Virus record (IMG/VR): IMGVR_UViG_3300017917_002560
Coordinates: 74,096 to 138,095 of that record
Direction: 5' to 3' (one strand)
Source of the DNA: a virus
Taxonomy: Duplodnaviria; Heunggongvirae; Uroviricota; Caudoviricetes
DNA length: 64,000 bases
In this document: positions 1 through 64,000 of the stretch, in pieces
How the letters are laid out: every line of letters starts with the position of its first letter
Numbering within the stretch: the first letter of the stretch is position 1
Position numbers and translations under genes: made by a program
The notes under the pieces: model-generated
The model's database searches: none
What the model saw: the letters and a program-made list of their open reading frames with translations, nothing else
What the model was told of the DNA's origin: nothing

Positions 1-13
1 GTACAATGCATCT

Positions 14-3000
14 GTGCCTACTGTAGAAATTCTAGGATTCCAGAACATCTATGCAGTTCCATTGGGTTATAGATATCTAGTAGATAGCGACGTTAACAAC
101 CGTGGCTTGTGGACCATTTATCAAGTTAGTCCAAACCCCACAATCTTGGACAGCTTTACCAGCACTGGTTCTAGTATCAGTGGTAACACACTGAACATTG
201 GCACATTGACGTCTGGCACTATTACTCCTGGTCAACTAGTAACTGGCCCTGGTATCGAAGGCGGTGTAATTATTGTCAACAATCTCAGTGGCGGCTCTGC
301 CAGTGGATCGGTTTGGGTCATTAACAAGATTTTAAGTGTTGCAACTACAGATATTGATGGTACTGCACCTCGCGAGCTTATACTGTATCGTGTGCAAAAT
401 TACAATACAGCAGACTATTGGGACTACATTAACTGGTACCAACCTGGGTATAACAGCAGTATCAAGCCTGTTGCAGAAGTACCTAACTTCTCAGCACTGA
501 CAACACTGGATGTTCCAATTGGCAGCAGTGTTCGTGTCACTGCCAACGCACAGGGTAAGTTTGAAATTTACCTTAAAACTAACTTAGGCTTTGAGCGTGT
601 TGGTTTACAAGACGGTACCATTGAAATTTCTGCTGAAATTTATGACTACAATCTAGGACGTTTTGGTTTTGACGTTGAAGTGTTTGACGCACAGTATTTT
701 GACCAAGAGCCTGTGATTGAAACTCGTAAAATTATTCAAGCCATTAACGAAGAATTGTTTGTTGGCGACTTGGAAATTGAACGTAATCGTTGCTTGGTGT
801 TGATGTTCAACTATGTGTTGAGTGAATTCTCCGCACCTGAGTGGTTGGTCAAGTCATCGCTGATTGACGTGGATCACAGAATTCGTGAACTGTTGCCATT
901 CCAGAATTACAGCCCAGACAATCAAGAATTCGTTGTTGACTACTTGCAAGAAGTTAAACCTTATCACGTACAGGTGCGTGAATTTAACTTGCAATACTTT
1001 GGTAACGATAGATTCTTTGGTGACTTAACAGATTTTGACTTACCAGCATATTATGACACCAGCCTTGATGTGCCACAGTTTGTAAGTCCAGTTCTAACTC
1101 CTTACAAGATTGCCACAAGTGATGTCAGCAATGTATTGAGCAATACTCCGCCCAACAGTTTGATTTGGGAAGATTGGCCATACAACCAGTGGTACTCTAA
1201 TTTCTTGTTAGTGCTAGAAAGCATCAAGGTCACAAGACTTGGTTCTGGTTATACCACAGCACCGCAAGTTACTTTGAGTGGTGGTGGAGCAACAACACAA
1301 GCCACAGCAGTGGCAGTGATCAACAGTGTTGGCCAGGTAGTTGCTATCAACGTGTTAACAAGTGGCAGTGGATACCGTTCACAACCTGTAATTACTATTG
1401 CTGGCGGTAACGGCAGTGGCGCCGAAGCTTACGCAGTGCTTGAAAATCCGCTGGTGCGTGAGTTCAAGACCACTATTCGCTACGACCGCTTCCAATTCAA
1501 GCCCAGCGTGGTTGAGTGGAACGGTCAATCAACATACCTAAATGGTACATTAGTACGTTACGAAAACCAAGTATGGGAAGCTGACAGCAATGACGGCAGT
1601 TCAGCGGTAACCGGACCAACATTCAATCTAGAAGATTGGAAACTGGTCAATGCCGCAACATATCAATATCCTGGTTCTAGTCAACCCACTGGTTTGACTG
1701 GTATTGACCGTACTGTTGGTTTGTATGTTCCTGGCTTTAACAACCCTGGATTAGACTTGCCACTGCTGGTTGACGGTATTGATTACCCTGGCGTGCAAGT
1801 ATGGGGCGATTACTTCACTGGTATTGAACAGCTTGACACAATTTATCAAAGCAGTTTCAGTGATGTATTCTTGGGCACTCGTCCTACAGACCTTGTGATT
1901 GACGGTGGACAATTCATTGGTCCATATGAAGGGCATGCTCCTGAAGAACTAGTCAACGGTGCCGAATACGACACACTTGATTTGCGTGTTTACACTCGTC
2001 CTGGCAGCGACTGGCAATTTGACGGTCATGGGTTCCAAGTCAACAGTGTTAACTACATCTATCAGCCTGTAACCAACTATATTTTGAGTTACGCTGATCA
2101 GGTTGAACACCCAGTTGAACTAATCGTTAGCAATCAAACATCAGGCAAAGTATTGGCCCTGGGCATTGACTACTTTATTGATTATGTTGATCTCACTGTT
2201 GAAATTGTTACTGGCAAAGCCAGTGCTGGCGATATTATCAACATCAGTGTGTATGAACTAGGTGGTGGCGCACAACTCTATCGTGCAAACTACACTGGTC
2301 CAGAACTTAGCTCAGGCAACTTCTTGATTCCGGTCAACAGCGCAGAAATTTCCACAATTGCTGTGTTTTACAACGGTTCTGCTGAAGCTATTCCTGCATG
2401 GACTCCTTATGTTGAAGCTCCTGCTTGGAACATATTGAGTACGTATGCTATTAATGATATTGTTGAAAACAGCAACACTTATTATCAAGCGGCTCAAGCA
2501 GTTCCTGCCGGTACATCAATTGCTGACACAGCATATTGGACAGTTTACGTGCCAACGCTACAGTCTAAAGTAACACTGGCAGTTCCCCCAACGTCAGTTG
2601 AAGGTGTAAGTGTAGTAGTACTAGGACAAAACTACGTCAATGCAGATCAACTAATTATTGGTCGTGAATACACCATTAGTACTTCGGGCAACACACCGTG
2701 GCTCACACTTGGTGCAGCCAGCACCGCTGTGGGAACAACGTTTACTAGAAACAATGTACAGTTGGGCGGATACGGATCAGGCATTGCAACTACCAACTAC
2801 AGTTGGAGCACTCCAATTACTCAGCAAGCTGTGGTAACACCACAAGTAATTAACGATGGTGGTTTCCAACTAGAAAACAGTATGCAAGGCACAAACCCTG
2901 TTAACATTGTGGTCAACATCAATGGTTTCAGACTTAATCCACCAGCTGGCATTGAGTGGATAGGTGACGGCTCAAGCACTAGCTTTGGCTTGCCACAGCG

Positions 3001-4393
3001 CATGGGCCCAAGCTTCTTGCAAAGCTCGATTAACGCACTAAACGACATACAAGTTTGGGTTGATAATATTCCGCAAACACAGAGTTTTGGTAGTGTTAAC
3101 GGAGACTACAGCGTTACTAACTGGGACGGTAGTAATACTCCAGGTCGACAAGTGGTGTTTGATACCCCGCCCGAGCCTGGCGCAAGAATTCTAATCACTG
3201 TTAGTACGCTAGCAGATTACAGTGTTGTTACAAACAACCTTGGACCATTCTTGCAATTGTTTGTGGTACCGTTGATTGGCGATCTTGCAACTGTAACAAG
3301 TTGGAATGATACCAGCCAACAAAACCTCCTGACACAAATCTTTGTTGGTCCTATTGTTTTGGGAACAATCATTGATGAACCGTTTGACAGCACAGACTTT
3401 GACGCTGGTTTGATCACTGGATCTCCGGGATCATTTGACTACAGCACTGGTGCAAGTATCGCTGTGAACCAATTCTATCTTGACACACCAGACATTAGCG
3501 GTAACAGATTGTGGGTCACATTGAACGGGCGTAGATTGTTTGAAGGCCAAGACTTTACAATTGTTAACAACGAATTGGTGTTGGCTGCTGGTGCAATTGG
3601 ACTTAGCGACGTCCTTGCAGTGACTCAGTTCACTACTAGTATTGTTCCCGAAGCATGTGCATTCCGCATATTCCAAGACATGCGCGGCACACAGGCCACC
3701 TATAGAATCACTGGCAGCACATCAACTGTGTTGGCAAGAGACTTGTTGGCCATGGATGACATTGTATATGTTGAGGATGCTAAAAAACTAAGTGAGCCAA
3801 ACTTAACTGCTGGTCGTTTAGGTGTTATTACAATCAACGGCGAACGTATCATGTATCGTGTGCGTGACATAATCAATAACACTCTAAGTGGATTGCGTCG
3901 TGGCACAGCTGGTACAGCAGCCGCAGACCACGAAATGGGCACAGATGTATATGATCAAGGGCGCGGAAATATCCTGGCCCAACAGTATCAAGATTACATT
4001 GAAAAAGATGTCAATTACGGCGACGGCAGCACCACAGTGTTTGATGCACCAAGCTTGACAACATTTGACTTTGGCGACAGCTCAAGTATCTTTGTTGAAA
4101 GTGTGGAAGTATATGTGGGCGGAGTACGCCAGTATCCCGTGGGACCAAATAGATTTGGTGATATTATCCCTTGCAGTCACCCATACACTGTGGTTGACGT
4201 AAACCCTGTGACCATAGAGTTTTACACAGATAATGACCCTGAAACACCAATTTTACCACCTGCTCCTGGAGTAGAGATTGTGATTCTACAGCGCAAGGGC
4301 ACTGGTTGGTACGGGCCCGGGGTCAAAGAAACCACTGGTTTTGCACTGCAAGAAACTGATACTGCCCAAGCAAGGTTTTTGACGGATAGATAA
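14..4393 (+). CDS. Large tail fibre / baseplate-associated structural protein (1459 aa), probably 5'-truncated at window start
   Basis: Long ORF open from window edge; Gly/Thr/Asn-rich beta-rich composition typical of phage fibre proteins; same strand and cluster as other fibre-like genes and late promoter box downstream. Confidence 0.6.
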   Translation: MPTVEILGFQNIYAVPLGYRYLVDSDVNNRGLWTIYQVSPNPTILDSFTSTGSSISGNTLNIGTLTSGTITPGQLVTGPGIEGGVIIVNNLSGGSASGSVWVINKILSVATTDIDGTAPRELILYRVQNYNTADYWDYINWYQPGYNSSIKPVAEVPNFSALTTLDVPIGSSVRVTANAQGKFEIYLKTNLGFERVGLQDGTIEISAEIYDYNLGRFGFDVEVFDAQYFDQEPVIETRKIIQAINEELFVGDLEIERNRCLVLMFNYVLSEFSAPEWLVKSSLIDVDHRIRELLPFQNYSPDNQEFVVDYLQEVKPYHVQVREFNLQYFGNDRFFGDLTDFDLPAYYDTSLDVPQFVSPVLTPYKIATSDVSNVLSNTPPNSLIWEDWPYNQWYSNFLLVLESIKVTRLGSGYTTAPQVTLSGGGATTQATAVAVINSVGQVVAINVLTSGSGYRSQPVITIAGGNGSGAEAYAVLENPLVREFKTTIRYDRFQFKPSVVEWNGQSTYLNGTLVRYENQVWEADSNDGSSAVTGPTFNLEDWKLVNAATYQYPGSSQPTGLTGIDRTVGLYVPGFNNPGLDLPLLVDGIDYPGVQVWGDYFTGIEQLDTIYQSSFSDVFLGTRPTDLVIDGGQFIGPYEGHAPEELVNGAEYDTLDLRVYTRPGSDWQFDGHGFQVNSVNYIYQPVTNYILSYADQVEHPVELIVSNQTSGKVLALGIDYFIDYVDLTVEIVTGKASAGDIINISVYELGGGAQLYRANYTGPELSSGNFLIPVNSAEISTIAVFYNGSAEAIPAWTPYVEAPAWNILSTYAINDIVENSNTYYQAAQAVPAGTSIADTAYWTVYVPTLQSKVTLAVPPTSVEGVSVVVLGQNYVNADQLIIGREYTISTSGNTPWLTLGAASTAVGTTFTRNNVQLGGYGSGIATTNYSWSTPITQQAVVTPQVINDGGFQLENSMQGTNPVNIVVNINGFRLNPPAGIEWIGDGSSTSFGLPQRMGPSFLQSSINALNDIQVWVDNIPQTQSFGSVNGDYSVTNWDGSNTPGRQVVFDTPPEPGARILITVSTLADYSVVTNNLGPFLQLFVVPLIGDLATVTSWNDTSQQNLLTQIFVGPIVLGTIIDEPFDSTDFDAGLITGSPGSFDYSTGASIAVNQFYLDTPDISGNRLWVTLNGRRLFEGQDFTIVNNELVLAAGAIGLSDVLAVTQFTTSIVPEACAFRIFQDMRGTQATYRITGSTSTVLARDLLAMDDIVYVEDAKKLSEPNLTAGRLGVITINGERIMYRVRDIINNTLSGLRRGTAGTAAADHEMGTDVYDQGRGNILAQQYQDYIEKDVNYGDGSTTVFDAPSLTTFDFGDSSSIFVESVEVYVGGVRQYPVGPNRFGDIIPCSHPYTVVDVNPVTIEFYTDNDPETPILPPAPGVEIVILQRKGTGWYGPGVKETTGFALQETDTAQARFLTDR

Positions 4394-4412
4394 CGCGGAT
4401 AAATAATAGACC

Positions 4413-4568
4413 ATGCCAAATACAGTACCTAATCAAAATAACACACAGCCTAAAGAACAGGCTCAACCTGCTCGCCGCCCCAATGAAGCTGGGGCTTTTC
4501 ACGTTGAAGGTCATGTGAAGATTTTTGACCCAGCAACCAAGAAAGTTTTTGTGGAGAAGCGAGCATGA
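4413..4568 (+). CDS. Small ORF (51 aa) overlapping start of next gene by ATGA; N-terminal motif HVEGHVKIFDP resembles GHVKIHDP of downstream protein
   Basis: ORF read directly; ATAAATA-like box at 4392-4398 upstream; not in ORF track (<60 aa). Confidence 0.25.
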   Translation: MPNTVPNQNNTQPKEQAQPARRPNEAGAFHVEGHVKIFDPATKKVFVEKRA

Positions 4569-5170
4569 TACAACCAGGACTAGCTAAAATTTCCGGACAT
4601 GTTAAGATACATGATCCCAAAAGCGGTGAGATCTTTTACAACGATCACAACGCTATTCACTATGAAAATATCAGTATAGCACTGGCACAGTCGCTCAGCG
4701 ATAGAAACCTTGGATTTATCTACAGCATGGCATTTGGTAATGGTGGTTCTAGTGTAGATCCTACTGGGGTTATTACATATCTACCGCCCAACACTACTGG
4801 TCAAAACGCTGACTTATACAACGAAACATACAGCAAAGTTGTAAACGATAACTCAGCGGCTAATACAGACCCAGAAAACAACAAGATGACGGTGCTACAC
4901 ACTCCTGGCAACGTTTACACAGATATATTGGTTTCTTGCTTGCTAGACTATGGCGAACCGCCTGAACAGCAAGCATTTGATAACAGCACAAACTTCAATG
5001 GTGAATTTGTGTTTGATGAGTTGGGGTTAAAAGCCTGGAACGGCGCAGTAGATAATCTGCGCTTGATTACCCATGTGATTTTTCACCCAGTGCAAAAGAG
5101 CTTGAATCGTCAGATTCAAATTGACTACACTTTGCGCATCCAAACACTCAGCAACATTAACGCTGTATAA
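4565..5170 (+). CDS. Hypothetical structural protein (201 aa)
   Basis: ORF in late structural cluster; no recognisable motif. Confidence 0.5.
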   Translation: MIQPGLAKISGHVKIHDPKSGEIFYNDHNAIHYENISIALAQSLSDRNLGFIYSMAFGNGGSSVDPTGVITYLPPNTTGQNADLYNETYSKVVNDNSAANTDPENNKMTVLHTPGNVYTDILVSCLLDYGEPPEQQAFDNSTNFNGEFVFDELGLKAWNGAVDNLRLITHVIFHPVQKSLNRQIQIDYTLRIQTLSNINAV

Positions 5171-5172
5171 AT
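5165..5172 (+). promoter_or_regulatory. T4-type late promoter box TATAAATA
   Basis: Exact TATAAATA 28 nt upstream of ATG at 5200, with GGAACAGG RBS-like sequence in between. Confidence 0.6.
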
Positions 5173-5199
5173 ATTGGTAACTAGGAACAGGTAACTGAC

Positions 5200-6999
5200 A
5201 TGGCATATACAATTACATTAACTGATGGTACGCTGTTTGCTACTGTCGCAGATGGTACAGTAAACCAGACTGCGGGATTTGCAAGCACAGCACCACTTAC
5301 TTTGGTCGGCAAAAACTACGCTGGCTACGGTGACTTTTTGAACGAAAACTTTATTCGTTTGTTAGAAAACGGTAGCAATACCACTGCACCCCCTACTCCG
5401 CTGACTGGTCAGCTGTGGTGGGACAAGGGCAACAACTTGCTGAAAGTTTACAACGGCTCAACATTCAAGACAATTTCAGCCGCAACAGCAAGTTCAACAG
5501 CTCCAGCTTCTAATGTGGTGGGTGACCTTTGGTACGACACAGTAAACCAGCAGTTGAAAGTTTGGACTGGTAGCACGTTCCTGGTTATTGGCCCTGCATA
5601 TTCAGCTGGTCAAGGTACATCTGGTGCTGTTCCTGAAACTATTACAGACGCAGTTGGTGCTACAAAGTTTATCACCAGCTTGTATGTCAACAACAACCGA
5701 GTTGGTGTAGTATATGACGCAAGTTCGTTTGTGCCACAAGCCAGCTTGCAATCAACATTCCCAACGATTTATCCTGGTATTACGCTGACTACAACCAACA
5801 GCGCAACATTTGCCGGTACAGCTAATAACGCAACATTCTTGAACAGCTTGACATCAAGCCAGTTCATGCGCAGTGATATTAACACAACAACTGCGGGCAC
5901 ATTGCGTGTGCTAAACAACGCAGGTTTGTTTGTTGGTACTGGTAACGCTACTAACATTACACAAAGTGGTAATGATGGTATCATCAGTGGCACAATTTCA
6001 ACTGGTAACGTTGTAATTCAAGCCAACGTTGGTGGTACACCGTTTGTAGTTGCTACAGCACAAGGTGCCAGCGGTAACTTGGCAATTGGTAATGCTGCCA
6101 CAGTGGGCACAACCCTTAGTGTTGGAGGTAACATCACTGGTGCTAACTTAGTCACTGCTGGTATTGTTACATCAGTTGGTAATATCACTGGTGGTAATAT
6201 TATTACTACAAACTTGGTACAAGGTGGTAACATCAGTGCAGTTGGTAACGTAACTGGTGGTAACTTACGTACTTCTGGTTTGATCAGTGCCACTGGCCAA
6301 ATTACAACAGCGGCCAACGTTGCCGGTACTTACTTTATTGGTAACGGTAGTTTGCTAACTGGCTTGAGTTCAGCTGTTAGTGTACAGAAAATCTCTAACG
6401 GTACATCAGAAGCCAACATTGGCGTACCTGGTGGTAATGCAAACATCAGTATTGCTGGTACATCTAACGTTGCTGTGTTTACAACAACCGGTGCTATCTT
6501 TACAGGCATCACTGTTCCCAGCATTGACAAAACTGGTACAAACGCTATTGGTAACATTGGTAGTTCGAGCAACTACTTCAACCGTGTGTTTGCTACTGCT
6601 ACCACTGCACTTTACGCTGACGTTGCAGAACGTTTTGAAGCCGACGAAGTCTTGGAAGCTGGCACAGTGGTTGAACTTGGTGGTGCCAAAGAAATTACAC
6701 GTGCTCGTAGCGAACTTAGCGAAAGTGTGTTTGGTGTGATAAGTACACGTGCTGCCTACTTGATGAACGGTGGCGCAGGCAACGATGACACGCACCCACC
6801 AGTGGCAATGACAGGTCGAGTTCCAGTACAAGTTATTGGACCTGTGCGCAAAGGTGACAGACTGGTGTCAGCTGGTAACGGTTTAGCTAGATCAGCTAAT
6901 CCTGGCGAAGCAACAGCTTTCAACGTAATTGGACGAGCTTTGGTCAATAAAGCCACAACAGATCTAGGTACAATTGAAGCAATCGTTACAATAAAATAA
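5200..6999 (+). CDS. Tail fibre protein (599 aa) with repeated GNxTGGN(L/I) motifs and putative C-terminal intramolecular-chaperone-like domain
   Basis: Tandem GGNITGANLVT/GGNIITTNLV/GGNLRTSGLI repeats; C-terminus ...YADVAERFE...GG...THPPVAMTGRVPVQV reminiscent of fibre/tailspike autoproteolytic chaperone domains. Confidence 0.6.
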   Translation: MAYTITLTDGTLFATVADGTVNQTAGFASTAPLTLVGKNYAGYGDFLNENFIRLLENGSNTTAPPTPLTGQLWWDKGNNLLKVYNGSTFKTISAATASSTAPASNVVGDLWYDTVNQQLKVWTGSTFLVIGPAYSAGQGTSGAVPETITDAVGATKFITSLYVNNNRVGVVYDASSFVPQASLQSTFPTIYPGITLTTTNSATFAGTANNATFLNSLTSSQFMRSDINTTTAGTLRVLNNAGLFVGTGNATNITQSGNDGIISGTISTGNVVIQANVGGTPFVVATAQGASGNLAIGNAATVGTTLSVGGNITGANLVTAGIVTSVGNITGGNIITTNLVQGGNISAVGNVTGGNLRTSGLISATGQITTAANVAGTYFIGNGSLLTGLSSAVSVQKISNGTSEANIGVPGGNANISIAGTSNVAVFTTTGAIFTGITVPSIDKTGTNAIGNIGSSSNYFNRVFATATTALYADVAERFEADEVLEAGTVVELGGAKEITRARSELSESVFGVISTRAAYLMNGGAGNDDTHPPVAMTGRVPVQVIGPVRKGDRLVSAGNGLARSANPGEATAFNVIGRALVNKATTDLGTIEAIVTIK

Positions 7000-7011
7000 C
7001 AGGAACATAGA

Positions 7012-7977
7012 ATGACGTATTCAGTTGGTGGCTTGATTCAAGCCACAGATTATAATGGATTTGTTAGTACCACAGCAGGGGCAAACGTTAATGCCACTTG
7101 GAGTACTGGTACCACCGACGCTGGCTACGGACAAAATGCAGTGGGTACTGTGGCTGCACAAGGTACAGTAACAGCAACACAGTGGGCCAGTTTGGTTAAT
7201 ACAATTGCCGCGATGGGAAGCCACCAGGGCACTACAATTACATCACGTTCAGCGCCTACCACAGGAAATTTGATTCAAATTTTTTCTAATGTAAACACAG
7301 ACCTTGCCAGTTGTTACAACAACCGAGGAAATGCGTCTGCATCTGGACCACAGTACACAACTATTTCTGGTACAAACTCAAAAACTACAACAACATCTGG
7401 CGCTACTTGGACTATTACTTTTACCAATACTATTACATTTGCATCAGCTGACGCCGCACGTTACTTTTGGAACGCAGGCGGCCTTGTTAAAATTGACGTA
7501 AGCAAAACTGCCACAGGGGAAACCGGTGACCCAGAATGGAATGACTTGGCCAATACATTGTGCGGAGACATTTGGATTTCAGGACGTGTAGCAGGAGCCG
7601 CACAAGTGATTGGTGGTGTTACATACACTGGTGTAACCAAAATTGGCGGCACAGGTACACCCAACACATTAACAACAACCACAGGTTGGTATCAGCTTTC
7701 TACAACAGATACTATCATTTACAAACAATTTGCTGATACTGCCCCTTATACCAGTAACTTTATTCAGCATTCAGCAAGAACAGCTGGTGCTGGTACACAG
7801 CTAGTTATTACCACAGTTTGGAGCGCCAGCGACGGCGACCCAATTTCTGGCGGTACTGCTAGTTCTGGCGCAACACCTGGTACAGCACCAACCACAATTG
7901 TTACATATTTCCCTCCAAGCACAACTTACTTGACTCCAACTTGGGGTGTGCCAACAGTAACAGCTACAACTGTTTAA
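7012..7977 (+). CDS. Thr/Gly-rich structural (fibre-like) protein (321 aa)
   Basis: ORF with RBS-like aggaacat upstream; composition similar to fibre proteins. Confidence 0.5.
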   Translation: MTYSVGGLIQATDYNGFVSTTAGANVNATWSTGTTDAGYGQNAVGTVAAQGTVTATQWASLVNTIAAMGSHQGTTITSRSAPTTGNLIQIFSNVNTDLASCYNNRGNASASGPQYTTISGTNSKTTTTSGATWTITFTNTITFASADAARYFWNAGGLVKIDVSKTATGETGDPEWNDLANTLCGDIWISGRVAGAAQVIGGVTYTGVTKIGGTGTPNTLTTTTGWYQLSTTDTIIYKQFADTAPYTSNFIQHSARTAGAGTQLVITTVWSASDGDPISGGTASSGATPGTAPTTIVTYFPPSTTYLTPTWGVPTVTATTV

Positions 7978-7980
7978 CCA

Positions 7981-8000
7981 AAAGGGCCACTAGGCCCTTT
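7981..8000 (+). terminator. Hairpin aaagggcc-acta-ggcccttt after structural gene
   Basis: 8-bp perfect stem, 4-nt loop immediately after stop at 7977; weak T-tract follows. Confidence 0.45.
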
Positions 8001-8032
8001 ACCTTTACTGCGTTTTCACGTATAATCAAAAG

Positions 8033-8341
8033 ATGAATACCGACGATCTAGTTAACCACGCCCGTGCCCGTTTTGATCATGCATCTGCTCGACGGGTACT
8101 CAAAGAAAAATACCAAGCCAAAATGTTGTTTGCCTATCAAGGCGGAATGTGGCGTGCTGGCCCAGAACTGCTGACATTGTTACAGTCCATACCAGTAGAA
8201 GATGATGTTATACTGTTGGATTTGTACGAAACTCCGGTACAGATCAATCCCTTGGAACTGCAACACTTGGCATTTGACCGCTGGCAAGAGCAAATGACAG
8301 CTTGGATGCTGGAATACAACGAGCTCAATAAAAAACGATGA
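8033..8341 (+). CDS. Hypothetical protein (102 aa)
   Basis: ORF; stop overlaps next start (ATGA). Confidence 0.45.
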   Translation: MNTDDLVNHARARFDHASARRVLKEKYQAKMLFAYQGGMWRAGPELLTLLQSIPVEDDVILLDLYETPVQINPLELQHLAFDRWQEQMTAWMLEYNELNKKR

Positions 8342-9141
8342 CCACTGGCGCACTTATTTTTGCCTTTAACAACGAGCAAACTGATTATGTTCGCATGGCT
8401 GCATGGAGCGCAGACAATATTCATCGGCATCTTGGTATTCCGGTAGCAGTGGTCACAGATGATCCCACCAATCCAAGGCTGAAAGATATTGATCAAATCA
8501 TTTACTCAGTCCCGGCCTCTGGCGGCACTAGATACTTTGATGATTATCAGTCCACAGTTACATGGAACAATGCCAGTAGAGTAAATGCTTATGACTTGTC
8601 CCCTTGGGATAGAACACTGGTGTTAGATGCCGACTATGTTGTAGCCAGTGACACATTAAAAACTTGTCTAAGCATACCACAAGATTTTCTTTGTTATAAA
8701 GATGCATATGATATTACGCTGAATTCAGATTTTGGTAGATTAAACACTTTTGGGGCACACAGTATGCCCATGTGGTGGGCCACAGTAATGATATTCAACC
8801 GCACACCACAAACAAAATATATCTTTGACAGCATGCAGATGATTCGAAACAACTGGCAACACTACAGAGATCTATACGGTATCCAAAAGAAAACTTATAG
8901 AAACGATTTTGCTCTGAGCATTTCATTGGGCATTGTGAGTGGTCACACTTGGCGCATTGACAGCCTGCCCGGCATGCTTGGTAGCGCAATGCCAGACCAT
9001 GAATTGACGTTGTTGGATCAAGATCATTACATGATTCAATTCCGTGACCGTGAAAGTATATTACGGCAAATGAGTTGGGCTGGCTTGGACTTTCATGCCA
9101 TGGGCAAAAGTCACTTGGAGAAAATAATTGCGTCCTATTGA
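8338..9141 (+). CDS. Putative nucleotide-sugar glycosyltransferase (GT-A-like, DxD motif LDADYV)
   Basis: N-terminal GALIFAFNN...YVRMAAWSADNIHRH...AVVTDD resembles GT8-like Rossmann start; DAD motif; paralogue of next gene. Confidence 0.45.
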   Translation: MTTGALIFAFNNEQTDYVRMAAWSADNIHRHLGIPVAVVTDDPTNPRLKDIDQIIYSVPASGGTRYFDDYQSTVTWNNASRVNAYDLSPWDRTLVLDADYVVASDTLKTCLSIPQDFLCYKDAYDITLNSDFGRLNTFGAHSMPMWWATVMIFNRTPQTKYIFDSMQMIRNNWQHYRDLYGIQKKTYRNDFALSISLGIVSGHTWRIDSLPGMLGSAMPDHELTLLDQDHYMIQFRDRESILRQMSWAGLDFHAMGKSHLEKIIASY

Positions 9142-9880
9142 AGAACAAGGATATTTGATCATAGGGTCAGGCGACTATGTACGCAATGCTGTGATGCTGG
9201 CGCAAAGCCTACGAAAGTTTCATCCTGACGCAAGAATTTGTTTGCTAACTGATCAAGAATTCACTGATCCTGTGTTTGATCATGTGCGGTTGTTAGATAA
9301 CCCCAACACAGAAAATCCCTGGGTCAATGACTGGCAGGTGGTTCGCAAAACACCGTTTAGAGAAACTATTAAACTAGAAGCTGATATGTTAATCGCCAGT
9401 CCTGTTGATCACTGGTGGACTATGTTTAGACATCGAGATGTTGTTGTCAGCACTGGTTGTAGAAACTGGCGCGGCGAAGTTAGCACAGCAAGAAACTATC
9501 GACGTGTGTTTGACGAGAATGGGTTACCGGATGTTTACAATGCTGTAACATACTGGCGACTGAGTCAAACCGCACGGGATTTCTTTTTCTGGGTACACAC
9601 TATTTTTGATAATTGGAGTGATTATAAAAAGCTAATTAAATTTCCTGAAGAGACGCCTAGCACAGACTTGGTGTACGCCATGGCCGCAGTGATTGTGGGA
9701 CCGCATTTGGTTACATTACCGTTTGTAGACTACCCTCAAATTGTACACATGAAACGACATCATGCAAGTACTCAAGACGAAGATTGGACTCATGAGTTAG
9801 TTTGGGAACACGACCCTTTGCGTATCAATACTGTAGCGCAGTGGGGTGCCTTTCATTACTACAAAAAGGATTGGGAATGA
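9128..9880 (+). CDS. Putative glycosyltransferase, paralogue of 8338..9141
   Basis: Shared N-terminal pattern (IIGSGDYVRNAVMLAQSLRKFHPDARICLLTDQ vs FAFNNEQTDYVRMAAWSADNIHRHLGIPVAVVTDD). Confidence 0.45.
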   Translation: MRPIEEQGYLIIGSGDYVRNAVMLAQSLRKFHPDARICLLTDQEFTDPVFDHVRLLDNPNTENPWVNDWQVVRKTPFRETIKLEADMLIASPVDHWWTMFRHRDVVVSTGCRNWRGEVSTARNYRRVFDENGLPDVYNAVTYWRLSQTARDFFFWVHTIFDNWSDYKKLIKFPEETPSTDLVYAMAAVIVGPHLVTLPFVDYPQIVHMKRHHASTQDEDWTHELVWEHDPLRINTVAQWGAFHYYKKDWE

Positions 9881-10209
9881 CACCTGAAGAGCTAATTAGT
9901 TTATTACAAGACATGCCAGAGCCAGAGCCAGTTTTTTATAGACTGTATCATGACAACAATGGCAATCCATTGTTTTACAGTATGGCAGATGTACCTGGCA
10001 CATACGTTGAAATTGACCGAGATACCTATGCCAAAAATAGTATGCGAGTCAAAGTAATCAATGGACAGTTATTAGAAATTACTTGGAAAACAGTTGACAA
10101 ATTAGTACCCAGTGACACCGGCACTAATTGTGACACCCGTGATGTGTCGGTGGTAGTTAGCTATGAGTCCAATTCAAAATGGAGCAAAAAAAGTTATGTA
10201 TTCAATTGA
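9877..10209 (+). CDS. Hypothetical protein
   Basis: ORF; ATGA overlap with upstream stop at 9878-9880 suggests start at 9877 rather than 9802. Confidence 0.4.
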   Translation: MTPEELISLLQDMPEPEPVFYRLYHDNNGNPLFYSMADVPGTYVEIDRDTYAKNSMRVKVINGQLLEITWKTVDKLVPSDTGTNCDTRDVSVVVSYESNSKWSKKSYVFN

Positions 10210-11119
10210 CGTTGCAGATTTAGACTGCATCTACCTTAGTTACGACGAACCACAAAAAGAAGAGTTTTGGGTTAAAATTAAGAACATGGTTCCTTGGGCC
10301 AAGCGTGTGGACGGAGTCAAAGGATCGGACGCCGCACACAAGGCCGCTGCCGAAGCCAGCGACACTGAGCGTTTTATTCTTATTGACGGTGATAATATAC
10401 CCAACCCAACGTTTTTCAACGTAACATTAAACATGCCAACTGAAGAATACCAACGTGCAGTGTTTCGTTGGCGTGCTAGAAATCACATCAATGGGTTAAT
10501 GTACGGTAACGGTGGATTGAGTTCATGGACAAAAGAATTTGTTATGAACATGAAAACTCACGAAAACACAGACGGGCGCACTGAAACAGAAGTAGAATTT
10601 TGCTTTGATCCACTGTACTGGCCCATGTACGATTGTTATTCTACTACCTATCCCAATGGATCGCCTTTCCAGGCCTGGCGTGCTGGATTCCGTGAAGGTG
10701 TTAAAATGTGTTTGCAACGTGGTCGTAAGCCCACTGTTGAAGAATTTAAAAATCAAGTGTTACGCAATCTTGACAACTTGACTATTTGGCACAATATTGG
10801 ATCAGATGTTGAACACGGAGAGTGGGCTATTGCTGGTGCAAGACAAGGCACATACATGACTATGCTGACTAATTGGGACCATCGTGAAGTACAAGACTTC
10901 GATAAACTTGCAGAATTGTGGAAAACAGTGGAAAACAGCAACCCAAGGTTGTTGAGTAATCAATTAGGTCCTGAGCTAGGTGGCCAGCTTGATTTGCCAA
11001 TGGCCATCTTAGAAGCAGAGCAAAGTGCATTTTTTAAATACCACTATCGTTCAAACTGGCACAACCAAGGTGCCATGGTTCGTGAAATTGATGTAATACG
11101 CAAACAAGAAGGTTGGTGA
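10163..11119 (+). CDS. Hypothetical protein with SYDEP(E/Q)xExxW domain shared with C-terminus of 27670..30687
   Basis: IYLSYDEPQKEEFWVKIKNM...VDGVKGSDAAHKAAAEAS aligns with VIFISYDEPEAEQNWEILKQR...VHGVAGMELALEAAADAS of the repeat protein. Confidence 0.5.
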   Translation: MSPIQNGAKKVMYSIDVADLDCIYLSYDEPQKEEFWVKIKNMVPWAKRVDGVKGSDAAHKAAAEASDTERFILIDGDNIPNPTFFNVTLNMPTEEYQRAVFRWRARNHINGLMYGNGGLSSWTKEFVMNMKTHENTDGRTETEVEFCFDPLYWPMYDCYSTTYPNGSPFQAWRAGFREGVKMCLQRGRKPTVEEFKNQVLRNLDNLTIWHNIGSDVEHGEWAIAGARQGTYMTMLTNWDHREVQDFDKLAELWKTVENSNPRLLSNQLGPELGGQLDLPMAILEAEQSAFFKYHYRSNWHNQGAMVREIDVIRKQEGW

Positions 11120-11120
11120 C

Positions 11121-11735
11121 ATGATTGACTATGCTAGACCATGGCACGTGTTAGACATTGATACCACTAATGCGTTGAATCCGCAGTTTGATCCATACAA
11201 GCTACGTGCTGAATCAACTCAAGCTGACGCACCGGTGAGTTTGTGGAAAATTCACGGCAACGAAGTGTACAGCGTATTCAACAAAGATTGGTTGGAACAA
11301 CTAGAAGCACGTGGTATTTCAATGTCATCGGCGATGCTGTTCTATAGAGATGCATACCATGTGCATCCAGTTATCCACATAGATGTATTCAAGGACGGCA
11401 CACCGTGCATATATGCATTTAACTGGGTAATATCACCAGTTGACAACAGTCCCATGGTTTGGTATGATATTGAAATTGGCACCGGCGAAGTAACTGAAAA
11501 CGTAGCCAGCACCAAATATCAATATTGGAGCATGGAAGAGTACCAGCACACTGAAGTTGCAAGAAAAATTATTGGCAACGAGTTGACCATGGTCAAGATA
11601 GGAATGCCGCATACTATTATTGTCAACGAGCATCCACGTTGGTTGATGAGTATTAGATGTACATTCAATGAGAATATCAAAGACTGGAACAGTGCAGTGG
11701 ACTACTATTCACATCTTTTTAAAAGAGTTGACTAA
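11121..11735 (+). CDS. Hypothetical protein (204 aa)
   Basis: ORF, tightly packed operon. Confidence 0.45.
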   Translation: MIDYARPWHVLDIDTTNALNPQFDPYKLRAESTQADAPVSLWKIHGNEVYSVFNKDWLEQLEARGISMSSAMLFYRDAYHVHPVIHIDVFKDGTPCIYAFNWVISPVDNSPMVWYDIEIGTGEVTENVASTKYQYWSMEEYQHTEVARKIIGNELTMVKIGMPHTIIVNEHPRWLMSIRCTFNENIKDWNSAVDYYSHLFKRVD

Positions 11736-12661
11736 TGTTTAGGATAGGCGGAACCAGCGATCGATTCTGGAACAAAACTGAGTTTGTTAAATTTCTAGTG
11801 GATAATCAACACAAAGAAATCAACATCACAGTTGACCCCGAAGCAATTTGCCTGCGGTCGTTAGGTGTGTACGACCTGCTGGATATGTTTGCGTTTGAAT
11901 CAGTTACAGTGCATACATGGAATCCTTTGGAGGCTCACCCCAACTACTGTGTAAAGCTGAACGGTCCAAACTTTTGGTTTGATAGAACAGCCAATATTGA
12001 TCCAATGTTGCATCAGTGGGATTTGTCACATGTTTTTTTATGCATGTATCATCGACCCACTGCTGGCCGCCTTGGCATTGCCAGTTATGCCTCACAGTAT
12101 AATACCTTGATGCACTTTTCTAGCGATCACAACCCTGACGAGTTGGTTCAATACGAGTTAGATAAACTTTTACAATACGATGTTGCTAGTGTGGCACGTG
12201 CTGGAGAGTTTTTGCAGAACTTGCCAATACTGCAAAGCTCACGAGACACGCTAACTAAATTCAATGGATATGATTATCGTGATCCGTTGACTGCATTGTA
12301 CCGTAAATGTTTTGTTGACTTAGTAGTTGAGTCGCACACAACTGGGCAAACATTTTTTCCTACAGAAAAAACCATTAGGCCCATACTGCTTAAAAAGCCG
12401 TTTATTGTGTTTGGCTCTGTCAGCTACTTGGATTACTTGCATCAAATGGGATTCCGTACATTCAGTGACTTCTGGGATGAGGATTATGATGGTTACGAAA
12501 AGGGCGATCGTCTACGACGCATCTATAGTCTAATAGACAGCATCGCCAAAATGCCAATCAACAAGCTTGAAACAATGTATTATGACATGCAGTATTCACT
12601 GGATCACAACTATAATTTGTTGATGAACAAAACTTTTAATAGAACAATAACACCAATATGA
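11735..12661 (+). CDS. GT10 (alpha-1,3-fucosyltransferase)-like glycosyltransferase-fold protein, paralogue 1 of 5
   Basis: Motif FFPTEKTIRPILLKKPFIVFGS...FWDEDYD matches FucT signature (ENSxxxxYxTEKxw...VPVVLG); shared by 14015, 19380, 25409, 26580. Confidence 0.55.
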   Translation: MFRIGGTSDRFWNKTEFVKFLVDNQHKEINITVDPEAICLRSLGVYDLLDMFAFESVTVHTWNPLEAHPNYCVKLNGPNFWFDRTANIDPMLHQWDLSHVFLCMYHRPTAGRLGIASYASQYNTLMHFSSDHNPDELVQYELDKLLQYDVASVARAGEFLQNLPILQSSRDTLTKFNGYDYRDPLTALYRKCFVDLVVESHTTGQTFFPTEKTIRPILLKKPFIVFGSVSYLDYLHQMGFRTFSDFWDEDYDGYEKGDRLRRIYSLIDSIAKMPINKLETMYYDMQYSLDHNYNLLMNKTFNRTITPI

Positions 12662-14058
12662 CCAAAGGCGATCAAAGTACTTTTATGAGTTCTGCTGAGC
12701 AGATGAAATCTGCTCTAGGGCCAGCCATGTGTTTGGCCAAGTGGAAACAGGTGAGCTTACATTTGCCCACTGGGCTTAACAATAGTTGTTATCATCCCCC
12801 GTTGCATGAAATTGATGCCAGCTTGTTGGCCAGCAATCCCAGCACATTGCATAACACACCGTACAAAAAACAACAGCGTAAAATCATGTTGCGTCAAGAG
12901 CGCCCACAAGAATGTGGATACTGCTGGGCCATGGAGGACAACAACAAACTCAGTGACCGTCACTATCGATCAGGTGAACCCTGGGCAGCCAAAGACTTTG
13001 ATAGCATTGTAAACTCAACTGGAGATGAAGATGTCTTACCTAGTTACGTTGAAGTTAATTTTAATCACGCTTGTAATCTTAAATGTAGTTACTGTAGTCC
13101 TCAATTTAGTTCAAGTTGGCAACAAGAAATGGATCACTTTGGCGCTTACCCTACTAGCACTAAACACAATGATCCTAGCCACTTCGTGGGTCGTAATAGA
13201 CCAATCCCAGTGCGCGAGCACAATCCCTATGTAGAAGCATTTTGGCAGTGGTGGCCCACACTGTATCCAGAACTAGAACATTTCCGTATGACCGGTGGCG
13301 AACCACTCATGGACAAGAATACATATCGTGTGTTTGATTATGTGCTGGAGAATCCTAGCAAAAAATTGCACCTCAATGTTACAAGTAACTTCAGCGTAGA
13401 TGAAAACCTGTGGCGCAAGTACAAGGACTATGTCAAGCGATTATGTGACACCGACGACGTAAAGCTAGAACATTTTATGCAGTATGTGAGCCTTGACGGT
13501 TGGGGTACACAGGCAGAATACATGCGACATGGGTTGGACTTTAATTTGTTATGGGATCGGGTCAATCAGTTCTTGGAAGAAATACCATACCGCAACAGCT
13601 TGACATTTATTGTCACAATGAACAACCTTTCAGTTACCAGCTTAGAGCATTTGTTTGCTGGTATCTTAGGACTGCGTAAAACATACAGTAAGACATATCA
13701 ACGTGTTTGGTTTGATACTCCGGTGTTGCGACAGCCGCATTGGCAGAGTTTGCAAATACTGCCAGAAAGCTATGCAGAACGTTTAGAGTATCTGTGGGCA
13801 TGGATGGTGCGCCAAACCGAAACACCCGAGGATCCATTCCATGGATTCAAAGATTATGAGATTGCACGCCTGGATCGAGACATTGCTTGGATGCGTGATG
13901 GGCAAAAGCTAGACCCTGCACAGCTACAGTTAAGGAAAGCAGACTTCTATCGTTTCTTCAATGAGCATGATCGACGCAGAGGCACAGACTTTTTGAAAAC
14001 ATTTCCAGAAATGCGTGAATGGTGGAAGGAGTGTGAATACCATGCTCGGCAATTATAA
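12658..14058 (+). CDS. Radical SAM protein, paralogue 1 of 5 (CNLKCSYC)
   Basis: CxxxCxxC motif; conserved N-terminal C..HPP...NTPxKK...ECGYCW module shared with 15108; no C-terminal SPASM-like Cys clusters seen. Confidence 0.65.
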   Translation: MTKGDQSTFMSSAEQMKSALGPAMCLAKWKQVSLHLPTGLNNSCYHPPLHEIDASLLASNPSTLHNTPYKKQQRKIMLRQERPQECGYCWAMEDNNKLSDRHYRSGEPWAAKDFDSIVNSTGDEDVLPSYVEVNFNHACNLKCSYCSPQFSSSWQQEMDHFGAYPTSTKHNDPSHFVGRNRPIPVREHNPYVEAFWQWWPTLYPELEHFRMTGGEPLMDKNTYRVFDYVLENPSKKLHLNVTSNFSVDENLWRKYKDYVKRLCDTDDVKLEHFMQYVSLDGWGTQAEYMRHGLDFNLLWDRVNQFLEEIPYRNSLTFIVTMNNLSVTSLEHLFAGILGLRKTYSKTYQRVWFDTPVLRQPHWQSLQILPESYAERLEYLWAWMVRQTETPEDPFHGFKDYEIARLDRDIAWMRDGQKLDPAQLQLRKADFYRFFNEHDRRRGTDFLKTFPEMREWWKECEYHARQL

Positions 14059-15157
14059 AATTATTGTTGACGAGTGGGCCGAAGTGTGGGACTTGTTAAA
14101 GCCTTATGCCGACGCTAGCTTTTGGCGCTGGCAAGACGTTGAGTTAGACCCTTCAAACATTTACATTGTTGGCCGTGTGGTACTAAAAGAAAATTGGCAA
14201 GCCATAACCGACTGGGCCACACAGCATCCAGGGCGAATTGTGTTCTCAAACCCAGCAGAAGGAAGCCAAACAATATTGTTGCAGTTACAAAGGTTGCGTA
14301 TCACTGACTATGTACGTGACGGCCGCATTGGATTGTTGACATCGGGTGACCTAGAACCGGGCATTGCTTACTGCAAAACTGATTGCTATTTTAGCAACAT
14401 TGTAGAGTACACCGAAAACAAAGCCGCACAATTGATGTGCGCCCTGGATTACAAAGAACGTAGGCCTTATGAATTTTTGTTTTTAAATGGACGCTTGCGC
14501 CCACATCGCAAGTACATGATAGATCACATGCGTGAATTAAATCTATTGGATCATGCGCTTTGGAGTAATCTTGGTTCGCAAGTTGAAATGTCGTTTACAT
14601 CTGTACTGGAAACCAAGAAGCTAGAACCTATTAGACTACTACCCCCTGAATACGAAATTGATCGTGCAAGGCCAAATCTCAAGCCCAGCTTGTACACCGA
14701 TGGCGGATTTGTTAAACATCAGTTGTTCAACAACACTTGGGGAGACGCTATTGTAAATCATCAATGCTACACAGACACATGGTTTAGTGTAGTAACAGAA
14801 ACCATATTTGACTACCCATATACTTTCCGCACAGAAAAGATTTGGAAGCCCATACTAATGGCACATCCATTTATAGTGGCTGCTAATCCTGGTTATCTGC
14901 GTGATTTGCGCAACGCTGGGTTTAAAACTTTTGCACACTTGATTAACGAAAGCTATGATGAAATTGACAGCCCGTGGGACAGAATTGATCGTGTAATAGA
15001 CACTATAAGCGAAGTTTCTGTCAGTGGAGCCGCTGATTTTTGGGAGGCCTCCCGCGATGTCTGTAAATATAACCAACAACACTTGGTAGAGCATAATCGT
15101 CAAGAACGTGCCTTATTACCTTATAACCTTGAAAAATATCTCAATGAACGATCTTGA
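14015..15157 (+). CDS. GT10-like glycosyltransferase-fold protein, paralogue 2
   Basis: FSVVTETIFDYPYTFRTEKIWKPILMAHPFIVAA...INESYDEID; true start may be 14042. Confidence 0.55.
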   Translation: MNGGRSVNTMLGNYKIIVDEWAEVWDLLKPYADASFWRWQDVELDPSNIYIVGRVVLKENWQAITDWATQHPGRIVFSNPAEGSQTILLQLQRLRITDYVRDGRIGLLTSGDLEPGIAYCKTDCYFSNIVEYTENKAAQLMCALDYKERRPYEFLFLNGRLRPHRKYMIDHMRELNLLDHALWSNLGSQVEMSFTSVLETKKLEPIRLLPPEYEIDRARPNLKPSLYTDGGFVKHQLFNNTWGDAIVNHQCYTDTWFSVVTETIFDYPYTFRTEKIWKPILMAHPFIVAANPGYLRDLRNAGFKTFAHLINESYDEIDSPWDRIDRVIDTISEVSVSGAADFWEASRDVCKYNQQHLVEHNRQERALLPYNLEKYLNERS

Positions 15158-16478
15158 ATTTCGACAACAAGTACTAGATACCAAAAGCGCCAGCTTTTGC
15201 GCAGCCAAGTGGTACAATGCTACAATATGGCTAGGGTCAGGAATGACCACTAGCTGTCACCATCCACCAGCTCATTTAGTGGACATTGATAAAGTTCAGA
15301 CTAACCCTAAGCTGTTGCACAACACGCCGCAGAAAAAAGATGATCGAAAGAAAATGTTGGCGGGAGAACGTCCCAGTGGTTGCGAATACTGCTGGAAGAT
15401 TGAAGACATGGGCCGTGATGCTATCAGTGACCGTGTGTATAAATCAAAAATTTACCCTATAAAGGCATTAGATGAAGCATACAATACACCAGTTGACGCA
15501 GACGTTAACCTCAAAACTCTCGAAATCGCATTTGATCGCACTTGCCAATTTGCTTGTAGCTATTGTAACCCTGCTTTCAGTAGCACATGGGTTAATGATA
15601 TCAAGCGCAACGGTCCTTATGAGCGTCTGGTGTCTGACGGGCGTAACCACTTTACTCACACTCACGATAGTGCTCAATTATACCGCTTTGGCGAAACTAA
15701 TCCGTACATTGAAGCGTTCTTTAAATGGTGGGAGTCAGACCTCCACTCAACCTTAGACGAGTTACGCATCACAGGTGGCGAGCCACTCATGAGTGGTTAT
15801 ACATGGCAACTGCTTGACTGGTTCCAAAACAATAGCGGACGATCAAAAACCCGGCTAGCTATTAATTCAAACTTGGGCATGGAGTTTGATGTTGTAGAAC
15901 GTTTGCTAAAATCAGCCAACGGTGTTGAATTAGACTTGTACACATCCAATGAAAGTTTTAGTGTTCATGCTGAGTATATTCGTGACGGATTAAGTTGGCC
16001 CCAGTGGGTTTACAATATGCGCAAAATCATGGGCTCTAAAAAGCTTCGTGGCTTGCATGTTATGTGTACTATCAACGCATTGTGCTTAGAAAGTTTGCCT
16101 GACTTCCTAGACCAACTCATGGTGTGGAAGAGTGAATACGGAACAGACTTTCCTAATTTCACTCTCAACATACTGCGCTTTCCAAGTTTCCAGTCTCCGC
16201 TGATTTTGCCTGACGAAATTAGAACACAGTACAAGGATAAGTTACAGCAGTGGCTGGATCGGTGGACCAACAACATTTCATTACAAGAACACGAACGCAA
16301 TCATGTACAGCGACTGATTGATTATCTTGACGTTGTTAAGACTCCCCACAGCGAAGCGTTTGACCGCCCTAAATTATTAAACGACTTTAAACAATTTTAT
16401 ACACAGTACGATCAACGTCGTGGCAAAAACTTTGCAGAAACATTCCCTACACTAGCCAACTGGTACAACACACTATGA
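15108..16478 (+). CDS. Radical SAM protein, paralogue 2 (CQFACSYC)
   Basis: CxxxCxxC; N-terminal CHHPPAHLVDID...LHNTPQKKDDRKKMLAGERPSGCEYCW nearly identical architecture to 12658; start may be 15144. Confidence 0.65.
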   Translation: MPYYLITLKNISMNDLEFRQQVLDTKSASFCAAKWYNATIWLGSGMTTSCHHPPAHLVDIDKVQTNPKLLHNTPQKKDDRKKMLAGERPSGCEYCWKIEDMGRDAISDRVYKSKIYPIKALDEAYNTPVDADVNLKTLEIAFDRTCQFACSYCNPAFSSTWVNDIKRNGPYERLVSDGRNHFTHTHDSAQLYRFGETNPYIEAFFKWWESDLHSTLDELRITGGEPLMSGYTWQLLDWFQNNSGRSKTRLAINSNLGMEFDVVERLLKSANGVELDLYTSNESFSVHAEYIRDGLSWPQWVYNMRKIMGSKKLRGLHVMCTINALCLESLPDFLDQLMVWKSEYGTDFPNFTLNILRFPSFQSPLILPDEIRTQYKDKLQQWLDRWTNNISLQEHERNHVQRLIDYLDVVKTPHSEAFDRPKLLNDFKQFYTQYDQRRGKNFAETFPTLANWYNTL

Positions 16479-18172
16479 ACATAACTCAACAATTAGACCA
16501 ACTAAGACAGCAGTACAATATTGTTGCTGTAATAGACTTGGACCCATGGTACGATACCCCTGACTATAAAAAGAAAAACTGGTTCCGTGACTTAATACAA
16601 CCAGTTTACAAAGAAGTATACGAAAACAACGACAGAATTGTTTTTACGCTAAGTCATGGCGACCGGTATGTTAGTGAAAACGATACAGCTGGCTATATCT
16701 TAACACAACTGCAACGAAGAATAAACGAAATTGATGTTAGCAATTTTTTTGTAACACTGTTAACCACTGATCAAACCCAAGCTGACAGTTATGCATCGGC
16801 ACTACCAATTATCAGCACAGATCCAGTACCTATTACAATAACAGTTTGCGAACCTCGAATCGAGCATAGACAATTATTCTCACCAAAAGCAGGATACAAT
16901 TACAACAGCAAAGACCCAATTAAAATTGATGTCAATGAGCTTGATGACAAGGAAAAGTTTCTTTTAACTGAGTCCAAACGTTTTTGTATGTTGCCTTGGA
17001 TACACATTCATGCCTACCCCAACGGTAAAACATACCCTTGCTGTGTTGGTGATATGCAGTTTCCAATTGGTGACATGCACACTCACACTATTCGCGAAAT
17101 CTGGAACCAAGCACCCATGCGAGAAATACGCCAAGCAATGTTGAGCGAAGCACCTGTGGATGCCTGTTCAAGATGTTACGAGCAAGAAGATGTTGGCTTT
17201 ATGAGTATGCGAAACAGTGCCAACAAGCATTATGGGCATCACATCAAACGAGTACACAAAACTAAAGAAGATGGCACACTGGATCAATTTGAATTAGTGT
17301 ACTGGGATATTAGATTCAGTAACTTGTGCAATCTACGTTGCCGTAGTTGCGGGCATATCTTTTCAAGCCAATGGTATCAAGATCAAGCTGAACTCAGTGG
17401 CCCAGACTGGAAAAAGACACACAAGGTGCTGAACTATGCTGGCCGTCACGAAATTGATGCATACGATCAGTTAGTTGAGCATTTGGATTATGTTGAACAA
17501 ATCTACTTTGCCGGCGGCGAACCGCTACTAATGGAAGAACACTATCGTATTCTCGACGAGCTAGTTCAACGCAAACGCTTTGATGTGCGTTTGATTTATA
17601 ACACAAACTTTACGCATACCGATCTCAAGGGCAAGTCGGTGTTTGAATACTGGAAACAGTTTGAGTCAGTTAGCATTGGCGCAAGTCTTGACGATATGGG
17701 CCCACGAGCAGAGTATATTCGCAAAGGTACCAACTGGGCAGTGGTTGAACAAAATCGTAAAGACATGATGGCAATTTGCCCCCAGGTTGATTTCTATATT
17801 AGTCCCACACTGAGTATCATGAACGCACTACACTTGACAGATTTTCATCGTGATTGGGTTGAAAAAGGATTAATCCGTGCGCAGGACCTAAACGTAAATA
17901 TCTTACAAGATCCTCCCTACTATAGAATTGACATCGCTACGTCTGACTATAAACAACAGATTGTTGAAAAGTTTCAAGCTCACATTGAGTGGCTCAAAGA
18001 TAAAGATCCGCTACAACGAGCCACAGTAGGGTTTGCATCTGCTATTAACTTTATCAACAACACTGATAACACACATCTTATTGAAACATTCTGGAAAAAG
18101 ACTGAAGAGCTTGACAGAATACGAAAAGAAAACATCCTGGATATTATTCCTGAGTTAAAGGCACTGAAATGA
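16475..18172 (+). CDS. Radical SAM protein, paralogue 3 with ~180-aa N-terminal extension (CNLRCRSC)
   Basis: CxxxCxxC at residues ~285; preceding CCVGD...C.RC Cys-rich module as in 18169 and 20368. Confidence 0.6.
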   Translation: MNITQQLDQLRQQYNIVAVIDLDPWYDTPDYKKKNWFRDLIQPVYKEVYENNDRIVFTLSHGDRYVSENDTAGYILTQLQRRINEIDVSNFFVTLLTTDQTQADSYASALPIISTDPVPITITVCEPRIEHRQLFSPKAGYNYNSKDPIKIDVNELDDKEKFLLTESKRFCMLPWIHIHAYPNGKTYPCCVGDMQFPIGDMHTHTIREIWNQAPMREIRQAMLSEAPVDACSRCYEQEDVGFMSMRNSANKHYGHHIKRVHKTKEDGTLDQFELVYWDIRFSNLCNLRCRSCGHIFSSQWYQDQAELSGPDWKKTHKVLNYAGRHEIDAYDQLVEHLDYVEQIYFAGGEPLLMEEHYRILDELVQRKRFDVRLIYNTNFTHTDLKGKSVFEYWKQFESVSIGASLDDMGPRAEYIRKGTNWAVVEQNRKDMMAICPQVDFYISPTLSIMNALHLTDFHRDWVEKGLIRAQDLNVNILQDPPYYRIDIATSDYKQQIVEKFQAHIEWLKDKDPLQRATVGFASAINFINNTDNTHLIETFWKKTEELDRIRKENILDIIPELKALK

Positions 18173-19380
18173 CAATACCACATGACAAGTTTTGCGTACT
18201 GCCTTGGATCAGCCTGGAAGCCAGCCCCATTGGTACTGTGCGTCCATGTTGCTTAGCCGACGATGAAATTGTAGACGATCATGGGGAGAAGTTTAGTTTA
18301 ATGACGGCTAACTTTTCACAAGTACAAAACAGCCAGCACATGCAGAAATTACGACAAGAATTTTTAGATGGCAAAAAGCCACAGACTTGCCGCAAGTGCT
18401 GGAACGAAGAACGCAGTGGCCGTACCAGCAAGCGCATGCATACGCTGAATAGGCTCAAGCACATTGTGGCAGATCAAACGTGGACAGCGGATGCCAAGCC
18501 CTTGATGTTCTTGGATCTTAAGTTAGGCAACATTTGTAATTTAAAATGTCGCATTTGCGGGTCGTGGAGTTCAAGCCAGTTTGCGACAGAAGAACTCAAT
18601 GATATGCCCATTGAAGCTGATAAGAAAACAACTTTTCCTTATCAAATGCTACGTGCCGGTGCATGGCCCAAAGAGAATCAACAATTCTGGGATCAAATTG
18701 ATCAGCATTTGAGCGACATTCGCTATATTGAATTCACTGGTGGTGAGCCTTTTATGATCAGTCAACACTTTGATATGTTGCAAGGTATCGTTGATCGTGG
18801 AATTGCACACAACGTAGAAATTCATTACAACACCAATGGCACAATGTTTCCAGCCCGCGGACCGGATATATGGCAACACTTTAAGACTGTGGAAATTGCA
18901 CTTAGTATTGACGACTTGGGTTCTAGATTTGAATATCAACGTAGCAATGCAGTATGGACAGAAGTGGTTGATAACTTGCGTCTATTCCAAGAATTGCGCA
19001 GCCGCATGTCCAACATTCAGTTGCAATGCTGTAGCACTGTAAACATATTCAATGTTCGTTACATTGACGAGCTTGCACGTTGGGTGGCACAACAAAATTT
19101 TGACTTTGTGTATTGGAATATGATGCACGATGCATGGTACTTCTCTATTGCTACGTTGCCTAACTCTGCCAAGACATTGCTTACACAGCACTTAGAATCT
19201 GCAGAAATACCACAACAGTATCAAGAAGAGTTTCAACGTATTGTTGATTTTATGAATCGTGGTGCAAGTACCGATGGATTTATGATGCGAATGAAAATAG
19301 CAGACTTAGATCGTAAGCGCAGTCAAAGCCTTGCTGACATCGAACCTGAGTTTGCTGAAATCATAGGATACACAAAGTAA
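18169..19380 (+). CDS. Radical SAM protein, paralogue 4 (CNLKCRIC)
   Basis: CxxxCxxC; N-terminal CCLADDE...CRKCWNEE module. Confidence 0.65.
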   Translation: MTIPHDKFCVLPWISLEASPIGTVRPCCLADDEIVDDHGEKFSLMTANFSQVQNSQHMQKLRQEFLDGKKPQTCRKCWNEERSGRTSKRMHTLNRLKHIVADQTWTADAKPLMFLDLKLGNICNLKCRICGSWSSSQFATEELNDMPIEADKKTTFPYQMLRAGAWPKENQQFWDQIDQHLSDIRYIEFTGGEPFMISQHFDMLQGIVDRGIAHNVEIHYNTNGTMFPARGPDIWQHFKTVEIALSIDDLGSRFEYQRSNAVWTEVVDNLRLFQELRSRMSNIQLQCCSTVNIFNVRYIDELARWVAQQNFDFVYWNMMHDAWYFSIATLPNSAKTLLTQHLESAEIPQQYQEEFQRIVDFMNRGASTDGFMMRMKIADLDRKRSQSLADIEPEFAEIIGYTK

Positions 19381-20387
19381 TGAGCCGGTTGGTTTTTATG
19401 TATTACCCTGGACACGAGCCCGAGCATCTAAGACGATTCTTGCCCAAAGGTTTCAAAATTGAAGTGTTTGATCCTATACAACAGTATCCAGCTGACACAG
19501 TGTTTTATTACGACATGTACGGTCCGTACGAAGATCACATTTTAATTCATTTGGATCAAGGATACAAGGTAGTGTACGATGCCAAAAACGAACACTATAT
19601 ACACTTTCGACGCCACTACATTTTTTACAGTTTCCTACAACATCCAGGTCAAGGATGTATTATTATTTCTGGTGACCGGCCTAACAACGTTCCCGGTGTT
19701 GACATTATTGCAACTCCATACTGGTACTGGATACTAGATCAAAAAAGTCTAATAGATAATGGTGTTGACCAACAAGTACGAACTTGGGACACCAACAAAA
19801 AGTTTTTTATGAGTCTAGGATTACACCGCGTAGAGCGCGACTACCTGTTTGATAATCTTGGTAATTTGTTAAATGACAGTTTGTACAGCTACCGTCATCG
19901 AGGAATGTTTCTCCCTGATGATGCGTCAATGGATGTAAATTGGCAACGGTATGTAAACCCTACATGGATGAACACTACTGCATTTACATTGGCTGTAGAA
20001 ACTTGTGTAATGGATGATGTCAAGTATGGATTCAGCCTGACGCTTGACGATAATCATTTTTTATGTGAAAAAACATACAAGCCCTTGGCAGCACAACATC
20101 CGTTGTTATTGGTGTCAACTCAAGGCAATTTAGCATACATGCGAAGTCAAGGGTTTGAGTCATTCCCTGAGTTGTTTGACGAAAGCTACGATAACATATC
20201 AGATTGGCAAAAGCGTATTGACCGTATCATTGAAATAGTTAGAGACTTTGATGTTGGTTTGGTAAACCAGCCCATTGTGCAAGAAAAAATAAAACACAAT
20301 CGAGATCATTTTTTTAACATTGATCTTGTAAATCAACTGGCACAAGACACTATTCAGCAACCTTTGTTTGAGTTCATCAATGGATAA
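19380..20387 (+). CDS. GT10-like glycosyltransferase-fold protein, paralogue 3
   Basis: HFLCEKTYKPLAAQHPLLLVSTQGNLAYMRSQGFESFPELFDESYD. Confidence 0.55.
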   Translation: MSRLVFMYYPGHEPEHLRRFLPKGFKIEVFDPIQQYPADTVFYYDMYGPYEDHILIHLDQGYKVVYDAKNEHYIHFRRHYIFYSFLQHPGQGCIIISGDRPNNVPGVDIIATPYWYWILDQKSLIDNGVDQQVRTWDTNKKFFMSLGLHRVERDYLFDNLGNLLNDSLYSYRHRGMFLPDDASMDVNWQRYVNPTWMNTTAFTLAVETCVMDDVKYGFSLTLDDNHFLCEKTYKPLAAQHPLLLVSTQGNLAYMRSQGFESFPELFDESYDNISDWQKRIDRIIEIVRDFDVGLVNQPIVQEKIKHNRDHFFNIDLVNQLAQDTIQQPLFEFING

Positions 20388-21687
20388 ACAAAAACCAGAC
20401 ACAATGTGCCTTGCCCCGTGGACGCACACATACCTATCGCCGCAGACCGAGCGACGATTATGCTGTGCGTCAAGAGAACCTGCACAAAACTTTCAGCAAT
20501 ACATTGATACTAAATCTGGTACTGGGCAATACATTCCCATTACACTAGAACAACACTGGAACAGCGATCACATGCGCAGTGTTCGTCGACGCATGATGGC
20601 CGGTGAAACACTGCCAGAATGTGATGTATGCAACAACAAATTGCTTAACACAGATGTGTATCGCGATTACTTTACACATTTGTTCCGTCACAAGTTACCA
20701 GAGATATTTGCATCTACTGCCGAAGATGGCAGTACAACAATGCAACCAGTGAGTTGGGATTATCGCTTCAGCAATTTGTGTAACTTCAAATGTCGCATGT
20801 GTGGCGATATGTTAAGTAGTAGTTGGGAAAGTGAACAACGCCAGCATAACATGATTAACTGGGCAGACTCAAAAAATAATTGGATGCTGCCAGCAGTGCG
20901 TAATCAAATATCGCAGTTTCAAGATCAACAAATTGAAGCAGAGTTTGCCAAAGCTGTAGAAGAACATCGTGTAGAGGAAATTTACTGGGTAGGCGGAGAG
21001 CCACTCATGTATGAACAGCACTGGCGCTACATGCAGAGGATCGTAGAACTAGGAGATGGACCACGTGTATATGCAAGATACAATACCAACCTTAGCAGAA
21101 TTGATTATCGGGGGTGTAACCTTTACAGCGATATTTTGGCTAATATACGAGATTGGCAAATTTGCGCAAGCCTTGACGGTACTGGAGCAGTTGGTGAGTA
21201 CATTAGAACAGGCCTTGACTACCAAACATTCTGCAGAAACTTTGAAGCTGGATTGCAACACCAACGCAATCGACGACAAATGCGACTAGACTTTACACTG
21301 ACATTGCCAGGCTTGTTTGAAGTAGAAGCCATGCAACAACTGGCCAATCGGTATGGCGTAGAAATGTTGGCCAAAGTAGTGTTTGGGTTCAGCCCAGACA
21401 TTGTAATGAGCCCATTGGCATTGCCAAGGTCAATCCTGGAAAGAAAAGTTCGTGAGCTATTGCCAATAACTACTGGTGCGATGCATGATGTGTTGCAACA
21501 ATTGTTGGCTCGTCCTACATTTGAAGAACAATGGCCTGACACTTACAGCAAAAGTATTGCACGTGGAAAGCAACGTATATTAAAGCTAGAAAGTATCAGA
21601 CAACAATCTATTACGTTTGAAGAAATTTGTCAACAGGATAAAGAAATTTATGAGTGGTGGAAAAATATTAGACCAGCTAACGATTAA
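20368..21687 (+). CDS. Radical SAM protein, paralogue 5 (CNFKCRMC)
   Basis: CxxxCxxC; N-terminal CCASREP...CDVCNN module. Confidence 0.65.
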   Translation: MSSSMDKQKPDTMCLAPWTHTYLSPQTERRLCCASREPAQNFQQYIDTKSGTGQYIPITLEQHWNSDHMRSVRRRMMAGETLPECDVCNNKLLNTDVYRDYFTHLFRHKLPEIFASTAEDGSTTMQPVSWDYRFSNLCNFKCRMCGDMLSSSWESEQRQHNMINWADSKNNWMLPAVRNQISQFQDQQIEAEFAKAVEEHRVEEIYWVGGEPLMYEQHWRYMQRIVELGDGPRVYARYNTNLSRIDYRGCNLYSDILANIRDWQICASLDGTGAVGEYIRTGLDYQTFCRNFEAGLQHQRNRRQMRLDFTLTLPGLFEVEAMQQLANRYGVEMLAKVVFGFSPDIVMSPLALPRSILERKVRELLPITTGAMHDVLQQLLARPTFEEQWPDTYSKSIARGKQRILKLESIRQQSITFEEICQQDKEIYEWWKNIRPAND

Positions 21688-22768
21688 GCTAGGTGGGGTC
21701 AACAGTGAATTAACTGTGTATGTTGATGTATGGGATCACTCGCTAGGACGCAAGTGGCTCGGTGCACTGAATCAACTGTTGGATCAACAGTATCATCTTG
21801 AAAAAAATTATTGCTTCTTTGGCTTTCCTGACGGCCCTAGAAATGGTAGATTGATTGTTGAACAAATTAACAAGAGTATTGTAGCCATCAACGCCGCAGA
21901 CTTGGGGTATCAAATCAATGATTACTTTACATTGGAAAACAGTTTGGTGCCCGGGGAGTTAGATCAACCAGTGTCGTTAGATCAGCAACGCCCGCCAGCA
22001 TTGCCCGGCGAAGTTGACCATGCCCACTTTAATCAGTTGCACAGATACTTTGAAGATCTGCAAGGGGTTAGCGGTGCAATATCTGAATATTACAACCGTG
22101 CCGATAGTGCTACACGTTGGCACATACGCCAGCTGAACTTGCTGTGCCATGAATTCGAGTCCTGGGCTTTAAGTAACAGAAAGAAGCATACAGCACCTAT
22201 GTGGATGCGTCCTAGTCAGCTTATGTGTTGGCTCAATGCCCCAAGGTTTGATCTAGATGCCGGAGATTTTGAAATGTTTGGCATTGAAACAATGAATCGT
22301 CCTTTGGGCGGTGTTTACGTTGGAGTTAACAAAGCTATCGGAAAACATCATTGGGAAGTATTTGTTGACGAAGCACATTACAACCCCAACATGATTGTTG
22401 ATAATTTGACTACAACCACAATGCGTGGACAATTAGAAGCGTCGGGCGACTTTGATATAGAGTGGGCCAACAATCCTGGCGATTATGAGTGGCAGAAAAA
22501 ACACTTAGCCGACTTTAGACAGTGGCTAATCAACAACAAGTTTGACCCCGATGACAAAAGCCTGACTATCGGGCATCCGCAAGTGGGCCAAGTTGATTTA
22601 ATGCGCAGTTTTGGCACAACAAACTACCAAGAAATTTGGAGTCAGCTTGAACAGCATCTCAATGTACTCAGTATAAAAACCAGTAGCAGTTACGCAGAGT
22701 ATAATTACAATTGGAGCGATGACAATTTCATTGATCTCCAAGTAGAAAGAATTACCAAAGGAAATTGA
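21617..22768 (+). CDS. Hypothetical protein (383 aa)
   Basis: ORF in same operon; start uncertain (21617 or 21650). Confidence 0.45.
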   Translation: MKKFVNRIKKFMSGGKILDQLTIKLGGVNSELTVYVDVWDHSLGRKWLGALNQLLDQQYHLEKNYCFFGFPDGPRNGRLIVEQINKSIVAINAADLGYQINDYFTLENSLVPGELDQPVSLDQQRPPALPGEVDHAHFNQLHRYFEDLQGVSGAISEYYNRADSATRWHIRQLNLLCHEFESWALSNRKKHTAPMWMRPSQLMCWLNAPRFDLDAGDFEMFGIETMNRPLGGVYVGVNKAIGKHHWEVFVDEAHYNPNMIVDNLTTTTMRGQLEASGDFDIEWANNPGDYEWQKKHLADFRQWLINNKFDPDDKSLTIGHPQVGQVDLMRSFGTTNYQEIWSQLEQHLNVLSIKTSSSYAEYNYNWSDDNFIDLQVERITKGN

Positions 22769-22867
22769 TATGAAATGGATTCGCAATTTAATTGAGCGTA
22801 TTCGGTTAGAGATACGTTATCGTAAAAAGTTAAAAGAGCTACGCAAAAGAGATCCGTTCATTTACAA

Positions 22868-24364
22868 ATGAGCAACATACTGGGAATATCTGCTGGGTTC
22901 CACGATGCCTCGGTGGCATTGGTTGATCGTCACGGCGAGATACTGTTTGCCGGGCATAGCGAACGTTACAGCAAAAAGAAAAATGATGCTGGGCTAGACC
23001 CACATCTATTGCTGGACGCCTGGGACTACGGGTCAATCAATCACATTGCATACTATGAGCGTCCGTGGGCCAAACAACTGCGTCGATTGCGCAGTGGTGA
23101 AGGCATACAATGGGATCAACTCACAGTAACACAGATATTAAACAAACAGCTAGGCCCAGGCTCATGGCCAACTATTAGTACATATAATCATCACCTTAGT
23201 CATGCGGCAGCTGGGTTTCAAACATCACCGTATGATCGAGCCACAGTTGTAGTAATAGATGCCATAGGAGAGTTTGATACTATATCAATATGGGGTGCAG
23301 AATATGATCGAAAAGGTCGTGCAGTTTATAAGAGACTGTGGAGACAAACTTACCCACATTCAATTGGGCTGTTTTATAGTGCAGTCACTGGCCGCGTTGG
23401 CCTTAAGCCACTAGACGAAGAATACATACTCATGGGCATGGCTGCCTATGGTGATCGTGGGTTTGGTACGCTGATGAAACAAGATCTGTTGTCTGACACA
23501 TGGGAAATGAAGTTCAAAGAAAACTTACACATAGGACTAGCACAAAAATATCTGTCCTATGTTGGTGACATGGACATTGCTGCCGGCGCACAAGACTTGG
23601 CAGAAGATCTCATAATGAACGTAATGATTCGTGCCAAGGGGTTTGGCTGGAGCAACAATCTTGTGTACATGGGCGGTGTTGCATTGAATTGCAGTGCTAA
23701 CCGTAAGTTGGGAAGTTGTTTTGATAATATCTGGATTATGCCTAATCCTGGCGATGCTGGCTCTAGCCTTGGTGCCGCCGCGCTGGCATACGGTCATAGG
23801 CTTAATTGGCGTGATGCTTTTCTGGGCCACGATATTGCAGGCCCTTACCCTGTTAATGCCATTTTGGACGAGCTTGTGTCTCGTCGTATCGTTGGTGTCG
23901 CTAGCGGCCGCGCTGAGTTTGGTCCGCGAGCGTTAGGCAACCGCAGTTTGTTGGCCGACCCTCGTGGACCTGAAATAAAGGATCAAGTTAATGAAATCAA
24001 ACGTAGACAAAAATTTCGACCATTTGCGCCAGTCATTCTGGAAGAGCATGTTCATGATTATTTTGACATGCCTCCTGGCTGGAGTGACAGTAGGTATATG
24101 CAAACAATCGCTACTTGCCGGCATCCTGAGCTATTTCCTGCTATCGTTCATTTTGATGGGACTAGTCGTGTTCAAACAGTACCAAAAGCCAGACCCGGAG
24201 AGCAACAATCCGGAATCCGAGAGCTTTTGGAGAAATGGTTTGTTTTGACTGGTTGTCCAATGTTGCTCAATACCAGCTTGAACATACGCGGCGAGCCCAT
24301 GGTAAACGATCGTGCAGATGCAGATCGCTTTGAACAATTATACGGAGTGAAAGTTTGTAGTTAA
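22868..24364 (+). CDS. NodU/CmcH-family carbamoyltransferase
   Basis: N-terminus MSNILGISAGFHDASVALVDRHGEILFAGHSERYSKKKND is the canonical carbamoyltransferase start; C-terminal YqeV-like domain length consistent. Confidence 0.8.
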   Translation: MSNILGISAGFHDASVALVDRHGEILFAGHSERYSKKKNDAGLDPHLLLDAWDYGSINHIAYYERPWAKQLRRLRSGEGIQWDQLTVTQILNKQLGPGSWPTISTYNHHLSHAAAGFQTSPYDRATVVVIDAIGEFDTISIWGAEYDRKGRAVYKRLWRQTYPHSIGLFYSAVTGRVGLKPLDEEYILMGMAAYGDRGFGTLMKQDLLSDTWEMKFKENLHIGLAQKYLSYVGDMDIAAGAQDLAEDLIMNVMIRAKGFGWSNNLVYMGGVALNCSANRKLGSCFDNIWIMPNPGDAGSSLGAAALAYGHRLNWRDAFLGHDIAGPYPVNAILDELVSRRIVGVASGRAEFGPRALGNRSLLADPRGPEIKDQVNEIKRRQKFRPFAPVILEEHVHDYFDMPPGWSDSRYMQTIATCRHPELFPAIVHFDGTSRVQTVPKARPGEQQSGIRELLEKWFVLTGCPMLLNTSLNIRGEPMVNDRADADRFEQLYGVKVCS

Positions 24365-24367
24365 GAA

Positions 24368-24397
24368 AATGCCCCTTTAAGGGGCATTTTTTATAGG
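24368..24397. terminator. Bidirectional intrinsic terminator (aaaatgcccctt/aaggggcatttt)
   Basis: 12-bp perfect hairpin followed by TTTTTAT on + strand and preceded by T-run equivalent on - strand; sits between convergent genes. Confidence 0.7.
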
Positions 24398-25416
24398 TAT
24401 GTTTCTAATCCGCCACGTCGTACAAGGTCCTGTGTACAGCAACTAATGCCACCGTCCCAAAAGTAACTGTGACGCAGTTCAGAGATAATAGGATTGATAC
24501 GATGCTTGCGACAGTAGTCAAATACTTCTTTGTTGTATGCTGAGAAAATTACGTTCTCTTCGTCTAACACAAGACAGTTGACATCAAACACAGTTTCAGC
24601 AACAAACCCAGTCCACTTATTCAGGTAAGTGTTAACGAAGTCTGTAAACTCAGGAGTGGGGGTTTGTCCTTGTACATACCAAGCCCCGGGACTTTGTTCG
24701 TACTTGAACTTGCCTACTTCCATGGCTGCCCAGATACTTGAGTCCCACACTTTGCAAACGTCCCAGCCAGGGAAGTCTCGACCCAAGTCTAAGTTTACGT
24801 CATGCTTGCTTGATAGTATAACACCGGGTTTGAGAATAGCAAACACAGCATCACCGTGTCCGTCTGTTACGGCTTCGTGTATGCGATATCGACTATCCAA
24901 ACAGTTATCTACAATCCACTGAGTTTGATCTGGACGTAAAAAGTCTGAGTTATCAAAAAATACATCAGTGCCCACACGCACAATACAGCTAGCCGACGCA
25001 CCATTTAAGATGCAATCTGGATCCCATGTGCTTTTGTGAGGGTTAACCACAGACTCTTTAAACTTCTCACACACAGAGTCAAGCTCGGGCATGTTAAGCA
25101 CACGCAATAGTTTATCGCCCAAGGTGATTTGCCAGTCGCGTGGTGTCAGTGGCGGCAGCGGAGCACCTCCTCCTTCGGTTTGAAACCAAACAAATTGATC
25201 TTTGTTGGGTAAGTCAGGGCGATGCACTCGTGCGCCGTACTGCTCAATTGTTCGTTGCAAGTTATCAAGATCTTCTTCGGTCTCGGCTAAAATTTGCTGT
25301 AGCTGATTACGTACTTGAGGATTGTCAATAAAGTCAAAGTAATCAGGACTGTATGCACGGCCTACAATAACTTCTTCCAGGGGTTGCCAGCTGGTGTATG
25401 AATTAACTTTAGTCAT
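24391..25416 (-). CDS. Amidinotransferase-superfamily protein (C-terminal GGISCCTQDLVRRG active-site Cys motif)
   Basis: C-terminus matches glycine/inosamine amidinotransferase catalytic Cys segment (GGxxHCxTxDxxRxG). Confidence 0.55.
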   Translation of the reverse strand: MTKVNSYTSWQPLEEVIVGRAYSPDYFDFIDNPQVRNQLQQILAETEEDLDNLQRTIEQYGARVHRPDLPNKDQFVWFQTEGGGAPLPPLTPRDWQITLGDKLLRVLNMPELDSVCEKFKESVVNPHKSTWDPDCILNGASASCIVRVGTDVFFDNSDFLRPDQTQWIVDNCLDSRYRIHEAVTDGHGDAVFAILKPGVILSSKHDVNLDLGRDFPGWDVCKVWDSSIWAAMEVGKFKYEQSPGAWYVQGQTPTPEFTDFVNTYLNKWTGFVAETVFDVNCLVLDEENVIFSAYNKEVFDYCRKHRINPIISELRHSYFWDGGISCCTQDLVRRGGLETYL

Positions 25417-26596
25417 GAATTTTCCAATGTAGGGTATTTAATCTTGCCAGTTTTGAGCCAGCAAATAGTTTTTGATTGTGGTCAAGATCCTTGATAGATT
25501 TTTTGTACAGTTTGTCTAGGCCTTGCTCCTGGGCTTTCTTTATGGCATCCAAAAGTTTAATCCAACGTTGTGTATGGTTTGGTTCAAGATCATAGCTGTT
25601 GTCTAACACATCGTCAAACACACAATACCCTAGATCACGTAGTTGTTGCAAACTACCTGCACCGCCAGCAACAAAGAACAACTGTCCGTGCTTGATGGGT
25701 TTGAATGTTTTTTCTGTAATAAACGCACCGCCGCTTTGATCAACGTCAAATTGACTTTCTAACACAATGTTGCAGTAACTATCCAAGTGATATTTGAATA
25801 CAGTGATACCGTGATCGTTGCGCTGATCCTGAGTCAAGTCATCACTGTAGTAAGGCGCACCTTGTGCAAACTTTTCCAAGTCCCAACGCAGTCTTGAAAT
25901 AGCATCAATTTCAATGGGGTTGTCTTTTGTAAATTCTTGATCCTTGGGGGCTTCGCAGTAGCTCCAGTAACTGTTCTCTAGGATACTATTACGTTGCATG
26001 TCGGCCATGACAGTGGCACGCCACCACTTGTGCAGCCTTGACAACACTGTGAAGTTTTTGCTACGTGATTTGGTATGCATAGGCAGTGGCACTTCTCGGT
26101 TTCTAGCATAGTACCATAGTTCAAAATCTACAAAGCTTACAAAGTTTTCTAGATGGTCTGCTTGACTATTGGAACTAACAAACACATAGCAGTTCTTTGG
26201 CAAATTGTGTTGCGTTACTAAAGAGTCAAGTCTGTTTTTAATGTTGACAGGGTTGTCTCCTTCGTGATAGTAAAACAACACACGAAGTTTTTGTTCTTGC
26301 AATTTGGCAATCACAGCACTGCTCATAAGAGAGAAGTAATCTATCTCAAAATCAAAAAATCCTAGCCCAATAGGGTAAAACGTATGAGCTGGTAGCTCAT
26401 CGTTGATATCAAAGATGTTGATCTTGCCACCGTGTGCCTGGCAGTACTCTTCTAGTCGCAACGGAGTAGTGTATGGCCAATGCTGACCAAACTCTCTCCA
26501 GCTAGTGGTATAAGGGCGACCTTGATGTCTAGCAAACGCTGGATATATTTTTCCCTTGATAGTGCGATCAGCTACAAAATTAAATTCTAAACTCAT
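25409..26596 (-). CDS. GT10-like glycosyltransferase-fold protein, paralogue 4
   Basis: AFITEKTFKPIKHGQLFFVAGGAGSLQQLRDLGYCVFDDVLDNSYD. Confidence 0.55.
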   Translation of the reverse strand: MSLEFNFVADRTIKGKIYPAFARHQGRPYTTSWREFGQHWPYTTPLRLEEYCQAHGGKINIFDINDELPAHTFYPIGLGFFDFEIDYFSLMSSAVIAKLQEQKLRVLFYYHEGDNPVNIKNRLDSLVTQHNLPKNCYVFVSSNSQADHLENFVSFVDFELWYYARNREVPLPMHTKSRSKNFTVLSRLHKWWRATVMADMQRNSILENSYWSYCEAPKDQEFTKDNPIEIDAISRLRWDLEKFAQGAPYYSDDLTQDQRNDHGITVFKYHLDSYCNIVLESQFDVDQSGGAFITEKTFKPIKHGQLFFVAGGAGSLQQLRDLGYCVFDDVLDNSYDLEPNHTQRWIKLLDAIKKAQEQGLDKLYKKSIKDLDHNQKLFAGSKLARLNTLHWKIHD

Positions 26597-27671
26597 TTAA
26601 CATTCCTAATAGTTCTTGCCATAGAACATCGGTAAAGCCGCCGTTGTAAAAATGGTTAAAGTTATGTTCAACAATTGGCAAGCATTGTTGATGTATATCC
26701 CAGCGTTGGCTAGGTGTTAGTTCGTCTAACTGCTTTAACAATTTTACTACTTTTTCAATGCGAAGTCTATCGTCAGTTTCTTCATCATAGCTTTCGTCAA
26801 ACACTGACGCAAACGTTTTGAATCCGTATTCACGCATGTATGCCAGACTGCCGGCTGGTGCCACAAGTACAAATGGCATTTCCAAAGCAATGGCTTTGAA
26901 TGTTTTTTCTGTAATGTGTTGCCTACGCCCAAAGTACACTGTTTCTGTGGGCACATATACCAAACTGTCAGAGGCCTCATCAAAGTTGGTAAGCCAACAT
27001 GATGCCATTTCCTGTGTTTCTTCTCCAGGGAACAATCGCGGCAAGTCTGCGGACTCAAACACTTGCTCTATGTCTGGATATATGCTATTATACTTAGATG
27101 CTACAACAGATATATCTACGTTCTCATATACACAGGTTCTTGGCGCACTGATCCAGTTATGCTCAAGACCCTGCTTGAACACGTTATACAAAAACAGCAC
27201 ACGGTGATCACGTTTGCCAGCAACAATTCGGTTGGGGCTAATGAAAGTGCGTGTGGGCTGTCGGTCTCTAGCACGTGGAATCAAAAAAGTTTTGTCGTAA
27301 CCACGGAACCAGTCCTGACAGGCCCAGCCATGAAAGAAATAGTAGTGTGGAGTCCAACCATATTTTTCGCACAACTTGTCAACAAACTCGCCACGTTCGC
27401 TTACAATAATGTGCCCAGTAGGTTTGCAAAAGATATCATCGTTGCGCCGTATTACATCTTTAAACAGTGGCTCGTGCAAGTCCAGGTGTACAGGTTCTTG
27501 ATCATGCAAATACACGTAGTCGTTTTCTATGATGTTGTCCTGGCCCAAGTTAAATAGATGTTCTGCATCAGTAAACCCAAATGGATCGCAAAAGAATACT
27601 CTAGTACCTGGACGATTTTTAGCAAACCAGGGCCAAAAAGTATTATTGTAAATTTCATCTATTCTAATCAT
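26580..27671 (-). CDS. GT10-like glycosyltransferase-fold protein, paralogue 5
   Basis: VYFGRRQHITEKTFKAIALEMPFVLVAPAGSLAYMREYGFKTFASVFDESYDEETD. Confidence 0.55.
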   Translation of the reverse strand: MIRIDEIYNNTFWPWFAKNRPGTRVFFCDPFGFTDAEHLFNLGQDNIIENDYVYLHDQEPVHLDLHEPLFKDVIRRNDDIFCKPTGHIIVSERGEFVDKLCEKYGWTPHYYFFHGWACQDWFRGYDKTFLIPRARDRQPTRTFISPNRIVAGKRDHRVLFLYNVFKQGLEHNWISAPRTCVYENVDISVVASKYNSIYPDIEQVFESADLPRLFPGEETQEMASCWLTNFDEASDSLVYVPTETVYFGRRQHITEKTFKAIALEMPFVLVAPAGSLAYMREYGFKTFASVFDESYDEETDDRLRIEKVVKLLKQLDELTPSQRWDIHQQCLPIVEHNFNHFYNGGFTDVLWQELLGMLNEFRI

Positions 27672-30600
27672 GTTTGACGTTTTTTATTCAGGACCTAAAC
27701 CTAATTTGTTCGCACACGAGCAACAGGCCTCGGATATTGACCATGCTCAGAAGTTAAGCCGTACTAGGTATTTTTGGTGGATCACATACTTAGCGGATTT
27801 GCAGGACTGGGATTTTCTTTGGGAACCGGCGCCGTGGCAAGCTGAGTACATGCATGTTTGGCCCAGTGAAGTTGAAGGATACGCCGCAGTAAAACTGATT
27901 CCGCGCGACACAGTTGACCCACAGCCACACTATCACAACATAGTTGTAAAGTCTTTGCCTAGGCTCAACAACTATCGTACCCTGGTGCCTTGTGACTTTG
28001 ATTACTCATGGTTACCTAGTCCGTTTGATCCCCCGTTCATTTATGTGTTTGGTAACCAACACTGGCCAGCAGAACAACAGCCCACAGTAGAATATCATGC
28101 ACCGGGCGCAACGGAACGCAAATATCTAGAGTGGCCACAAGCAACTCTATTGCCCGACCGTACACATTGGAAAGTGTTGGAGCAGATCAACGAAGCACAC
28201 TGGGACTGGTCATGGAGGCCTGATCCGGGCGATCCACCTTACATCTATGTGTTTGGTAACCAGTGGCACCCAGCAGAATTCAAGGCCAGTGTAGAGTATC
28301 ATGTGCCCGGGGCAACAGAGCGTAAGTACATGGATCCACGCACTGAGAGATTGCCGTGTTATGATAATCGCTGGCGTGTTCACCAGTCTGTGGAAGAATT
28401 TGATTATTCGTGGGAGCCCGACCCATTTGACCCGCCTTACATTTACGTATTTGGTAACCAATGGTATTCTGCCGAAGTGGAAGCTACAATAGAGTATCAT
28501 GTTCCCGGTGCAACAGAGCGCAAGTATGTTCACGATATTATAGCTCGTGTACAGTCTAACACAACCAACTACTATCAACACTGTGCAGTGGAATCTTTTG
28601 ACTATTCTTGGCATCCAGATCCTGGCGAACCACCGTACATTTACGTATTTGGTAATCAGTGGTACCCAGCAGAGATCATGCCCACTGTGGAATATCGTGT
28701 ACCTGGCGCAACAGAAAAGAAGTACATGGATGCACCCCGAGCAACATTGCCACAGCGTCATGACAATCACTGGCACACTATAGAGGATTGCAACTGGGAT
28801 TACAGTTGGGTACCTGATCCGGGCGATCCACCTTACATCTATGTGTTTGGCAATCAGTGGTGGCCCGCAGAAAAATGGCCTACTGTAACATATACAGTGC
28901 CCGGCGCTACTGAACGCAAGTACATGAACAGTCCACAAGCTACATTACTGCCCAACAACGATCACTGGGTTAGCTTGATTGACCGTGGGTTTGAATTTGA
29001 TTATTCTTGGCAGCCTGATCCCGGAGATCCACCTTATCGCTATGTGTTTGGTAACCAGTGGCATTCGGCTGAAGTTATGCCTACATTGTCATGGACTCAC
29101 CCCAACGCAGACAGCAACACGCCCACAAAATACATAGACTGGCCACGTGCTACTCTATTGCCTGACGCTACAAACTGGACACTGCCTGCTGGAGTAACAC
29201 CTGACAGTGTGGACTTCAGTTGGGTACCTGACCCTGGTGAGCCGCCATACATCTATCAGTTTGCCACACAGCACCAAAAAACAGGCGGTCCGGTGTACAC
29301 AGTGCCCGGTGCTACAGAAACAAAGTACCTTGAGTCAGTGGAAATCAAGATTGAAGTAGAAACAGTGCCCATTGTGGAAATTGATCACTTGGATGGCAAT
29401 GCTGGCAACATAGCCAATGTTGTTAAACGTGTGAGATACTTTGACAACTACCGTGACACGCTGATTCGCATTGCCAAGAGCCTTGTGGGTCAACATGAGT
29501 TTGTTTGGATCTGTTCTAGCGTATGTGATTACACTGACTTTGATTTTACATGGCACCCAGAAAAATGGCAACAAACTATGTTGCATGTATTTGCCAGCAA
29601 TGAACAAAAGTTTGGTGATACATTTTACATGCATGTTCCTTCGTTTGCAGAACGTGCAGAAAAGAAAGCTCTACTGGAGTGGTACGCAGTAAACTATGTA
29701 CCACGCAAACGGGTACCGCGCAGACTCATGCCAGTGTTTGAACACACGCATGATACACATGTGGGCACAGTTAAGAGTACAGACTGGACTGGCCCACTAG
29801 CACTGTTTACTACCAATGGCGTGCCTGCAACTATTCCAGCTGTGCCACTGTGGCGTTCAGAAGTTAAAACCATTGTGCCATTAAGCTCGGGTGCCGGGGC
29901 AGTGGTTGTACCCAAGGTTGCTCGTGGAGATATCAAAACACAGTTATACGACTATCCTTACATTGACAAAACACAACAAAGCACACATCCACCGCAGTTA
30001 CAAGATGTAATATTCATCAGTTACGATGAACCCGAAGCTGAACAAAATTGGGAAATACTAAAGCAACGTTGCCCAAGAGCACAACGAGTGCATGGTGTAG
30101 CTGGCATGGAACTGGCATTGGAAGCAGCCGCCGACGCTAGTACCACGCCGTGGTATTTTGCTGTGTTTGCAAAAACAAGATTGCATGATAGTTTTGATTT
30201 TTCGTTTGTACCTGATTACATGCAACAGCCCAAGCACTACATTTTCAACTGTCGCAATGCCAGCAATGGATTAGAATACGGACACATGGGCATGGTATTG
30301 TATAACTGTGCTGGAATACGTAGTACCAACCGTGCTGGCAATTTTGGTCTTGATTATACCTTGAGCTTCCCACACGAAAGTATTCCGTTGTTGAGTTGCC
30401 ATGGTGAATTTGCTACCACACCATATCATGCATGGCGCACAGCATTTAGAGAGACTGCCAAGTTAGCGTACTTTGAAAGTGTAGACCCCACAGTTGATAA
30501 TCAGTACCGACTCAACGTTTGGTTAAATCGTGCAGACGGCAACAACTCTGAGTGGGTGTTACGTGGTGCGCAAGATGGCTATGACTTTTACACAGCCACA

Positions 30601-30687
30601 CAGGGCGAGCTTGACAAGCTCAAGCAGAGTTTTAGATGGGAATGGTTACGTTCTTACTTTGAAGAACGCTACGGCGATTTAAAGTAA
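27670..30687 (+). CDS. Repeat protein (1005 aa): eight ~80-aa tandem repeats (W.PDPGDPPYIYVFGNQW.PAE...YHVPGATERKYM) plus C-terminal SYDEP domain
   Basis: Repeats read directly from translation (residues ~100-560); C-terminal 300 aa paralogous to 10163..11119. Confidence 0.6.
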   Translation: MFDVFYSGPKPNLFAHEQQASDIDHAQKLSRTRYFWWITYLADLQDWDFLWEPAPWQAEYMHVWPSEVEGYAAVKLIPRDTVDPQPHYHNIVVKSLPRLNNYRTLVPCDFDYSWLPSPFDPPFIYVFGNQHWPAEQQPTVEYHAPGATERKYLEWPQATLLPDRTHWKVLEQINEAHWDWSWRPDPGDPPYIYVFGNQWHPAEFKASVEYHVPGATERKYMDPRTERLPCYDNRWRVHQSVEEFDYSWEPDPFDPPYIYVFGNQWYSAEVEATIEYHVPGATERKYVHDIIARVQSNTTNYYQHCAVESFDYSWHPDPGEPPYIYVFGNQWYPAEIMPTVEYRVPGATEKKYMDAPRATLPQRHDNHWHTIEDCNWDYSWVPDPGDPPYIYVFGNQWWPAEKWPTVTYTVPGATERKYMNSPQATLLPNNDHWVSLIDRGFEFDYSWQPDPGDPPYRYVFGNQWHSAEVMPTLSWTHPNADSNTPTKYIDWPRATLLPDATNWTLPAGVTPDSVDFSWVPDPGEPPYIYQFATQHQKTGGPVYTVPGATETKYLESVEIKIEVETVPIVEIDHLDGNAGNIANVVKRVRYFDNYRDTLIRIAKSLVGQHEFVWICSSVCDYTDFDFTWHPEKWQQTMLHVFASNEQKFGDTFYMHVPSFAERAEKKALLEWYAVNYVPRKRVPRRLMPVFEHTHDTHVGTVKSTDWTGPLALFTTNGVPATIPAVPLWRSEVKTIVPLSSGAGAVVVPKVARGDIKTQLYDYPYIDKTQQSTHPPQLQDVIFISYDEPEAEQNWEILKQRCPRAQRVHGVAGMELALEAAADASTTPWYFAVFAKTRLHDSFDFSFVPDYMQQPKHYIFNCRNASNGLEYGHMGMVLYNCAGIRSTNRAGNFGLDYTLSFPHESIPLLSCHGEFATTPYHAWRTAFRETAKLAYFESVDPTVDNQYRLNVWLNRADGNNSEWVLRGAQDGYDFYTATQGELDKLKQSFRWEWLRSYFEERYGDLK

Positions 30688-31560
30688 TTCTTTAACACGG
30701 TCAATTACACGGGCAACTGCCTTGGCTGACTCAAGTCCGGTTGCCGGTTGTTGTCTGGTTCGAACACAGTTGACCCAGTGTTGTAGTTCAGTTTCCAATG
30801 GCGTCAGTGAGTGAGTATATGTAATCACACGTGGGTTGGTGTCTGCTACAGCACGTCGATCTTGAATCTTGTTCCAGGTCACAGTCACAGTGTTTGCATC
30901 CTGGTCCCAGATAATTTGCCCGTCGGTGCCCATGATAATTGTCTGTCTAGTGCGTACAGGCCAGTGCCAGCTTACATCAATATCAAATGTTACTTCAGTA
31001 TTGCAAGCACCTGAAAACCAAACACGATCTGGTTGTGCATTGTTACTGTAATTCCAACCCTGTGCTTGTTGGATCAAAGGTTGATCGCCAACAATGGCCA
31101 GCACAATGCTGATGTCATGTGTAGCCAAGCTCAGCAAAGGATCTGTCTTGGTTTGATAAATCCCCCAGTTGAGTCTACGACTAGATATGTGTGTTAATTT
31201 ACCAATAGCACCGCTGTCAAGTATGGCTTTGATTTCGGCCAGTTGTGGGTGATGCACAAACAAGTGTCCCACCATAAGCAACTGCCCGGGCATGACGTAG
31301 CTACCAATGCCCAATACTTGATTGAATGTTTCAGCCATGGGCTTTTCAACATATACATCATGCCCACGACGCAACAGTTCACAAGTTTGCTCGTGATGTT
31401 GCCACAGTGGGGTTGCTAGCATCACGGGATCCATAGTATCGATATCTGCAATACTTTGTCCGTTGCGGATGTCAATGACTTGAGCAGTGACATCAAACTT
31501 TTTCAAACTGTCCAACAGTTTGCTACCCCAATAACCGGCACCAACTAGCCACATATTCAT
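30679..31560 (-). CDS. Gfo/Idh/MocA-family NAD(P)-dependent oxidoreductase
   Basis: N-terminal Rossmann MNMWLVGAGYWGSKLL; length and EKP motif (VYVEKPMA) typical. Confidence 0.6.
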   Translation of the reverse strand: MNMWLVGAGYWGSKLLDSLKKFDVTAQVIDIRNGQSIADIDTMDPVMLATPLWQHHEQTCELLRRGHDVYVEKPMAETFNQVLGIGSYVMPGQLLMVGHLFVHHPQLAEIKAILDSGAIGKLTHISSRRLNWGIYQTKTDPLLSLATHDISIVLAIVGDQPLIQQAQGWNYSNNAQPDRVWFSGACNTEVTFDIDVSWHWPVRTRQTIIMGTDGQIIWDQDANTVTVTWNKIQDRRAVADTNPRVITYTHSLTPLETELQHWVNCVRTRQQPATGLESAKAVARVIDRVKELL

Positions 31561-32648
31561 GCAAAGAACTCCTGTACAGATTTGATCACGTGTTCAACTT
31601 GCGCTGGTGTCATGCTGTACCAACAAGGTAAGCTTAGAATTTCATTGACAGTGCGCTCAGCAATGGGGCAAGGTGTGTACCAAGAACGATACGCAGGCTG
31701 AGTATGTGTGGTTGTTGCATAATGCACATTGGTACCAATACCGCAACTTTCTAAATGCTGTTTAAGAGCATCACGTTTGGGAGTCTGTATCACATACACA
31801 TAGTATCCGTGTCCAACACCAGGCTCGTGTTTTATGGTCTTGACCACACCACTCAAGGCTTGATCATACTGTTGACAAATTTGTGTCTTGCGTTCAATCC
31901 ATTCAGTTAGTCGCGGCAATTTGGCCAATACAATATTGGCCTGCATGTTGTCAATTCTGGCATTGTAACCTAGTTCATTAAATTCATATCTTGATGTACG
32001 TCCGTGATCTCTAAACACACGCACACGATCCATGTTGACTTGACTACCGGTAACACACCCGGCGTCACCCATGGCACCTAGATTTTTTACAGGGTTGAAA
32101 CTAAAGCAAGTATAATCAGCTTGGTGTCCTATACGTTGTCCTTGCCATGTTGTGCCTAAACTATGTGCCGCATCTTCAATCATTATTAGGTGATAGCGAT
32201 CACATATTTCTCTCAATCTTGATAAATCAGGGCATTGGCCATAAATGTCCACAAACAATACTGCTCGTGTCTTTATAGTGATCTTGGCCACAAGCTTTTC
32301 CAAATCAATTAAATGTGTGTCAGGGTTAATGTCCACAAACACTGGTGTGGCACCTACTATGGCAATGGCTTCAGTTGTGGCAACAAACGTATGCGGAGTA
32401 GTCAATACTTCGTCACCGTGTCCAATGCCTGCGGCTTTGAGGGAACAGATCAGTGCTGTGGTACCTGAACCAGTGCTGGCGCAGTCTTCAGCGCCAACAT
32501 ACTGAGCCATTTCTTTTTCAAATCGTGTGACGTCTAAGCCAGTGATAAAACTGCTGGATGCAATAGTGTCAGCAATAGCTTGATCAATCTCAGTTCGGCA
32601 ATCTACGTATTGTTGGTAGAGATTGGTAAAAGGAATATCAATTTTCAT
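31557..32648 (-). CDS. DegT/DnrJ/EryC1/StrS-family PLP-dependent sugar aminotransferase
   Basis: DAAHSLG...SFNPVKNLGAMGDAG lysine/PLP motif. Confidence 0.75.
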   Translation of the reverse strand: MKIDIPFTNLYQQYVDCRTEIDQAIADTIASSSFITGLDVTRFEKEMAQYVGAEDCASTGSGTTALICSLKAAGIGHGDEVLTTPHTFVATTEAIAIVGATPVFVDINPDTHLIDLEKLVAKITIKTRAVLFVDIYGQCPDLSRLREICDRYHLIMIEDAAHSLGTTWQGQRIGHQADYTCFSFNPVKNLGAMGDAGCVTGSQVNMDRVRVFRDHGRTSRYEFNELGYNARIDNMQANIVLAKLPRLTEWIERKTQICQQYDQALSGVVKTIKHEPGVGHGYYVYVIQTPKRDALKQHLESCGIGTNVHYATTTHTQPAYRSWYTPCPIAERTVNEILSLPCWYSMTPAQVEHVIKSVQEFFA

Positions 32649-33612
32649 TTATTTTATTTTGCCAATAGGTACTGTTACTGAGCCACTTGAAATATTCGCG
32701 GAATCCTTCTTCTACGTCAACTTGAGGATTGTATCCAAAGTCTCGTTGTGCGGCTTCAATATTAAGAGCTCCGCGGCTGGGGAAGTCTGCATCTTTGCCA
32801 CGTATTTCTACAGAGCCTTTGCCAACAATGTTAACGATCATATTGGCAGCCTCAAGCAAGCTCACTGAGTGGCTTTTGGTAATGTTGTATGTGTTATTTA
32901 CAGCAGTGTCACTGAGTGCAGCCGCAACAATGCCATTGGCTGCATCGTCAACATAGGTAAAGTCCAAGGTTTCGCTGGCACCGTTGACTTTTAGCGTACC
33001 CCCACGCATGGCACTGAGCATAAATTTAGCAACCACTCGGTCTTCCACGTCCAAGGGCCCGTAAACAGCACTGGGCCTAATAATAGTATAATCAAAACAC
33101 TCACGACGAGCATAGTCTTTAACAATATCTTCTCCTGATAATTTCATAATTCCATATTGCCCCTGTGGGCGACATACTGCATCTTCTCGCACTTGGTCAT
33201 CAAAGTCACCGTACACCATTGAGCTAGAAATATAAACAAACCGTTTGACTCTGGCGTTTTTGGCACTCTCGCAAAGATTAATCAAGCCTTCCATCATAAC
33301 CCTAGCACCATGGCCAGGGTTAGCATTGACAACTTTTTGTCTAGGAAAGCTGGCCATGTGTATAATGACGTCAGGTTCTTGACTGCGAATCAACCAATCA
33401 ATATCTTCTTGTTCAGTAATGTCAATTCTGTAAATTCTATCTGTAGCAATCTTCTTACGACGCTCATGCATCAAGTAATCTAACTCGTCTTGTGGAATAA
33501 TACCGTAGGTGGTTTGCGAGTCAGTGATAACAACTTCGTGGCCCAAGGTTTCTAATCTATCAACAACATTGTGTCCAATGAGTCCTAGGCCGCCTGTAAC
33601 TAAAATTTTCAT
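32638..33612 (-). CDS. NAD-dependent sugar epimerase/dehydratase (SDR family)
   Basis: VTGGLGLIGHNV Rossmann motif, YGIMK catalytic YxxxK. Confidence 0.75.
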   Translation of the reverse strand: MKILVTGGLGLIGHNVVDRLETLGHEVVITDSQTTYGIIPQDELDYLMHERRKKIATDRIYRIDITEQEDIDWLIRSQEPDVIIHMASFPRQKVVNANPGHGARVMMEGLINLCESAKNARVKRFVYISSSMVYGDFDDQVREDAVCRPQGQYGIMKLSGEDIVKDYARRECFDYTIIRPSAVYGPLDVEDRVVAKFMLSAMRGGTLKVNGASETLDFTYVDDAANGIVAAALSDTAVNNTYNITKSHSVSLLEAANMIVNIVGKGSVEIRGKDADFPSRGALNIEAAQRDFGYNPQVDVEEGFREYFKWLSNSTYWQNKINEN

Positions 33613-33885
33613 TTATTTCCCCCACTTCATTTGGAACCATGCAAATGTTTGTTCATCCATGATCCAGAAATTACCAGTGACGCTGTAGTCCCATCTTGGC
33701 CCTCTAGGCCCAAACGTTTCAAACAACCATGTTTTTTGTGCGTCATTTAGTGAACCATTTCGTTTGTACAACGTTACTGGTACAAACTTCTCTCCGTCCC
33801 ATATTTGTTTCTTTACAGGAGGTGGCGGTATTACTTCTGCGTCAACGTATTCTATTTGTTGAGTCCACCCCATTTGAGCCTCCAA
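33613..33885 (-). CDS. Small protein of WFxLKW C-terminal-motif family
   Basis: C-terminus FAWFQMKWGK; paralogues at 33852, 41105-42363. Confidence 0.45.
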   Translation of the reverse strand: MEAQMGWTQQIEYVDAEVIPPPPVKKQIWDGEKFVPVTLYKRNGSLNDAQKTWLFETFGPRGPRWDYSVTGNFWIMDEQTFAWFQMKWGK

Positions 33886-34199
33886 AAAGTTTCGTTTTGC
33901 TCGGACATTCGAGCCATGACTCTGTATATGTGTGCGTATGCGGAAATATCCATATGCCGTATCCAGTACGGAGTTTCTTCTGCATTACTCATAATCCACC
34001 GTCCGGCTTCACTGGTTTGCCATTGTAACAAATGCTCGGCCACCATGATGTCTGGATCTTCAACATCACTCATGCGTATGGTATGCACACATACATCGCG
34101 AAACCGCACTGGGCAACCGTTAATTAATTTAACTTCTTCAGTCTTCCAGTGCGAGAGCTTCGCAGTTTCGTAATCGTGTGCCATACTATAGTATAGCAA
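33852..34199 (-). CDS. Small protein of WFxLKW family (ends FWRLKWGGLNK)
   Basis: ORF; start possibly 34186 because promoter-like element overlaps 34190-34218. Confidence 0.4.
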   Translation of the reverse strand: MLYYSMAHDYETAKLSHWKTEEVKLINGCPVRFRDVCVHTIRMSDVEDPDIMVAEHLLQWQTSEAGRWIMSNAEETPYWIRHMDISAYAHIYRVMARMSEQNETFWRLKWGGLNK

Positions 34200-34218
34200 A
34201 TTGATTAATCTTTTGCAA
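34190..34218 (-). promoter_or_regulatory. Possible sigma70-like promoter (TTGCAA-17-TATACT)
   Basis: Read on minus strand; weaker match than other early promoters; overlaps thyX stop. Confidence 0.3.
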
Positions 34219-34897
34219 CTAAATCGGTGGCCATGGGGAAAATGTTGGCAATGACTTCGGCACAGGCACGTGCAATTTCCATGTGCTCTTTTTGTGTACC
34301 GTTGCCGCTACGCAGTTCGATAAAGTGTACCCAGCTACGCAGTGTGCCATTCATGTACATGCGACTCACTGTAAGACCTTCGGGCAACACAGCACGGGCT
34401 TGTTCTTTGGCAATACCGTTTTTGATGGCCCAGGAATATTCTTGTTTGACTGAGAACAACACACGCTTTTGAGCACGTTCCCACTCAATTGCCAATAGTC
34501 GTTGTTCTTCGTTGCTGTGATCAAGCTCTACACTGTTCTGTCGATTCTTTGTGTCCTGGAATCTTGCCTCACGTAACACAAACGCTTCGTCAAGTTCAGC
34601 TGTAGGATCAGCATATCGCTGGGAGAACTCTTGGAATGAGAAACTTCTGTGACGTAGAATCTGTCGTGCAATGTCACGGGTGGTTGTGATTTCGCAACAG
34701 GCAGACACCATTTCGAGTGGGCTCCAGTGCTTGTGTTTAACAAGGTATCTAATGAGCTTTTCGCTTGTTTCGGTATTGAATTGATTGGCTGGATTGGAGA
34801 CACGGGCACAATACGCAATGAGTTCTTGCGCATCTTCGATGCCCATGTCTCTAAACTCACCAGTGGGCTGGGAGTAAGAGACAAGTTTAACATTCAT
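34205..34897 (-). CDS. thyX: Flavin-dependent thymidylate synthase ThyX
   Basis: ThyX signature ILRHRSFSFQEFSQRY (RHRx7S...S.RY). Confidence 0.8.
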   Translation of the reverse strand: MNVKLVSYSQPTGEFRDMGIEDAQELIAYCARVSNPANQFNTETSEKLIRYLVKHKHWSPLEMVSACCEITTTRDIARQILRHRSFSFQEFSQRYADPTAELDEAFVLREARFQDTKNRQNSVELDHSNEEQRLLAIEWERAQKRVLFSVKQEYSWAIKNGIAKEQARAVLPEGLTVSRMYMNGTLRSWVHFIELRSGNGTQKEHMEIARACAEVIANIFPMATDLVAKD

Positions 34898-35199
34898 TTT
34901 AGGCTACTTAAAAGTTTGTCAGTTTCGGGTTGTACAATCTCGGCCACAGCAGTGACATCAACTACAAAGTCTAAGTCAATCACTGTGTCACCAAGTTCGT
35001 AAAGTGTGCGGTTTAGAACAATTTCGATCTCGTCTAAGTCTAAACCTTGGCGACGAAGTGTATGCAAATTAATGGTCTTCTGTCGACGACCACGTGTTTT
35101 GATAATAACCTTCTTGATGCACTCAAGGGGAACTTCGGTCTTGTTCACTTCGTTGATGATGTGTTCCCATTTTGCCAAGAACTCATCACTGAACTGCAT
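34894..35199 (-). CDS. Hypothetical protein (101 aa)
   Basis: ORF, ATGA overlap with thyX. Confidence 0.45.
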   Translation of the reverse strand: MQFSDEFLAKWEHIINEVNKTEVPLECIKKVIIKTRGRRQKTINLHTLRRQGLDLDEIEIVLNRTLYELGDTVIDLDFVVDVTAVAEIVQPETDKLLSSLK

Positions 35200-35914
35200 C
35201 GGCAGCCACCGCTTTCTTGCGAGTACGTGCCTTTGTGGCAGTTGGTTTGGCTGTTTCTTTTGCGTCAGACTTGTTGACTGAAGGGAACATCTTTTCAGCT
35301 TCTTTCTTCATACGTGCGGCTTCGGCAATAAGTCCCTTGGCTTCGGCTTCCATGCGTTGAGCTTGTGTCAACATGTTAGCAGCCAATGAGCGATCGTCTA
35401 GTGCGCCATCTGTAGGGGCCTGAACTGGCACTTCGCCACGTGCGCGAGCCGCGGCATCTCGTTCCAACTGTTGGCGTTTAAACTGTTGTTCGGCAGCTCG
35501 CTTTGTGGCTGGGTCAACAATGCCCTGGCTAGCATCAAGCTGTTCCATCTTTTTACGAGCTTCGTCACCGCTTTCCATTTCACGAACAATGCGATTGAGT
35601 TCGTCAAGCTTGACTGAACTTGTGGCAGTTGGGGTAACAATGACTTGGCTAGTTGGAACTTTCTTAAGCATACCTTCGCGGTGTAACGCTTCTAGAATAA
35701 CACGACCGTCGGGCAATAGGTTACGATGTAGCGCATTGGCCAAGGTGTTTTCTTGTTGGCCGCTGGGGCTTTCGATGACCTTCATAATGGTGTCGTGAAT
35801 ATGTGTTGGTAGCACTTCGGGGTAAATCACGAGACACATGTGATCCTCGCCAGGAATCTCTCTAAAAATGATAGCAACCTTGCGGTCACCATGTCTACCG
35901 ATATGTTTAAGCAT
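35186..35914 (-). CDS. Hypothetical protein with Ala/Lys-rich C-terminus
   Basis: Start assigned to MLKHIG preceded by AAGGAGAAAATA RBS; longer ORF to 36046 lacks RBS. Confidence 0.45.
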   Translation of the reverse strand: MLKHIGRHGDRKVAIIFREIPGEDHMCLVIYPEVLPTHIHDTIMKVIESPSGQQENTLANALHRNLLPDGRVILEALHREGMLKKVPTSQVIVTPTATSSVKLDELNRIVREMESGDEARKKMEQLDASQGIVDPATKRAAEQQFKRQQLERDAAARARGEVPVQAPTDGALDDRSLAANMLTQAQRMEAEAKGLIAEAARMKKEAEKMFPSVNKSDAKETAKPTATKARTRKKAVAADAVQ

Positions 35915-36110
35915 TATTTTCTCCTTGTGCTTGTTGAGTTTGATTCTGTTGCAGTTGAGCTTGAGCTTGCTCGACAAAATAAGCCAACTTGTCATACAGC
36001 AAGCCCACAGTACTAAGCTCGCCCATTTTAAATGCACCTCGTGCATGAGCGGCTTCCAGCAGAGCCTTTAAACTGGCTATGTCAGATACAGTGAGTTGTT
36101 TGTTTTCCAT
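35907..36110 (-). CDS. Hypothetical small protein
   Basis: ORF MENKQLTV...; start uncertain. Confidence 0.3.
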   Translation of the reverse strand: MENKQLTVSDIASLKALLEAAHARGAFKMGELSTVGLLYDKLAYFVEQAQAQLQQNQTQQAQGENNA

Positions 36111-36191
36111 ACTGATATTTAACGGCAAAGATCGTGTAGCACAAATAAAAACACCTCGTTTAGAGGTGTTTTGGCAAAATTGACCTGAAGT

Positions 36192-36677
36192 TTATTCAGT
36201 TTCATTATGTTCTTCTTGACCCTGAATTTGCTTTTTGAAAAATTCTAGTTGGTCAATTATGTTCTGTACGCCCTGTGCGTTCATGGTGATTTCACTGTAT
36301 CCCATTTGGAAGCTAACTCGATTGTCGCTGGTGATGCCCAATCGGTAGTAAGTCACTGCGGGTTTTTCTTTCTCAGCAAGCGGCACCGGGGCAGAATAAC
36401 CAGAACTAGGCACTTCAGGAAACGGAACAATCTTGCCGTCGTCCTTGCTTTTGTTTTTAAACCAATCAAACATTTTACGATCCCATTCAATATCTAAGTT
36501 AAGCCAACGCCCAAAGCTTGGAACTGCAAAGGGCAACAACAAACACGTTAACCAGAACAACTGCACGGATGCCGCTGGTACTTCCTTGAAGTAAAATGCA
36601 CAGGCCGCCCCAGCTGTCAAATAAACCGCAGACGTCCAGAACAACCAGTGACCACTTGTGCGTTCAAACAGTTTCAT
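36192..36677 (-). CDS. Putative membrane protein (two N-terminal hydrophobic helices)
   Basis: Hydrophobic stretches WLFWTSAVYLTAGAACAFYF and LFWLTCLLLPFAVPSF. Confidence 0.45.
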   Translation of the reverse strand: MKLFERTSGHWLFWTSAVYLTAGAACAFYFKEVPAASVQLFWLTCLLLPFAVPSFGRWLNLDIEWDRKMFDWFKNKSKDDGKIVPFPEVPSSGYSAPVPLAEKEKPAVTYYRLGITSDNRVSFQMGYSEITMNAQGVQNIIDQLEFFKKQIQGQEEHNETE

Positions 36678-36828
36678 GAGTAGTGTTTACCAAACAAGCA
36701 ATACACTGCAAACCATTTGCTGGGCGGGTTCTCAAGGAAGTAAGGATTAACACGGAATGTTATTTCCCAGTCCCTTGAGAACTGAAAGTGGCGCACCCCA
36801 AATCTGATGTTGAACCAAAGATTGCTCA

Positions 36829-37626
36829 TTACTTAGGCAACATCAAGCTAGTCATGTTGCTGGGAACAACGATAGTCTGCACCTTGCCGTTCTTGATACC
36901 TTCGGAGATGTTAAGTGCGGCCTGTGCGTTCATAAACGCAATTGAGCTAGAACTGTTGTTGGCAAGAGCAGCCATTCTGCGAGCTTCTGCTTCAGCAGTT
37001 TTAACTTCAATTTCTTTTTGCTTGAGTTCGTTCTTGCTACGAACCAAGTCATTGGCACTGGCAACAACTGAGTCTGCCGGAGTCACATTACGAATCATGA
37101 CCTGACTGATAGTGATTGAACCGTCCAGCTTTTCTTCGGCAAGGTTGCGAATCATTTCTTCCTTGATGAAGTTTTCCATGTTGTCGCGATTATCTGCCAT
37201 GTCAAGAGCTTCATATTTGCGAGCAGCCTTGTAGATAGCGTTACGAGCATTTTGAACAACATAGTTGTACATCAAATACACGTCGCCTTTGTGCTCGGCA
37301 TGGAAGCTACGGTTTTTAGAACTATACAGTTCGGCAACCTGGGCTTGGTTGATGTTGTAAACAATCACAGCATCAACGTCTTTCATGGTTGAGTTGTCCT
37401 TGGCCACAGGAGTCATGTTTTCAATCACAACGTTGACGTCCTTGTAAGGGAAAGTCAACACATCACCAATCAACACCTGATTGAAAGAGCCGGGTAGCAG
37501 TTCTCCAGGCTTGACTTGTTTGTCAAAGCCCACACGCACACCAACTTCGCCAGTCTCAATTCGAGTACATGCAGAAGTAGCGGCAACCACAGCAGCCACA
37601 ATAGCCAGTTTTGCAAAACGATTCAT
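36829..37626 (-). CDS. SPFH/band-7 (prohibitin/HflC-like) domain lipoprotein
   Basis: Lipobox-like LAIVAAVVAATSAC; SPFH-type core (ETGEVGVRVGF...); coiled-coil Ala/Glu-rich C-terminus. Confidence 0.6.
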   Translation of the reverse strand: MNRFAKLAIVAAVVAATSACTRIETGEVGVRVGFDKQVKPGELLPGSFNQVLIGDVLTFPYKDVNVVIENMTPVAKDNSTMKDVDAVIVYNINQAQVAELYSSKNRSFHAEHKGDVYLMYNYVVQNARNAIYKAARKYEALDMADNRDNMENFIKEEMIRNLAEEKLDGSITISQVMIRNVTPADSVVASANDLVRSKNELKQKEIEVKTAEAEARRMAALANNSSSSIAFMNAQAALNISEGIKNGKVQTIVVPSNMTSLMLPK

Positions 37627-37636
37627 ATATTTTCCT

Positions 37637-37825
37637 TTAAAACAAGATTACGATCAAACTCATGATTGCTGTTGCTAGCAATGCAACAATTATACTATAG
37701 CCTAGATTTTTTGTCAACGACCATCGTTCCTTACCACTGAGACTGCGCCAAGCCATGATACCAAAATGTATCAACACAGCCAACACAACAAAAATAACAA
37801 ACAGTCTAAACATGTTAACCTCCAA
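37637..37825 (-). CDS. Small membrane protein (62 aa)
   Basis: Two hydrophobic segments. Confidence 0.4.
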   Translation of the reverse strand: MEVNMFRLFVIFVVLAVLIHFGIMAWRSLSGKERWSLTKNLGYSIIVALLATAIMSLIVILF

Positions 37826-38099
37826 AATCTCGAATGATCAAGTCCAAGGCATCAATTCTGCGGATGTTGCCAGCAACGTCTTCGGGGTGTAACCAGACAC
37901 CTTCGGGGTTGTTGTCTGACCTTGGATTAACACGCCATGCGTCAAGTTCGCCCTGTAGGTAGCTTTGATAATCTTTGAGCACTGCTACGGCAATACCATC
38001 GCCTACTTCGCTGGGTATCACATAACCGCCAGACGCATGCTGGTGTTCGTTTTCAGTCTTTACCAGTTTGTTTTTAGCTTTTTGATTTTTGACTTTCAT
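37815..38099 (-). CDS. Hypothetical protein
   Basis: ORF. Confidence 0.4.
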   Translation of the reverse strand: MKVKNQKAKNKLVKTENEHQHASGGYVIPSEVGDGIAVAVLKDYQSYLQGELDAWRVNPRSDNNPEGVWLHPEDVAGNIRRIDALDLIIRDFGG

Positions 38100-38335
38100 T
38101 GCAAGTTCCTTGGTTCGTCGTCGTCACCAAGCATACGCATCAGTGCTTCGGCCATGTCTGGATCATCGTCAATCAATTGATCAATGTCCACAGGCTGACT
38201 ACGTTCTTGTAACTCACCTGATTCGGCCATGCGTCGAATCTCAGCTACAAGTTCGTCCAGCTCTTCTTGTGTGCCGTCAAAGTTGTCAAAACACCCTGGG
38301 GCAAACTCAATTTGGATTTTCTTTGGTTCAGTCAT
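38096..38335 (-). CDS. Hypothetical acidic protein
   Basis: ORF. Confidence 0.4.
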   Translation of the reverse strand: MTEPKKIQIEFAPGCFDNFDGTQEELDELVAEIRRMAESGELQERSQPVDIDQLIDDDPDMAEALMRMLGDDDEPRNLQ

Positions 38336-38651
38336 TCGAGACTTTCACGTCAGTTACGTTGTCAACTCGGAAACTACGCCACTCTTTTTTGTCCAGGCAC
38401 CAAACGCTGAGCACAGCGGGATTGGCTTTCTTTGTACGGGGGAAATCCACTGGATTGTCAGTGTTGGTGACATGCACAGGCACTGGAGGCAACATGCTTT
38501 CCTTGAGCGTACACGGCATCACTCGTGTAGAGCCATCCACCTTGGTAAATGTAACCTCGCACACGTTGGTGCGAAGCATTTCAGTCAGTTGTTCTCGATT
38601 GTAAGTTGCACTCATATAGTCACCTGCTGTGGTAAATTTCATGTCGTTCAT
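38328..38651 (-). CDS. Hypothetical protein
   Basis: ORF. Confidence 0.4.
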   Translation of the reverse strand: MNDMKFTTAGDYMSATYNREQLTEMLRTNVCEVTFTKVDGSTRVMPCTLKESMLPPVPVHVTNTDNPVDFPRTKKANPAVLSVWCLDKKEWRSFRVDNVTDVKVSND

Positions 38652-39935
38652 TTAGTTTGCTTTTTCTTCATAGTAAGCATATTGACCCCAGGGAGGAACA
38701 ATGGTAGTAGTACCATGCAAGATCCACACAGTGTCGGTGTAGTTTTCATCGCCCCAGCTACCAAACGGGTAACCGTCAGTGAAAACAACCAGTCGCTTGG
38801 GCTCAATTTCTTCCTCTTTGAGGTAGTTAAAAATAGCAGTAAAGTCAGTACCGCCACCACCCATGGGGTCGTAGTTGGTAATGTCCTCCAAGTTCTCGCT
38901 GTCAAACTGTTGCGGGTTGTACACTTCGGTATCAAACGTAAACACATGGATGCGATACGAATTGAATTGTTCCATGATGCCGGCAATTTCGCCTAGAAAA
39001 TCCTTCAGCATCTTTTCACCAATTGAGCCCGAGGTATCAATTGCTACAGCAATATCAATCATCTCATCGTTCTTCATGCCGGGCATGACAGCATCCATGT
39101 GCCAACCGCGTCGGCTTGCTCGCATCCAAGTAAAGTCACTCTTGATAGTAGACTCCAACTGCATACGAAGCAGTTCTCGCCAGTTCAGTTTGGGCTCAGT
39201 AAGTTGCTGAATGATGCGCTTGACACCAGCAGGCAAGTTACCTGCACCGTCCACAGTAGCGGCAGCCGCCAACATGGCTTCTTTGATCTCATCGCGAATT
39301 TTAGCACGATCCTCGGCGCTGAGTCGTGGACGACCTTTGCCTTCACCGTCGCCATCGCCATCGCCACTACCGTCGTCATTGCCGTCCAAGTGATCGTCGA
39401 TCAGTTTGTTCAGCAAGTCGTTGATGTTGATCTTTTCAGCGTTTTCGTACAAGATATCGTAGACTTCTTCTGCACTCATGCCTTCGTATTTGCTGTCGTA
39501 CAAGCAAGGCACTGTGGTAATCTTCTCACCCACACGATGCTTGATCAAGTCGCCGTTGACACAGTAGTCGTCAGCGATGTTCCACAGTTGCGGATCACGT
39601 TCGCCGCGACGACCAAAGTGATCATAAACACAGTGCAGAACTTCGTGACCAAACAAGAACTCAACCTCTTTGGGCTTGAGCATTTGAATGAATCGGCTGT
39701 TGTAATAGAAATGACGACCGTCTGTGGCCGCAGTGGTACACCATTCGTCGGCGTTGACAAGCTTCAAACGAGTTGCAAGGTTACCAAAGAAGCTGGCTTT
39801 GAGTAGCAGACCCACACGAGCTGTGATGAGCTTTTCGCGCATTTCGCGATCCAGCTTGGGGTCAGTAGGGCCCAAAAGGTTAGCAAACTTTTTGGCGTCG
39901 TCTTTGTTTGTGGTAGTAGTGCTGGCTGTGCTCAT
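38652..39935 (-). CDS. VWA-domain protein with N-terminal HExxH metallopeptidase-like domain (MoxR partner type)
   Basis: HEVLHCVYDHF zinc-binding-like motif; C-terminal DTSGS MIDAS-like motif (AVAIDTSGSIG); Asp/Gly-rich linker. Confidence 0.65.
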   Translation of the reverse strand: MSTASTTTTNKDDAKKFANLLGPTDPKLDREMREKLITARVGLLLKASFFGNLATRLKLVNADEWCTTAATDGRHFYYNSRFIQMLKPKEVEFLFGHEVLHCVYDHFGRRGERDPQLWNIADDYCVNGDLIKHRVGEKITTVPCLYDSKYEGMSAEEVYDILYENAEKININDLLNKLIDDHLDGNDDGSGDGDGDGEGKGRPRLSAEDRAKIRDEIKEAMLAAAATVDGAGNLPAGVKRIIQQLTEPKLNWRELLRMQLESTIKSDFTWMRASRRGWHMDAVMPGMKNDEMIDIAVAIDTSGSIGEKMLKDFLGEIAGIMEQFNSYRIHVFTFDTEVYNPQQFDSENLEDITNYDPMGGGGTDFTAIFNYLKEEEIEPKRLVVFTDGYPFGSWGDENYTDTVWILHGTTTIVPPWGQYAYYEEKAN

Positions 39936-39961
39936 GTTGTGTCCTTTGTTACTATACCATT

Positions 39962-39990
39962 ATTATAGCAAAACTCAAATAAATGGTCAA
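39962..39990 (-). promoter_or_regulatory. Early sigma70-like promoter TTGACC-17-TATAAT (extended TGn)
   Basis: Minus-strand read: cggTTGACCatttatttgagttttgcTATAATaa, 27 nt upstream of VWA gene start. Confidence 0.6.
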
Positions 39991-40127
39991 CCGTGCTTAT
40001 TTGTACTCTTCTTCGGCGGCCAGTAGGATTAGGTGGGCAAAATTTTGGCAAAAAATGTTAAACCAAAGGGTATCTAGTACATCTTCAGGGGCACCGGCTT
40101 CTACTGCAATTGCTCTTAATTCTTGGT

Positions 40128-40382
40128 TCATTCTTCAACTCCGAAATCTTTATTGATAGCCCGAATGTAATCTTCCGATGTAGGCTTCTGTCCTTTTTCT
40201 TCCATAATCACATCAGTGATTAAAATGCTTGCGATTACTTTGCGGTGCATATCCTTTTGAATCAACTCAGCAAACTTATTCATAAACTCAACTTCTCTTT
40301 GCCAAGAACCCAAGTTAGGATCTTCTCTCTGCCTGCCAATCTCTGCGGCTTGGTTCCAAATCTGGTTGATTCGTTCGGTCAT
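40128..40382 (-). CDS. Hypothetical protein ending FGVEE
   Basis: Tandem paralogue of 40379..40633. Confidence 0.4.
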   Translation of the reverse strand: MTERINQIWNQAAEIGRQREDPNLGSWQREVEFMNKFAELIQKDMHRKVIASILITDVIMEEKGQKPTSEDYIRAINKDFGVEE

Positions 40383-40633
40383 TCTTCAACTCCGAAATGT
40401 TTCAAAATATTGTTATGCACCCGCTTCATAATAGCATCCAGGTCATCACCATCTTCAACGCTATCTAAGCCAACTTCAGCACATTCTCGAACAATCAACT
40501 CGGCGAACTTGTCTTCCCAGGCTTTGCCGTAGCCATTGGTTTCTTCGCTAAACTGTTCGGGGATGTTCTCGTCACACCACACAGAAGCCTGGTTTTTAAG
40601 TAGTTTAATTATCTCGTTCATTTTAGAATCCAT
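40379..40633 (-). CDS. Hypothetical protein ending FGVEE
   Basis: Tandem paralogue. Confidence 0.4.
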   Translation of the reverse strand: MDSKMNEIIKLLKNQASVWCDENIPEQFSEETNGYGKAWEDKFAELIVRECAEVGLDSVEDGDDLDAIMKRVHNNILKHFGVEE

Positions 40634-40708
40634 CCTTCACAACAATTGCCAGGCCCATGATGATCGCAGGCATTAGCACGATGACAAGATTAGTGATTGC
40701 GGTCATTC
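40621..40708 (-). CDS. Possible 28-aa hydrophobic micro-protein (MTAITNLVIVLMPAIIMGLAIVVKDGF)
   Basis: Short ORF overlapping downstream start; speculative. Confidence 0.2.
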
Positions 40709-40827
40709 AATGCTCCAAATATATGCAGGGGGATATCCAGCAAGACTATTTCTTACCTGCTCATAAGTTCCATGACGCTGGAATTCTTGTGTAGAATATC
40801 CATCATAAACTTTTACCGTCCAGTTTC

Positions 40828-41028
40828 TCATTCCAATTCTCCTGTAGCATCGTTGACCCTGCCATGGTACACAGCCTTGAAACCACCTTGGGAACCTAGG
40901 TTGTATGATTCAACATACAACTCAGCCACTCGCTGGGTGTCAAACTCTTTTTCGTGCTTGACCTTATACAGGTTAGGCTCACCAAGTTCTACGGGGTGGA
41001 CTTGGACGATGTGTACATATTTTGTCAT
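40828..41028 (-). CDS. Hypothetical protein (66 aa)
   Basis: ORF downstream of promoter at 41054. Confidence 0.4.
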   Translation of the reverse strand: MTKYVHIVQVHPVELGEPNLYKVKHEKEFDTQRVAELYVESYNLGSQGGFKAVYHGRVNDATGELE

Positions 41029-41053
41029 TGCTGTTGCCCTTTGCTATGTTTCT

Positions 41054-41082
41054 ATTATAGCAAAAGAGCAAATTCAGGCCAA
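41054..41082 (-). promoter_or_regulatory. Early sigma70-like promoter TTGGCC-17-TATAAT
   Basis: Minus-strand read cgtTTGGCCtgaatttgctcttttgcTATAATag. Confidence 0.45.
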
Positions 41083-41104
41083 ACGCAAAAGTAGTACTTG
41101 AGTA

Positions 41105-41416
41105 TTACAGATTTAGATATTTTAGCTGAAACCAGCTCTGCGTAGCTTCATTGAAGAAATCCAAATGCACTTGATCTTCGTAGTAGTAGCGATGGTCCAA
41201 CTCGCTGGTCAGATCAGATGGTTTTCTTGGCACCAAGCCCTTGTGACGGCGCACAGTAAAGCCTAGCTCACGTTTGAGCTTCCAGGAAATTGCAATGCTG
41301 GGGCCATGTTCGTGAATCAACTGTTGATGAATTGCTTCCCACTCTTCGGGTCGATGAAAGATTATGAGATTGCGTTTAACGGTAACTTTCATTTCCCCCA
41401 CCTTAATGCAAACCAC
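41105..41416 (-). CDS. WFxLKW-family small protein
   Basis: C-terminus SWFQLKYLNL. Confidence 0.45.
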   Translation of the reverse strand: MVCIKVGEMKVTVKRNLIIFHRPEEWEAIHQQLIHEHGPSIAISWKLKRELGFTVRRHKGLVPRKPSDLTSELDHRYYYEDQVHLDFFNEATQSWFQLKYLNL

Positions 41417-41652
41417 ATTGCTTCTTCATCGTCTTCGAACTCAATGAACTTTTGTGTCAAATACCCAGGACTGCGATAGTAAGGTTTACGGCAGTTAGCC
41501 TCAAGCCAAGCATCAACCAAGTGGTCCTTGTAACTTCTTTGATATGCCGCCAATGTGCCGTCCGTGGTTTCACCGTAAACTACTCTGTGCAGTTTAGGAA
41601 ATTTTATTCCCGGCCAGGCATCGTTTGTTTTGTATGTTACAGTCATTTCCAC
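41389..41652 (-). CDS. WFxLKW-family small protein
   Basis: C-terminus AMWFALRWGK. Confidence 0.45.
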   Translation of the reverse strand: MEMTVTYKTNDAWPGIKFPKLHRVVYGETTDGTLAAYQRSYKDHLVDAWLEANCRKPYYRSPGYLTQKFIEFEDDEEAMWFALRWGK

Positions 41653-41894
41653 TTTAATTCAAACCACAGCGCATCTTTGGACTCGGCAAATCTGTAAACA
41701 TACCTACCAAGTTGGCGGTCTGGTCCATGGCCTGCCCAGAAACAAGTCCACGTACCGGTTCGATTATCCAAGGCGTTCCACTGCTCACCAAACGATTCAA
41801 CACACCAAGGCTTAATGGTATGTGGTTCAATGTTGCTATGGACTTTGTAGTCTAGCTGGCGTGATCGTGTGCGAACTTGAGTCACGATGCCCAC
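41643..41894 (-). CDS. WFxLKW-family small protein
   Basis: C-terminus ALWFELKWK. Confidence 0.45.
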   Translation of the reverse strand: MGIVTQVRTRSRQLDYKVHSNIEPHTIKPWCVESFGEQWNALDNRTGTWTCFWAGHGPDRQLGRYVYRFAESKDALWFELKWK

Positions 41895-42205
41895 CGCAAT
41901 GCAAACAAGGTAAGATGTTGTGGCTCTTTGAATGCAAAAGTAGTGTTGCCAAACATGCTATGCATGATCCAGATTTTGTCTTGTAATCCAGCCCACTCTT
42001 TGGGACTGGTATAACTCCAACCTCCGGGGCCAATGTTGTTTCTGCACCAACTAGCCATTTCTTCTTGTTGGTGGTATCTGTCTTTGCCAAAAGTAATTTC
42101 CATCTTGTACCAATCTTGGGCCAAATTTTCAAACAAAATTGATTGATCAATATCCTGGGCCACGCCCTGAGCCATTTTATTCAGTATGATTTTTTCTAGA
42201 TCCAT
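41882..42205 (-). CDS. WFxLKW-family small protein
   Basis: C-terminus LTLFALRWAS. Confidence 0.45.
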   Translation of the reverse strand: MDLEKIILNKMAQGVAQDIDQSILFENLAQDWYKMEITFGKDRYHQQEEMASWCRNNIGPGGWSYTSPKEWAGLQDKIWIMHSMFGNTTFAFKEPQHLTLFALRWAS

Positions 42206-42363
42206 TTCAATGAAAACACCAGAGCGTCTTGAGCCTTGCCAAAGTAGTAAACAATCTTACCGCTGGGGTCAGCTTGGTTAGTAATGTAGCTAGGACAATA
42301 TCTCTTGGCCCACGTCAGTGCAAGCCAGCAAGGATCATACGGCAATGTTACTGAAGTACTCAT
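42196..42363 (-). CDS. WFxLKW-family small protein (start trimmed to MSTSV)
   Basis: C-terminus ALVFSLKWI; ATGA overlap with upstream stop argues for 42363 start rather than 42459. Confidence 0.4.
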   Translation of the reverse strand: MSTSVTLPYDPCWLALTWAKRYCPSYITNQADPSGKIVYYFGKAQDALVFSLKWI

Positions 42364-42713
42364 ACAGTGCTCTGCGAATGACTCAGTACAAACCAGTTCA
42401 GCGTAGCTTCGTCTTTGATGTAGATGCGATATTCGTTGTATTTGATACTGTACGCCCACACTGGATTGTAATCTGTGGGTTGATCAAAACAAGGCAGGTG
42501 CCCGGCACTCAAGGCCTTGACAATGTCTAATTGTGTTTCTACGTCTTGGCTCCAGCCAAACTTTTCGTTGAACCAACGTCGACTACGATCATAATCTAGT
42601 ACGCCGGACTTTTTTGTTTGTTGCCAGTTACTGTAGCGATTGAACTCAATCATGTACGCATAGCTGGCGTGGTAGCTATGTCGTCGATCAAGTTTGGTTA
42701 TTGTGTAGTTCAT
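42360..42713 (-). CDS. Hypothetical protein (related, ends NWFVLSHSQSTV)
   Basis: ORF. Confidence 0.4.
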   Translation of the reverse strand: MNYTITKLDRRHSYHASYAYMIEFNRYSNWQQTKKSGVLDYDRSRRWFNEKFGWSQDVETQLDIVKALSAGHLPCFDQPTDYNPVWAYSIKYNEYRIYIKDEATLNWFVLSHSQSTV

Positions 42714-43047
42714 ATCGCCTCGCTGACTGTAAATGATATTTCATGGCTGCTCCAGAAAAGAATCGATCATCAGCATCAAACCTAACACCATTTAAGAAAA
42801 AAGTTTTCAAAACAATGTCGCCGTTCCATGACTGTCGACTGCACTGAATATATCCTTGCTCTTCAAGTTGATTGCGCAGGGCTTTGAATTCTTTGCAGTC
42901 GTCTGACCCAATGCTTCTACAATTGCCTTTGCCACGAAGCACCTCCAATAAATCTTCAGAGGTAACAGTGTGTTTTCTCAAGTAACTGTTCCACTCTCGA
43001 TGCACTGTTGGGTGCCATTCTAGAGTTTCGTCAAGTTCAAATATCAT
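42688..43047 (-). CDS. Hypothetical protein
   Basis: ORF. Confidence 0.4.
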   Translation of the reverse strand: MIFELDETLEWHPTVHREWNSYLRKHTVTSEDLLEVLRGKGNCRSIGSDDCKEFKALRNQLEEQGYIQCSRQSWNGDIVLKTFFLNGVRFDADDRFFSGAAMKYHLQSARRYELHNNQT

Positions 43048-43060
43048 AGTTTAAAAAGGC

Positions 43061-43110
43061 GGGAGGGCAGTGCGAACACAGCCCTGTGATTCGTAGCCCA
43101 CTGCCCTCCC
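43061..43110 (-). terminator. Intrinsic terminator for minus strand (12-bp GC-rich stem gggagggcagtg...cactgccctccc)
   Basis: Hairpin immediately after MoxR stop; on minus strand followed by GCCUUUUUAAAC. Confidence 0.6.
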
Positions 43111-43116
43111 TAACTG

Positions 43117-44205
43117 TTAGCTGGCCGAAGCCTGCAGGATGTACTTGCCAAAACGCTGATGGAACTCATCAAAGTTCTTCATCTTGGTGGGCAGGAAAGG
43201 AAGACCGTAAGTAGTCAGCGCAATCCGAGCACCCATCACAGTGAGCTCAGTTTCAAAGTTCTTCATCATGTAGCCCAGGAAGTTGTCAGCCATTTCGTGG
43301 AACTGTTTGTCCGGTACTTTGGCTTCCACAGCAGCCTTGAGCTCGTAGCACATGCTGATAACCAGCGAGTACATGGCACTGACTTCTTTGACGTCAAGAT
43401 CCTTGACCTTGCCCGACAGGATGTCAGCCGGGTTAGGCATACGACCTGCAATCTTGCGGTGAGCCATAAACTTCACAGCCAAGCCTTCGCCAACAGTACC
43501 TGCAATCAGGTTCATGATAGTGTCGTCATCACCGTCTTCGTCTTCCAAGAGTTGGCTAACGAATGTCCAGCTACGTGGAGTAGCAAATGCACGGCTCGCA
43601 GATTTAGCGTCAAAGTCGTACAGGTCTTGCTTGGCAAAACTCAAGTAACCCACAACGTCTTTGTGGATTTGGTTCTGCACTGCCCATTCTTGCCAGCTTG
43701 GAAAGTCCACACGCATTTCTTGGTGAACAAAACGGTTTGCCAGCGGAGTAGGCATACGGAACGTAACACCTTTGTCGCTTTCACGGTTACCTGCGGCAAC
43801 CATAACAACGTTCTCGGGCAAGTGATACTTACCGATTCGGCGGTTCAGGATCAGCTGGTAGGCAGCCGATTGCACCGAGGCAGGGGCCGAGTTCATTTCA
43901 TCCAGGAACAGCACCACGATAGGATACTGAGCGGCAGTTTCTTCATCGGGCAAGTCCACAGGGGCGGCCCAATCCATCTTGCCATTGTCCTTGTTGTAGA
44001 ACGGGATACCACGAATGTCAGTGGGCTCCATTTGACCCAGTCGCAGGTCATACATGATACCACCAAGTTCTTGAGTGATACCCTCCACAAGTTCACTCTT
44101 GCCAATGCCGGGAGGACCCCACAAGAACAGAGGGCGTTGTTTGCGGAAAGCTTTGAGAATACTTTTACGAGCTTGCGTAGAAGTTACGGTACGTGCGTCT
44201 GACAT
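43117..44205 (-). CDS. MoxR-family AAA+ ATPase
   Basis: Walker A LWGPPGIGKS, Walker B VLFLDEMN; length typical. Confidence 0.8.
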   Translation of the reverse strand: MSDARTVTSTQARKSILKAFRKQRPLFLWGPPGIGKSELVEGITQELGGIMYDLRLGQMEPTDIRGIPFYNKDNGKMDWAAPVDLPDEETAAQYPIVVLFLDEMNSAPASVQSAAYQLILNRRIGKYHLPENVVMVAAGNRESDKGVTFRMPTPLANRFVHQEMRVDFPSWQEWAVQNQIHKDVVGYLSFAKQDLYDFDAKSASRAFATPRSWTFVSQLLEDEDGDDDTIMNLIAGTVGEGLAVKFMAHRKIAGRMPNPADILSGKVKDLDVKEVSAMYSLVISMCYELKAAVEAKVPDKQFHEMADNFLGYMMKNFETELTVMGARIALTTYGLPFLPTKMKNFDEFHQRFGKYILQASAS

Positions 44206-44255
44206 GGGCTGTGTTCCTTTAAAAAGTCAGTGTTGAAAAATTGCGTTATGTATGT

Positions 44256-44284
44256 ATTGTAAGCGATTGTGATTTAATGGTCAA
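44256..44284 (-). promoter_or_regulatory. Early sigma70-like promoter TTGACC-17-TACAAT
   Basis: Minus-strand read cgtggTTGACCattaaatcacaatcgctTACAATac. Confidence 0.55.
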
Positions 44285-44290
44285 CCACGA

Positions 44291-44551
44291 TCAGTCAAGC
44301 AAAACAAAGTATTCTTCCGGATAGTTGCGGCTGAACCAATCCAGACCTGCTTGGACAGTTTTGTAGTCGCCCAGCATCTCGGCACCTTTGATGACATCGT
44401 ACACTGCCACGGCTTCCGGGGTAAGAGTACACGTTTCACCTGAGTACGGATTCTGCACTTGCACTGGCCCTTGATCCAGTACTTCTACATCAAACGGTAA
44501 CTTCATTGTTGACCTCATGTTGTTTACTATAACTCTATTATAGCAAAACAC
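44291..44551 (-). CDS. Hypothetical protein (86 aa)
   Basis: ORF. Confidence 0.45.
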   Translation of the reverse strand: MFCYNRVIVNNMRSTMKLPFDVEVLDQGPVQVQNPYSGETCTLTPEAVAVYDVIKGAEMLGDYKTVQAGLDWFSRNYPEEYFVLLD

Positions 44552-44565
44552 GAATAATTGGTCAA
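44537..44565 (-). promoter_or_regulatory. Early sigma70-like promoter TTGACC-17-TATAAT
   Basis: cggTTGACCaattattcgtgttttgcTATAATag. Confidence 0.6.
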
Positions 44566-44570
44566 CCGCG

Positions 44571-45248
44571 CTAGGACAGCGTGGAATGCCGGTAGATGCG
44601 AGTCATGTGCCGACTCAGTGACACTTTTTCGCCGGGCAGTACATTGCGAGCAACATGCAAACAAGGGCCAATATTGGCGCCATCGCCAATGGTAATATCA
44701 TTATCATCACCTACCACGGTTGACGACATACTGATATAAACATCAGCGCCAACTTGTGCATGAATTAAAACTTGTCGTTGTAAAACTGAATTCTCACCAA
44801 TGAAATTATGATGCCCAACAGTACAGTTTCCCCATATAGTAACAAAATCTTTAATGGTAGTATATGGCTCAACATTTACACCTGGGCCAATAAAAATATT
44901 AGTACCTAAATCAGCAAATTTACTTACATAACTCTTGGGATCTATTAAGTTAATGCACGGTAGATTATGTTTTCGAACCAATTCAATAAACATTTTTCTT
45001 TTGGGAATATCGCGTCCTGCTTTGGGATTCCAATTAACACCTACAAAAAAAACATAATCCTGGTATTTCCCAGGATCAGTATTGAAAATTTCTTGAGAAT
45101 CCAATAAAGGAAGGCCTGCGAACGAGTCTCGGTTACCAAACCAATCGCCGTCAATAATTCCAGCAATAGGTTGTTCTTGACGTTCGCATGCCTCAATGTG
45201 ACGTTCCAGTACGCCGTTGGTTCCTAGAAAGATCAACTTCTTCATCAC
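44571..45248 (-). CDS. NeuD/PglD-like sugar N/O-acetyltransferase (hexapeptide-repeat left-handed beta-helix)
   Basis: N-terminal Rossmann-like KLIFLGTNG...AGIIDGD plus C-terminal hexapeptide repeats (IGPGVNV...IWGNCTVG...IGENSVL...VGADVYI). Confidence 0.6.
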   Translation of the reverse strand: MMKKLIFLGTNGVLERHIEACERQEQPIAGIIDGDWFGNRDSFAGLPLLDSQEIFNTDPGKYQDYVFFVGVNWNPKAGRDIPKRKMFIELVRKHNLPCINLIDPKSYVSKFADLGTNIFIGPGVNVEPYTTIKDFVTIWGNCTVGHHNFIGENSVLQRQVLIHAQVGADVYISMSSTVVGDDNDITIGDGANIGPCLHVARNVLPGEKVSLSRHMTRIYRHSTLS

Positions 45249-45850
45249 ATTGTGGGTCCGTTGCCATTCTTGAAACCAACAGTGCCGCCTTCTGCTTCAA
45301 TGCGCTTTAACACATCTTCAAACAAGATAGGCGCAAAGTCCGGTGTTTGTTCCACGCATACACAGTGGTAGCGAGTGTCAATTTCGTCACCGTACAACAC
45401 AGCGCCAGTTCTGGCATCCACACCACGTGCCCGCTTGACACGACTGGCGTGCAAGTGACCATGGATGTTGACACCAAAGCGGCCCAAGCTGGCTTCATGC
45501 ACTGGGATGTGACTCAAGATCATACCGTTCATGACATGGTATGCACGTAATTCACGAAAGTACTGACTGTACTCAGTGTCACGGAAAATGTCATGGTTAC
45601 CACGGATCAACACCTTGTCGCCGTTTAATCTCCGCAATGTGCCCAAGGCCTTGCGGTTGATCACAACATCTCCCAAATGGTACACTTTGTCTGTGGGACG
45701 AACACGTTCGTTCCAAGCCTTGATCATGGCTTCGTCCATTTCCTCGGGATCGTCCCACGGGCGTAACTTAGTAAAGCCATCTTCACGCATAAAGCGACAC
45801 ACTCCGGCATGTCCAAAGTGCGTGTCGCTAACTAACCAAACTGCTGGCAT
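45245..45850 (-). CDS. Calcineurin-like metallophosphoesterase
   Basis: VSDTHFGH, GDVV, GNHD motifs. Confidence 0.65.
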   Translation of the reverse strand: MPAVWLVSDTHFGHAGVCRFMREDGFTKLRPWDDPEEMDEAMIKAWNERVRPTDKVYHLGDVVINRKALGTLRRLNGDKVLIRGNHDIFRDTEYSQYFRELRAYHVMNGMILSHIPVHEASLGRFGVNIHGHLHASRVKRARGVDARTGAVLYGDEIDTRYHCVCVEQTPDFAPILFEDVLKRIEAEGGTVGFKNGNGPTM

Positions 45851-45860
45851 AATTGCCTCC

Positions 45861-46028
45861 TTAATGTACTGGTGCGGTTTCTGTTACTTCGCACTCGATG
45901 ACCCAGTTCTTGAACTGAGTATATTTGTCTACATCTACACCCAAACCCACTGCTTCATTTACAAAATGTTGCAGTAGAACATTGTAAAGTTCATCGGGCA
46001 TAGTTTCCTTATCAAAACGAATTTTCAC
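45861..46028 (-). CDS. Possible small protein (GTG start, AGGAGA RBS)
   Basis: ORF VKIRFDKETMPDELYNVLLQHF...; not in ORF track. Confidence 0.3.
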   Translation of the reverse strand: MKIRFDKETMPDELYNVLLQHFVNEAVGLGVDVDKYTQFKNWVIECEVTETAPVH

Positions 46029-46037
46029 GATCTCTCC

Positions 46038-46433
46038 TTAAAACCACACAGGTTCAACAGCACGTTTGCCTTGCAATGTCATCCAAGTTTCTTGCTTGGT
46101 GTCATACACTAGGCCACACTCTTGTAACACAGCCCTACGAGCTTCACTGCTCATACCACACCACTTTTCAACAGCTTCGTAACTGCCATAAGCTTGGTGC
46201 GGCATAGCATCTCTGATCCAGCCACTCAGCGCCTTGAATGCCTGGACAGTATTGACAGGGTGACTGCGTTGCATAGCCATGTAAAAATCATTGGCCAATA
46301 CAGACGTAAAACAACTGCCAGGCTCGTAACCATACACCAGGTAATTGTAAAAAGCATCAGCGAAATCTTTTGGAACGTCCCAGTGGTGTAAGGTTGTCAT
46401 AATACGAGCACGACTGTATTTTGACAGTTCCAT
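46038..46433 (-). CDS. Hypothetical protein (131 aa)
   Basis: ORF. Confidence 0.45.
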   Translation of the reverse strand: MELSKYSRARIMTTLHHWDVPKDFADAFYNYLVYGYEPGSCFTSVLANDFYMAMQRSHPVNTVQAFKALSGWIRDAMPHQAYGSYEAVEKWCGMSSEARRAVLQECGLVYDTKQETWMTLQGKRAVEPVWF

Positions 46434-46921
46434 TAGATATCCCCTTCGTAGTTCTTGGGAACAATAATACCACTGTCTAATACCACACCGTTAATAGTAT
46501 GAGGTTCGTTCTCGTCGTATGTCCAGCCCAAGACTTTCATCATCTTGTGCTTGACCATCAAGTTGGGACTACGATATGCTTCAGCATCTTGGAATCCCAT
46601 CATAACACCAACTTCGGCTACTGCACCACTGCGGCATACGCCAGCAACACAGTGAACAACCACATCCATGCGATTGTCTTTTGCATGCTGGAGCAAGCGA
46701 ACAAGTTCAGCGGCCTGCTCATCAGTGACTTTGAATTCCTCACCCCAAGGATCATTTTCTTCAAGGTCAAGAAACTCAAACTGATGCACTTCTTTGAACT
46801 TGTGCCTGGGAGTAGGAAACTCCATGGCCGGGTCCACAATTTGGATCAGCATGGAATTCTCGTCCACACGAATGTGATGTCCTTTGGGGATATCAGCCAG
46901 CGATACGTTTTGAATCCACAT
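46433..46921 (-). CDS. Dual-specificity/tyrosine protein phosphatase-like protein
   Basis: P-loop VVHCVAGVCRSGAV (HCxxGxxRS). Confidence 0.6.
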   Translation of the reverse strand: MWIQNVSLADIPKGHHIRVDENSMLIQIVDPAMEFPTPRHKFKEVHQFEFLDLEENDPWGEEFKVTDEQAAELVRLLQHAKDNRMDVVVHCVAGVCRSGAVAEVGVMMGFQDAEAYRSPNLMVKHKMMKVLGWTYDENEPHTINGVVLDSGIIVPKNYEGDI

Positions 46922-46940
46922 CTTATTCTCCTAATGTTAT

Positions 46941-46969
46941 ATTATAGCATCAGGAGAATAATTGGTCAA
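46941..46969 (-). promoter_or_regulatory. Early sigma70-like promoter TTGACC-17-TATAAT
   Basis: ggTTGACCaattattctcctgatgcTATAATat. Confidence 0.6.
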
Positions 46970-46971
46970 CC

Positions 46972-48261
46972 TTAGTATCTGTATGTGTCGGGTTTGTATG
47001 GCCCGTCAACATTAACACTAATGTATGCGGCTTGTTCTGGGGTAAGAGTTGTGAGTTTTGCACCTACTTGAGCCAAGTGTAATCTAGCCACTTGCTCGTC
47101 AATGTGCTTGGGCAACAGATACAATTTGCCATCCTCATAACGGTCAGGATTGTTGTACAATTCAATCTGTGCCAATACTTGGTTGGTAAAACTGTTTGAC
47201 ATCACATAGCTGGGGTGTCCTGTGGCACAGCCCAGGTTTACCAATCTACCTTTGGCCAGCACAATAATCTTGGTGCCATTGCTGAGTGTGACATGATCCA
47301 CTAGCGGCTTGATCTCGTCCCAGTGGCAGTCTTTTAAGCCAGCAATGTCAATTTCGCTGTCAAAGTGACCAATGTTACACACAATGGCATTGTTTTTCAT
47401 TTGCAACATATGGTAGTGAGTGATAACATCAATGTTGCCTGTGGCAGTGACAAAGATATCGGCTTCACGACATGCTTCGTCCATTGTGACAACACGGTAT
47501 CCTTCCATGGCGGCTTGTAGAGCACAGATTGGATCAACTTCAGTAATCCAGACTTGCGCACTCAACGCACGTAGGGCTTGAGCAGAGCCTTTGCCCACAT
47601 CGCCATACCCGCACACCACAGCAATCTTGCCAGCAATCATAACATCAGTAGCACGTTTAATAGCGTCCACTAAGCTTTCTCTGCAACCGTACAAGTTATC
47701 AAACTTGCTCTTGGTAACTGAGTCGTTGACGTTGATAGCAGGCATTTTGAGGGTGCCGGCAGCTACACGTTCCAAGAGCTTGTGAATTCCTGTTGTAGTT
47801 TCTTCTGTTACACCAATAATGTCCGGTAGTAGATCTGGCCTGCGATCATGCACGTATGCAGTTAAATCATGCCCGTCGTCCAGCAACATGTTGGGGCGCC
47901 AACCATTAGCACCTTCCAGCGTTTGTTCAATACACCACCAGTATTCTTCTTCTGTTTCCCCCTTCCATGCAAACACAGGAATACCACGAGCGGCAAGTGC
48001 AGCCGCGGCATGATCTTGTGTAGAGAAAATGTTACAGCTTGACCAACGCACCTGGGCACCTAGGTCAATCAAAGTTTCTACTAGTACAGCAGTTTGAATA
48101 GTCATGTGCAAACTGCCGGCAATCCGAGCGCCTGCCAAGGGCTTCTGTCCAGCATACTCACGACGTACTGCCATGAGCCCAGGCATTTCACTTTCTGCAA
48201 TTAAAATTTCTTTGCGGCCCCAATCGGCCAGGGTAATATCTGCTACTTTATAATCACTCAT
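46972..48261 (-). CDS. ahcY: S-adenosyl-L-homocysteine hydrolase
   Basis: [19 protein letters not shown] start, NAD-binding [15 protein letters not shown], conserved HxTxQTAVLIETL-like block; ORF track start at 48375 lacks homology so start set at 48261. Confidence 0.8.
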
Positions 48262-48508
48262 TATCGGTCCATTTTTTAGTTTGGTCAAATCGTCGTTCTT
48301 GCATGGTGCGCTCTTTAAAGAATTTTCTAGGGTTGCCACACATTGCGCAATTTGAATCACCACATGTAGTGGCATGAATTTTACTTAGCCTATGTTCTGG
48401 GCCAGTGGGAAATCCGTGTGCTTTGGCAATACGTTTTTGCTTTTTTATTGCGGCTTCCTCGCGAAGAAGTCGGCGGCTGTGTTTAAAACGTTCAACTTGA
48501 TTGCTCAT
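48254..48508 (-). CDS. Hypothetical basic protein with [14 protein letters not shown] Cys cluster
   Basis: ORF downstream of promoter 48529. Confidence 0.45.
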
Positions 48509-48528
48509 GATTGCTCCTTGCTTGTTAC

Positions 48529-48557
48529 ATTATATAGTAGCCAATAACTCAATGCAA
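48529..48557 (-). promoter_or_regulatory. Possible sigma70-like promoter TTGCAT-17-TATAAT
   Basis: gcagTTGCATtgagttattggctactaTATAATgt. Confidence 0.4.
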
Positions 48558-48609
48558 CTGCAAACGGCCATGAAAAAGGCCACCCTACAGTGGCCTAAAT
48601 TCAAATAAA

Positions 48610-49125
48610 TCAGTTGTTTAGCACTTTGCTTACACTGTTGATCACTGCGGCAATGCGTCCAATATCACGCAATTGCTCTACTGAATAACCTTCTTGCTTC
48701 AGTGTGTCGTAGTGTGCTTTTACGCAGAAGTGACACTTGCCAATGATACTGGCAGCCAAACTGTAGGCTTCAAAACGAGCCTTGGTTGTACCACCATGGC
48801 TTGCAATAGCGTTCATGCGCAACTGTGCCGGCAAGCCTTTGAGACTTTCGTCGTTGGCCATTTCGACGTATGGATACCAAACGTTGTTTTGGGCCATAAT
48901 GCTTGCGGCTGTCAAGGCCGCATCAGCTTCTTTGCGATCTGCAATTACACTGTGTACCCAAGTCCAAAACTTGGTATTACCTGTAGCAAATGCGGCCGCA
49001 ACTGCAATAGCTTCGGCTTCCTCCACTGGCAGTGTGCTACGCTTGATCACTGCATCAATATTGAGCTTGGTGTCCTTGGCGTAGTCAGGGATTGTTTCCT
49101 TGAGTTGATCTACCCATGCAGTCAT
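48610..49125 (-). CDS. Carboxymuconolactone decarboxylase/AhpD-like protein (CxxH motif GKCHFCVKAH)
   Basis: AhpD-core-like length and CxxH. Confidence 0.55.
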   Translation of the reverse strand: MTAWVDQLKETIPDYAKDTKLNIDAVIKRSTLPVEEAEAIAVAAAFATGNTKFWTWVHSVIADRKEADAALTAASIMAQNNVWYPYVEMANDESLKGLPAQLRMNAIASHGGTTKARFEAYSLAASIIGKCHFCVKAHYDTLKQEGYSVEQLRDIGRIAAVINSVSKVLNN

Positions 49126-49195
49126 TTCTTATCTCCTTGTGTGTTACAAGATGGGCAATGCCATCTTTTCAAATACCAAAATTGTTCTTGATAAT

Positions 49196-49606
49196 TCATT
49201 TTGTTTGCTCCGATATTGATCTGTACCCTTTGTGTGTTGGGTGAACGCTGTCAGGGCTGAGTGCATGACTTCTTGAGTCAATCACTATGTCATTGTACTT
49301 TTTTGCAACTTGTTGAACATCGTCTCTTTTTATGTCCTTGATAGCTGGCAAGATCCAATACACACGATCAGCTTTTACCAACTGTCTTAATGTATCCAGC
49401 TCTTCGTAAGTATTAATTTTTTGAGAATCGTTAGAGCCTAAACTAATGATCACATGCTTGGCTTGTGTGTTGCCCTGAGTATGCAATACATGCCTATTCA
49501 CATAGTCATAGCTGTTGATTCCGCTCTTGGCTCGAGTCACACATTCTGTACGAACTTGACCGATACCAACTGCAAGGCTGTCGCCTAGAATCAAACAATC
49601 TAACAT
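49196..49606 (-). CDS. GDSL/SGNH-family hydrolase-like protein
   Basis: N-terminal LILGDSLAVG (GDSL block I), SLGSND later. Confidence 0.5.
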   Translation of the reverse strand: MLDCLILGDSLAVGIGQVRTECVTRAKSGINSYDYVNRHVLHTQGNTQAKHVIISLGSNDSQKINTYEELDTLRQLVKADRVYWILPAIKDIKRDDVQQVAKKYNDIVIDSRSHALSPDSVHPTHKGYRSISEQTK

Positions 49607-49739
49607 GTCATCCCCAAAAAATCTTATACAAAATGATACACTGTAACGTAATAATTACAACTGGTGCAATGCTTCTTAGCAATTCGAGACGATAATGATA
49701 CTGCCTTATTTTTTTCTCAAATTCCTTGCCAGTCATTGA

Positions 49740-50069
49740 TTACTTGCTCCTTGCATATTCTTGAAGCCACTCTATGTTTAGAGTTAGCGGGCGCCCAATC
49801 CATCTTGCACCTTCGGTGTGATCACGCACATCATCGCCTGTGTCTTCATGTAATAGGATATGAAGTTTAGCTTTGTATAACAAGGTTTCAACTTCTTCTG
49901 CAATACTGCTATTGTAGTTTACCTGATACATGGCATAAGGATGAGGTCCAACGGGTTCTTCGTGTATTGAACCTACTTTACACCCCATCTCTCTAAGAGG
50001 CTCTCGTAGGTGCAATGCTTCAAACCTCTGAGCTTCATTCTGCCAGTAGATGTGTGCGTGATAGCGCAT
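49740..50069 (-). CDS. DOPA 4,5-dioxygenase (YgiD)-family-like protein
   Basis: ~110 aa with N-terminal YHAHIYW; weak, by resemblance only. Confidence 0.35.
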   Translation of the reverse strand: MRYHAHIYWQNEAQRFEALHLREPLREMGCKVGSIHEEPVGPHPYAMYQVNYNSSIAEEVETLLYKAKLHILLHEDTGDDVRDHTEGARWIGRPLTLNIEWLQEYARSK

Positions 50070-50602
50070 TACAGTGTCTCGCCGCCTACAGTACGGTTAC
50101 ATGCACATAGCTCGCCAGTTTGCAATGCGTCGAGCACACGCAATGTTTCATCTGGGCTACGACCAACGTTCAAGTTGTTGACAGTAACGTGCTGGATAAC
50201 GTTGTCTGGGTCAACAATGAATGTTGCACGAAGTGCGGCACCTGCTGGAGCATAGAATACACCAAGCTGTTCAATCAAGCTCAACTCACCACGCTGTGTG
50301 TCGGCAAATTGGATGTGCTTGATCTTCTTGAGATCTTCGTGTGCGGCTTGCCATGCAAGTTTGCAGAACTCGTTGTCTGTTGAACCTGTGAGCAATACTG
50401 CATCACGGTCAGCAAAATCTTGGAACAGTTTGTCGTACGCAACAATTTCTGTTGGGCATACGAATGTAAAGTCCTTGGGGTAATAAACAATCACTTTCCA
50501 CTTACCAGCAAATGATTCATCTGTGATAGTAAAGAAGTCATCCTTACCTGGGTTAACGCCGGTAACGGCAAATTTTTCTAGCTTGTGACCAACTGTTTTC
50601 AT
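50069..50602 (-). CDS. Peroxiredoxin (AhpC/Prx family)
   Basis: FTFVCPTEI peroxidatic Cys motif. Confidence 0.75.
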   Translation of the reverse strand: MKTVGHKLEKFAVTGVNPGKDDFFTITDESFAGKWKVIVYYPKDFTFVCPTEIVAYDKLFQDFADRDAVLLTGSTDNEFCKLAWQAAHEDLKKIKHIQFADTQRGELSLIEQLGVFYAPAGAALRATFIVDPDNVIQHVTVNNLNVGRSPDETLRVLDALQTGELCACNRTVGGETL

Positions 50603-50652
50603 AATATCTCCTTGAGTTAAAAAATGGTGCTCAGTGTTACTACTGAGTGTTA

Positions 50653-50681
50653 ATTGTAATAGTATATACCTATAAAGTCAA
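50653..50681 (-). promoter_or_regulatory. Early sigma70-like promoter TTGACT-17-TACAAT upstream of peroxiredoxin
   Basis: gcTTGACTttataggtatatactatTACAATtaac. Confidence 0.5.
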
Positions 50682-50744
50682 GCAAAATAATAGGTTTTTC
50701 CTGAATATTTTTTAATAACGATTATAGGAAAAATCAATAACGAT

Positions 50745-51188
50745 TTAAAAAAGTCTGGCAGTGATGCTGACTCTAAGATCAGTTATATTGACAACTTCGT
50801 GAGGGGAATCGGCTTTGAACACATGCCATTGCTGAGGCTCAATTTTGTAAGATGCTACTTTGGTGATGTAATCATGATCGTAAAATATTGTTTCTGTATC
50901 ACTGCCACCAGTTGCGATTATGTAATTAATTTTGATTTTGGTTCCAATATCCGTGTGTATAGGGACATGGCCGGTCATTAACTGCACACCAAAATATAAG
51001 TCTTGGCCAATGTTAGTCTTGCCCCAGTCGTTTAACTGTTGGGTGCCAAAGTCGCTCCATGTGTATGTGTCATACAAACTGGCATTGTGATGTTGTTGAT
51101 GAACATCAACATCCATTACAATGGACTTTAAAATTTCTTCGGGAATTTTGGGTAAATTTAAATACTGAACATATCTAGGGTCATACAT
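50745..51188 (-). CDS. Hypothetical protein, possible cupin/2OG-Fe(II) oxygenase-like (HTD...H)
   Basis: HVPIHTDIG motif; low specificity. Confidence 0.35.
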   Translation of the reverse strand: MYDPRYVQYLNLPKIPEEILKSIVMDVDVHQQHHNASLYDTYTWSDFGTQQLNDWGKTNIGQDLYFGVQLMTGHVPIHTDIGTKIKINYIIATGGSDTETIFYDHDYITKVASYKIEPQQWHVFKADSPHEVVNITDLRVSITARLF

Positions 51189-51352
51189 CAGCGCCCTCTC
51201 CCGGTAGCTTTCTTGACTGGTCGTCCGGTAATAACTGGAATTGGTTTGATTTTGGATTTTTTGTCAGAAGTGGATGCATCAGCACCGTCGACATGATGCT
51301 GGCCTTTTTTCTTGGCCAGTGCTGATTTAAGCGTGTCAGTAAATTTGGTCAT
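51188..51352 (-). CDS. Possible small basic protein (54 aa)
   Basis: ORF with TGATG stop/start overlap onto downstream gene. Confidence 0.3.
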   Translation of the reverse strand: MTKFTDTLKSALAKKKGQHHVDGADASTSDKKSKIKPIPVITGRPVKKATGRGR

Positions 51353-51361
51353 AGTGGCCTT

Positions 51362-51556
51362 TTACTTGACAGTGGCTTCTTGGATTTGTTTAAGAGCGTC
51401 GATGCAAGTGATCAAACGATCGGGGTTGTTGTTTTTGCGTTTGAGTTCGCGAGTGAGTTGTGCGGCCGCAATAACTAGATCATAACGACTGCCAACATTT
51501 TCGACACATTTCTCAATGTCAATGATTGAGTTACGACTATCTTCAAGACGTTTCAT
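51362..51556 (-). CDS. Hypothetical protein (~64 aa, start MKRLEDSRN)
   Basis: AGGAGT RBS 7 nt upstream of this ATG; longer ORF would overlap promoter. Confidence 0.4.
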   Translation of the reverse strand: MKRLEDSRNSIIDIEKCVENVGSRYDLVIAAAQLTRELKRKNNNPDRLITCIDALKQIQEATVK

Positions 51557-51580
51557 AATGACTCCTATTTGTAATGTTAC

Positions 51581-51609
51581 ATTATAGCAGAAGTTCGTTA
51601 CTGTGTCAA
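51581..51609 (-). promoter_or_regulatory. Early sigma70 consensus promoter TTGACA-17-TATAAT
   Basis: gcTTGACAcagtaacgaacttctgcTATAATgtaa. Confidence 0.6.
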
Positions 51610-51691
51610 GCTGTTTTGGTGCTCCCAACTGGTAACGATCCAGTGTTTCTACATTACCAATGTAGTGTAATACCTTTATACTATGAGAGCG

Positions 51692-53251
51692 TTAGGTCAA
51701 ATTTAATTGTGAATACAATGCCTGTTTGTATTCCTGAATTTTTTTCTCTTTTTTTAGAGTAACACTGTGCCAATCAAATGTACTGACTGATTGATTTATA
51801 ACAGTCTTGGGATCAATGCCTAGGCTACTCATGTACAGTACATCATTGCTTCTTACTTTTAACAAATCTCGTTTTATACTTTCTTGATGGTTCTGACTTG
51901 CTAACATTTTACACTCGTCAAAAGAAGTTAGATCGTTTTCCCATACCAATGACTTGAGCTCGTTGTCAAAGCCAGTTATCCTGTATCCGTATTTTTTGTA
52001 ATTTTTGTCAATGTCACTGCTGAATATCGCAGTTTTAGAAGACCTAATTATCAAGGGATGACAATACCAAACATCAAGTCCAGTTTCGTTATTAACAAGC
52101 TGTTCGTGAGTTTGTTTTATACTGTTGACATCTTCGTAAGGAAGCCCAAAAATAAATCCAGCATGCAACGTTACTGAATTACCGTATTGGTTTTTAATTT
52201 TTTTAACAGTTGCAATTAACTTTTCTCGACTACCGCCCTTGCCAATAAACGACCCAGCTTGTTTGTTAAACGTTTCAATGCCAAAGAAGTTTGCAATACA
52301 TCCGCTACCATACAAAAGATTTATGGTTTCAGGATCAGCAGCCAATAAATCTAGTCTAACATAAGCCCAATATTCTAACTTAAATGGTAGCTTTTTTGAT
52401 ATGTCGTAAATGGCTTGTAGTTTTTCCTTTGAGTCGTTAAATGTGTCGTCAGTAAACACATAACGTGTGGTTCCAAAGCGTTCGTAGTTGTCAATTAGTT
52501 CTGCATACAACACATCTGTGTGTTTGATGTAGTCATTTTTTTCTTGCCGTTTAACGGAAATGAACAGAACTTGCATTGAAAAATACAGCCGCGCCCAATT
52601 TCAATTGGAAGAGTTTCGTTGGGCAACACAATATCGTGTTCATGATATTTCATTTGTGTCCCAACAAAGTCGTAGCCTTTTGCAGTGGGGTCATCAATTA
52701 CAGTAAATTTAAACACACTCTTTCTACTGTTATTAAGAGCATCTCCAAATGCCAGGTGCCGTGCCAAATTGACAGCAGATATATCAGCTAGGCCCTGCAC
52801 AACATAATCGTAATCTGAATTGAAGTCAATGTCTTCTGCATCCGGTCCGCCTAGTACAATTTTACAATTAGGCGATATAGAACGAATCAGTTGTTTGATA
52901 ACTGTATTATATTTTTTTCCGTGGGGCAAAAAAGAACCGGATTCTTTAGGAGAGAATTTTATGCCGCCTTTTTCCCAGTGATTTTCGGCATTGTCAATTA
53001 TTTGTGCGTTATCTACTCCTTGATAAAAAATTGAATTGAATCCAATATACAAGGTTTTATCACTCACAGCAGAATTAAGTATTTGGATAATCTCTTCTAT
53101 AGAAAAAATATGTAAATGGTTGATCACCAACACTTCAAATCCTTCATTGCGCAGAGAATCAGCGACCTTGGTGACTCCCAATAGCCGTTGCAAAAACAGC
53201 GGATGACTGTAATCGGTCATCAGGATGATATTGTGCTTGGTTTTATCAAAC
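51692..53251 (-). CDS. Cobalamin-binding radical SAM protein, apparently split by a frameshift near 52495-52576
   Basis: Upstream ORF (52495..53251/53280) has B12-binding-like N-terminus and IGRGCIFQCKFCSF (CxxxCxxC); downstream ORF (51692..52576) continues rSAM fold; frames overlap 82 nt around an A/T homopolymer. Confidence 0.5.
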
Positions 53252-53296
53252 ATGTTAATATGTATATGCGTTTGAATCAAAAAAAATATTTATTGT

Positions 53297-53378
53297 TGGT
53301 ACCCCTGCTCGGATTCGAACCGAGAAACCGCGGCACACCTTTTGAGAGTGCTGACTTTACCAATTTGTCCACAGGGGC
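53297..53378 (-). tRNA. tRNA-Leu(CAA)-like, long variable arm, CCA encoded
   Basis: Hand fold: T arm ctcgg/attcgaa/ccgag, anticodon loop cucaaaa, acceptor 6 WC+1 GU. Confidence 0.5.
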
Positions 53379-53379
53379 G

Positions 53380-53453
53380 TGGTGGGTTCGACAAGAATTG
53401 AACTTGTGTCTTTGCCATGTCAAAGCAACGTTCTACCATTGAACTACGAACCC
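53380..53453 (-). tRNA. tRNA-Val(GAC)
   Basis: T loop uucaauu, anticodon loop uugacau, perfect acceptor. Confidence 0.55.
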
Positions 53454-53459
53454 AATGAG

Positions 53460-53537
53460 TGGTCGGAATAGCAAGATTCGAACTTGCGACCCCTGGTCCC
53501 CCAGACCAGTGCGCTAACCAGACTGCGCTATACTCCG
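53460..53537 (-). tRNA. tRNA-Pro(GGG)
   Basis: Anticodon arm ctggt/cccccag/accag, D stem gcgc. Confidence 0.55.
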
Positions 53538-53622
53538 TTATATGGCAGGCCCTTCAGGAATTGAACCTTCGACTCCGGCGGTTGGAATGCCGAGAGATCT
53601 GCCAGAGTGAGCCCATAAAACT

Positions 53623-53820
53623 TTATCGACGTTTGCGCCAAGTGTATTCTACACCGTCAGGGCACACACCGTCCTTGATACTATCGGCACCAAAGTGCCC
53701 TACAATTTCCATTCCGTTACCACGAATGGTAACAAAACAATCTAAAACTTTAGCTAGATCCATTGCGGCTTGTAAATCTATTACTTCGGTTTCTTTTTCG
53801 CCGCATACAACACAATACAT
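53623..53820 (-). CDS. Hypothetical small protein (65 aa) within tRNA island
   Basis: ORF between tRNA groups. Confidence 0.35.
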   Translation of the reverse strand: MYCVVCGEKETEVIDLQAAMDLAKVLDCFVTIRGNGMEIVGHFGADSIKDGVCPDGVEYTWRKRR

Positions 53821-54057
53821 TTATTTTTCTTCGTCTCTCTTCAACAACAATGAATTTGCAAACAATCCGGTTTCGCCAGGGCGTGTAGCTGTAAACTATC
53901 GACACAGGGTAGAGCTTACTTCATCCTGCAATAGATAATCCTTGACACCGGAAACAGTCCGGGACCTCTCATCCCAGCAACTGATCCATAGAAGATGCGC
54001 ATTACTGCACAGAGCCTCAAGGGGTATTGCCCCTGCACGAGTCCTTGCTTGCAAAAC

Positions 54058-54140
54058 TGGTGCCCAGGGAGGGACTCGAACCCTCACGGTTTCCCGCCGG
54101 ATTTTGAGTCCGGTGCGTCTACCTATTCCGCCACCTGGGC
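54058..54140 (-). tRNA. tRNA-Leu(CAA), class II
   Basis: Perfect anticodon stem ccgga/tccgg with loop cucaaaa; 11-nt variable arm cgg-gaaa-ccg. Confidence 0.6.
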
Positions 54141-54144
54141 AATT

Positions 54145-54219
54145 TGGTGGGCCCACTAGGAATTGAACCTAGACTCAAGCGATTATGAGTCGCCTGCTTT
54201 ACCATTAAGCTATAGGCCC
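54145..54219 (-). tRNA. tRNA-Met or Ile2 (CAU)
   Basis: Anticodon loop cucauaa; 1-72 paired so elongator-type. Confidence 0.55.
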
Positions 54220-54226
54220 AAAACTT

Positions 54227-54478
54227 TTATTTCTTTGCATCCATTCCGTCTAACACCCAGACTTGAATTGCGTCTAGCTTGTTGGGAGATTCAAATACTT
54301 CTGGGCATTTATGAGCCACTCGATCCAAGTCCCAAGAACCTGGATAATGACGCAACACTGCCAGGGCACGTTGTCGAACAACTTTGGGAACCCGCGGCGT
54401 CTTGGCGGGATTGCAAAGGTCCATCAAGAACTGCTCTGCTGACCTTACTGCTCGATAACGTTCGTCCGGTAGTGTCAT
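54227..54478 (-). CDS. Hypothetical protein (83 aa)
   Basis: ORF downstream of promoter 54506. Confidence 0.45.
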   Translation of the reverse strand: MTLPDERYRAVRSAEQFLMDLCNPAKTPRVPKVVRQRALAVLRHYPGSWDLDRVAHKCPEVFESPNKLDAIQVWVLDGMDAKK

Positions 54479-54505
54479 GATCCTTGCTCTTTAAACTATA
54501 GATGT

Positions 54506-54534
54506 ATTATAGCAATCTAGTATTTAATTGTCAA
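54506..54534 (-). promoter_or_regulatory. Early sigma70 consensus promoter TTGACA-17-TATAAT
   Basis: ctggTTGACAattaaatactagattgcTATAATac. Confidence 0.6.
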
Positions 54535-54659
54535 CCAGTGCTGTGCTTCTTGCTTGTGGGTCAGTATGCATTTTCTAAAAAAGAATCGCTGTAAAACGTT
54601 CTGTTGGTGAAAAATGCATACTTTGGTTTACCTTTTCTGCAAACAACAGTATTACCTTT

Positions 54660-54736
54660 TGGTACCCTGGACGGGACTCGAACCCGTAGAACCTGCGACC
54701 TCAACGCAGTGTGTCTGCCAATTCCACCACCGGGGC
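54660..54736 (-). tRNA. tRNA with anticodon GAG (Leu-type) but class I (short variable arm) shape
   Basis: Perfect anticodon stem ctgcg/cgcag, loop uugaggu; acceptor has one C-A mismatch. Confidence 0.45.
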
Positions 54737-55078
54737 TTATAACCAATACTCTCGACGTGGCTTGCTTTCAATCATGACCTCATGGTCGGGATCACGCTGG
54801 TAACGATGCAGTTCTCGACGTGCTCGCACTTTGTACGGCTTTTGTGAGAACTCGCGATGAAACCAACTGGGCCCACGGTAGTTCATCCAGTGATCTTTTT
54901 TGTCACTGTGGAACTCGGCTAGCTTTTTACGACCTTCTTTACTGTGCGCATCGATTCGCTGATACGCCCAGCGATATGGAGCAGTACGAACTAGCTCTCT
55001 CAACACGTCAGCTTCAAGCCAACGATGTTTCTTAAAACGATATGTACGACTCATCTTTCCTCCTATTGTGATAGTCAC
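54737..55078 (-). CDS. Hypothetical basic protein (113 aa)
   Basis: ORF ending exactly at tRNA 5' end. Confidence 0.45.
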   Translation of the reverse strand: MTITIGGKMSRTYRFKKHRWLEADVLRELVRTAPYRWAYQRIDAHSKEGRKKLAEFHSDKKDHWMNYRGPSWFHREFSQKPYKVRARRELHRYQRDPDHEVMIESKPRREYWL

Positions 55079-55119
55079 AATCGGTGGAAAGTCCTTTTGT
55101 TTTTCTTGATATACATGTT

Positions 55120-55494
55120 TTACCTTACTGCTCGTGCTCGAGCATCAATTACATCATTCATGTCGCATTTGACAACGACATTAGTGTATGTATCAACAAA
55201 TCCGCTGGCATGATCTGTTACGCGGTTGTCGGGTTCGTGATATGTTCTAATACGTTCCTGCCCAGCAAGATACCGTTGTGTATCTTCGTGAAAGTGGGCC
55301 TGCACTCTGCTCAAACAAGTAATGTATGCCGCACGTCGATTGTCTTCTCGACTGCGACTGTTAGTACCATTGGCTTGAATGCCAGTGGGCTCGTGTATGC
55401 AACGGCAACAGTTTTGATGCTTGTTGCGATGCTGTCCGCCTTTTCCTGTGCCCGAGAACCACTCAAAGCGGAATTGGTCTTCTGTGATTTTCAT
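55120..55494 (-). CDS. RF-1/ArfB-like GGQ-domain peptidyl-tRNA hydrolase
   Basis: SGTGKGGQHRNKHQNCCRCIHEPTGI matches class I release factor/ArfB GGQ domain (SGxGGQHVNK...HxPTGI). Confidence 0.65.
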   Translation of the reverse strand: MKITEDQFRFEWFSGTGKGGQHRNKHQNCCRCIHEPTGIQANGTNSRSREDNRRAAYITCLSRVQAHFHEDTQRYLAGQERIRTYHEPDNRVTDHASGFVDTYTNVVVKCDMNDVIDARARAVR

Positions 55495-55502
55495 GGCATT
55501 CC

Positions 55503-55883
55503 TTACAGTAGTGGTAGAGTGCCTGTAACAGCGTCTACGCGGTCTTCACGGTCTGGGCCAACAGCAACGGCGGTATAGGTTTTTACACCACCAAACTCTG
55601 TGAGCCCAGCGTCTTGGATTAAGCTAGCAACAAGTCCTGCCGCTAGTGCCTGATTGTGTATGGCCAACAGCTCTTGTTCACTGTTGACATATACACAGAT
55701 TTTTTTAAAACGTCCTGTAAGCCAAGGGCGCACACGATCGTCCATTTTTAATTCCAGCATGTCATTCTTTACTTGACACAGACCTAGGATAGCACCCATG
55801 GAGGCATGAGCACCTTGTGCTACCATTTTGCCTTTGCGCATGTTTAAATCTTTGCGTAACACTATGACTTGTTTGTGTTCCAT
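55503..55883 (-). CDS. PTH2-family peptidyl-tRNA hydrolase
   Basis: KQVIVLRKDLNMRKGKMVAQGAHAS resembles PTH2 N-terminal block. Confidence 0.65.
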   Translation of the reverse strand: MEHKQVIVLRKDLNMRKGKMVAQGAHASMGAILGLCQVKNDMLELKMDDRVRPWLTGRFKKICVYVNSEQELLAIHNQALAAGLVASLIQDAGLTEFGGVKTYTAVAVGPDREDRVDAVTGTLPLL

Positions 55884-55897
55884 GTGTGTCTCCTTGT

Positions 55898-55973
55898 TGG
55901 TGCCGCCCCCAGGGATCGAACCTGGTTCCTCGGTGCTTCAAACCGGTGCTATGACCACATCAGCTAAAGCGGC
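55898..55973 (-). tRNA. tRNA-Phe(GAA)
   Basis: Anticodon loop uugaagc. Confidence 0.55.
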
Positions 55974-55978
55974 ATGTT

Positions 55979-56053
55979 TGGTACATCCTCACGGTTTCGA
56001 ACCGCGGACCCTTTCCGTGTAAAGGAAACGCTCTACCCCTGAGCTAAGGATGC
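55979..56053 (-). tRNA. tRNA-Val(UAC)
   Basis: Anticodon arm tttcc/gtgtaaa/ggaaa. Confidence 0.6.
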
Positions 56054-56058
56054 GTTAA

Positions 56059-56150
56059 TGGTACTCCCGGGGAGAGTCGAACTCCCATTAGCGGCTTATC
56101 TAGCACTTACCCGTTATAAGCGGGCCGTTTTACCATTAAACTACGGGAGC
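56059..56150 (-). tRNA. Class II tRNA (89 nt) with apparent anticodon UAU; isotype unclear
   Basis: Good acceptor, D arm gttt/taccatt/aaac, T arm; 22-nt variable region; anticodon loop cuuauaa. Confidence 0.4.
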
Positions 56151-56158
56151 CTTGTTGT

Positions 56159-56234
56159 TGGTTGCGGGGCTTGGATTTGAACCAAGGATGGCAAAGGCTT
56201 ATGAGACCTCGCTGGTGACCGGACCCTCCCCGCG
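56159..56234 (-). tRNA. Initiator tRNA-fMet(CAU)
   Basis: 5' CGCGGGG with C1·A72 mismatch, T loop UUCAAAU, anticodon loop cucauaa, as in bacterial tRNAfMet. Confidence 0.65.
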
Positions 56235-56241
56235 CCAGTTG

Positions 56242-56808
56242 TTACAGTAGGCCCACTTCCTTGAGTGAACTTACTATGTCTTCGGTCAACTCAATTTCTG
56301 TGCGAACATTGAGTTCAAGAATTTCGTCGTTGAGCTTTTGTTTTTGCTTCTTGAGGTGCAGTACTAGAGCCTTGAATGTGTCAATTTGTTCTTGACGCAG
56401 TACACCAGTGTTCACAGTGTCACCGTAGCCGTAAATGCGGCTCTTGGCTTCAACATTGCGAAGCTTTTCCAGCTTGCCGTTGATGAGACCCAGTGCTTCT
56501 TGCACATCGGCCTTGGCTAGCTCAGTCATGTGACCAATGCGCTTGTCCAAGTAGGCGCATTCAGCCAACTTGTCTGTGACACCGCACTGTGCATTGGCCA
56601 TGCCAATCATGCTACGAATGCGATACAAGATACGTGTGAGTCGGTCACGTTGGTCGTCACGTGCCACCAACTGAGTGTTGAGAGCAAACAACACCACTTC
56701 TGCGTCCTCAAACTCGTTGAGTGTAGCAGTGGATTTGATTTCAATACCACGGATGAACTCTTGGATTACAGTTTGCAGGGCATTGGCTTTACGCAGAGTG
56801 ATTTTCAT
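56242..56808 (-). CDS. Hypothetical coiled-coil protein (188 aa)
   Basis: ORF downstream of promoter 56829. Confidence 0.5.
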   Translation of the reverse strand: MKITLRKANALQTVIQEFIRGIEIKSTATLNEFEDAEVVLFALNTQLVARDDQRDRLTRILYRIRSMIGMANAQCGVTDKLAECAYLDKRIGHMTELAKADVQEALGLINGKLEKLRNVEAKSRIYGYGDTVNTGVLRQEQIDTFKALVLHLKKQKQKLNDEILELNVRTEIELTEDIVSSLKEVGLL

Positions 56809-56828
56809 TTTGAATTCCTTAAAAAATA

Positions 56829-56857
56829 ATTATATGCTGAATCAATGTGTTAGTCAA
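56829..56857 (-). promoter_or_regulatory. Early sigma70-like promoter TTGACT-17-TATAAT
   Basis: ttgTTGACTaacacattgattcagcaTATAATtatt. Confidence 0.55.
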
Positions 56858-57142
56858 CAAAAAACGGATAAAGAAACGGCAAGTAAATAGCCGGACAACA
56901 TGCAACAGTCAATCGCCCCAGAACACTAATCTCGAGCTAACAACTATCAAAAAACAGAGGACTCAATATCTCCAAGGATCAACAAACAGGGCTATTACGC
57001 CGGACTACCTTGGATCTCTGAGTCACGGAGGCTGTGCAAGCCAATTGTCAGTAATTCCATTTTCACATGGATTACCGTTTTGCTACTCCTCATCTCCGCT
57101 TCTTCAACCGGTTGGTTTTGCAAAAACCAACAAAACAAAACT

Positions 57143-57217
57143 TGGCTCCCCAGCGTGGGCTCGAACCACGGACCAAAGGATTAACAGTCCTCTACTCTAC
57201 CTCTGAGCTACTAGGGA
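57143..57217 (-). tRNA. tRNA-Asn(GUU)
   Basis: Anticodon loop cuguuaa, acceptor 6 WC+1 GU, G73. Confidence 0.65.
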
Positions 57218-57241
57218 ATGGGTTAACACAGTATTTGTCCT

Positions 57242-57270
57242 ATTATACTCCCTGTGTTATGGAGAGTCAA
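57242..57270 (-). promoter_or_regulatory. Early sigma70-like promoter TTGACT-17-TATAAT driving tRNA-Asn
   Basis: TTGACTctccataacacagggagTATAATagg. Confidence 0.55.
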
Positions 57271-57276
57271 CTGTTA

Positions 57277-57708
57277 TTATAAAAAAGCGTACTCGTAATT
57301 GACCGATTCTTCGTTGTCGCTCAGCACAGTTGCGCCGTTTTTCAAGTGGAATCGTCGAGCCATTTCGGTCTTGGGACTCAAGGTCACAAAACGTGTGATT
57401 TCAGGAAACTGTCTACGTATCTCTTCTACAGTGGCACGTAACAGTTCTGCGCCGGCACCAGGAGCATAACTCCATATGGTGTAGAAAACCGCAGTGTTAG
57501 GGTTCTCTGCGTCACCTAAGTCGCTGACTCGAGTAGGAACTCGATCCAGCAGGTTCACGCAGACCATGGCACGTGGGCGGTCTTCAACTAGAGCACTGAC
57601 AAATCGATTCTTACCAACCCTGAACTCTCTAGAGATTTCTGGTCTAACAGGATCATCTTTGACGTACTCCAGTAGTGGATCTAGTGGGTTCGCTACAAAC
57701 GTCAACAT
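57277..57708 (-). CDS. Hypothetical protein (143 aa)
   Basis: ORF. Confidence 0.45.
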   Translation of the reverse strand: MLTFVANPLDPLLEYVKDDPVRPEISREFRVGKNRFVSALVEDRPRAMVCVNLLDRVPTRVSDLGDAENPNTAVFYTIWSYAPGAGAELLRATVEEIRRQFPEITRFVTLSPKTEMARRFHLKNGATVLSDNEESVNYEYAFL

Positions 57709-57761
57709 AATATTTGTATATATCTCAGATGCTGAATTTTTGTATTACAGCAATATTACAA

Positions 57762-57837
57762 TGGAGCGGGTAGCGAGATTCGAACTCGTCTCTTGAGGTT
57801 TGGAAGACCGCCGTGCAACCGTAAACACTTTACCCGC
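57762..57837 (-). tRNA. tRNA-Gly(UCC)
   Basis: Anticodon loop cuuccaa, U73 discriminator, perfect acceptor gcgggta/tacccgc. Confidence 0.6.
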
Positions 57838-58131
57838 ATCTTAGTGAAACACTCTAAAGGTTTTCTTCCCGGGACCCAGATCCACCTTAAACTGGTCGAT
57901 GTTTTGTAGAATGTTTCATTAAGATGTTTAGCTACTCTCACCACAAGAGCCCTAAACTGGGTGGTTACCCCGTCCACGTTCTTTTCCATTTAGACGGGCA
58001 ATCGTCCCCGCCTTTGTGATTTCTCAAGTCGCCCATGTAAGCGGGCCTTGCAGTAGATCCAATGCACTGTGTCTTTTATGGTACAGACAATTGACCCCCG
58101 TTTACTAACGGCTACGGGATGCCGGGTTGTT

Positions 58132-58215
58132 TGGTGCCCCAGGGGAGACTCGAACTCCCACGCCTTTCGACAATGGCTTCTAAGACCATCGTGTCTACCA
58201 TTCCACCACCAGGGC
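58132..58215 (-). tRNA. tRNA-Leu(UAG), class II
   Basis: Anticodon loop cuuagaa, 13-nt variable region. Confidence 0.55.
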
Positions 58216-58239
58216 ATTTGTTATATTATAACAAACTCA

Positions 58240-58713
58240 TCAAGCATTTGCAACCTTTAATCCACGCATACGGTCAGCGGCATAGCTTGCGGCAAATGCG
58301 TCGGGCTTGACCATGGGAATAATGTTGCAAGTGCCTCGAATGTAACCAATGGCTTGTGCAATGACATTTGAACTCTTGTGCATATCGTTGGGGTTTAAGT
58401 CCAAATGCACTTCAACATGTCGTCCTTCAAGGACATCGGCTAATTTTAGATACAGTTCGCTGACTTTGTAAACTTCAGTCATCAAACGTGTGTTGGGTTT
58501 GTCAACTCGATCGTAATCGCGTTCTTTGGTAATCTCACCAAACAGTTTGCAACCATTGTTACCATTGACGTGAACAACGATGGCGGCTGTGTAGTAGGCC
58601 CAAAACTCTCCTCCGATCTTTACACGTTCGCTATCGCAACCAAGATACACACGAGTATCTGGGCTTTGTGCTAGAATAAATTCACGCACTACATCAATGT
58701 CAAACTTCTTCAT
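58240..58713 (-). CDS. Hypothetical protein (start MKKFDIDV)
   Basis: ORF between tRNAs; longer N-terminus to 58767 unlikely. Confidence 0.45.
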   Translation of the reverse strand: MKKFDIDVVREFILAQSPDTRVYLGCDSERVKIGGEFWAYYTAAIVVHVNGNNGCKLFGEITKERDYDRVDKPNTRLMTEVYKVSELYLKLADVLEGRHVEVHLDLNPNDMHKSSNVIAQAIGYIRGTCNIIPMVKPDAFAASYAADRMRGLKVANA

Positions 58714-58734
58714 GATTACCTCTCGTAAAAATCT

Positions 58735-58808
58735 TGGCATCCCACCAGGGACTCGAACCCCGACCAACGGTTTTGGAGACCGCTATGCTGCCATTACACC
58801 AGCGAGAT
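58735..58808 (-). tRNA. tRNA-Trp(CCA)
   Basis: Anticodon loop cuccaaa, D arm gugu/aauggca/gcau. Confidence 0.6.
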
Positions 58809-58820
58809 ATTTTGTATATA

Positions 58821-58894
58821 TGGTAGCCAGTACAGGTAACGATCCTGTGTCGCACGATTATCAGTCGTGTGCTCTACCTTTGAGCTAACCGGCT
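58821..58894 (-). tRNA. tRNA-Ile(GAU) with unusual T loop AUCGUUA
   Basis: Perfect anticodon stem cacga/tcgtg, loop cugauaa. Confidence 0.6.
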
Positions 58895-58930
58895 ATGAAT
58901 TTTTGTGCAAGTTTTTAAAGAACAGCTTGT

Positions 58931-58959
58931 ATTATACAAGAATGTTGCTTTATGGTCAA
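58931..58959 (-). promoter_or_regulatory. Early sigma70-like promoter TTGACC-17-TATAAT driving tRNA-Ile block
   Basis: TTGACCataaagcaacattcttgTATAATac. Confidence 0.55.
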
Positions 58960-58962
58960 GCT

Positions 58963-59037
58963 TGGTGGTAAAGGTGAGATTCGAACTCACACCGGGCACC
59001 GTATGAAGGTGTTGCACAACCATTATGCTACTTTACC
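58963..59037 (-). tRNA. tRNA-Met or Ile2 (CAU), second elongator-type copy
   Basis: Anticodon loop uucauac, perfect acceptor ggtaaag/ctttacc. Confidence 0.55.
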
Positions 59038-59160
59038 ATATAAAAACATTTTCAATTTCAGTTCAATGCTGGCACAAAGAACCTTTCGCCACTGCCAGGT
59101 GACCGAAGAGATTACTCGCTCTAATTGCGAGGTCTGTCCGTCAAAAATGTTTTTATATGG
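59036..59160. repeat. 17-bp perfect inverted repeat (ccatataaaaacatttt / aaaatgtttttatatgg) enclosing a 91-nt hairpin-rich spacer between two tRNAs
   Basis: Arms 59036-59052 and 59144-59160; right arm includes CCA of tRNA-Lys, left arm abuts 5' end of tRNA(CAU). Confidence 0.7.
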
Positions 59161-59235
59161 TAGGAGCACTGGGATTCGAACCCAGACCTGGCGGATTAAA
59201 AGTCCGCTGTGCTAAACCGTTGACACTATACTCCC
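59158..59235 (-). tRNA. tRNA-Lys(UUU)
   Basis: Perfect anticodon stem gcgga/tccgc, loop cuuuuaa. Confidence 0.65.
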
Positions 59236-59365
59236 GTTTGTCTTTCATCTTACTATCGCGTCTTAGAGCTTTGTTGCTCTTGCGGTGCGAGCCCGCCTTC
59301 CGTTTGCTTGCCAGTACGGCAAATATGTTACGAGGTTTCACTTCGTTTCTCCTTAAAAAATAAAT

Positions 59366-59444
59366 TGGTCCGAGTAGAAGGATTCGAACCTTCGATCTCC
59401 TGCTCCCAAAGCAGGCGGATTAAACCAGACTTTCCTACACTCGG
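59366..59444 (-). tRNA. tRNA-Pro(UGG)
   Basis: Perfect anticodon stem cctgc/gcagg, loop uuuggga. Confidence 0.6.
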
Positions 59445-59450
59445 ATATTA

Positions 59451-59525
59451 TGGTGGACCGTACCGGGATCGAACCGGTCCTTAAGGCTTGCAAAGCCCTC
59501 GTGCCCCCAACAACACTTACAGCCC
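59451..59525 (-). tRNA. tRNA-Ala(UGC)
   Basis: Anticodon loop uuugcaa; G3:U70 wobble present. Confidence 0.65.
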
Positions 59526-59540
59526 ATAATACTAACTAAC

Positions 59541-59615
59541 TGGCCCGGCGTAAGGGAATCGAACCCCTATTCGCACTTTAGAAGAATGCTGTCCTATCCA
59601 TTGAACGAACGCCAG
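59541..59615 (-). tRNA. tRNA-Arg(UCU)
   Basis: Anticodon loop cuucuaa. Confidence 0.55.
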
Positions 59616-59622
59616 AATAACT

Positions 59623-59698
59623 TGGGGTGTCCAACCGGTATCGATCCGGTACTACCGCTTTCACAGAGCAGTGTGCAGGCCACTACACTATGGACACC
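59623..59698 (-). tRNA. tRNA-His(GUG) with encoded G-1 and C73
   Basis: Anticodon loop cugugaa; extra 5' G opposite C73; T loop AUCGAUA. Confidence 0.65.
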
Positions 59699-59867
59699 AT
59701 TGATAAATTTGAGTAAATGCTACAGGATTCGAACCTGTACCTGCGTCCGCCTTCGCCGCTTACTAAGTCTGCAAACTTTTCGTCGGGTACTACCTTCTGC
59801 TGTGCTTGCCAGTACACCACGCAACCTGTCATAGTTCATTGCAGTGCCCTATGAGCAGTCTCAAAAT

Positions 59868-59943
59868 TGGCATCCCCACCAGGAGTCGAACCTGGGACTA
59901 GACCTTCGCAGGGTCTAATGATTTCCTATTTCACCACAGGGAT
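59868..59943 (-). tRNA. tRNA-Arg(GCG)
   Basis: Perfect anticodon stem agacc/ggtct, loop cugcgaa. Confidence 0.5.
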
Positions 59944-59950
59944 ATAAACT

Positions 59951-60027
59951 TGGCCGGCCCTGAGGGATTCGAACCCCCAACAATCAGTTTCGAAGACTGA
60001 TAGTCTATCCAATTGACGTAAAGGCCG
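59951..60027 (-). tRNA. tRNA-Arg(UCG)
   Basis: Perfect anticodon stem tcagt/actga, loop cuucgaa. Confidence 0.55.
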
Positions 60028-60087
60028 AATTGTTATAAGGTGCTCGTGTTGGCGCTTGAATCCGCGATAGCCCCTCTCTTCACGGCT

Positions 60088-60900
60088 GGTCCTTGCGCTG
60101 TCTAGAATTGGCAAGTATTTCAGTTGTTCCGCTGTAGCTACTACACAAGCAAAATTACTATTCTGAAACACACTATGCCACGCTTTGAACCTGGACTCTT
60201 AGTAATGTGTTTTAGAATAGTGCTAACGCTGAGATTACACGTTAGCCATAAGCACCTCTAGCATTATAGTCCGCCTTGCGAGCAAACCTTCTCTAGACAT
60301 CCACATAAGCCCTTGCGGTACCTACGTCTGCTTACAGCATCGCCGTTTTTAAAGACAGGCAGTAGTCTTGTCGCCATATGCTATTCTACGCTATCTACTC
60401 CGTTGACCTTGCGAGCCATTCACAGTCGCTAAACCGTTACGAAACTTCCAGCATAAACCAATTTCACCTTGCGAGCTACGTTGGACTTGATTCACTTGCG
60501 TGTCAAGTATTAGATGCTTTTCACATATGACCGAGTCAGTCTTTGCATTTTATTGTTAGAAGGAGTCGAACCTTCAGTCTATTCTTTAACAGAGAATTGG
60601 CCTACCATTAGCCTATAACGAACCTACTGCGATGTGCTGACTCAGTTGCCGCATACTCTTTTGGAATACACGATACAACACACCACGTACCTTTTGCCTC
60701 GCGAGCTACTCAGTAGTCTTTCGCGACCAATGTAACAACGTTTCGCAACGTGTCCCATCAACCACTAAAACTGCATACAAGCCCTTGGGAGCGACCCCTC
60801 GGACACGTACACTACCCTTTCTCATACCAGTTGACTGATTGGTTTGTATGGAAGTCAGCACCACCTGTTACTTTTCATTGCCCCGTGTTCCTTGCGGCAC
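60088..60900. repeat. Dispersed copies (>=8) of CCTTGCGAGC-like motif in ~1.1-kb noncoding stretch
   Basis: Copies at ~60090, 60274, 60311, 60415, 60475, 60697 (palindromic CCTCGCGAGC), 60783, 60890; irregular spacing. Confidence 0.55.
60551..60622 (-). tRNA. tRNA-Asn(GUU)-like, probable pseudogene (two acceptor mismatches, no CCA)
   Basis: Good T arm, anticodon arm attct/ttaacag/agaat, D arm; acceptor 5/7. Confidence 0.35.
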
Positions 60901-61276
60901 GTCGAACAATGTTCTTTCCTCATACATCAGCTTCGCTGTTACATCCACCGGTCTTATCAGTGAACGCTACCTCACGGTAGTGAGCAGGCTTGTCTAAACA
61001 GACCATTACTGGCGGAGTTATGTAGGCATACCTCCTTTGGCTGTGTCACCACAGTTATCTTTCATACACGGCAAGCCGTGTATAGGATGTTAAACCACCC
61101 TTGAAATCTTTTGTCTAATAGACATACTACTGCACACTCACAGGAATCGAACCTGCCAACCACACCAATGGGCGAAGCTGTTTCCGCAACATCGGCCTGC
61201 GCATTTAGCCTTTGTGTGCATGAGTATATCTACTATTTTTTAAAGAACGCTTTAGTTAATTTCTAACTAAGCATGT

Positions 61277-61305
61277 ATTGTAGCATCACATGAATAATGT
61301 GTCAA
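61277..61305 (-). promoter_or_regulatory. Early sigma70 consensus promoter TTGACA-17-TACAAT at head of tRNA/noncoding block
   Basis: gtggTTGACAcattattcatgtgatgcTACAATac. Confidence 0.55.
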
Positions 61306-61306
61306 C

Positions 61307-61382
61307 CACAAAGACCTGGTACACCGTATGGGAATCGAACCCATCTTACCAACGTGAAAGGCTGGTGTCCTAAACCGATAGA
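61307..61382 (-). tRNA. tRNA-Glu(UUC)
   Basis: Anticodon loop cuuucac. Confidence 0.55.
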
Positions 61383-61559
61383 CGAACGGTGCATTGTATA
61401 GGTTTTTGAGAGCCTAACTATCCTCCTGGGAGGACTCGCTAGATTGTCTCGAATAGTCAAGTTTAACCAACCGACTTCAGTCATACTGTAGTGTCAACAC
61501 AGTCAACCCCACTGTGCCTAGACTGGCAGGGACTCTAAACTATCGTCTATCTCAAAACT

Positions 61560-61636
61560 TGGAGCACAGGGTGGGACTCAAACCCACGAATCAACGGATT
61601 TGCAATCCGCGCCATTAGTCGCTCTGGTACCTGTGC
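61560..61636 (-). tRNA. tRNA-Cys(GCA)
   Basis: Anticodon loop uugcaaa, U73, perfect acceptor; T loop UUUGAGU (U56). Confidence 0.55.
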
Positions 61637-61642
61637 ATTGAC

Positions 61643-61717
61643 TGGAGCAGGATATCGGGTTCGAACCGATGACATTCTCGTTGGCAACGAGACATTCTAC
61701 CACTGAATTAATCCTGC
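61643..61717 (-). tRNA. tRNA-Gly(GCC)
   Basis: Perfect anticodon stem tctcg/cgaga, loop uugccaa, U73, perfect acceptor. Confidence 0.65.
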
Positions 61718-61775
61718 AAATTTTAAAAAGCCTAGGGACTCAAGTCACGTCAGGAGTGGGTATAGGCTATATTAG

Positions 61776-61850
61776 TGGTGCCCCGGGGGTGAATCGAACA
61801 CCCGACCTCGGATTACAAAACCGATGTTTTACCACTAGAACTAACGGGGC
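61776..61850 (-). tRNA. tRNA-Thr(UGU)
   Basis: Anticodon loop uuuguaa. Confidence 0.55.
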
Positions 61851-61859
61851 AAATTAACT

Positions 61860-61949
61860 TGGCCGAGAGTCAGGGAGTCGAACCCTGTCACCGTGTTTCC
61901 ACGATGTACGGATTAGCAATCCGCTGCCTTACCATCCGGCCCACTCTCG
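61860..61949 (-). tRNA. tRNA-Ser(GCU), class II
   Basis: Anticodon loop uugcuaa, G73, 20-nt variable arm with cgug/cacg stem, 3-bp D stem. Confidence 0.65.
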
Positions 61950-61956
61950 AAAGTCT

Positions 61957-61985
61957 ATTATATATGTTAGTTGAACAAGTGTCAA
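61957..61985 (-). promoter_or_regulatory. Early sigma70 consensus promoter TTGACA-17-TATAAT immediately upstream of tRNA-Ser(GCU)
   Basis: TTGACActtgttcaactaacataTATAATag. Confidence 0.55.
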
Positions 61986-61994
61986 CAATAAAAT

Positions 61995-62086
61995 TGGTGG
62001 AAGCGGTGAGATTCGAACTCACGGACCCATTTCTGAGCCGACAGTTTTCAAGACTGTTGCAATAAACCGGACTCTGCCACACTTCC
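61995..62086 (-). tRNA. tRNA-Ser(UGA), class II
   Basis: Perfect anticodon stem acagt/actgt, loop cuugaaa, 18-nt variable arm. Confidence 0.55.
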
Positions 62087-62092
62087 ATATCT

Positions 62093-62168
62093 TGGTCGGG
62101 CATCCTGGAGTCGAACCAGGTTCTCTCGGCTTAAGAGGCCGGACTTCACCACGCAAAGTTTATCCCCG
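62093..62168 (-). tRNA. tRNA-Lys(CUU)
   Basis: Anticodon loop cucuuaa; 4-bp anticodon stem. Confidence 0.5.
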
Positions 62169-62173
62169 AAATT

Positions 62174-62248
62174 TGGTGGAGACCGAGGGAGTTGAACCCT
62201 TCTAGACATTGTGCCTGCCAGGCGCAACCGTAGCCCGCTACTGCCCCC
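62174..62248 (-). tRNA. tRNA-Ala(GGC)-like, aberrant fold (possible pseudogene)
   Basis: T arm and G3:U70 acceptor present, anticodon loop cuggcag, but D arm/variable region do not fold canonically. Confidence 0.35.
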
Positions 62249-62332
62249 ATTAATGAAGCGTACTAGACTGGATCGCCCATCACCTAGTCCAGACGGTGTA
62301 CGTATATGCGAATTAGTACGCTTCATTAATGG
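62247..62332. repeat. 19-bp perfect inverted repeat (ccattaatgaagcgtacta / tagtacgcttcattaatgg) enclosing a 48-nt hairpin-forming core between two tRNA-like genes
   Basis: Arms 62247-62265 and 62314-62332; right arm contains CCA of downstream tRNA-like gene; inner gactgga/tccagac sub-hairpin. Confidence 0.7.
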
Positions 62333-62408
62333 CTCCGAGTATGAGAATCGAACTCATCTAACCATTGATTAACAGTCAAGCCCATGCACCTTGCTCGGGT
62401 TTCTCGGA
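62330..62408 (-). tRNA. tRNA-like gene with Asn-type loop (cuguuaa), degenerate D arm and acceptor
   Basis: Perfect T arm atgag/aatcgaa/ctcat; other arms poor. Confidence 0.3.
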
Positions 62409-62416
62409 ATAGAAAT

Positions 62417-62491
62417 TGGCATCCTGCACGGGTATCGATCCCGTTCCTTCACCTTGAAAGGGTGATGATCTAGCCAGTAATCTAGCAGGAT
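62417..62491 (-). tRNA. tRNA-Glu(UUC), second copy, T loop AUCGAUA
   Basis: Perfect anticodon stem tcacc/ggtga, loop cuuucaa, perfect acceptor. Confidence 0.55.
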
Positions 62492-62497
62492 AAAAAT

Positions 62498-62571
62498 TGG
62501 CACCGGTACCAGGGCTCGAACCTAGAACGACTGAGTCAAAGTCAGTTGTGTTACCATTACACCATACCGGA
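62498..62571 (-). tRNA. tRNA-Gln(UUG)
   Basis: Perfect anticodon stem actga/tcagt, loop cuuugac; 1-72 mismatch as in bacterial tRNA-Gln. Confidence 0.6.
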
Positions 62572-62799
62572 ACAGAAATGAATTTGAGAGTTGTGCCACC
62601 ATCGTTATTGGCACCATTCACCTATTTGCATAAAGCCCGGGCTAGGACTCGGTACGTTACTTGAGATTCATCCAGCCTGTGTGCCATCAGACACCCTGAT
62701 CTTCCGATCAGTCGGGCCTCGAACCCGCGACCTTTTACTATATCAGTAGTTCGAACATACCTTTATAGCGTGATTTCACTTGCTAACACTCTCAAAACT

Positions 62800-62889
62800 T
62801 GGTGGATGCGGTAGGAGTTGAACCTACACAGTCTTATTTGTATGCGGGCGGGTTACAGCCGCTTGAGCTCGCCAATGCTCAGCACATCC
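62800..62889 (-). tRNA. tRNA-Tyr(GUA), class II
   Basis: Anticodon loop cuguaac, long variable arm, D stem gagc/gctc. Confidence 0.6.
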
Positions 62890-62894
62890 ATGTT

Positions 62895-62968
62895 TGGTGC
62901 CCCATGACAGAATCGAACTGCCGTACCCGGATTACAAAACCGGTGTAATACCATTATACTAATAGGGC
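62895..62968 (-). tRNA. tRNA-Thr(UGU), second copy
   Basis: Anticodon arm ccgga/ttacaaa/accgg. Confidence 0.55.
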
Positions 62969-62973
62969 ATGTT

Positions 62974-63058
62974 TGGTGCTCCGAGCCAGAATCGAACTGG
63001 CACGCCCGAGGGCGAGAGATTTTAAGTCTCTTGTGTCTACCTATTCCACCATCGGAGC
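62974..63058 (-). tRNA. tRNA-Leu(UAA), class II
   Basis: Perfect anticodon stem agaga/tctct, loop cuuaaaa; 13-nt variable arm cgccc-ucg-gggcg; perfect acceptor. Confidence 0.65.
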
Positions 63059-63065
63059 AAAAACT

Positions 63066-63140
63066 TGGCGACTCGTGGGAGAATCGAACTCCCGTCTCCG
63101 GATAGACAATCCGGGATAATGACCATTATATGAACGAGCC
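63066..63140 (-). tRNA. tRNA with anticodon GUC (Asp-type) but unusual U37
   Basis: Perfect anticodon stem ccgga/tccgg, loop uugucua. Confidence 0.45.
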
Positions 63141-63146
63141 TAAACT

Positions 63147-63223
63147 TGGCGCACCGTAGGGGACTTGAACCCCTGGCCTCATGCGTGACAGGCATGCGAT
63201 CTAACCAACTGATCTAACGGTGC
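63147..63223 (-). tRNA. tRNA-Asp(GUC)
   Basis: Perfect anticodon stem catgc/gcatg, canonical loop cugucac, perfect acceptor. Confidence 0.65.
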
Positions 63224-63809
63224 GTAATCTTCCTTTGACCCAACCATCTGGCATAGGGTCAGTTTGTTTAATCTTGCGTTCGTGTGTGTTATTATTGATC
63301 CACATCGAACCTAAATTTACTTGCTTTGCTCGATTAGAAAGTTCTTGCTGTAAAACAGAATCTTTGAATACGCTAACTCTGCCATTTGCGTATTGCTGTT
63401 TGTTTAGAGCAGATTTTCTCTCCGATTCGGCATTGCGAAATTCTTCGTCGTTTTCAAGTCGGGATGCGTATGTTTGGCCGCCTTTGAGGTATTGCTTGGC
63501 TTTGTTGTTTTGTCCTGTTTTGTTTAGGTAATCAAAACCGCCTGAGCCACCGCGACGCAAATTATACACATCATCACGCGATAAAAAGTCTTCGGTTACA
63601 ACTTCTTTTTCACGCTTGAACATTTCATCGCTATTCTCAAAAATTTCAAGAATAGTCTTCTCAAAGTTTTCAATGCCATGCTTGTTGATAGCGGCACGTA
63701 TTACTTTACCTGAACCCATGTAACCATCATTCATGTCAGATGTTTTATGAACTCCGACATAAATTTTGCCATTCACTTTGTTTTTGATTTGATACATGTA
63801 GTAAAACAT
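63201..63809 (-). CDS. GIY-YIG homing endonuclease
   Basis: N-terminal YMYQIKNKVNGKIYVGVH...YMGSG GIY-YIG motifs; 3' end overlaps 5' part of tRNA-Asp by ~23 nt. Confidence 0.7.
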   Translation of the reverse strand: MFYYMYQIKNKVNGKIYVGVHKTSDMNDGYMGSGKVIRAAINKHGIENFEKTILEIFENSDEMFKREKEVVTEDFLSRDDVYNLRRGGSGGFDYLNKTGQNNKAKQYLKGGQTYASRLENDEEFRNAESERKSALNKQQYANGRVSVFKDSVLQQELSNRAKQVNLGSMWINNNTHERKIKQTDPMPDGWVKGRLRTVRSVG

Positions 63810-63885
63810 TTTGTTCTCCTACATTTATTTATCAAATGTGCGGCGTATATGGGTAATAGGCTGATGTGCGTCCATGAACACTTTG

Positions 63886-63969
63886 AGACCAAATTGGTGT
63901 ACGTTACGGGATTCGAACCCGCACCTCAAGGTTTTTAGGCCCTGCGTCGTGATGCCCTAACATTTTGAC
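63886..63969 (-). tRNA. tRNA-like gene (G3:U70 acceptor, class II length), isotype unresolved
   Basis: T arm acggg/attcgaa/cccgc and acceptor pair; interior not folded confidently; a further tRNA 3' end appears to begin at 63976 and runs off the window. Confidence 0.35.
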
Positions 63970-64000
63970 CAAACGCACATAATTGGTGGAGTGTAGCAGA

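Follow-up and report, generated by a model that had tools for sequence, protein, structure and literature searches.

A block of about 25 kb (positions 8338-33612 of the window, the 64,000-nucleotide stretch of DNA analyzed here) carries genes for the predicted synthesis and decoration of an unusual glycan directly behind tail and baseplate genes, as judged from sequence, domain and profile searches. We tentatively propose that this block may be a soluble phage glycan assembly and tailoring line within a tail/baseplate array, most likely decorating the virion. The original prediction of a phage-borne region rich in sugar and group-transfer chemistry, lying beside co-oriented virion structural genes, held in outline: all ORFs that it named are present where it placed them, radical SAM (rSAM), glycosyltransferase (GT)-like, carbamoyl- and amidinotransferase and SDR/DegT/Gfo families could be assigned, and Pfam confirmed the carbamoyltransferase, SDR, DegT and Gfo/Idh/MocA families. 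The DNA belongs to a jumbo phage, since the window holds 39 tRNA genes, related contigs reach 364 kb, and the protein at 4565-5170 corresponds, by size and position rather than by alignment, to ORF356 of Ralstonia phage RsoM2USA, a virion protein confirmed by mass spectrometry (PMC8504454). The genomes of the clade carrying the block are roughly 250-365 kb (Table 1).

Table 1. Features of the block, its upstream neighbors and one distant accessory gene (window positions).
Position	Strand	Assignment	Basis
14-4393	+	Large virion structural protein	PHROG virion structural protein families, best 8.8e-18
4565-5170	+	Conserved virion/baseplate protein of Rak2/Atu_ph07/CBB-like jumbo phages	phrog_11259, 9e-70
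5200-6999	+	Structural protein, conserved N- and C-termini	phrog_14394 virion structural protein, 1.2e-11
7012-7977	+	Conserved protein, 321 aa; opens clade-specific syntenic core	66 loci, median 68% identity
8033-8341	+	Small conserved protein, 102 aa	69 loci
8338-9141	+	Candidate GT-A glycosyltransferase	GT8-like motif LVLDADYVV ... FHAMGK
9128-9880	+	Distant paralog of 8338-9141; KLEADM replaces DxD, HMK invariant	phrog_1903, function unknown
9877-10209	+	Small conserved protein, ~111 aa from ATG 9877	Conserved from MTPEEL onward, 12 loci
10163-11119	+	GT-A-like (nucleotide-diphospho-sugar transferase fold) protein, D-G-D motif nearly invariant	Structure model
11121-11735	+	204-aa protein, insertion slot 1	Only 2 loci
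11735-12661	+	GT-B-like paralog, insertion slot 1	Paralog alignment
12658-14058	+	N-terminal-twitch radical SAM enzyme 1	NF033640, 1.3e-93, 314 bits
14015-15157	+	Core GT-B-fold glycosyltransferase-like protein	Structure model
15108-16478	+	N-terminal-twitch radical SAM enzyme 2	NF033640, 3.3e-89
16475-18172	+	N-terminal-twitch radical SAM enzyme 3	NF033640, 7.5e-122, residues 167-563
18169-19380	+	N-terminal-twitch radical SAM enzyme 4	NF033640, 3e-101
19380-20387	+	GT-B-like paralog, insertion slot 2	Paralog alignment
20368-21687	+	N-terminal-twitch radical SAM enzyme 5	NF033640, 4e-86
21617-22768	+	Orphan core protein, 383 aa	Constant position, flanked by rSAM 5 and carbamoyltransferase
22868-24364	+	NodU/CmcH-family carbamoyltransferase	Carbam_trans_C 6.5e-47, Carbam_trans_N 4e-35
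24391-25416	-	Amidinotransferase (AGAT/StrB1 family)	PDB matches; phrog_25854; 83-89% orthologs in contigs L085, L087, L088
25409-26596	-	GT-B-like paralog, accessory arm	Paralog alignment; 57-63% orthologs in L085, L087, L088
26580-27671	-	GT-B-like paralog, accessory arm	Paralog alignment; 49-73% orthologs in L085-L088
27670-30687	+	1005-aa protein: seven ~66-aa repeats, then C-terminal GT-A-like domain copy	Repeats, alignment
30679-31560	-	Gfo/Idh/MocA oxidoreductase, probably nucleotide-sugar 3-dehydrogenase	Pfam, NCBIfam
31557-32648	-	DegT-family PLP aminotransferase, nearest sugar C3-aminotransferases	Pfam, 1.7e-104
32638-33612	-	Extended SDR, NAD-dependent sugar epimerase/dehydratase	Pfam Epimerase, 2.8e-44
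44571-45248	-	NeuD/PglB/VioB-family sugar N-acetyltransferase	Hexapep 7.8e-12; TIGR03570 2.6e-25, below cutoff

The order of the three upstream structural genes is conserved in phage Atu_ph07, where the gene after the 4565-5170 ortholog matches both ends of 5200-6999; here the glycan block comes directly after the trio. The first of them is a weak homolog of the giant Atu_ph07 'T4-like phage structural protein' (E 3e-13; 22.6% across 283 aa); its ORF opens close to the window start and may be incomplete. For 4565-5170, tblastn gave matches in 93 phage records (43-55% identity), some of them annotated as structural or baseplate proteins. The 20 genes from this first ORF through the carbamoyltransferase are co-directional and overlap or lie within 55 nt of each other, with two exceptions (171 and 99 nt). 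From gene order only, 'late' expression of the tail/baseplate array may be expected; promoter and terminator scans stayed at chance level, and the analysis pointed to neither an acceptor protein nor a glycosylation motif.

Comparison of gene neighborhoods modified the original view of the block as an island. Genes 7012-24364 form a rigid syntenic core in ~70 uncultured jumbo-phage contigs (55-85% identity), whereas the arm at 24391-33612 is accessory, occurring in at least four contigs, and the genes in defined insertion slots also vary. Slot 1, between 10163-11119 and the first rSAM gene, is occupied in 48 of 71 loci; slot 2, between rSAM 4 and 5, holds an insert in half of the loci (28/56), with 26 inserted ORFs being GT-B-like. 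The inserts are mostly divergent GT-B paralogs, together with SDRs and extra rSAMs, and such slot-wise swapping, which affects GT-B paralogs as well as the DegT/GFO cassette, looks like glycan diversification. Synteny also shifts the left border from 8338 to ~7012-8033, while the right border at 33612, with ThyX adjoining, appears reasonable. In all 66 loci, the 321-aa gene that opens the core is preceded by the structural gene and followed by the 102-aa gene; it has no Pfam, PHROG or NCBIfam match. The 102-aa protein is conserved evenly from end to end and so does not resemble a RiPP precursor.

All five rSAM proteins matched NCBIfam NF033640 ('twitch domain-containing radical SAM protein'; E-values from 4e-86 to 7.5e-122, bit scores 290-407, cutoff 170), and all retain CxxxCxxC, GGEP and four N-terminal Cys. 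Five full-length matches to one uncharacterized rSAM subfamily within 9 kb are far beyond chance. Enzyme 3 has an additional N-terminal domain of ~165 aa, and its SPASM domain (3.1e-12) lies N-terminal to Radical_SAM; in enzyme 4 these domains occupy residues 9-78 and 119-277, respectively. Orthologs of enzymes 1 and 5 were found in 75 and 63 loci (median identities 75 and 71%). Peptides are the commoner substrate of SPASM/twitch enzymes, which counts against sugar tailoring by these proteins, and our search for known reactions found one for none of the N-terminal-twitch enzymes. A glycan link is supported by the closest solved rSAMs, viperin (2.5e-7), BlsE (4.5e-3) and MoaA (0.02), whose substrates are nucleotides or nucleoside sugars, and by the context of twitch-like rSAM matches on bacterial plasmids, glycan loci in all three cases inspected. 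On an Azospirillum plasmid, the rSAM lies one gene from a carbamoyltransferase 30% identical to that of the block, in a locus with a nucleotide-sugar dehydrogenase, three SDRs, FkbM methyltransferases and a GT; a twitch rSAM so named by PGAP sits amid GT2, GT4 and GT39 genes and an ABC exporter on a Methylomagnum plasmid; and in Methylobacterium the plasmid-borne rSAM is flanked by GT87 and GT2 genes.

The ORFs starting at 11735, 14015, 19380, 25409 and 26580 are true paralogs by alignment, sharing a C-terminal module (TEKT-KP...GF-TF...DESYD), and the one modeled, 14015-15157, is predicted to adopt a GT-B fold. For the ORFs initially called 'GT10-like', paralogy and this fold thus stand, but GT10 membership is unsupported, since 43 diverse members gave no Glyco_transf_10 or other GT match in Pfam and the family profile found nothing among PDB sequences; no CAZy-type family could be linked significantly to these proteins by sequence. 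The two predicted DxD glycosyltransferases (8338 and 9128) are likewise paralogs, as the HMM of each family matches orthologs of the other (1e-8 and 3.6e-7). They yielded no significant match in Pfam or PDB and no significant CAZy-type family link, and 'putative' is therefore the correct label. In the first, which has no Pfam match, D99, H253 and K257 show complete or almost complete conservation in a 27-sequence alignment, and the sole family lead is glycogenin-1 (E 1.5, over the DxD region); a marginal hydropathy peak occurs in the second. The protein at 10163-11119 (probable start 10196) is probably GT-A-like, according to a moderate structure model (pLDDT 69) of a fold that also includes nucleotidyltransferases. 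Residues 779-970 of the 1005-aa protein, following repeats of the form FDYSWxPDPxDPPYIYVFGNQW...VPGATERKY, are 29.5% identical to it, and this copy is the only member of the family alignment without the DGD motif; orthologs occur in four contigs (53-73% identity, one match shorter). The original prediction had included neither this GT-A-like gene, nor the degenerate copy of it that is joined to the seven repeats, nor the orphan 383-aa core gene. The last lies within 16 nt of rSAM 5 in 55 loci, belongs to a family of 330 representative clusters with invariant H142, G150, N174, H178, G231, G242, K243 and G319, and showed no link in Pfam or PDB. Among the smaller genes, the ORF of 9877-10209 opens at 9802 (ATG 9877 overlaps the upstream gene's stop), and 11121-11735 has no family match.

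The carbamoyltransferase was recognized as predicted, through both of its Pfam domains. The amidinotransferase has no Pfam or NCBIfam match and was assigned through PDB (AGAT 4e-11, StrB1 3.3e-10, HsvA 1e-8, SxtG 2.5e-8); its GGISC-C-T Cys and GH-GDAVF His align with the AGAT segments that contain the catalytic Cys407 and His303, in agreement with the catalytic Cys first proposed. For the SDR, DegT and oxidoreductase trio the families were correct, but the proposed 4-amino-4,6-dideoxy route looks less likely than transamination after oxidation at C3, the nearest DegT and Gfo relatives being C3-type. The sequences favor a 3-amino (2,3-diamino) sugar as the product, because the C3-aminotransferases QdtB (5e-70) and WbpE (3e-63) are among the best solved relatives of the DegT enzyme (with 7b0d, 3.3e-83, and 2oga, 1.8e-65), and the best NCBIfam family of the oxidoreductase (GFO_IDH_MocA_C3, GFO_IDH_MocA and GFO_IDH_MocA_C in Pfam; Gfo/Idh/MocA 7.6e-08) is UDP-N-acetylglucosamine 3-dehydrogenase (8.4e-21, under the curated cutoff). 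The SDR carries TGGLGLIG and YGIMK, with dTDP-glucose 4,6-dehydratase and GalE as best NCBIfam families, both under cutoff. The NeuD-family acetyltransferase, 11 kb away, may serve the amino-sugar route as an accessory; it and the SAH hydrolase at 46972 were both correctly recognized.

Taken together, we hypothesize that the accessory arm would provide a modified nucleotide amino sugar, with the SDR acting as epimerase or dehydratase, the Gfo/Idh/MocA enzyme oxidizing C3 of a UDP-HexNAc-type sugar, and DegT transamination giving the 3-amino (2,3-diamino) sugar; the NeuD-like enzyme might then N-acetylate its new amine, or the amidinotransferase might turn that amine into a guanidino group. Up to three GT-A-like proteins (8338, 9128 and 10163) and the five GT-B-fold enzymes could then build an oligosaccharide on a cytoplasmic acceptor, plausibly the phage's own tail, baseplate or fibre proteins. 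The five rSAM enzymes may tailor sugar residues through H-atom abstraction, with ketone formation by oxidation, epimerization, deoxygenation or C-C/C-methyl chemistry as possible outcomes, and the NodU-type enzyme would finally O-carbamoylate a hydroxyl. The fixed scaffold would thereby specify a clade-wide glycan core, and the slot genes would diversify its outer part.

Alternatively, the glycan might be made for the host envelope rather than for the virion, and this is the main rival. The bacterial homologs reside in cell-surface polysaccharide loci, which would equally fit an envelope target reached via a host lipid carrier and exporters. However, the core is conserved across the ~70 contigs rather than varying with host, convincing transmembrane segments are absent from the 27 ORFs examined, of which only 9128-9880 shows a marginal hydropathy peak, and domain searches and hydropathy of the block's ORFs failed to reveal a flippase, a polymerase, an exporter or an initiating phosphoglycosyl transferase. 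Together with the co-directional array, the structural trio upstream and the gene interleaving in RsoM2USA, these features support a link to the virion, which we therefore prefer as the likely target.

The cultured phage RsoM2USA carries a reduced block inside its tail/baseplate module, in which orthologs (ORFs 354-348 and the SDR ORF358) are interleaved with tail sheath ORF359 and virion proteins ORF356 and ORF361, both verified by mass spectrometry in a virion proteomics study of ten gel bands only (PMC8504454). ORF353 (33% identity) and ORF352 are the orthologs of the two DxD ORFs, ORF354 and, weakly, ORF351 can be aligned with 8033-8341 and 9877-10209, and ORF349 (35%), the ortholog of rSAM 1, neighbors the GT-A-like gene. 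The orthologs of rSAM 2 (ORF202, 50%) and of the carbamoyltransferase (ORF199, 44.5%) lie three genes apart. Beyond phages, the GT-B model of 14015-15157 also matches Mimivirus L138, a member of the fibril-glycosylation cluster.

The genes considered here form a fixed scaffold with diversifying slots, and not a free-floating island; the original prediction described an island of sugar and modification genes. With the GT-B-like glycosyltransferase gene at 14015-15157 as query, 78 IMG/VR loci were collected on contigs of up to 364 kb, and tblastn of all window genes against them recovered one gene order in about 70 loci: ORFs 4565-5170, 5200-6999, 7012-7977 and 8033-8341, two ORFs with DxD motifs, ORF 9877 and a GT-A-like gene, followed by the first of five radical SAM genes (rSAM 1), a GT-B gene, rSAMs 2, 3, 4 and 5, an ORF of 383 aa and a carbamoyltransferase gene. 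Core orthologs are 55–85% identical across the loci, and the gaps between neighbors are near zero except at four hot spots. The slot between the GT-A-like gene and rSAM 1 holds an insert of up to 5 kb in 48 of 71 loci, and inserts are also present between rSAM 4 and rSAM 5 (28 of 56 loci), between the 383-aa ORF and the carbamoyltransferase gene (17 of 48) and between rSAM 3 and rSAM 4 (13 of 61). GT-B paralogs are the most frequent of the classifiable slot ORFs, followed by SDRs, extra rSAMs and amidinotransferase-like genes, while a comparable number of slot ORFs are unclassified; the GT-B family in these loci falls into 42 clusters at 50% identity.

Positions of the main features in the window
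Feature	Position	Strand	Remark
Structural or baseplate protein gene	4565-5170	+	
ORF 5200	5200-6999	+	
ORF 7012	7012-7977	+	Start of the core (7012-24364)
ORF 8033	8033-8341	+	
Two DxD ORFs	8338-9141, 9128-9880	+	
ORF 9877	9877-10209	+	
GT-A-like gene	10163-11119	+	
rSAMs 1 to 5	12658-14058, 15108-16478, 16475-18172, 18169-19380, 20368-21687	+	
GT-B paralogs	11735-12661, 14015-15157, 19380-20387	+	Common C-terminal module
GT-B paralogs	25409-26596, 26580-27671	-	Common C-terminal module
383-aa ORF	21617-22768	+	
Carbamoyltransferase gene	22868-24364	+	
Three genes	24391-27671	-	Directly after the + strand array
Amidinotransferase gene	24391-25416	-	
1005-aa gene	27670-30687	+	
Antisense ORF of 242 aa	28210-28938	-	Inside the 1005-aa gene
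Three genes	30679-33612	-	
ThyX	34205-34897		
SPFH/Band 7 gene	36829-37626	-	
DUF2201 metallopeptidase-VWA gene	38652-39935	-	
MoxR-type AAA ATPase gene	43117-44205	-	
NeuD-like acetyltransferase gene	44571-45248		
Calcineurin-like metallophosphoesterase gene	45245-45850	-	
Dual-specificity/tyrosine phosphatase-like gene	46433-46921	-	
SAH hydrolase gene	46972-48375		
Carboxymuconolactone-decarboxylase/AhpD-like gene	48610-49125	-	
Peroxiredoxin AhpC/TSA gene	50069-50602	-	
tRNA array	51617-63223	-	
Radical_SAM ORF	51692-52576	-	
ORF with B12-binding match	52495-53280	-	
RNase H-like gene	58240-58767		
GIY-YIG endonuclease gene	63201-63809		

Beyond this core, an accessory right-hand arm (24391-33612) carries, in order, the amidinotransferase gene, two GT-B genes, the repeat protein gene, a Gfo/Idh/MocA oxidoreductase, a DegT aminotransferase and an SDR, with ThyX behind them. 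The arm recurs in four contigs, two of which have another DegT paralog (27% identity) and no oxidoreductase, a pattern suggestive of a cassette swap. Neither the amidinotransferase nor the amination trio belongs to the core; both are accessory. Coding is dense across the block of core and arm, and the twenty + strand ORFs between 14 and 24364 overlap or lie no more than 55 nt apart, except for gaps of 171 nt (4393/4565) and 99 nt (22768/22868). The ATG of the 1005-aa repeat protein overlaps that of the divergent GT-B gene by 2 nt (27670-27671), leaving no intergenic promoter space, so that an inner start or promoters within coding sequence may be used; promoter and terminator scans returned signal at the level of shuffled sequence.

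The array is rooted in a jumbo-phage structural region. ORF 4565-5170 encodes a structural or baseplate protein that is conserved among Rak2, Atu_ph07 and CBB-like jumbo phages. In Atu_ph07 a giant structural protein and the orthologs of 4565-5170 and 5200-6999 stand in the same order as in the window, but the module that follows 5200-6999 in the window is missing from Atu_ph07. When GenBank phages were searched by megablast, neither the block nor the remainder of the window gave anything except a tRNA match. Metagenomic homologs number at least 8000 for one module gene and about 3000 for another. The module is part of a structural gene array in a widespread uncultured jumbo-phage clade. Its products appear soluble, as the Kyte-Doolittle maximum over 19 residues stays below 1.6 in every ORF between 7012 and 33612, with the exception of 9128-9880 at a marginal 1.81. 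No initiating phosphoglycosyl transferase, flippase/polymerase or ABC exporter was detected in any family scan of the block ORFs, and the block does not make up a complete Wzx/Wzy- or ABC-transporter-dependent pathway for surface polysaccharide.

The five rSAMs are full-length members of NCBIfam NF033640, the "twitch domain-containing radical SAM protein" (290–407 bits, E 4e-86 to 7.5e-122, against a curated cutoff of 170 bits), each covering nearly all 398 positions of the model. They are divergent, with 19–29% identity to the reference copy at 18169-19380, although the CxxxCxxC motif (C123, C127, C130) and G191-G192-E193-P194 are invariant in all five paralogs; among the full-length homologs in the loci, CxxxCxxC is kept in 346 of 346 and GGEP in 338. 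The Pfam SPASM model matches N-terminal to Radical_SAM (residues 9-78, 14-89 and 171-235), and four N-terminal cysteines (C9, C27, C74 and C77), putative ligands of an auxiliary cluster, are invariant across the five. The solved enzymes nearest to the five-rSAM profile are viperin (2.5e-7), the cytosylglucuronate decarboxylase BlsE (4.5e-3) and MoaA (0.02), whereas BtrN reaches an E-value of only 0.4; similarity to maturases of the PapB, XyeB, ScmE and StsB type is weak in NCBIfam (E 1e-3 to 1e-2). Our literature search found no paper assigning a reaction to this subfamily, and no functional study of jumbo-phage glycosylation.

The GT-B family is represented in the block by five paralogs, which have the module TEKT-KP...PF-V...GF-TF...DESYD in common. 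The predicted structure of the one modeled paralog (14015-15157) shows two Rossmann-like domains with an inter-domain cleft, as expected for a GT-B fold. These ORFs had been described as GT10-like; while the modeled fold agrees with GT-B, membership in GT10 does not follow, since 43 diverse members gave no match to PF00852 (Glyco_transf_10) or to any Pfam glycosyltransferase family at E<=1. The family profile retrieved nothing from PDB sequences at E<=10, and tblastn against phages, as well as Pfam, PHROG and NCBIfam searches, gave no match. A Glu-Lys pair is conserved in the family together with an Arg upstream of it, which presumably resembles the GT10 donor site, whose C-terminal motif in H. 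pylori FucT comprises an Arg followed by an essential Glu-Lys pair. In a viral structure library, the GT-B model matched many uncharacterized "uncultured Caudovirales" proteins and Mimivirus L138 (E 4e-6), and the description of one target mentions the N-terminal domain of a UDP-glucose/GDP-mannose dehydrogenase.

A further candidate, the GT-A-like gene, had been left unremarked in the original prediction. Its predicted structure is of moderate confidence (pLDDT 69; 76–92 over the first 90 residues) and matches PBCV-1 A64R and Mimivirus R655 and R699, and a D-G-D motif is nearly invariant in the family. The 1005-aa ORF ends in a 29.5%-identical copy of this protein that has lost the D-G-D motif and is preceded by seven repeats of about 66 aa; TRF detected no repeat in this ORF at the DNA level. 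The 242-aa antisense ORF inside the repeat region, whose translation is itself repetitive, is almost certainly a by-product of the repeats and not a gene. The two DxD ORFs, proposed earlier as glycosyltransferases, are distant paralogs with LDAD/LEAD and H..(G)K motifs (D99 invariant and H253..K257 conserved in both groups, with EAD in 9128-9880), a pattern that we take to fit GT8. A significant family match is missing, as the sole signal is a glycogenin profile at E 1.5 and 27 members of the family gave no Pfam match, and the two ORFs remain candidates. The 383-aa core protein, represented by 330 clusters with an invariant set of His, Asn, His and Lys, has no Pfam or PDB link; PDB profile searches of the 383-aa, GT-A-like and DxD families returned nothing significant, and in homolog searches close phage relatives saturated the results and no named proteins appeared.

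Among the transfer and sugar-nucleotide enzymes, the carbamoyltransferase scores 122 bits for Carbam_trans_N and 160 bits for Carbam_trans_C (gathering cutoffs 24 and 27), yet it falls short of the NodU equivalog model, reaching 135 bits where 1000 are required. Although no Pfam or NCBIfam family matched the amidinotransferase at E<0.01, a PDB search aligned it with AGAT, StrB1, HsvA and SxtG (E 4e-11 to 2.5e-8) over three conserved stretches, in which GGISC lies opposite GGFHC and GHGDAVF opposite MHIDATF, segments that we take to contain Cys407 and His303 of AGAT. This alignment of a C-terminal Cys and a His segment bears out the earlier suggestion that the GGxxCCTxD segment fits the catalytic-Cys pattern. 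Pfam upheld the SDR, DegT and Gfo/Idh/MocA assignments, and family searches confirmed the acetyltransferase of the NeuD/PglB/VioB family and the SAH hydrolase. DegT matches PF01041 over its full length (1.7e-104), carries the PLP-lysine motif SFNPVK, and has 7b0d, QdtB, 2oga and WbpE (3e-63) as its best solved relatives, without reaching any equivalog cutoff; its best match is deposited as a "glutamine-scyllo-inositol transaminase", and glutamine:2-deoxy-scyllo-inosose aminotransferases are also among the matches. The enzyme classes of the predicted amino-sugar trio stand, and of the two products proposed for it, a 4-amino-4,6-dideoxy or a diamino sugar, the former appears less likely. Because QdtB and WbpE are C3-aminotransferases and the best family of the oxidoreductase is UDP-GlcNAc 3-dehydrogenase (8.4e-21, below cutoff), the sequence relationships favor C3 oxidation and transamination toward a 2,3-diamino sugar over a 4-amino-4,6-dideoxy sugar.

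Other genes in the window lie outside the block. The tRNA array comprises 39 genes in 11.6 kb, all on one strand, and is a nearly complete set, with three Met-CAT, duplicated Asp, Glu, Asn, Lys and Thr-TGT, and a 92-nt tRNA-Ile(TAT); the small ORFs amid it include the RNase H-like and GIY-YIG endonuclease genes. At 51692-53280, an ORF with a weak B12-binding match and a Radical_SAM ORF overlap by 82 nt and could represent a single B12-dependent radical SAM gene that is frameshifted or split; it would be a sixth rSAM of the window, and one of a different class. The peroxiredoxin and AhpD-like genes next to the SAH hydrolase gene could, speculatively, shield oxygen-sensitive Fe-S rSAMs during infection. 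A MoxR/VWA-like set (SPFH/Band 7, DUF2201 metallopeptidase-VWA and MoxR-type ATPase) occupies 36829-44205, and the metallophosphoesterase and phosphatase-like genes lie between the acetyltransferase and SAH hydrolase genes.

Part of the module is present in a cultured phage. Ralstonia jumbo phage RsoM2USA (343.8 kb) has a reduced version, in which ORFs 354-348 keep the gene order from 8033-8341 through both DxD ORFs, the small ORF and the GT-A-like gene to rSAM 1 (35% identity), with a second GT-A-like gene at the end, while about 90 kb away an ortholog of rSAM 2 (50% identity) is three genes from a carbamoyltransferase gene (44.5% identity). An SDR (ORF358) lies between the tail sheath gene (ORF359) and ORF356. 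All module genes are "hypothetical" in the RsoM2USA record. The paper on this phage (PMC8504454) annotates ORF359 as tail sheath and ORFs 362-364 as baseplate, and its MS data establish ORF356 and ORF361 as virion proteins.

A second, independent phage array of the same subfamily is found in the 255-kb Vibrio phage K566 (OZ196521.1, 161548-168284), where four twitch-like radical SAM genes are clustered and the hypothetical-protein ORFs interleaved with them are unrelated to the GT-B family of the window. An obligate pairing of rSAM and GT-B was therefore rejected; distant GT-B homologs were also found at five loci without rSAMs (L074-L078). A genome scan retrieved two contigs of a "Haliscomenobacter sp." MAG (NZ_JBBAKG010000001.1, 183 kb; NZ_JBBAKG010000003.1, 148 kb), each with all of the five-rSAM block at about 71% identity. 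Both are probably jumbo-phage genomes that ended up in a bacterial MAG through binning and thus provide no bacterial context; they may hint at a Saprospiraceae host, or may merely reflect contamination of a public genome record.

Bacterial contexts were sought by tblastn of the rSAMs against annotated plasmids, which gave few matches, and in this small sample all three of the contexts inspected are glycan loci. On the Azospirillum brasilense plasmid NZ_CP059454, a twitch-like rSAM (profile match at 1e-24) lies one gene away from a carbamoyltransferase that has 30% identity with that of the phage, in a locus that also contains a nucleotide-sugar dehydrogenase, three SDRs, FkbM methyltransferases and a glycosyltransferase. 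In Methylomagnum ishizawai pRS11DPr1, the neighbors of a twitch rSAM named by PGAP are GT2, GT4 and GT39 genes as well as an ABC exporter and an AsnB-type amidotransferase, and in Methylobacterium aquaticum an rSAM is flanked by GT87 and GT2 genes, with an aminotransferase adjoining. These three contexts are the only independent tie found here between the rSAM subfamily and glycans.

Given the enzyme set, the slot-wise diversification of glycosyltransferases and the bacterial contexts, a glycan assembly and tailoring pathway is the most economical reading of the block's chemistry, and we consider it probable. Its product may be destined for the phage virion, a destination that we favor tentatively because the genes are embedded in and overlap the structural array in two distant phage lineages, because the 27 ORFs have no convincing membrane segment or export function, and because the core is clade-wide rather than host-specific. 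The rSAMs would then abstract a hydrogen atom from sugars, leading to oxidation, epimerization, deoxygenation or C-C chemistry, as we infer from the enzyme class alone. Carried further, the N-terminal-twitch rSAMs would be a new class of glycan-tailoring radical enzymes, the five of which, with the GT-B enzymes, the His-rich orphan and the carbamoyl- and amidinotransferases, build a radical-tailored carbamoylated or guanidinylated glycan on tail or baseplate proteins; in this full form the proposal is rather doubtful. The main rival to the virion as destination, though still on the unlikely side, is remodeling of the host envelope, in which the same enzymes would make or modify a lipid-linked oligosaccharide (O-antigen, capsule or S-layer glycan) in the infected cell. 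They would rely on the host for the initiating transferase, the lipid carrier, the flippase or ABC exporter and the ligase, and superinfection would be blocked or progeny kept from adsorbing to debris. Such is the usual reading of glycosyltransferase genes, and of the rSAM cassettes beside them, near the tail-fiber genes of pelagimyophages and cyanomyophages (PMC7029224). The bacterial relatives of the twitch rSAM and carbamoyltransferase are in cell-surface polysaccharide loci, one with an ABC exporter, C3-amination is typical of LPS/O-antigen sugars, with WbpE among the best DegT matches, and GT-B enzymes are commonly peripheral and act on undecaprenyl-linked acceptors. However, no membrane component of any kind was recognized in the 27 ORFs, and a pathway of eight glycosyltransferases wholly reliant on host initiation and export is demanding. 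Moreover, envelope modification should track host serotypes, whereas the core is fixed in a wide clade and partly common to a Ralstonia phage, and its genes lie within and overlap the structural array, not an early region.

The remaining explanations appear considerably less probable. A diffusible aminoglycoside-like or nucleoside-like pseudo-oligosaccharide, directed against the host or competitors with no macromolecule being glycosylated, is improbable, although the enzyme set mirrors the logic of aminoglycoside biosynthesis, which employs the twitch rSAM BtrN, the inosamine amidinotransferase StrB1, the O-carbamoyltransferase TobZ, the DegT enzymes BtrS and StsC, Idh-type dehydrogenases and GT-B enzymes. 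StrB1 and inosose aminotransferases are indeed among the matches, together with the deposited scyllo-inositol transaminase, and a similar trio of cyanophage DegT, amidinotransferase and rSAM genes has been labeled "antibiotic synthesis genes" (PMC12801897). Yet the scanned ORFs include no recognizable cyclitol synthase, resistance gene, exporter or kinase/phosphatase pair, eight glycosyltransferase-like genes that diversify slot by slot suit a polymer or protein glycan better than a defined metabolite, the amidinotransferase and amination trio are not core, and metabolite genes have no rationale in a structural module. Peptide chemistry is more improbable still: the five rSAMs would be maturases that introduce cross-links, epimerization or formylglycine into virion proteins or a RiPP-like product, with the glycosyltransferases secondary. 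Most SPASM/twitch rSAMs modify peptides or proteins, the rSAM genes adjoin structural proteins, and the maturase similarities point the same way, but at E-values far behind that of viperin; the bacterial relatives lie amid glycosyltransferases and sugar enzymes rather than precursor peptides, and ORFs 8033-8341 and 9877-10209 are uniformly conserved, unlike a leader with a variable core. A RiPP cluster was set aside, as the small ORFs (at least 60 aa examined) are conserved over their full length and have RsoM2USA counterparts, and no RRE-type family was found in the scans. DNA hypermodification, in which glycosyltransferases act on hydroxymethylated bases and the rSAM, carbamoyl- and amidinotransferases decorate the sugar or base for restriction evasion, is the least probable. 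Phage thymidine and cytosine pathways can include rSAMs and carbamoylation, and ThyX adjoins the block. ThyX, however, yields ordinary dTMP, and dozens of unrelated GT-B enzymes score at least as well against the GT-B model as those of T4. The scanned ORFs yielded neither a pyrimidine hydroxymethylase nor a DNA-binding module or a DpdA-like gene, the genes are in the structural array rather than in a replication or nucleotide module, and the bacterial relatives are in polysaccharide loci.

Phage glycosyltransferase clusters beside tail genes, with rSAM cassettes nearby, and virus-encoded particle glycosylation in giant viruses are already known. What is new is the conserved five-fold array of an uncharacterized rSAM subfamily, together with a GT-B family that is unclassified and strongly diversified, the architecture of scaffold plus slots, the abundance of the module and its presence in a cultured phage. 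The fixed-order array of rSAM, glycosyltransferase and carbamoyltransferase genes, together with the bacterial glycan contexts, provides a testable hypothesis for the substrate class of NF033640, and because RsoM2USA, with its two rSAMs, GT-A-like genes and carbamoyltransferase, is cultured, the question is experimentally approachable. If virions are decorated, phage-encoded protein glycosylation would extend well beyond mycobacteriophages, with radical chemistry added, and there would be consequences for host recognition, particle stability and evasion of immunity or defense.

Two phage parallels come closest. One is the hypervariable "host recognition cluster" of pelagimyophages and cyanomyophages, in which glycosyltransferases and radical SAM cassettes lie beside tail-fiber genes (PMC7029224); the other is a set of DegT, amidinotransferase and rSAM genes in cyanophage S-SCSM2R (PMC12801897). 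The window resembles the former in having glycosyltransferases next to tail-fiber or structural genes, rSAM cassettes in the region and prominent candidate GT8-like enzymes, and the latter in combining aminotransferase, amidinotransferase and rSAM in a phage. In contrast to the marine myophages, its array is a conserved core of rigid order, with five N-terminal-twitch rSAM paralogs, an unclassified GT-B family, an orphan 383-aa protein and a carbamoyltransferase, and its lineage is a jumbo one related to Rak2 and Atu_ph07 rather than T4-like; both sets are known from genes alone. The Azospirillum and Methylomagnum loci likewise combine a twitch-like rSAM with a NodU-type carbamoyltransferase, SDRs, a nucleotide-sugar dehydrogenase and glycosyltransferases. 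By contrast with the phage, the bacterial loci have one to three rSAMs rather than a fixed five, include an ABC transporter, GT39, a UbiA-type prenyltransferase and methyltransferases, and have no counterpart of the phage GT-B family, the GT-A-like protein or the 383-aa protein.

For the amination trio, the counterparts are WbpB/WbpE/WbpD of Pseudomonas B-band O-antigen and GnnA/GnnB of lipid A, which also use a Gfo/Idh/MocA 3-dehydrogenase, a DegT 3-aminotransferase and a left-handed beta-helix N-acetyltransferase. Unlike in those pathways, the phage scores are all below equivalog cutoffs, the oxidoreductase is short (293 aa), and the window has no UDP-GlcNAc 6-dehydrogenase or 2-epimerase; the amidinotransferase, 5 kb from the trio, raises the prospect that the amine is guanidinylated instead. 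Aminoglycoside pathways bring together the same classes of twitch rSAM (there with a sugar-like alcohol as substrate), amidinotransferase, ATP-dependent O-carbamoyltransferase, DegT and GT-B, but the BtrN match is very weak and the auxiliary cluster of BtrN is C-terminal, no cyclitol synthase was recognized in the phage set, and its number of glycosyltransferases is far above any aminoglycoside's need.

The glycosylation clusters of Mimivirus and PBCV-1 decorate the viral particle itself. As in the phage, nucleotide-sugar modification (dehydratase, aminotransferase and acetyltransferase) and several glycosyltransferases are virus-encoded in the gene clusters for the Mimivirus fibril and the chlorovirus capsid glycan, although we know of no radical SAM enzyme, carbamoyltransferase or amidinotransferase in such giant-virus clusters. 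These are eukaryotic viruses, in which virion glycosylation has been demonstrated, whereas for the window phage it is inferred. If the reading of a radical-tailored glycan is true, the module would be a bacteriophage counterpart of the autonomous glycosylation of giant viruses, with a chemistry not yet seen in protein glycans.

Follow-up and report, generated by a model that had tools for sequence, protein, structure and literature searches.

Mimivirus and the chloroviruses, whose hosts are eukaryotic, encode autonomous glycosylation machinery; we compare these systems with the present locus by analogy only, and to our knowledge no radical-SAM arrays have been described in them. Among marine T4-like myophages, pelagimyophages carry cassettes of glycosyltransferase and radical-SAM genes in their hypervariable regions (PMC7029224), and the cyanophage S-SCSM2R possesses a glycosyltransferase-aminotransferase-radical-SAM-glycosyltransferase cluster with amidinotransferases (PMC12801897). 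The Campylobacter phages CP220 and CPt10 harbor 11-12 radical-SAM genes, five of which make up a module of unknown function (PMC2853527).

We analyzed a 64 kb stretch of DNA from an uncultured jumbo myovirus (hereafter the window), which contains an island of about 25 kb at approximately 8.3-33.6 kb. Like the marine T4-like myophages, this island combines clustered glycosyltransferase-like genes with sugar-nucleotide enzymes, radical-SAM genes and an amidinotransferase homologue (p341), which is 29% identical to that of S-SCSM2R. The marine clusters, however, include one or a few radical-SAM genes as variable cassettes together with annotated glycosyltransferase families (GT8, GT10, GT11, GT2), whereas the radical-SAM set described here is a conserved five-member core. 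A link to glycosyltransferases, as seen in our island, has not been reported for the CP220/CPt10 module, and a tblastn search with one of our radical-SAM proteins (R4) retrieved no Campylobacter phage at E <= 1e-5, so that the radical-SAM families probably differ. We propose that the island probably encodes the biosynthesis of a phage glycan whose sugars undergo radical tailoring. Substrate and chemistry are read from gene context alone, because neither of the two central protein families has a characterized member.

The radical-SAM proteins

The original prediction had described five radical-SAM genes (R1-R5) interleaved one-to-one with five genes for divergent proteins that share a TEK motif (T1-T5). 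All ten reading frames lie where it had placed them and the numbers are indeed equal, but the order is T1 R1 T2 R2 R3 R4 T3 R5, followed by p383 and a carbamoyltransferase and then, all on the opposite strand, by an amidinotransferase homologue, T4 and T5. Four conserved proteins (p267, p250, p318 and p204; 8338-11735, plus strand), which gave no hits in Pfam and PDB searches, abut or overlap upstream and are closely coupled to T1 and R1.

The radical-SAM genes, all on the plus strand, encode R1 (12658-14058, 466 aa, 314 bits), R2 (15108-16478, 456 aa, 300 bits), R3 (16475-18172, 565 aa, 407 bits over residues 167-563), the minimal R4 (18169-19380, 403 aa) and R5 (20368-21687, 439 aa, 290 bits). 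All five are members of NCBIfam NF033640 (N_Twi_rSAM), with scores of 290-407 bits (cut-off 170), and cover the 398 positions of the model essentially in full. With this family they share the predicted CxxxCxxC motif, a GGEP motif and, in the N-terminal part, four invariant cysteines (Cx17-18C...CxxC), while the five anciently diverged members in fixed order and the fusions of R3 with R4 are features of the present system: R3 has an additional N-terminal region of about 165 aa, and in many relatives R3 and R4 form a single protein of about 820-850 aa. We found no paper on the function of NF033640, which exists as a naming model only.

Pfam SPASM has hits at the N-terminus of R3 (3e-12, residues 171-235), R4 (5e-6) and, below the cut-off, R5 (4e-3). 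The shared cysteine module, which the original prediction had correctly noticed, is thus by its sequence a SPASM/twitch-type auxiliary-cluster domain. It had also been argued that the proteins lack C-terminal SPASM-type cysteine clusters and are therefore probably not peptide maturases. The first part holds for the C-terminus; since the N-terminal module is itself of this type, the missing C-terminal cluster is no argument against peptide-maturase-type enzymes.

The radical-SAM proteins could accordingly be SPASM/twitch-type maturases that act, for example, on a virion protein or on the repeat protein rep1005, with the TEK proteins serving as protein O-glycosyltransferases or not being transferases at all. 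Besides the SPASM-like module, the occurrence of SkfB, anSME, ChlB, CteB and EpeE among the structural neighbors of R4, and of POGLUT1/2 and OGT-type protein glycosyltransferases among the structure matches of T5, would suit such a function, as would rep1005 itself (27670-30687, plus strand), a protein conserved in nearly all related loci with seven near-identical repeats of about 66-68 aa and a C-terminal domain. We nevertheless consider peptide or protein modification improbable: the island genes overlap or abut, leaving neither a short precursor reading frame nor intergenic room for one, there was no sign of an RRE or a leader peptide, and the radical-SAM genes associate strongly and repeatedly with nucleotide-sugar enzymes and glycosyltransferases. 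Moreover, cross-hits show that rep1005, which had no hit in Pfam and PDB searches, has its C-terminal domain in common with the free-standing p318, an arrangement more suggestive of an enzyme than of a substrate.

By sequence and by structure, the radical-SAM core is most similar to viperin, BlsE and MoaA (marginal sequence E-values of 4e-6 to 1e-3, over the core only), and these nearest solved relatives have nucleotide or nucleoside sugars as substrates. A partial TIM-barrel core is common to the R proteins and to BtrN, BlsE, MoaA, DesII and viperin; viperin lacks the auxiliary 4Fe-4S domain of the SPASM/twitch members, and in the R proteins this domain is N-terminal rather than C-terminal. 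Membership in a well-characterized family such as QueE or viperin, a caveat of the original prediction, was checked: the R proteins score far below the cut-offs of the NCBIfam models for viperin, MoaA, QueE and BlsE.

TEK proteins and conservation across related loci

T1 (11735-12661, 308 aa), T2 (14015-15157, 380 aa as the longest reading frame, which has an uncertain GTG start and overlaps R1 by 44 nt) and T3 (19380-20387, 335 aa) lie on the plus strand, T4 (25409-26596, 395 aa) and T5 (26580-27671, 363 aa) on the minus strand. As the original prediction had recognized, these divergent proteins have a genuine C-terminal block in common (F.TEKT.KPI..PF.V...G.L.YLR..GF.TF...DESYD): pairwise BLAST E-values range from 1e-5 to 3e-17, and an HMM of the family retrieves exactly T1-T5 from the window. 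The family is large (some 13,000 clusters at a 50% identity level), yielded no match in Pfam, NCBIfam and PHROG searches, and had no member detectable by tblastn in 50,697 GenBank phage records. In one relative, the TEK protein is joined to a UDP-Glc/GDP-Man dehydrogenase domain, and a distant fused TEK protein is flanked by a DegT aminotransferase on one side and a carbamoyltransferase on the other.

The proposed likeness to GT10 fucosyltransferases is partly supported by the predicted fold. We count the CAZy GT10 alpha-1,3/4-fucosyltransferases, such as Helicobacter pylori FucT, FUT9 and the plant enzymes FUT11/13, among the closest known systems. The predicted structure of T5, a moderately confident model (pLDDT 75, but under 50 for residues 27-65), adopts a GT-B glycosyltransferase fold whose best PDB match, by a narrow margin only, is the Helicobacter pylori alpha-1,3-fucosyltransferase (GT10), and a GT10-like motif of T5 can be aligned with a genuine GT10 protein. 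However, Pfam PF00852 (GT10) had no hit among the TEK proteins, and comparing profiles with an authentic GT10 protein gave no more than E 0.008 and 5% probability. Membership of the TEK family in GT10 is therefore not established.

We compared the island with more than 80 related jumbo-phage contigs. The skeleton Epim-DegT-rep1005-T-T-p341-CarbT-p383-R-R-R-R is conserved in 80 IMG/VR loci, and R5-R4-R3-R2, plus R1 where the locus extends far enough, recurs in order at 50-78% identity. Orthologues of R5 (58-75% identity) were found in 76 loci and those of R2 (58-74%) in 35, while R1 orthologues are 70-72% identical in L087 and L088 and 55-61% in L083 and L089-L091; p267, p250 and p318 are syntenic with the array in L083, L087, L090, L091 and L118. 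Within the window, even the closest pair, R1 and R2, is only 31% identical (E 6e-66). By these comparisons, R1-R5 are an anciently diverged, conserved and ordered set and not recent duplicates.

The TEK genes, in contrast, behave as variable cassettes. While the R genes of the window are 67-72% identical to those of its closest relatives, T genes in the same slots reach 29-59%: in L087 and L088, identity is 29-39% for T1, 39% for T2 and 29-31% for T3, whose slot between R4 and R5 is filled in only 18 loci (25-55%). T4 and T5 form a conserved pair, with T4 orthologues in 72 loci and T5 as the most conserved T protein.

These patterns bear on the idea, put forward in the original prediction, that the locus grew by repeated duplication of a radical-SAM and glycosyltransferase pair, each pair installing one unit. 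The equal counts of five and five, the position of three T genes immediately ahead of an R gene (T1-R1, T2-R2, T3-R5) and the recurrence of the order T R T R R R T R in L087 could be read in this way. Yet most relatives have R R R R without an intervening T gene, and L083 contains five R units but not a single T gene over its 22 kb. Of the 169 T genes in the 80 related loci, only 21 have an R neighbor, and the number of T genes in a locus shows no correlation with that of R genes (r = -0.11). The R genes represent ancient types of orthologue whose order was retained; where they flank a T1-T3 slot they are about 70% identical, against 29-39% for the T genes in these slots. T1 and T2 are not the closest T pair, unlike R1 and R2. 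Pair duplication is thus very improbable: both gene types are real, but the comparisons indicate that they were not duplicated as pairs.

Sugar-pathway genes and the proposed glycan

Downstream of the array, a NodU/TobZ-type carbamoyltransferase (22868-24364, plus strand; Pfam Carbam_trans_N 4e-35, Carbam_trans_C 6.5e-47; nearest NCBIfam model NodU) is followed on the minus strand by p341 (24391-25416; phrog_25854), which matches the PDB sequences of AGAT (4e-11), the inosamine-phosphate amidinotransferase StrB1 (3e-10), SxtG and HsvA, and in which the catalytic Cys and His of amidinotransferases align. Three further minus-strand genes encode a GFO/IDH/MocA oxidoreductase (30679-31560; assigned by Pfam, with the nearest model, UDP-GlcNAc 3-dehydrogenase NF040723, at 8e-21 and below its cut-off), a DegT/DnrJ/EryC1 sugar aminotransferase conserved in related loci (31557-32648; Pfam 1.7e-104; nearest models PseC and LegC) and an SDR-family NDP-sugar 4,6-dehydratase/epimerase (32638-33612; Pfam Epimerase 2.8e-44, GDP_Man_Dehyd 2e-31; nearest NCBIfam model dTDP-glucose 4,6-dehydratase, below cut-off). 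Together, these three are parts for an amino-dideoxy sugar. A NeuD/PglB/VioB-type sugar acetyltransferase is encoded at 44571-45248 of the window.

The same radical-SAM family occurs with glycosyltransferases elsewhere. A 1.74 Mb Bdellovibrionota contig (L101) carries a five-gene N_Twi array, immediately upstream of which GT2 genes lie between further Pfam Radical_SAM genes; six R genes in L103 are flanked by two GT2, two epimerase and one carbamoyltransferase gene; and in Vibrio phage K566 four R genes are interspersed with two GT8 genes and one weakly GT4-like gene. The carbamoyltransferase is kept beside R arrays in both phages and Bdellovibrionota. A crude and unreliable scan found no glycosyltransferases beside many bacterial R arrays.

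GT-B proteins could also glycosylate modified phage bases, as the T4 alpha- and beta-glucosyltransferases do, with the radical-SAM, amidino-, carbamoyl- and amino-transfer enzymes elaborating the appended groups for restriction evasion. We regard such DNA hypermodification as unlikely, because searches of the window turned up no hydroxymethylase, DpdA, 5-HMUDK-type kinase or QueC/D/E signature, and ThyX and dCMP deaminase represent ordinary nucleotide metabolism. Moreover, the same radical-SAM arrays accompany GT2 and NDP-sugar enzymes on a Bdellovibrionota chromosome, and the set of DegT aminotransferase, dehydratase and acetyltransferase is typical of envelope and glycoprotein sugars.

A similarly small likelihood attaches to a free secondary metabolite, an aminoglycoside- or aminocyclitol-like molecule with guanidino and carbamoyl groups that would be released during infection and act on the host or on competitors. 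The StrB1-like amidinotransferase, the NodU/TobZ-type carbamoyltransferase, the DegT aminotransferase, the GFO/inositol-dehydrogenase-like oxidoreductase and the twitch radical-SAM proteins, which we take to be of the BtrN type, do resemble aminoglycoside pathways. Similar cyanophage genes have been termed 'antibiotic synthesis genes' (PMC12801897). However, a StrB1-like fold by itself does not indicate the substrate, and 2-deoxy-scyllo-inosose synthase, inositol-phosphate synthase, a resistance gene and an exporter were not detected in the window; at least five glycosyltransferase-like genes with fast-diverging acceptor domains fit the diversity of a polymer or glycoconjugate better.

For the radically tailored glycan that we favor, the CxxxCxxC-bound cluster of each radical-SAM protein would cleave SAM to a 5'-deoxyadenosyl radical, which could take a hydrogen from a sugar carbon, either in a nucleotide-sugar or in the growing glycan, while the fully Cys-ligated auxiliary cluster may shuttle an electron, as in BtrN and anSME. 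The five proteins might achieve five different outcomes, such as oxidation, epimerization, dehydration, decarboxylation or C-C bond formation. The TEK proteins, with a common, putatively donor-binding C-terminal half and divergent N-terminal acceptor halves, would then move the tailored sugars onto differing acceptors, and this could make the product structure strain-specific. Most likely, the product would be a surface glycoconjugate carried by virion proteins or by the infected cell's envelope.

The conserved protein p383 (21617-22768, plus strand; 372 aa in public gene calls) occurs in nearly all related loci, always between R5 and the carbamoyltransferase. A PDB sequence search with p383 gave no hit, and none of its more than 5,500 homologues carries a Pfam domain; the protein has many invariant His, Cys, Glu and Asp residues.

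Gene order and conservation across related loci

We found all ten open reading frames of the original prediction in the window, namely five genes for radical-SAM (rSAM) proteins, R1 to R5, and five genes for proteins with a TEK motif, T1 to T5. The plus strand carries T1 (11735-12661), R1 (12658-14058), T2 (14015-15157), R2 (15108-16478), R3 (16475-18172), R4 (18169-19380), T3 (19380-20387) and R5 (20368-21687), followed by p383 (named, like other proteins here, by its length of 383 aa) and a carbamoyltransferase. After the latter, the minus strand encodes p341 (341 aa), T4 (25409-26596) and T5 (26580-27671). The two families are thus equal in number, but the one-to-one interleaving that had been proposed does not extend to their order, in which R2, R3 and R4 follow one another directly. 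The plus-strand genes between 8338 and 22768 overlap or abut, and gaps within this island of sugar-type genes are limited to 360, 99 and 26 nt. The window stems from an uncultured jumbo phage, whose proteins bear only a distant likeness to those of the jumbo myoviruses PA5oct and Atu_ph07 and of Rak2-like phages. A JGI metagenome contig of 138 kb encodes proteins identical to T5 and R4. At the DNA level, a megablast search of 50,697 GenBank phage records gave no match to the region, and positions 1-51000 contain no Rfam elements, riboswitches included.

A scan of IMG/VR with a T5 alignment yielded 80 loci, on contigs as long as 364 kb, which were then HMM-scanned. These loci share the skeleton Epim-DegT-rep1005-T5-T4-p341-CarbT-p383-R5-R4-R3-R2, where Epim is an NDP-sugar dehydratase/epimerase, rep1005 a repeat protein and CarbT the carbamoyltransferase. 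The order of the R genes is kept across related loci, mostly as an uninterrupted tandem run, with 50-78% identity to the window copies. A T gene occupies the slot between R5 and R4 in just 18 loci, at 25-55% identity. Two contigs assigned to a Haliscomenobacter MAG (NZ_JBBAKG010000001.1 and NZ_JBBAKG010000003.1, 183 and 148 kb) show exactly the pattern of the window; they are jumbo-phage DNA placed in the wrong bin, or else they hint at a Saprospiraceae bacterium as host. In these contigs the R genes (67-72%), CarbT (68-73%) and p318 (75-76%) are more similar to the window than T4 and T5 (43-59%) or T1, T2 and T3 (29-39%). As R order and identity are maintained and the T genes diverge, the rSAM set constitutes the conserved core, and the TEK genes are fast-diverging or exchanged cassettes.

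This pattern contradicts the proposal that the locus grew by duplication of rSAM plus glycosyltransferase (GT) pairs. R genes form runs without T genes, an R neighbour is present for only 21 of 169 T genes, and the numbers of T and R genes per locus are uncorrelated (r = -0.11). Moreover, L083, a contig of 123 kb with synteny across the entire island, encodes five R units, as R1, R2, a fused R3-R4 and R5, but its 22 kb lack T genes. Duplication in pairs is therefore very improbable. In the same contig a dCMP deaminase gene (17371-17871), between CarbT and the repeat protein, takes the place held by p341, T4 and T5 in the window.

The radical-SAM family and its distribution

All five R proteins score well above the curated cut-off of 170 bits for the NCBIfam model NF033640 (N_Twi_rSAM, 'twitch domain-containing radical SAM protein'), of which they cover nearly the entire length (R1 314, R2 300, R3 407, R4 339 and R5 290 bits in whole-protein comparison). 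By contrast, the gathering score of 29.5 for Pfam PF04055 is passed by R4 alone (33.4), with R1, R2, R3 and R5 at 23.7-29.2; the predicted model of R4 superposes on rSAM cores. An alignment of R1 to R5 reveals four invariant N-terminal cysteines (Cx17-18C...CxxC) in addition to CxxxCxxC and GGEP. In R4 numbering, C9, C27, C74 and C77 precede C123, C127 and C130, and all are invariant in the five paralogues and in 25-30 homologues. The Pfam SPASM model matches the N-terminal module of R3 and R4, and weakly that of R5. The shared cysteine-containing N-terminal module of the original prediction is thus real, and its cysteine pattern points to an auxiliary Fe-S domain of the twitch/SPASM type that is located at the N-terminus. 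That C-terminal SPASM clusters are missing, as had been stated, is literally true, but with this N-terminal domain it does not set R1 to R5 apart from the SPASM/twitch group. Mutual identities of 20-31%, with R1 and R2 as the nearest pair and R3, R4 and R5 as a second group, mark the paralogues as old.

Several better-known identities were considered and rejected. A full SPASM rSAM protein would carry a C-terminal seven-cysteine motif and two auxiliary clusters; R1 to R5 have only four auxiliary cysteines, all N-terminal, and no conserved C-terminal ones. A RiPP maturase system lacks its precursor-peptide gene among the tightly packed neighbours, and the R proteins score far under the cut-offs of the NCBIfam models for RiPP maturases. 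Viperin and QueE, both named in the original prediction, as well as MoaA and BlsE, reach best NCBIfam scores of 12-30 bits against cut-offs of 180-450. Modification of proteins or peptides as the task of the island is, in our estimate, quite improbable. Our literature search yielded no paper on the function of N_Twi_rSAM proteins and nothing on that of jumbo-phage rSAM-GT loci or of the Vibrio phage K566.

Natural fusions link two of the enzymes. Dozens of proteins of about 800-850 aa (P0121-P0159) combine an R3-like N-terminal half with an R4-like C-terminal half, and the fused R3-R4 of L083 (9962-12556) unites two N-twitch rSAM units in one protein. Such fusions suggest that both enzymes act together and that at least these two steps are coupled.

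When one genome per bacterial species was scanned with the rSAM alignment as query, 79 loci were obtained; the same scan with R3 alone gave none. About 35 of these 79 best loci belong to Bdellovibrionota or Bacteriovoracaceae and comprise 3-8 tandem R paralogues, often together with a carbamoyltransferase. The enrichment in predatory bacteria is striking (L094-L165, e.g. L094, L101 and L103), and for some of their R types the identity to the phage copies is 43-54%. A 1.74 Mb contig from Bdellovibrionota (L101) carries a five-gene N_Twi array; immediately upstream of it, two GT2 genes lie between additional genes that match Pfam Radical_SAM. In L103 six R genes are flanked by two GT2 genes, two NDP-sugar dehydratases/epimerases and one carbamoyltransferase. 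The cultured Vibrio phage K566 (255 kb) has the order R - GT8 - R - R - weak GT4-like - R - GT8. A TEK gene is absent from all three. The link between the rSAM family and glycosyl transfer therefore holds across lineages, with a differing GT family, and this rSAM family lies repeatedly beside GTs of three families, in jumbo phages, a cultured Vibrio phage and Bdellovibrionota. A jackhmmer count of GT2 and GT8 genes near the bacterial arrays was discarded for query drift, since the 'GT2' query pulled in R1. Some of the 79 loci belong to marine MAGs. Seven such contigs (L089-L092, L118, L137 and L147), labelled as Legionellales, Rickettsiales (MED606, MED657), TMED41, TMED56 or Porticoccaceae, contain the phage-type block p321-p267-p250-p318-R-R-R-R-R and probably represent phage DNA that was wrongly binned as bacterial.

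As a general kind, phage glycan islands that include rSAM cassettes are already known. GT and rSAM cassettes were noted in pelagimyophage hypervariable regions (PMC7029224), cyanophage S-SCSM2R possesses a GT - DegT-like - rSAM - GT cluster with amidinotransferases (PMC12801897), and Campylobacter phages carry five-gene rSAM modules of unknown role (PMC2853527). None of these published clusters has been dissected so far, and the chemistry of phage glycan islands, known in outline, is almost unexplored. New in our data are a fixed five-member core of N-twitch rSAM proteins, from a family without a characterised member, and its common occurrence in jumbo phages and Bdellovibrionota.

The TEK family and its possible relation to GT10

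The similarity among T1 to T5 is confined to a C-terminal block (26-37% identity over 60-170 residues), and their N-terminal halves are unrelated by sequence. T1 to T5 had no match in Pfam, NCBIfam or PHROG, 54 diverse family members had none in Pfam (E <= 0.01), tblastn of T2, T3 and T5 retrieved nothing from the 50,697 phage records, and a family profile found only noise and no solved structure among PDB sequences. The family itself is very large. A word-indexed search returned more than 3,900 proteins, all 'hypothetical', and an exhaustive profile search recovered 13,311 cluster representatives (50% identity), including 9,620 at E <= 1e-10; many are double-length fusions. One double TEK protein of 1018 aa (L167, 3382-6438) is flanked by a DegT aminotransferase and a carbamoyltransferase. 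This unnamed GT-B-like family of about 13,000 clusters, for which Pfam has no model, is likewise new as a source of fast-evolving variable cassettes.

The original prediction had described these proteins as resembling GT10 fucosyltransferases. At the level of fold and motif this likeness stands. The predicted structure of a TEK protein comprises two Rossmann-like domains and resembles solved GT-B enzymes; in the fold comparison of the T5 model, the best PDB match, by a small margin, is the alpha-1,3-fucosyltransferase (GT10) of H. pylori, and chlorovirus B736L (9.7), POGLUT2 (9.2) and T4 beta-glucosyltransferase (9.0) are accompanied by three further GT10 structures (8.3-8.9). The Glu and Lys of TEK are invariant across the family. 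The donor-binding motif of GT10 is, as we take it, FxxxxENS...Y.TEK...P..G with an invariant Glu-Lys pair, the roles of its residues following the H. pylori FucT literature. Membership in GT10, however, is not established. Pfam PF00852 (Glyco_transf_10) does not match T1 to T5 at E <= 0.1, although it detects the genuine GT10-domain protein of S-SCSM2R at 1.6e-14 in the same test. A comparison of the TEK profile with this S-SCSM2R protein by hhalign pairs V.ET...F.TEK..K.I....PFI..G with VENAV..YFTEKLTDCFATGTIPIFYG, at the weak statistics of E 0.008 and 5% probability. Fold matches in BFVD comprise about 20 uncharacterised proteins of uncultured Caudovirales. In one of them, A0A6J5TB28, the TEK fold is fused to the N-terminal domain of a UDP-glucose/GDP-mannose dehydrogenase.

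Sugar-pathway genes and the proposed product

Downstream, the minus strand encodes a GFO/IDH/MocA oxidoreductase (nearest model UDP-GlcNAc 3-dehydrogenase), a DegT aminotransferase (1.7e-104; nearest models PseC and LegC) and the NDP-sugar 4,6-dehydratase/epimerase; a NeuD/PglB/VioB-type sugar N-acetyltransferase and ThyX lie further along the window. As all sugar enzymes remain below equivalog cut-offs, these are nearest models only and do not assign the pathway to a GDP-, dTDP- or UDP-sugar. The carbamoyltransferase is of the NodU type (22868-24364). With p341, phmmer finds amidinotransferases at 4e-11 to 2.5e-8 (AGAT 4e-11, StrB1 3e-10, also SxtG and HsvA), with which its catalytic Cys (C-terminal GG.xC) and His (His-x-Asp motif) align; Pfam gave no match at E <= 0.01. 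On this evidence p341 is an amidinotransferase homologue, and the combination of an rSAM core with amidino and carbamoyl transfer is a further novelty of the island. Between R5 and the carbamoyltransferase always lies p383 (21617-22768, plus strand). Its homologues number more than 5,500 (62-83% identity), and it has no Pfam or PDB sequence match. His, Cys, Glu and Asp are invariant at many of its positions, which suggests an unrecognised metalloenzyme.

We consider it fairly probable that the island directs the synthesis of a glycan with radical tailoring of its sugars, and within this reading we favour as product a surface glycoconjugate attached either to virion proteins or to the envelope of the infected cell. 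The same genes could instead serve hypermodification of the DNA, or yield a free aminoglycoside-like metabolite; we regard each of these as unlikely. In glycan synthesis, dehydratase, aminotransferase, oxidoreductase and acetyltransferase would produce amino-dideoxy nucleotide sugars, which amidino- and carbamoyltransferases would decorate. Each of the five rSAM enzymes may abstract hydrogen at a sugar carbon or intermediate of its own, resulting in oxidation, epimerisation, dehydration, decarboxylation or C-C bond formation, and the fusions argue for coupled R3 and R4 steps. In BtrN and anSME an auxiliary cluster serves as electron conduit; by analogy, the four-cysteine cluster of the R proteins could have this function. 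The TEK proteins would share the half that binds the donor and differ in the half for the acceptor; they would build up the product and fix its strain-specific structure. If the rSAM proteins tailor sugars, they would extend radical carbohydrate chemistry by several new reactions and account for a large block of the 'dark matter' genes found in aquatic jumbo phages.

More tentatively, R1 to R5 could form a fixed cascade with coupled R3 and R4, which together with the amidinotransferase, the carbamoyltransferase and the metalloenzyme-like p383 builds an extensively tailored sugar or glycan of a class not described before. This machinery would be common to jumbo phages and predatory Bdellovibrionota, and product diversity would come from exchangeable 'specificity cassettes' of the GT-B family. 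Such a cascade, if true, would amount to a new branch of radical chemistry on glycans, and it might be a widespread way in which predators of Gram-negative bacteria decorate surfaces. The chemistry could prove new, and the cultured Vibrio phages K566 and K567 offer a system in which it is testable.

The repeat protein rep1005 (1005 aa, 27670-30687, plus strand) is kept between DegT and T5 in nearly all related loci. It contains seven tandem repeats, each about 66-68 aa long, that bear the strikingly conserved motif (F/W)D(Y/W)SWxPDPx(D/E)PPYIYVFGNQWxPAE...T(V/I)EYxVPGATE(R/K)KY, beneath which the DNA has no tandem repeat, and it shares a C-terminal domain with the free-standing p318 (10163-11119). 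Neither Pfam nor PDB gave a match for rep1005, nor did PDB sequence searches for p267 and p318. Three further systems are encoded on the minus strand: an S-adenosylhomocysteine hydrolase (46972-48375), an AhpC peroxiredoxin with a CMD/AhpD-like partner (48610-50602), and a MoxR AAA ATPase with a VWA/DUF2201 protein (38652-44205), which form a CobS/CobT-like pair. The hydrolase would recycle S-adenosylhomocysteine, which fits a heavy use of SAM. An array of 39 tRNA genes, all on the minus strand and covering most amino acids, extends from 51617 to 63223 and ends at a GIY-YIG endonuclease gene (63201-63809). At its other edge lies a sixth, unrelated rSAM open reading frame (294 aa, 51692-52576, minus strand), which aligns with PhpK/B12-type rSAM models over their C-terminal half only and may be a truncated or split gene.

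What the first reader, a model, noticed from the sequence alone, without database searches (positions are those of the whole stretch)
27670..30687. 1005-aa protein with eight tandem ~80-residue repeats and a C-terminal domain duplicated in a second gene
Residues ~100-560 contain eight copies of W.PDPGDPPYIYVFGNQW(H/Y/W)PAE...(V/I)EYHVPGATERKYM. The last ~300 residues (ISYDEPEAEQNW...VHGVAG...AAADAS...) are clearly homologous to 10163..11119 (LSYDEPQKEEFW...VDGVKG...AAAEAS). A repeat array of this kind fused to a shared, possibly catalytic domain inside a glycosylation island is unusual. It could be a processive or scaffolding component of the pathway, or a beta-propeller-like binding module.
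Basis: seen in the sequence. Interest (0 to 1): 0.6.

Follow-up and report, generated by a model that had tools for sequence, protein, structure and literature searches.

The report
Phage glycosyltransferase with expandable repeat arm
A jumbo-phage gene encodes a sugar-transferase-like enzyme in which the usual metal-binding motif is replaced by a lysine, and which carries an arm of 66-residue repeats that ranges from 0 to more than 20 copies in related phages; the whole family is abundant in metagenomes and has no description in any domain library searched.

Summary

The architecture is head - 7 units - middle domain - catalytic-type C domain. All four module types share a DxxWxP + beta-hairpin element.

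An exhaustive search finds 1,306 clusters with architectures H(0-2)-U(0-22)-M(0-11)-C. Only C is constant. In C, the DxD position is x-[A/G]-K with a near-invariant Lys. The stand-alone paralogue keeps DGD.

In 80 viral loci the gene occupies one syntenic slot. A DegT aminotransferase lies next to it in 75 and an epimerase/dehydratase in 74. Unit number runs from 0 to 14 (length = 544 + 65.5*U, r = 0.999).

Best reading: a probably metal-independent glycosyltransferase of a phage glycan island, with a dispensable, extensible accessory arm. A beta-propeller is excluded. Activity, acceptor and the arm's role remain inferred.

The parts
27670..30687 (+). Complete ORF, 1005 aa, architecture H-U7-M-C. 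A lone plus-strand gene between minus-strand genes.
   Evidence: the N-terminus MFDxFYxGxKPxLFAHE is conserved in orthologues, which supports the ATG at 27670. There is no signal peptide and no TM segment (maximum KD hydropathy 1.21).
27670..27990 (+). Head (H), residues 1-107: a small alpha/beta module carrying a DxxWxP motif (DWDFLWEP, residues 46-53).
27991..28194 (+). Repeat unit U1 (residues 108-175)
28195..28392 (+). Repeat unit U2 (residues 176-241)
28393..28590 (+). Repeat unit U3 (residues 242-307)
   Evidence: The AF2 model shows four strands per unit: YIYVFG, VEYxV, a long E(R/K)KYM...A.L strand, and a short fourth strand.
28591..28788 (+). Repeat unit U4 (residues 308-373)
28789..28989 (+). 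Repeat unit U5 (residues 374-440)
28990..29202 (+). Repeat unit U6 (residues 441-511), with a 3-residue insertion before the GATE-like motif
29203..29388 (+). Repeat unit U7 (residues 512-573), the variant 'type 7' unit (YIYQFATQHQKTGGP). It is the most conserved unit and the type that is tandemly amplified in long arrays.
   Evidence: 62% invariant columns. Type-7 copies are 70-83% identical within P0021.
29389..29994 (+). Middle domain (M), residues 574-775: an alpha/beta module with motifs RYFDNYRDT, CSSxCDY, DFDFTWHPE and KFGDTFYMHVP.
   Evidence: It is the most conserved large region (44% invariant columns) and is homologous to the head. Its copy number ranges from 0 to 11 across the superfamily. 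It belongs to the confident tail model (pLDDT 88).
29995..30684 (+). C domain, residues 776-1005: a GT-A-fold core (about 776-915) plus a helical bundle (about 916-1005). It is the only module constant across the superfamily and is homologous to ORF 10163..11119.
30166..30174 (+). F833-A834-K835, at the position where the paralogue has D-G-D (the DxD motif)
   Evidence: Column-for-column alignment. The position reads x-[A/G]-K in essentially all C domains of the 150 representatives, with K changed to R in two. V832, F833 and K835 are invariant in the orthologues.
30277..30285 (+). Y870-G871-H872 (YGH; YGN in the paralogue), a candidate G-loop
   Evidence: Y870 and G871 are invariant and H872 is >=90% conserved. 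The assignment to the G-loop is an inference.
30433..30462 (+). W922-R-T-A-F-R-E928-x-x-K931 at the start of the long helix after the last core strand. It is conserved in both paralogue families and is the candidate xED-like catalytic helix.
   Evidence: (helix at fragment 344-364). The catalytic role is an inference.
10163..11119 (+). Stand-alone paralogue of the C domain (318 aa; the start is probably M12 at 10196). It keeps D75-G-D77 (nt 10385-10393). It is a core gene of this phage clade.
   Evidence: There are more than 8,000 hits, and the top 120 clusters are 84-89% identical and mostly 306-307 aa long. The RsoM2USA genes 350 and 348 also keep VDGD.
24391..27671 (-). Three upstream minus-strand genes (341, 395 and 363 aa). 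The last two belong to a five-member paralogous family in the island. The start codon of the 363-aa gene overlaps that of the repeat gene (CATG, 27669-27672).
   Evidence: They are present upstream in 62, 70 and 76 of 80 viral loci. No Pfam, NCBIfam or PDB match was found.
30679..33612 (-). Convergent downstream genes: GFO/IDH/MocA oxidoreductase (30679-31560), DegT/DnrJ/EryC1 aminotransferase (31557-32648) and NAD epimerase/dehydratase (32638-33612).
   Evidence: Pfam. DegT is adjacent in 75 of 80 loci, the epimerase/dehydratase in 74 and GFO in only 6. There is a 9-nt convergent overlap with the repeat gene.
12658..24364 (+). Upstream part of the island: five radical SAM paralogues with an N-terminal twitch/SPASM domain, interleaved with unknown-family paralogues, then a carbamoyltransferase (22868-24364).
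   Evidence: Pfam. NF033640 N_Twi_rSAM at 314 bits. Paralogy. The carbamoyltransferase lies upstream in 68 of 80 loci and rSAM genes in about 50 of 80.

Best explanation
The gene encodes a soluble, phage-made enzyme of the GT-A (nucleotide-sugar transferase) fold that belongs to a conserved virus-encoded glycan-building island. Its constant functional core is the C-terminal domain. That domain is a divergent sister of a stand-alone DGD-type GT-A enzyme encoded 17 kb away. In this copy the last Asp of the DxD metal site has been replaced by a near-invariant Lys (x-[A/G]-K). I infer that the Lys side chain takes over the charge-neutralising role of the divalent metal on the donor diphosphate, as happens in other GT-A lineages that lost DxD. 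The enzyme would then be active but metal-independent. In front of the core sit accessory modules: a head, 7 repeat units and a middle domain. All of them share with the core a 'DxxWxP + beta-hairpin' element, so they most likely arose by internal duplication of a piece of the enzyme. The 66-residue units form an open-ended, acidic, aromatic- and proline-rich all-beta array. The array is gained and lost one unit at a time and is dispensable, since orthologues with zero units occupy the same locus. Its most likely role is an adjustable spacer or multivalent binding arm for the polymeric acceptor, which could be a glycan chain, a virion surface or the host envelope. Shown: the fold, the modular anatomy, the Lys-for-Asp change, the copy-number range and the synteny. 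Inferred: transferase activity, metal independence, the acceptor and the role of the arm.
For: Family-level homology to the DGD-type paralogue, with DGD aligned to FAK.
x-[A/G]-K, YGH and WRTAFRE..K are conserved in essentially every C domain of 150 representatives at 50% clustering, which indicates a constrained site rather than decay.
Loss of DxD with retained activity has precedents in GT14 and prokaryotic GT6 (PMC7185993, PMC3961637).
Modularity. Architectures follow H(0-2)-U(0-22)-M(0-11)-C, and only C is constant.
The shared element is supported by HHalign (unit vs M 85%, vs C 65%, head vs M 96.5%), by shuffle z scores of 4-10, and by the same motif-then-hairpin pattern in the predicted secondary structures.
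The array is dispensable and tunable. In 80 IMG/VR loci, U runs from 0 to 14 at one syntenic locus, with length = 544 + 65.5*U and r = 0.999. Copy number is identical at >=98% tail identity and essentially randomised below 90%. A zero-unit orthologue sits in the same slot.
Pathway context. DegT is adjacent in 75 of 80 loci, the epimerase/dehydratase in 74 and the carbamoyltransferase in 68. In a distant relative the gene follows five rSAM genes on the same strand with overlapping stop and start codons.
The array has a net charge of -37, 17% F/W/Y and 12% Pro, and the protein has no TM segment or signal peptide.
Confidence: 0.55

Rival explanations
1. The protein is a non-catalytic GT-A-fold protein, that is a pseudoenzyme, used as a structural or binding protein. 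One example would be a virion fibre or decoration protein, or a lectin-like receptor binder, whose reach is set by the number of units. The vaccinia H3 envelope protein is a precedent: it has a glycosyltransferase fold but acts as a binding protein.
Against: The gene is embedded among sugar-nucleotide enzymes about 20 kb from the structural genes. It is co-transcribed with rSAM genes in a distant relative. The putative active-site motifs (K835, YGH, WRTAFRE..K) are near-invariant across 1,306-cluster diversity, unlike receptor-binding tips. Tail-only (M-C) and C-only forms are common. The RsoM2USA homologues were not among the MS-identified virion bands, although only the 10 most abundant bands were analysed.
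Confidence: 0.18
2. The repeat units are substrates rather than binding modules. Either the protein glycosylates itself in a glycogenin-like manner, with each unit acting as a primer or acceptor site, or the units are iterated cores modified by the neighbouring radical SAM/SPASM enzymes in a RiPP-like manner.
Against: The units are predicted as folded beta modules with pLDDT of about 90, not as short linear cores. Zero-unit orthologues occupy the same locus. The rSAM genes occur without any U units in L007 and without any H, U or M module in RsoM2USA. In the window, the rSAM genes are on the same strand as the repeat gene, but three minus-strand genes lie between them.
Confidence: 0.1
3. The C domain is a nucleotidyltransferase of the MobA/IspD-like sugar-phosphate or cofactor type, or another phospho-transferase of the same fold, rather than a glycosyltransferase.
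Against: The N-terminal strand motif is acidic ([FY][IL]S[NY][GD]E), which resembles the GT2 'PxYNE' region rather than the Gly-rich GxGxR loop of nucleotidyltransferases (own knowledge; sequences). The sister paralogue carries a canonical DGD at the DxD position. Longer alignments (175-200 residues) are obtained with glycosyltransferases such as SunS, BcsA and HAS.
Confidence: 0.1
4. The repeats form a closed beta-propeller-like binding module.
For: The units are all-beta with about four strands each.
Confidence: 0.02

Closest known systems
GT-A fold glycosyltransferases of the GT2-like type (SpsA, E. coli K4 chondroitin polymerase K4CP, SunS)
   Different: No detectable sequence similarity (6-12% identity in structural alignments; no Pfam or PDB sequence hit). 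DxD is replaced by x-[A/G]-K. The N-terminal half is minimal, with three strands. The family-specific motifs are YGH and WRTAFRE..K. The N-terminal arrays of self-related modules have no counterpart.
Metal-independent GT-A families that lost DxD (GT14 C2GnT-L; prokaryotic GT6 such as Bacteroides ovatus BoGT6a)
   Same: [quoted passage not shown] For bacterial GT6, protein-substrate contacts replace the metal-substrate contacts (PMC3961637 abstract). This is the mechanistic precedent for an active Lys-type site.
   Different: There is no homology beyond the fold. Here the replacement is a Lys exactly at the position of the last Asp of DxD. Metal independence is inferred, not measured.
Virus-encoded glycan machineries (PBCV-1 A064R; Mimivirus R655/R699; jumbo-phage and pelagimyophage sugar clusters described in PMC7824862 and PMC7029224)
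   Different: None of these has the repeat arm or the Lys-type site. The published surveys that were read do not mention this family.
Ralstonia phage RsoM2USA genes 348 and 350 (annotated hypothetical)
   Same: They are the only homologues in cultured phages: 32-38% identity to the C domain and the paralogue. They lie in a shared module of two GT8-like genes, a SYDEP-type GT-A gene and a radical SAM gene.
   Different: Both keep VDGD and have no H, U or M modules. Gene 348 is a 233-aa stand-alone domain.
Copy-number-variable repeat arrays of phage surface proteins (for example Ig-like domain arrays)
   Same: Tandem small beta modules whose number varies between related phages.
   Different: The fold is different and unmatched. 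The array is fused to an enzyme-like core encoded in a biosynthetic operon, not in a structural module.

Membership tests
GT-A fold glycosyltransferases (nucleotide-diphospho-sugar transferase superfamily) | Single alpha/beta/alpha Rossmann-like GT-A fold | tested here: met
GT-A fold glycosyltransferases (nucleotide-diphospho-sugar transferase superfamily) | DxD motif at the end of the strand preceding the acceptor half (metal and donor binding) | tested here: not met
   The position is F833-A834-K835 here and x-[A/G]-K across the family. It is met in the 318-aa paralogue (D75-G-D77) and in RsoM2USA genes 348 and 350.
GT-A fold glycosyltransferases (nucleotide-diphospho-sugar transferase superfamily) | Conserved Gly of the G-loop | tested here: inconclusive
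   An invariant Y870-G871 (YGH, or YGN in the paralogue) lies in the hairpin after the DxD-equivalent strand. No superposition was available to confirm that it is equivalent to the G-loop defined in PMC7185993.
GT-A fold glycosyltransferases (nucleotide-diphospho-sugar transferase superfamily) | xED catalytic base on helix alphaF (inverting enzymes) | tested here: inconclusive
   An invariant F926-R927-E928 lies at the start of the long helix after the last core strand and is conserved in both paralogue families. Positional equivalence was not verified.
GT-A fold glycosyltransferases (nucleotide-diphospho-sugar transferase superfamily) | C-terminal metal-binding His (C-His) | not tested
   No coordinates or structural alignment were available. 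The feature would be moot if the enzyme is metal-independent.
GT-A fold glycosyltransferases (nucleotide-diphospho-sugar transferase superfamily) | Sequence membership of a curated GT family model | tested here: not met
   No Pfam, NCBIfam or PHROG hit for the protein, its paralogue or nine diverse relatives. No PDB hit with two profiles.
GT-A fold glycosyltransferases (nucleotide-diphospho-sugar transferase superfamily) | Transfer of a sugar from an activated donor to an acceptor | not testable with these tools
   This requires biochemistry.
Metal-independent GT-A enzymes (GT14, prokaryotic GT6) | Loss of DxD, with protein groups replacing the metal in donor binding | tested here: inconclusive
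   DxD is lost and a near-invariant Lys sits at the last-Asp position. Whether it contacts the diphosphate is an inference. There is no homology to GT14 or GT6.
Beta-propeller | Closed ring with a fixed number of four-stranded blades | tested here: not met
   Unit number is 0-14 at one locus and up to 22 in the family, and it changes by single units. There are no propeller hits.
Two-domain GT-A polymerases (K4CP, CHSY, LARGE type) | Two complete GT-A catalytic domains, each with its own donor site | tested here: not met
Multi-core RiPP precursor for radical SAM/SPASM maturases | Short repeated core peptides, obligately co-occurring with the maturase | tested here: not met
   The units are 66-aa modules predicted as folded (pLDDT about 90). 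The rSAM genes occur without units (L007 and RsoM2USA), and the locus occurs with zero units.
Known anti-phage defence proteins (PADLOC) | Match to a defence-system model | tested here: not met
   No hit.

The most novel reading that the evidence does not exclude
The accessory modules are not passive. Each DxxWxP unit could be an iterated functional site, either a self-glycosylation or primer site (glycogenin-like) or a site that holds one repeat of a growing polymer. Unit number would then encode the number or the length of the glycan chains the phage makes. That would be a genetically tunable, protein-templated 'ruler' for a viral glycan, built by duplicating a fragment of the enzyme's own acceptor half.
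Probability: 0.12. Interest if true: 0.85.

Novelty: new variant of a known kind. Interest (0 to 1): 0.6.

Why it matters
Glycan islands in large phages are known, but their enzymology is almost entirely unassigned. This work defines a very large family: 1,306 clusters at 50% identity, more than 2,900 at 90%, and 414 loci in IMG/VR. No domain library covers it. The family now has a fold and a modular grammar (H-Un-Mn-C). It also has a testable active-site hypothesis: a Lys replacing the DxD metal site, with a DGD-type sister enzyme in the same genome as a natural control. Finally, it offers a clean natural series, 0 to 22 units at one syntenic locus, for asking what an extensible arm does for a glycosyltransferase. 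If the arm sets reach, avidity or product length, it would be a new way of tuning a viral glycan. If the enzyme is metal-independent, it would be a further independent loss of DxD in the GT-A fold.

Tried and rejected
- Megablast of the gene against 50,697 phage records found nothing. tblastn found only RsoM2USA.
- Pfam, PHROGs, NCBIfam and PADLOC gave no hit for the protein or its paralogue. Pfam on nine diverse relatives was also empty.
- PDB sequence searches with the tail profile and with a focused C-domain profile gave only chance-level hits.
- Tandem Repeats Finder at the DNA level found nothing in the array.
- Promoter and terminator scans around the gene were at chance level.
- The first scan of reference genomes found nothing. 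The alignment-based scan found two MAG contigs. One (L003) looks like a chimeric join at a contig end and is not evidence for a bacterial homologue.
- The upstream paralogous family (w26580 and relatives) recalled the GT10 'TEK' region from memory, but no Pfam, NCBIfam or PDB search supports this, so it is left unassigned.
- HHalign of the unit, head or middle domain against the DGD-type paralogue profile was not significant. The DxxWxP element is therefore specific to the Lys-type subfamily.
- The 'moraphage' paper (PMC12619734) was read as a possible description of this lineage, but nothing links it to this family.


Full report
**What is there.** The window comes from a jumbo myovirus. It carries 39 tRNA genes at 51.6-63.2 kb. 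It has virion and baseplate-like ORFs related to Atu_ph07, Phosso and PA5oct, and it shares a gene module with Ralstonia phage RsoM2USA.

The ORF 27670..30687 (+) encodes 1005 aa. Its start codon overlaps that of the divergent upstream gene within CATG at 27669-27672. Its last 9 nt overlap the convergent downstream gene. It is therefore a lone plus-strand gene wedged between minus-strand genes. The same arrangement is seen on an independent contig.

**Check of the observation.**
They lie at residues 108-573, and the period is 62-71 aa, not ~80.
- Mean pairwise identity between units is 51%. All 21 pairs score z = 16-41 against shuffles.
- No DNA-level tandem repeat is left.
- Three further weak matches to the first ~20 residues of the unit lie at residues 46-64, 623-662 and 841-861, with z = 4-10 against shuffles.
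- The C-terminal homology to ORF 10163..11119 holds: 30% identity and E = 4e-17 pairwise, and 99.9% probability with E = 1e-30 over 201 columns at family level.

**Fold.** No Pfam, PHROG, NCBIfam, PADLOC or PDB-sequence match exists for either protein.

I predicted two pieces with family alignments. Residues 575-1005 gave pLDDT 88.4 and pTM 0.80. Residues 1-575 gave pLDDT 83.4 and pTM 0.52.

**Anatomy.** The protein reads head (1-107), U1-U7 (108-573), middle domain (574-775) and C domain (776-1005).
- Head and middle domain are homologous (HHalign 96.5%, E = 1e-9).
- The first ~21 residues of the unit align to a segment of the middle domain (85%), of the C domain (65%) and of the head (42%).
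- In all four module types the predicted secondary structure shows the same pattern: a coil carrying DxxWxP, followed by a beta-hairpin.
- Across 1,696 unique units, D3, W6 and P8 are 93%, 99% and 99% conserved. They are followed by PPYiYvFG.Q, a conserved Tyr and GATE.KY.
- In the C domain the element lies directly after the strand that ends at the DxD position.

My inference is that the accessory modules arose by duplication of this piece of the enzyme.

**The Lys-for-Asp change.** The paralogue and both RsoM2USA homologues read (I/V)DGD at the DxD position. The 1005-aa protein reads V-F-A-K. In the C domains of the 150 best representatives the position is x-[A/G]-K (FAK, NGK, PAK, FGK), with K changed to R in two cases. 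YGH and WRTAFRE..K are likewise near-invariant.

This is a constrained site, not a decaying one. PMC7185993 lists DxD, the G-loop, xED on helix alphaF and C-His as the GT-A core. It also records that GT14 and prokaryotic GT6 lost DxD and became metal-independent (see also PMC3961637). I therefore propose an active, metal-independent enzyme in which K835 replaces the cation. This is an inference.

**Family and modular grammar.** The word-indexed search gave more than 2,941 clusters at 90% identity, none of them named. The exhaustive profile search gave 1,306 clusters at 50% identity with E <= 1e-3, of which 395 have E <= 1e-30.

My own HMMs for H, U, M and C resolve the architectures as H(0-2)-U(0-22)-M(0-11)-C. 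The forms include:
- C alone (about 280-320 aa)
- H-C
- M-C (about 440 aa)
- H-M-C (about 540 aa)
- Un-C without M
- M10-C
- a 2,248-aa H-U22-M3-C

Only C is constant.

Among close homologues, length = 515 + 68*N with r = 0.97 and N = 6-17. Long arrays grow mainly by tandem amplification of the 'type 7' unit, whose copies are 70-83% identical within one protein.

Among 7-unit orthologues the middle domain (44% invariant columns) and U7 (62%) are the most conserved parts. The C core (24%) and the head (11%) are less conserved. Unit cores are conserved and inter-unit linkers are variable.

**Locus.** IMG/VR holds 414 relatives. In the 80 loci fetched, every complete gene is H-Un-M-C apart from one with a second M. 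Three genes cut at a contig end lack part of the 5' region.
- n is spread almost evenly from 0 to 14, with length = 544 + 65.5*U and r = 0.999.
- The neighbourhood is fixed. DegT lies downstream on the opposite strand in 75 loci and the epimerase/dehydratase in 74. The upstream minus-strand genes are present in 62-76, the carbamoyltransferase in 68 and rSAM genes in about 50. The GFO/IDH/MocA gene is present in only 6.
- Copy number is identical between tails that are >=98% identical. It differs by 1-2 units at 90-96% identity and is essentially random below 90%.
- A zero-unit orthologue (P0270) occupies the same slot.
- An M10-C relative directly follows five rSAM genes on the same strand, with overlapping stop and start codons.

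The array is thus dispensable, open-ended and freely adjustable. This excludes a closed beta-propeller.

**What the arm might do.** The array has a net charge of -37 (pI 4.7), 17% F/W/Y and 12% Pro. The protein has no signal peptide or TM segment. This argues against DNA binding and against secretion. It is compatible with a carbohydrate-binding or spacer arm inside the infected cell.

Three targets of the island remain open: the virion surface, the host envelope polysaccharide (as proposed for jumbo-phage and pelagimyophage sugar clusters in PMC7824862 and PMC7029224) and DNA.

**Rivals.**
1. A non-catalytic GT-A-fold structural or binding protein.
2. Units that serve as substrates, through self-glycosylation or rSAM modification.
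3. A nucleotidyltransferase rather than a glycosyltransferase.
4. A beta-propeller, which is refuted.

The evidence for and against each is given in the rival entries. The strongest argument against (1) and (2) is the conserved catalytic-type core together with zero-unit orthologues, and the presence of rSAM genes in genomes that lack the modules.

**Novelty.** The island type is known and the fold is known. I found no description of the following in any library or paper searched: the family itself, its Lys-type site, the DxxWxP modules and the 0-22 unit arm. I rate this a new variant of a known kind, with interest 0.6.

Noticed in passing
window 51617-63223 (- strand): A dense array of 39 tRNA genes covering most amino acids, including three Met, two Asp, two Glu and several Leu and Arg isoacceptors. 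This is typical of very large phages.
   Followed up: no
window 11735-27671: Five radical SAM paralogues with an N-terminal twitch/SPASM domain (NF033640, 314 bits) alternate with five paralogues of an unassigned family (ORFs 11735, 14015, 19380, 25409 and 26580). The members of that family share a conserved C-terminal region of about 100 aa. The arrangement looks like a cassette-wise expansion of an rSAM plus partner pair.
   Followed up: partly
window 27669-27672 and 30679-30687: The start codons of the repeat gene and of the divergent upstream gene overlap within the palindrome CATG. The 3' end overlaps the convergent oxidoreductase gene by 9 nt. There is therefore no intergenic space for a promoter or ribosome-binding site on either side. 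The same 2-nt start overlap is seen in L001.
   Followed up: partly
L003 (JALQYQ010000010.1, Crocinitomicaceae MAG), locus 3221-6500: An ORF with a signal peptide and many Ig-like TxxPGG repeats switches abruptly, in the middle of a repeat, into two phage-type units in the last ~500 nt of the contig. The upstream genes are bacterial housekeeping genes (prfB, gcvH). This is most likely a chimeric assembly join. It might hint at a freshwater Bacteroidota host.
   Followed up: partly
L004 (JALRFB010000324.1, 613 bp): The 3' end of a carbamoyltransferase gene is followed directly by a repeat-unit ORF. This gene order differs from the one in the window.
   Followed up: no
L002 (RsoM2USA 208638-225324), genes 353-347: The cultured jumbo phage RsoM2USA carries the core module: two GT8-like genes, a small ORF, a DGD-type GT-A gene, a radical SAM gene and a second DGD-type GT-A gene. 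The module lies next to its tail genes, and every gene in it is annotated hypothetical.
   Followed up: partly
window 10163-10209 / 9802-10209: The paralogue's longest ORF starts at 10163, but nearly all homologues are 306-307 aa long. This implies that the real start is M12 at 10196. The listed ORF 9802..10209 overlaps this region.
   Followed up: no
window 34205-48375 (- strand): Downstream of the island lie ThyX, an SPFH/Band-7 protein, a DUF2201 metallopeptidase/VWA protein with a MoxR-type AAA ATPase, and an S-adenosylhomocysteine hydrolase. The DUF2201-AAA pair is also kept in L001 and L007.
   Followed up: no
window 8338-9880: Two adjacent paralogous ORFs (267 and 250 aa) are homologous to RsoM2USA genes 353 and 352. 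They carry an (L/E)-A-D-M-L motif reminiscent of GT8-type DxD sites. No library model matches them apart from an unknown-function PHROG (phrog_1903).
   Followed up: partly
P0245, P0286, P0308 (representatives): These are extreme architectures. P0245 is a 2,248-aa protein with 22 units and 3 middle modules. Other proteins expand the middle module instead of the unit, with 10-11 copies. Two different accessory modules have therefore undergone independent tandem expansion.
   Followed up: partly
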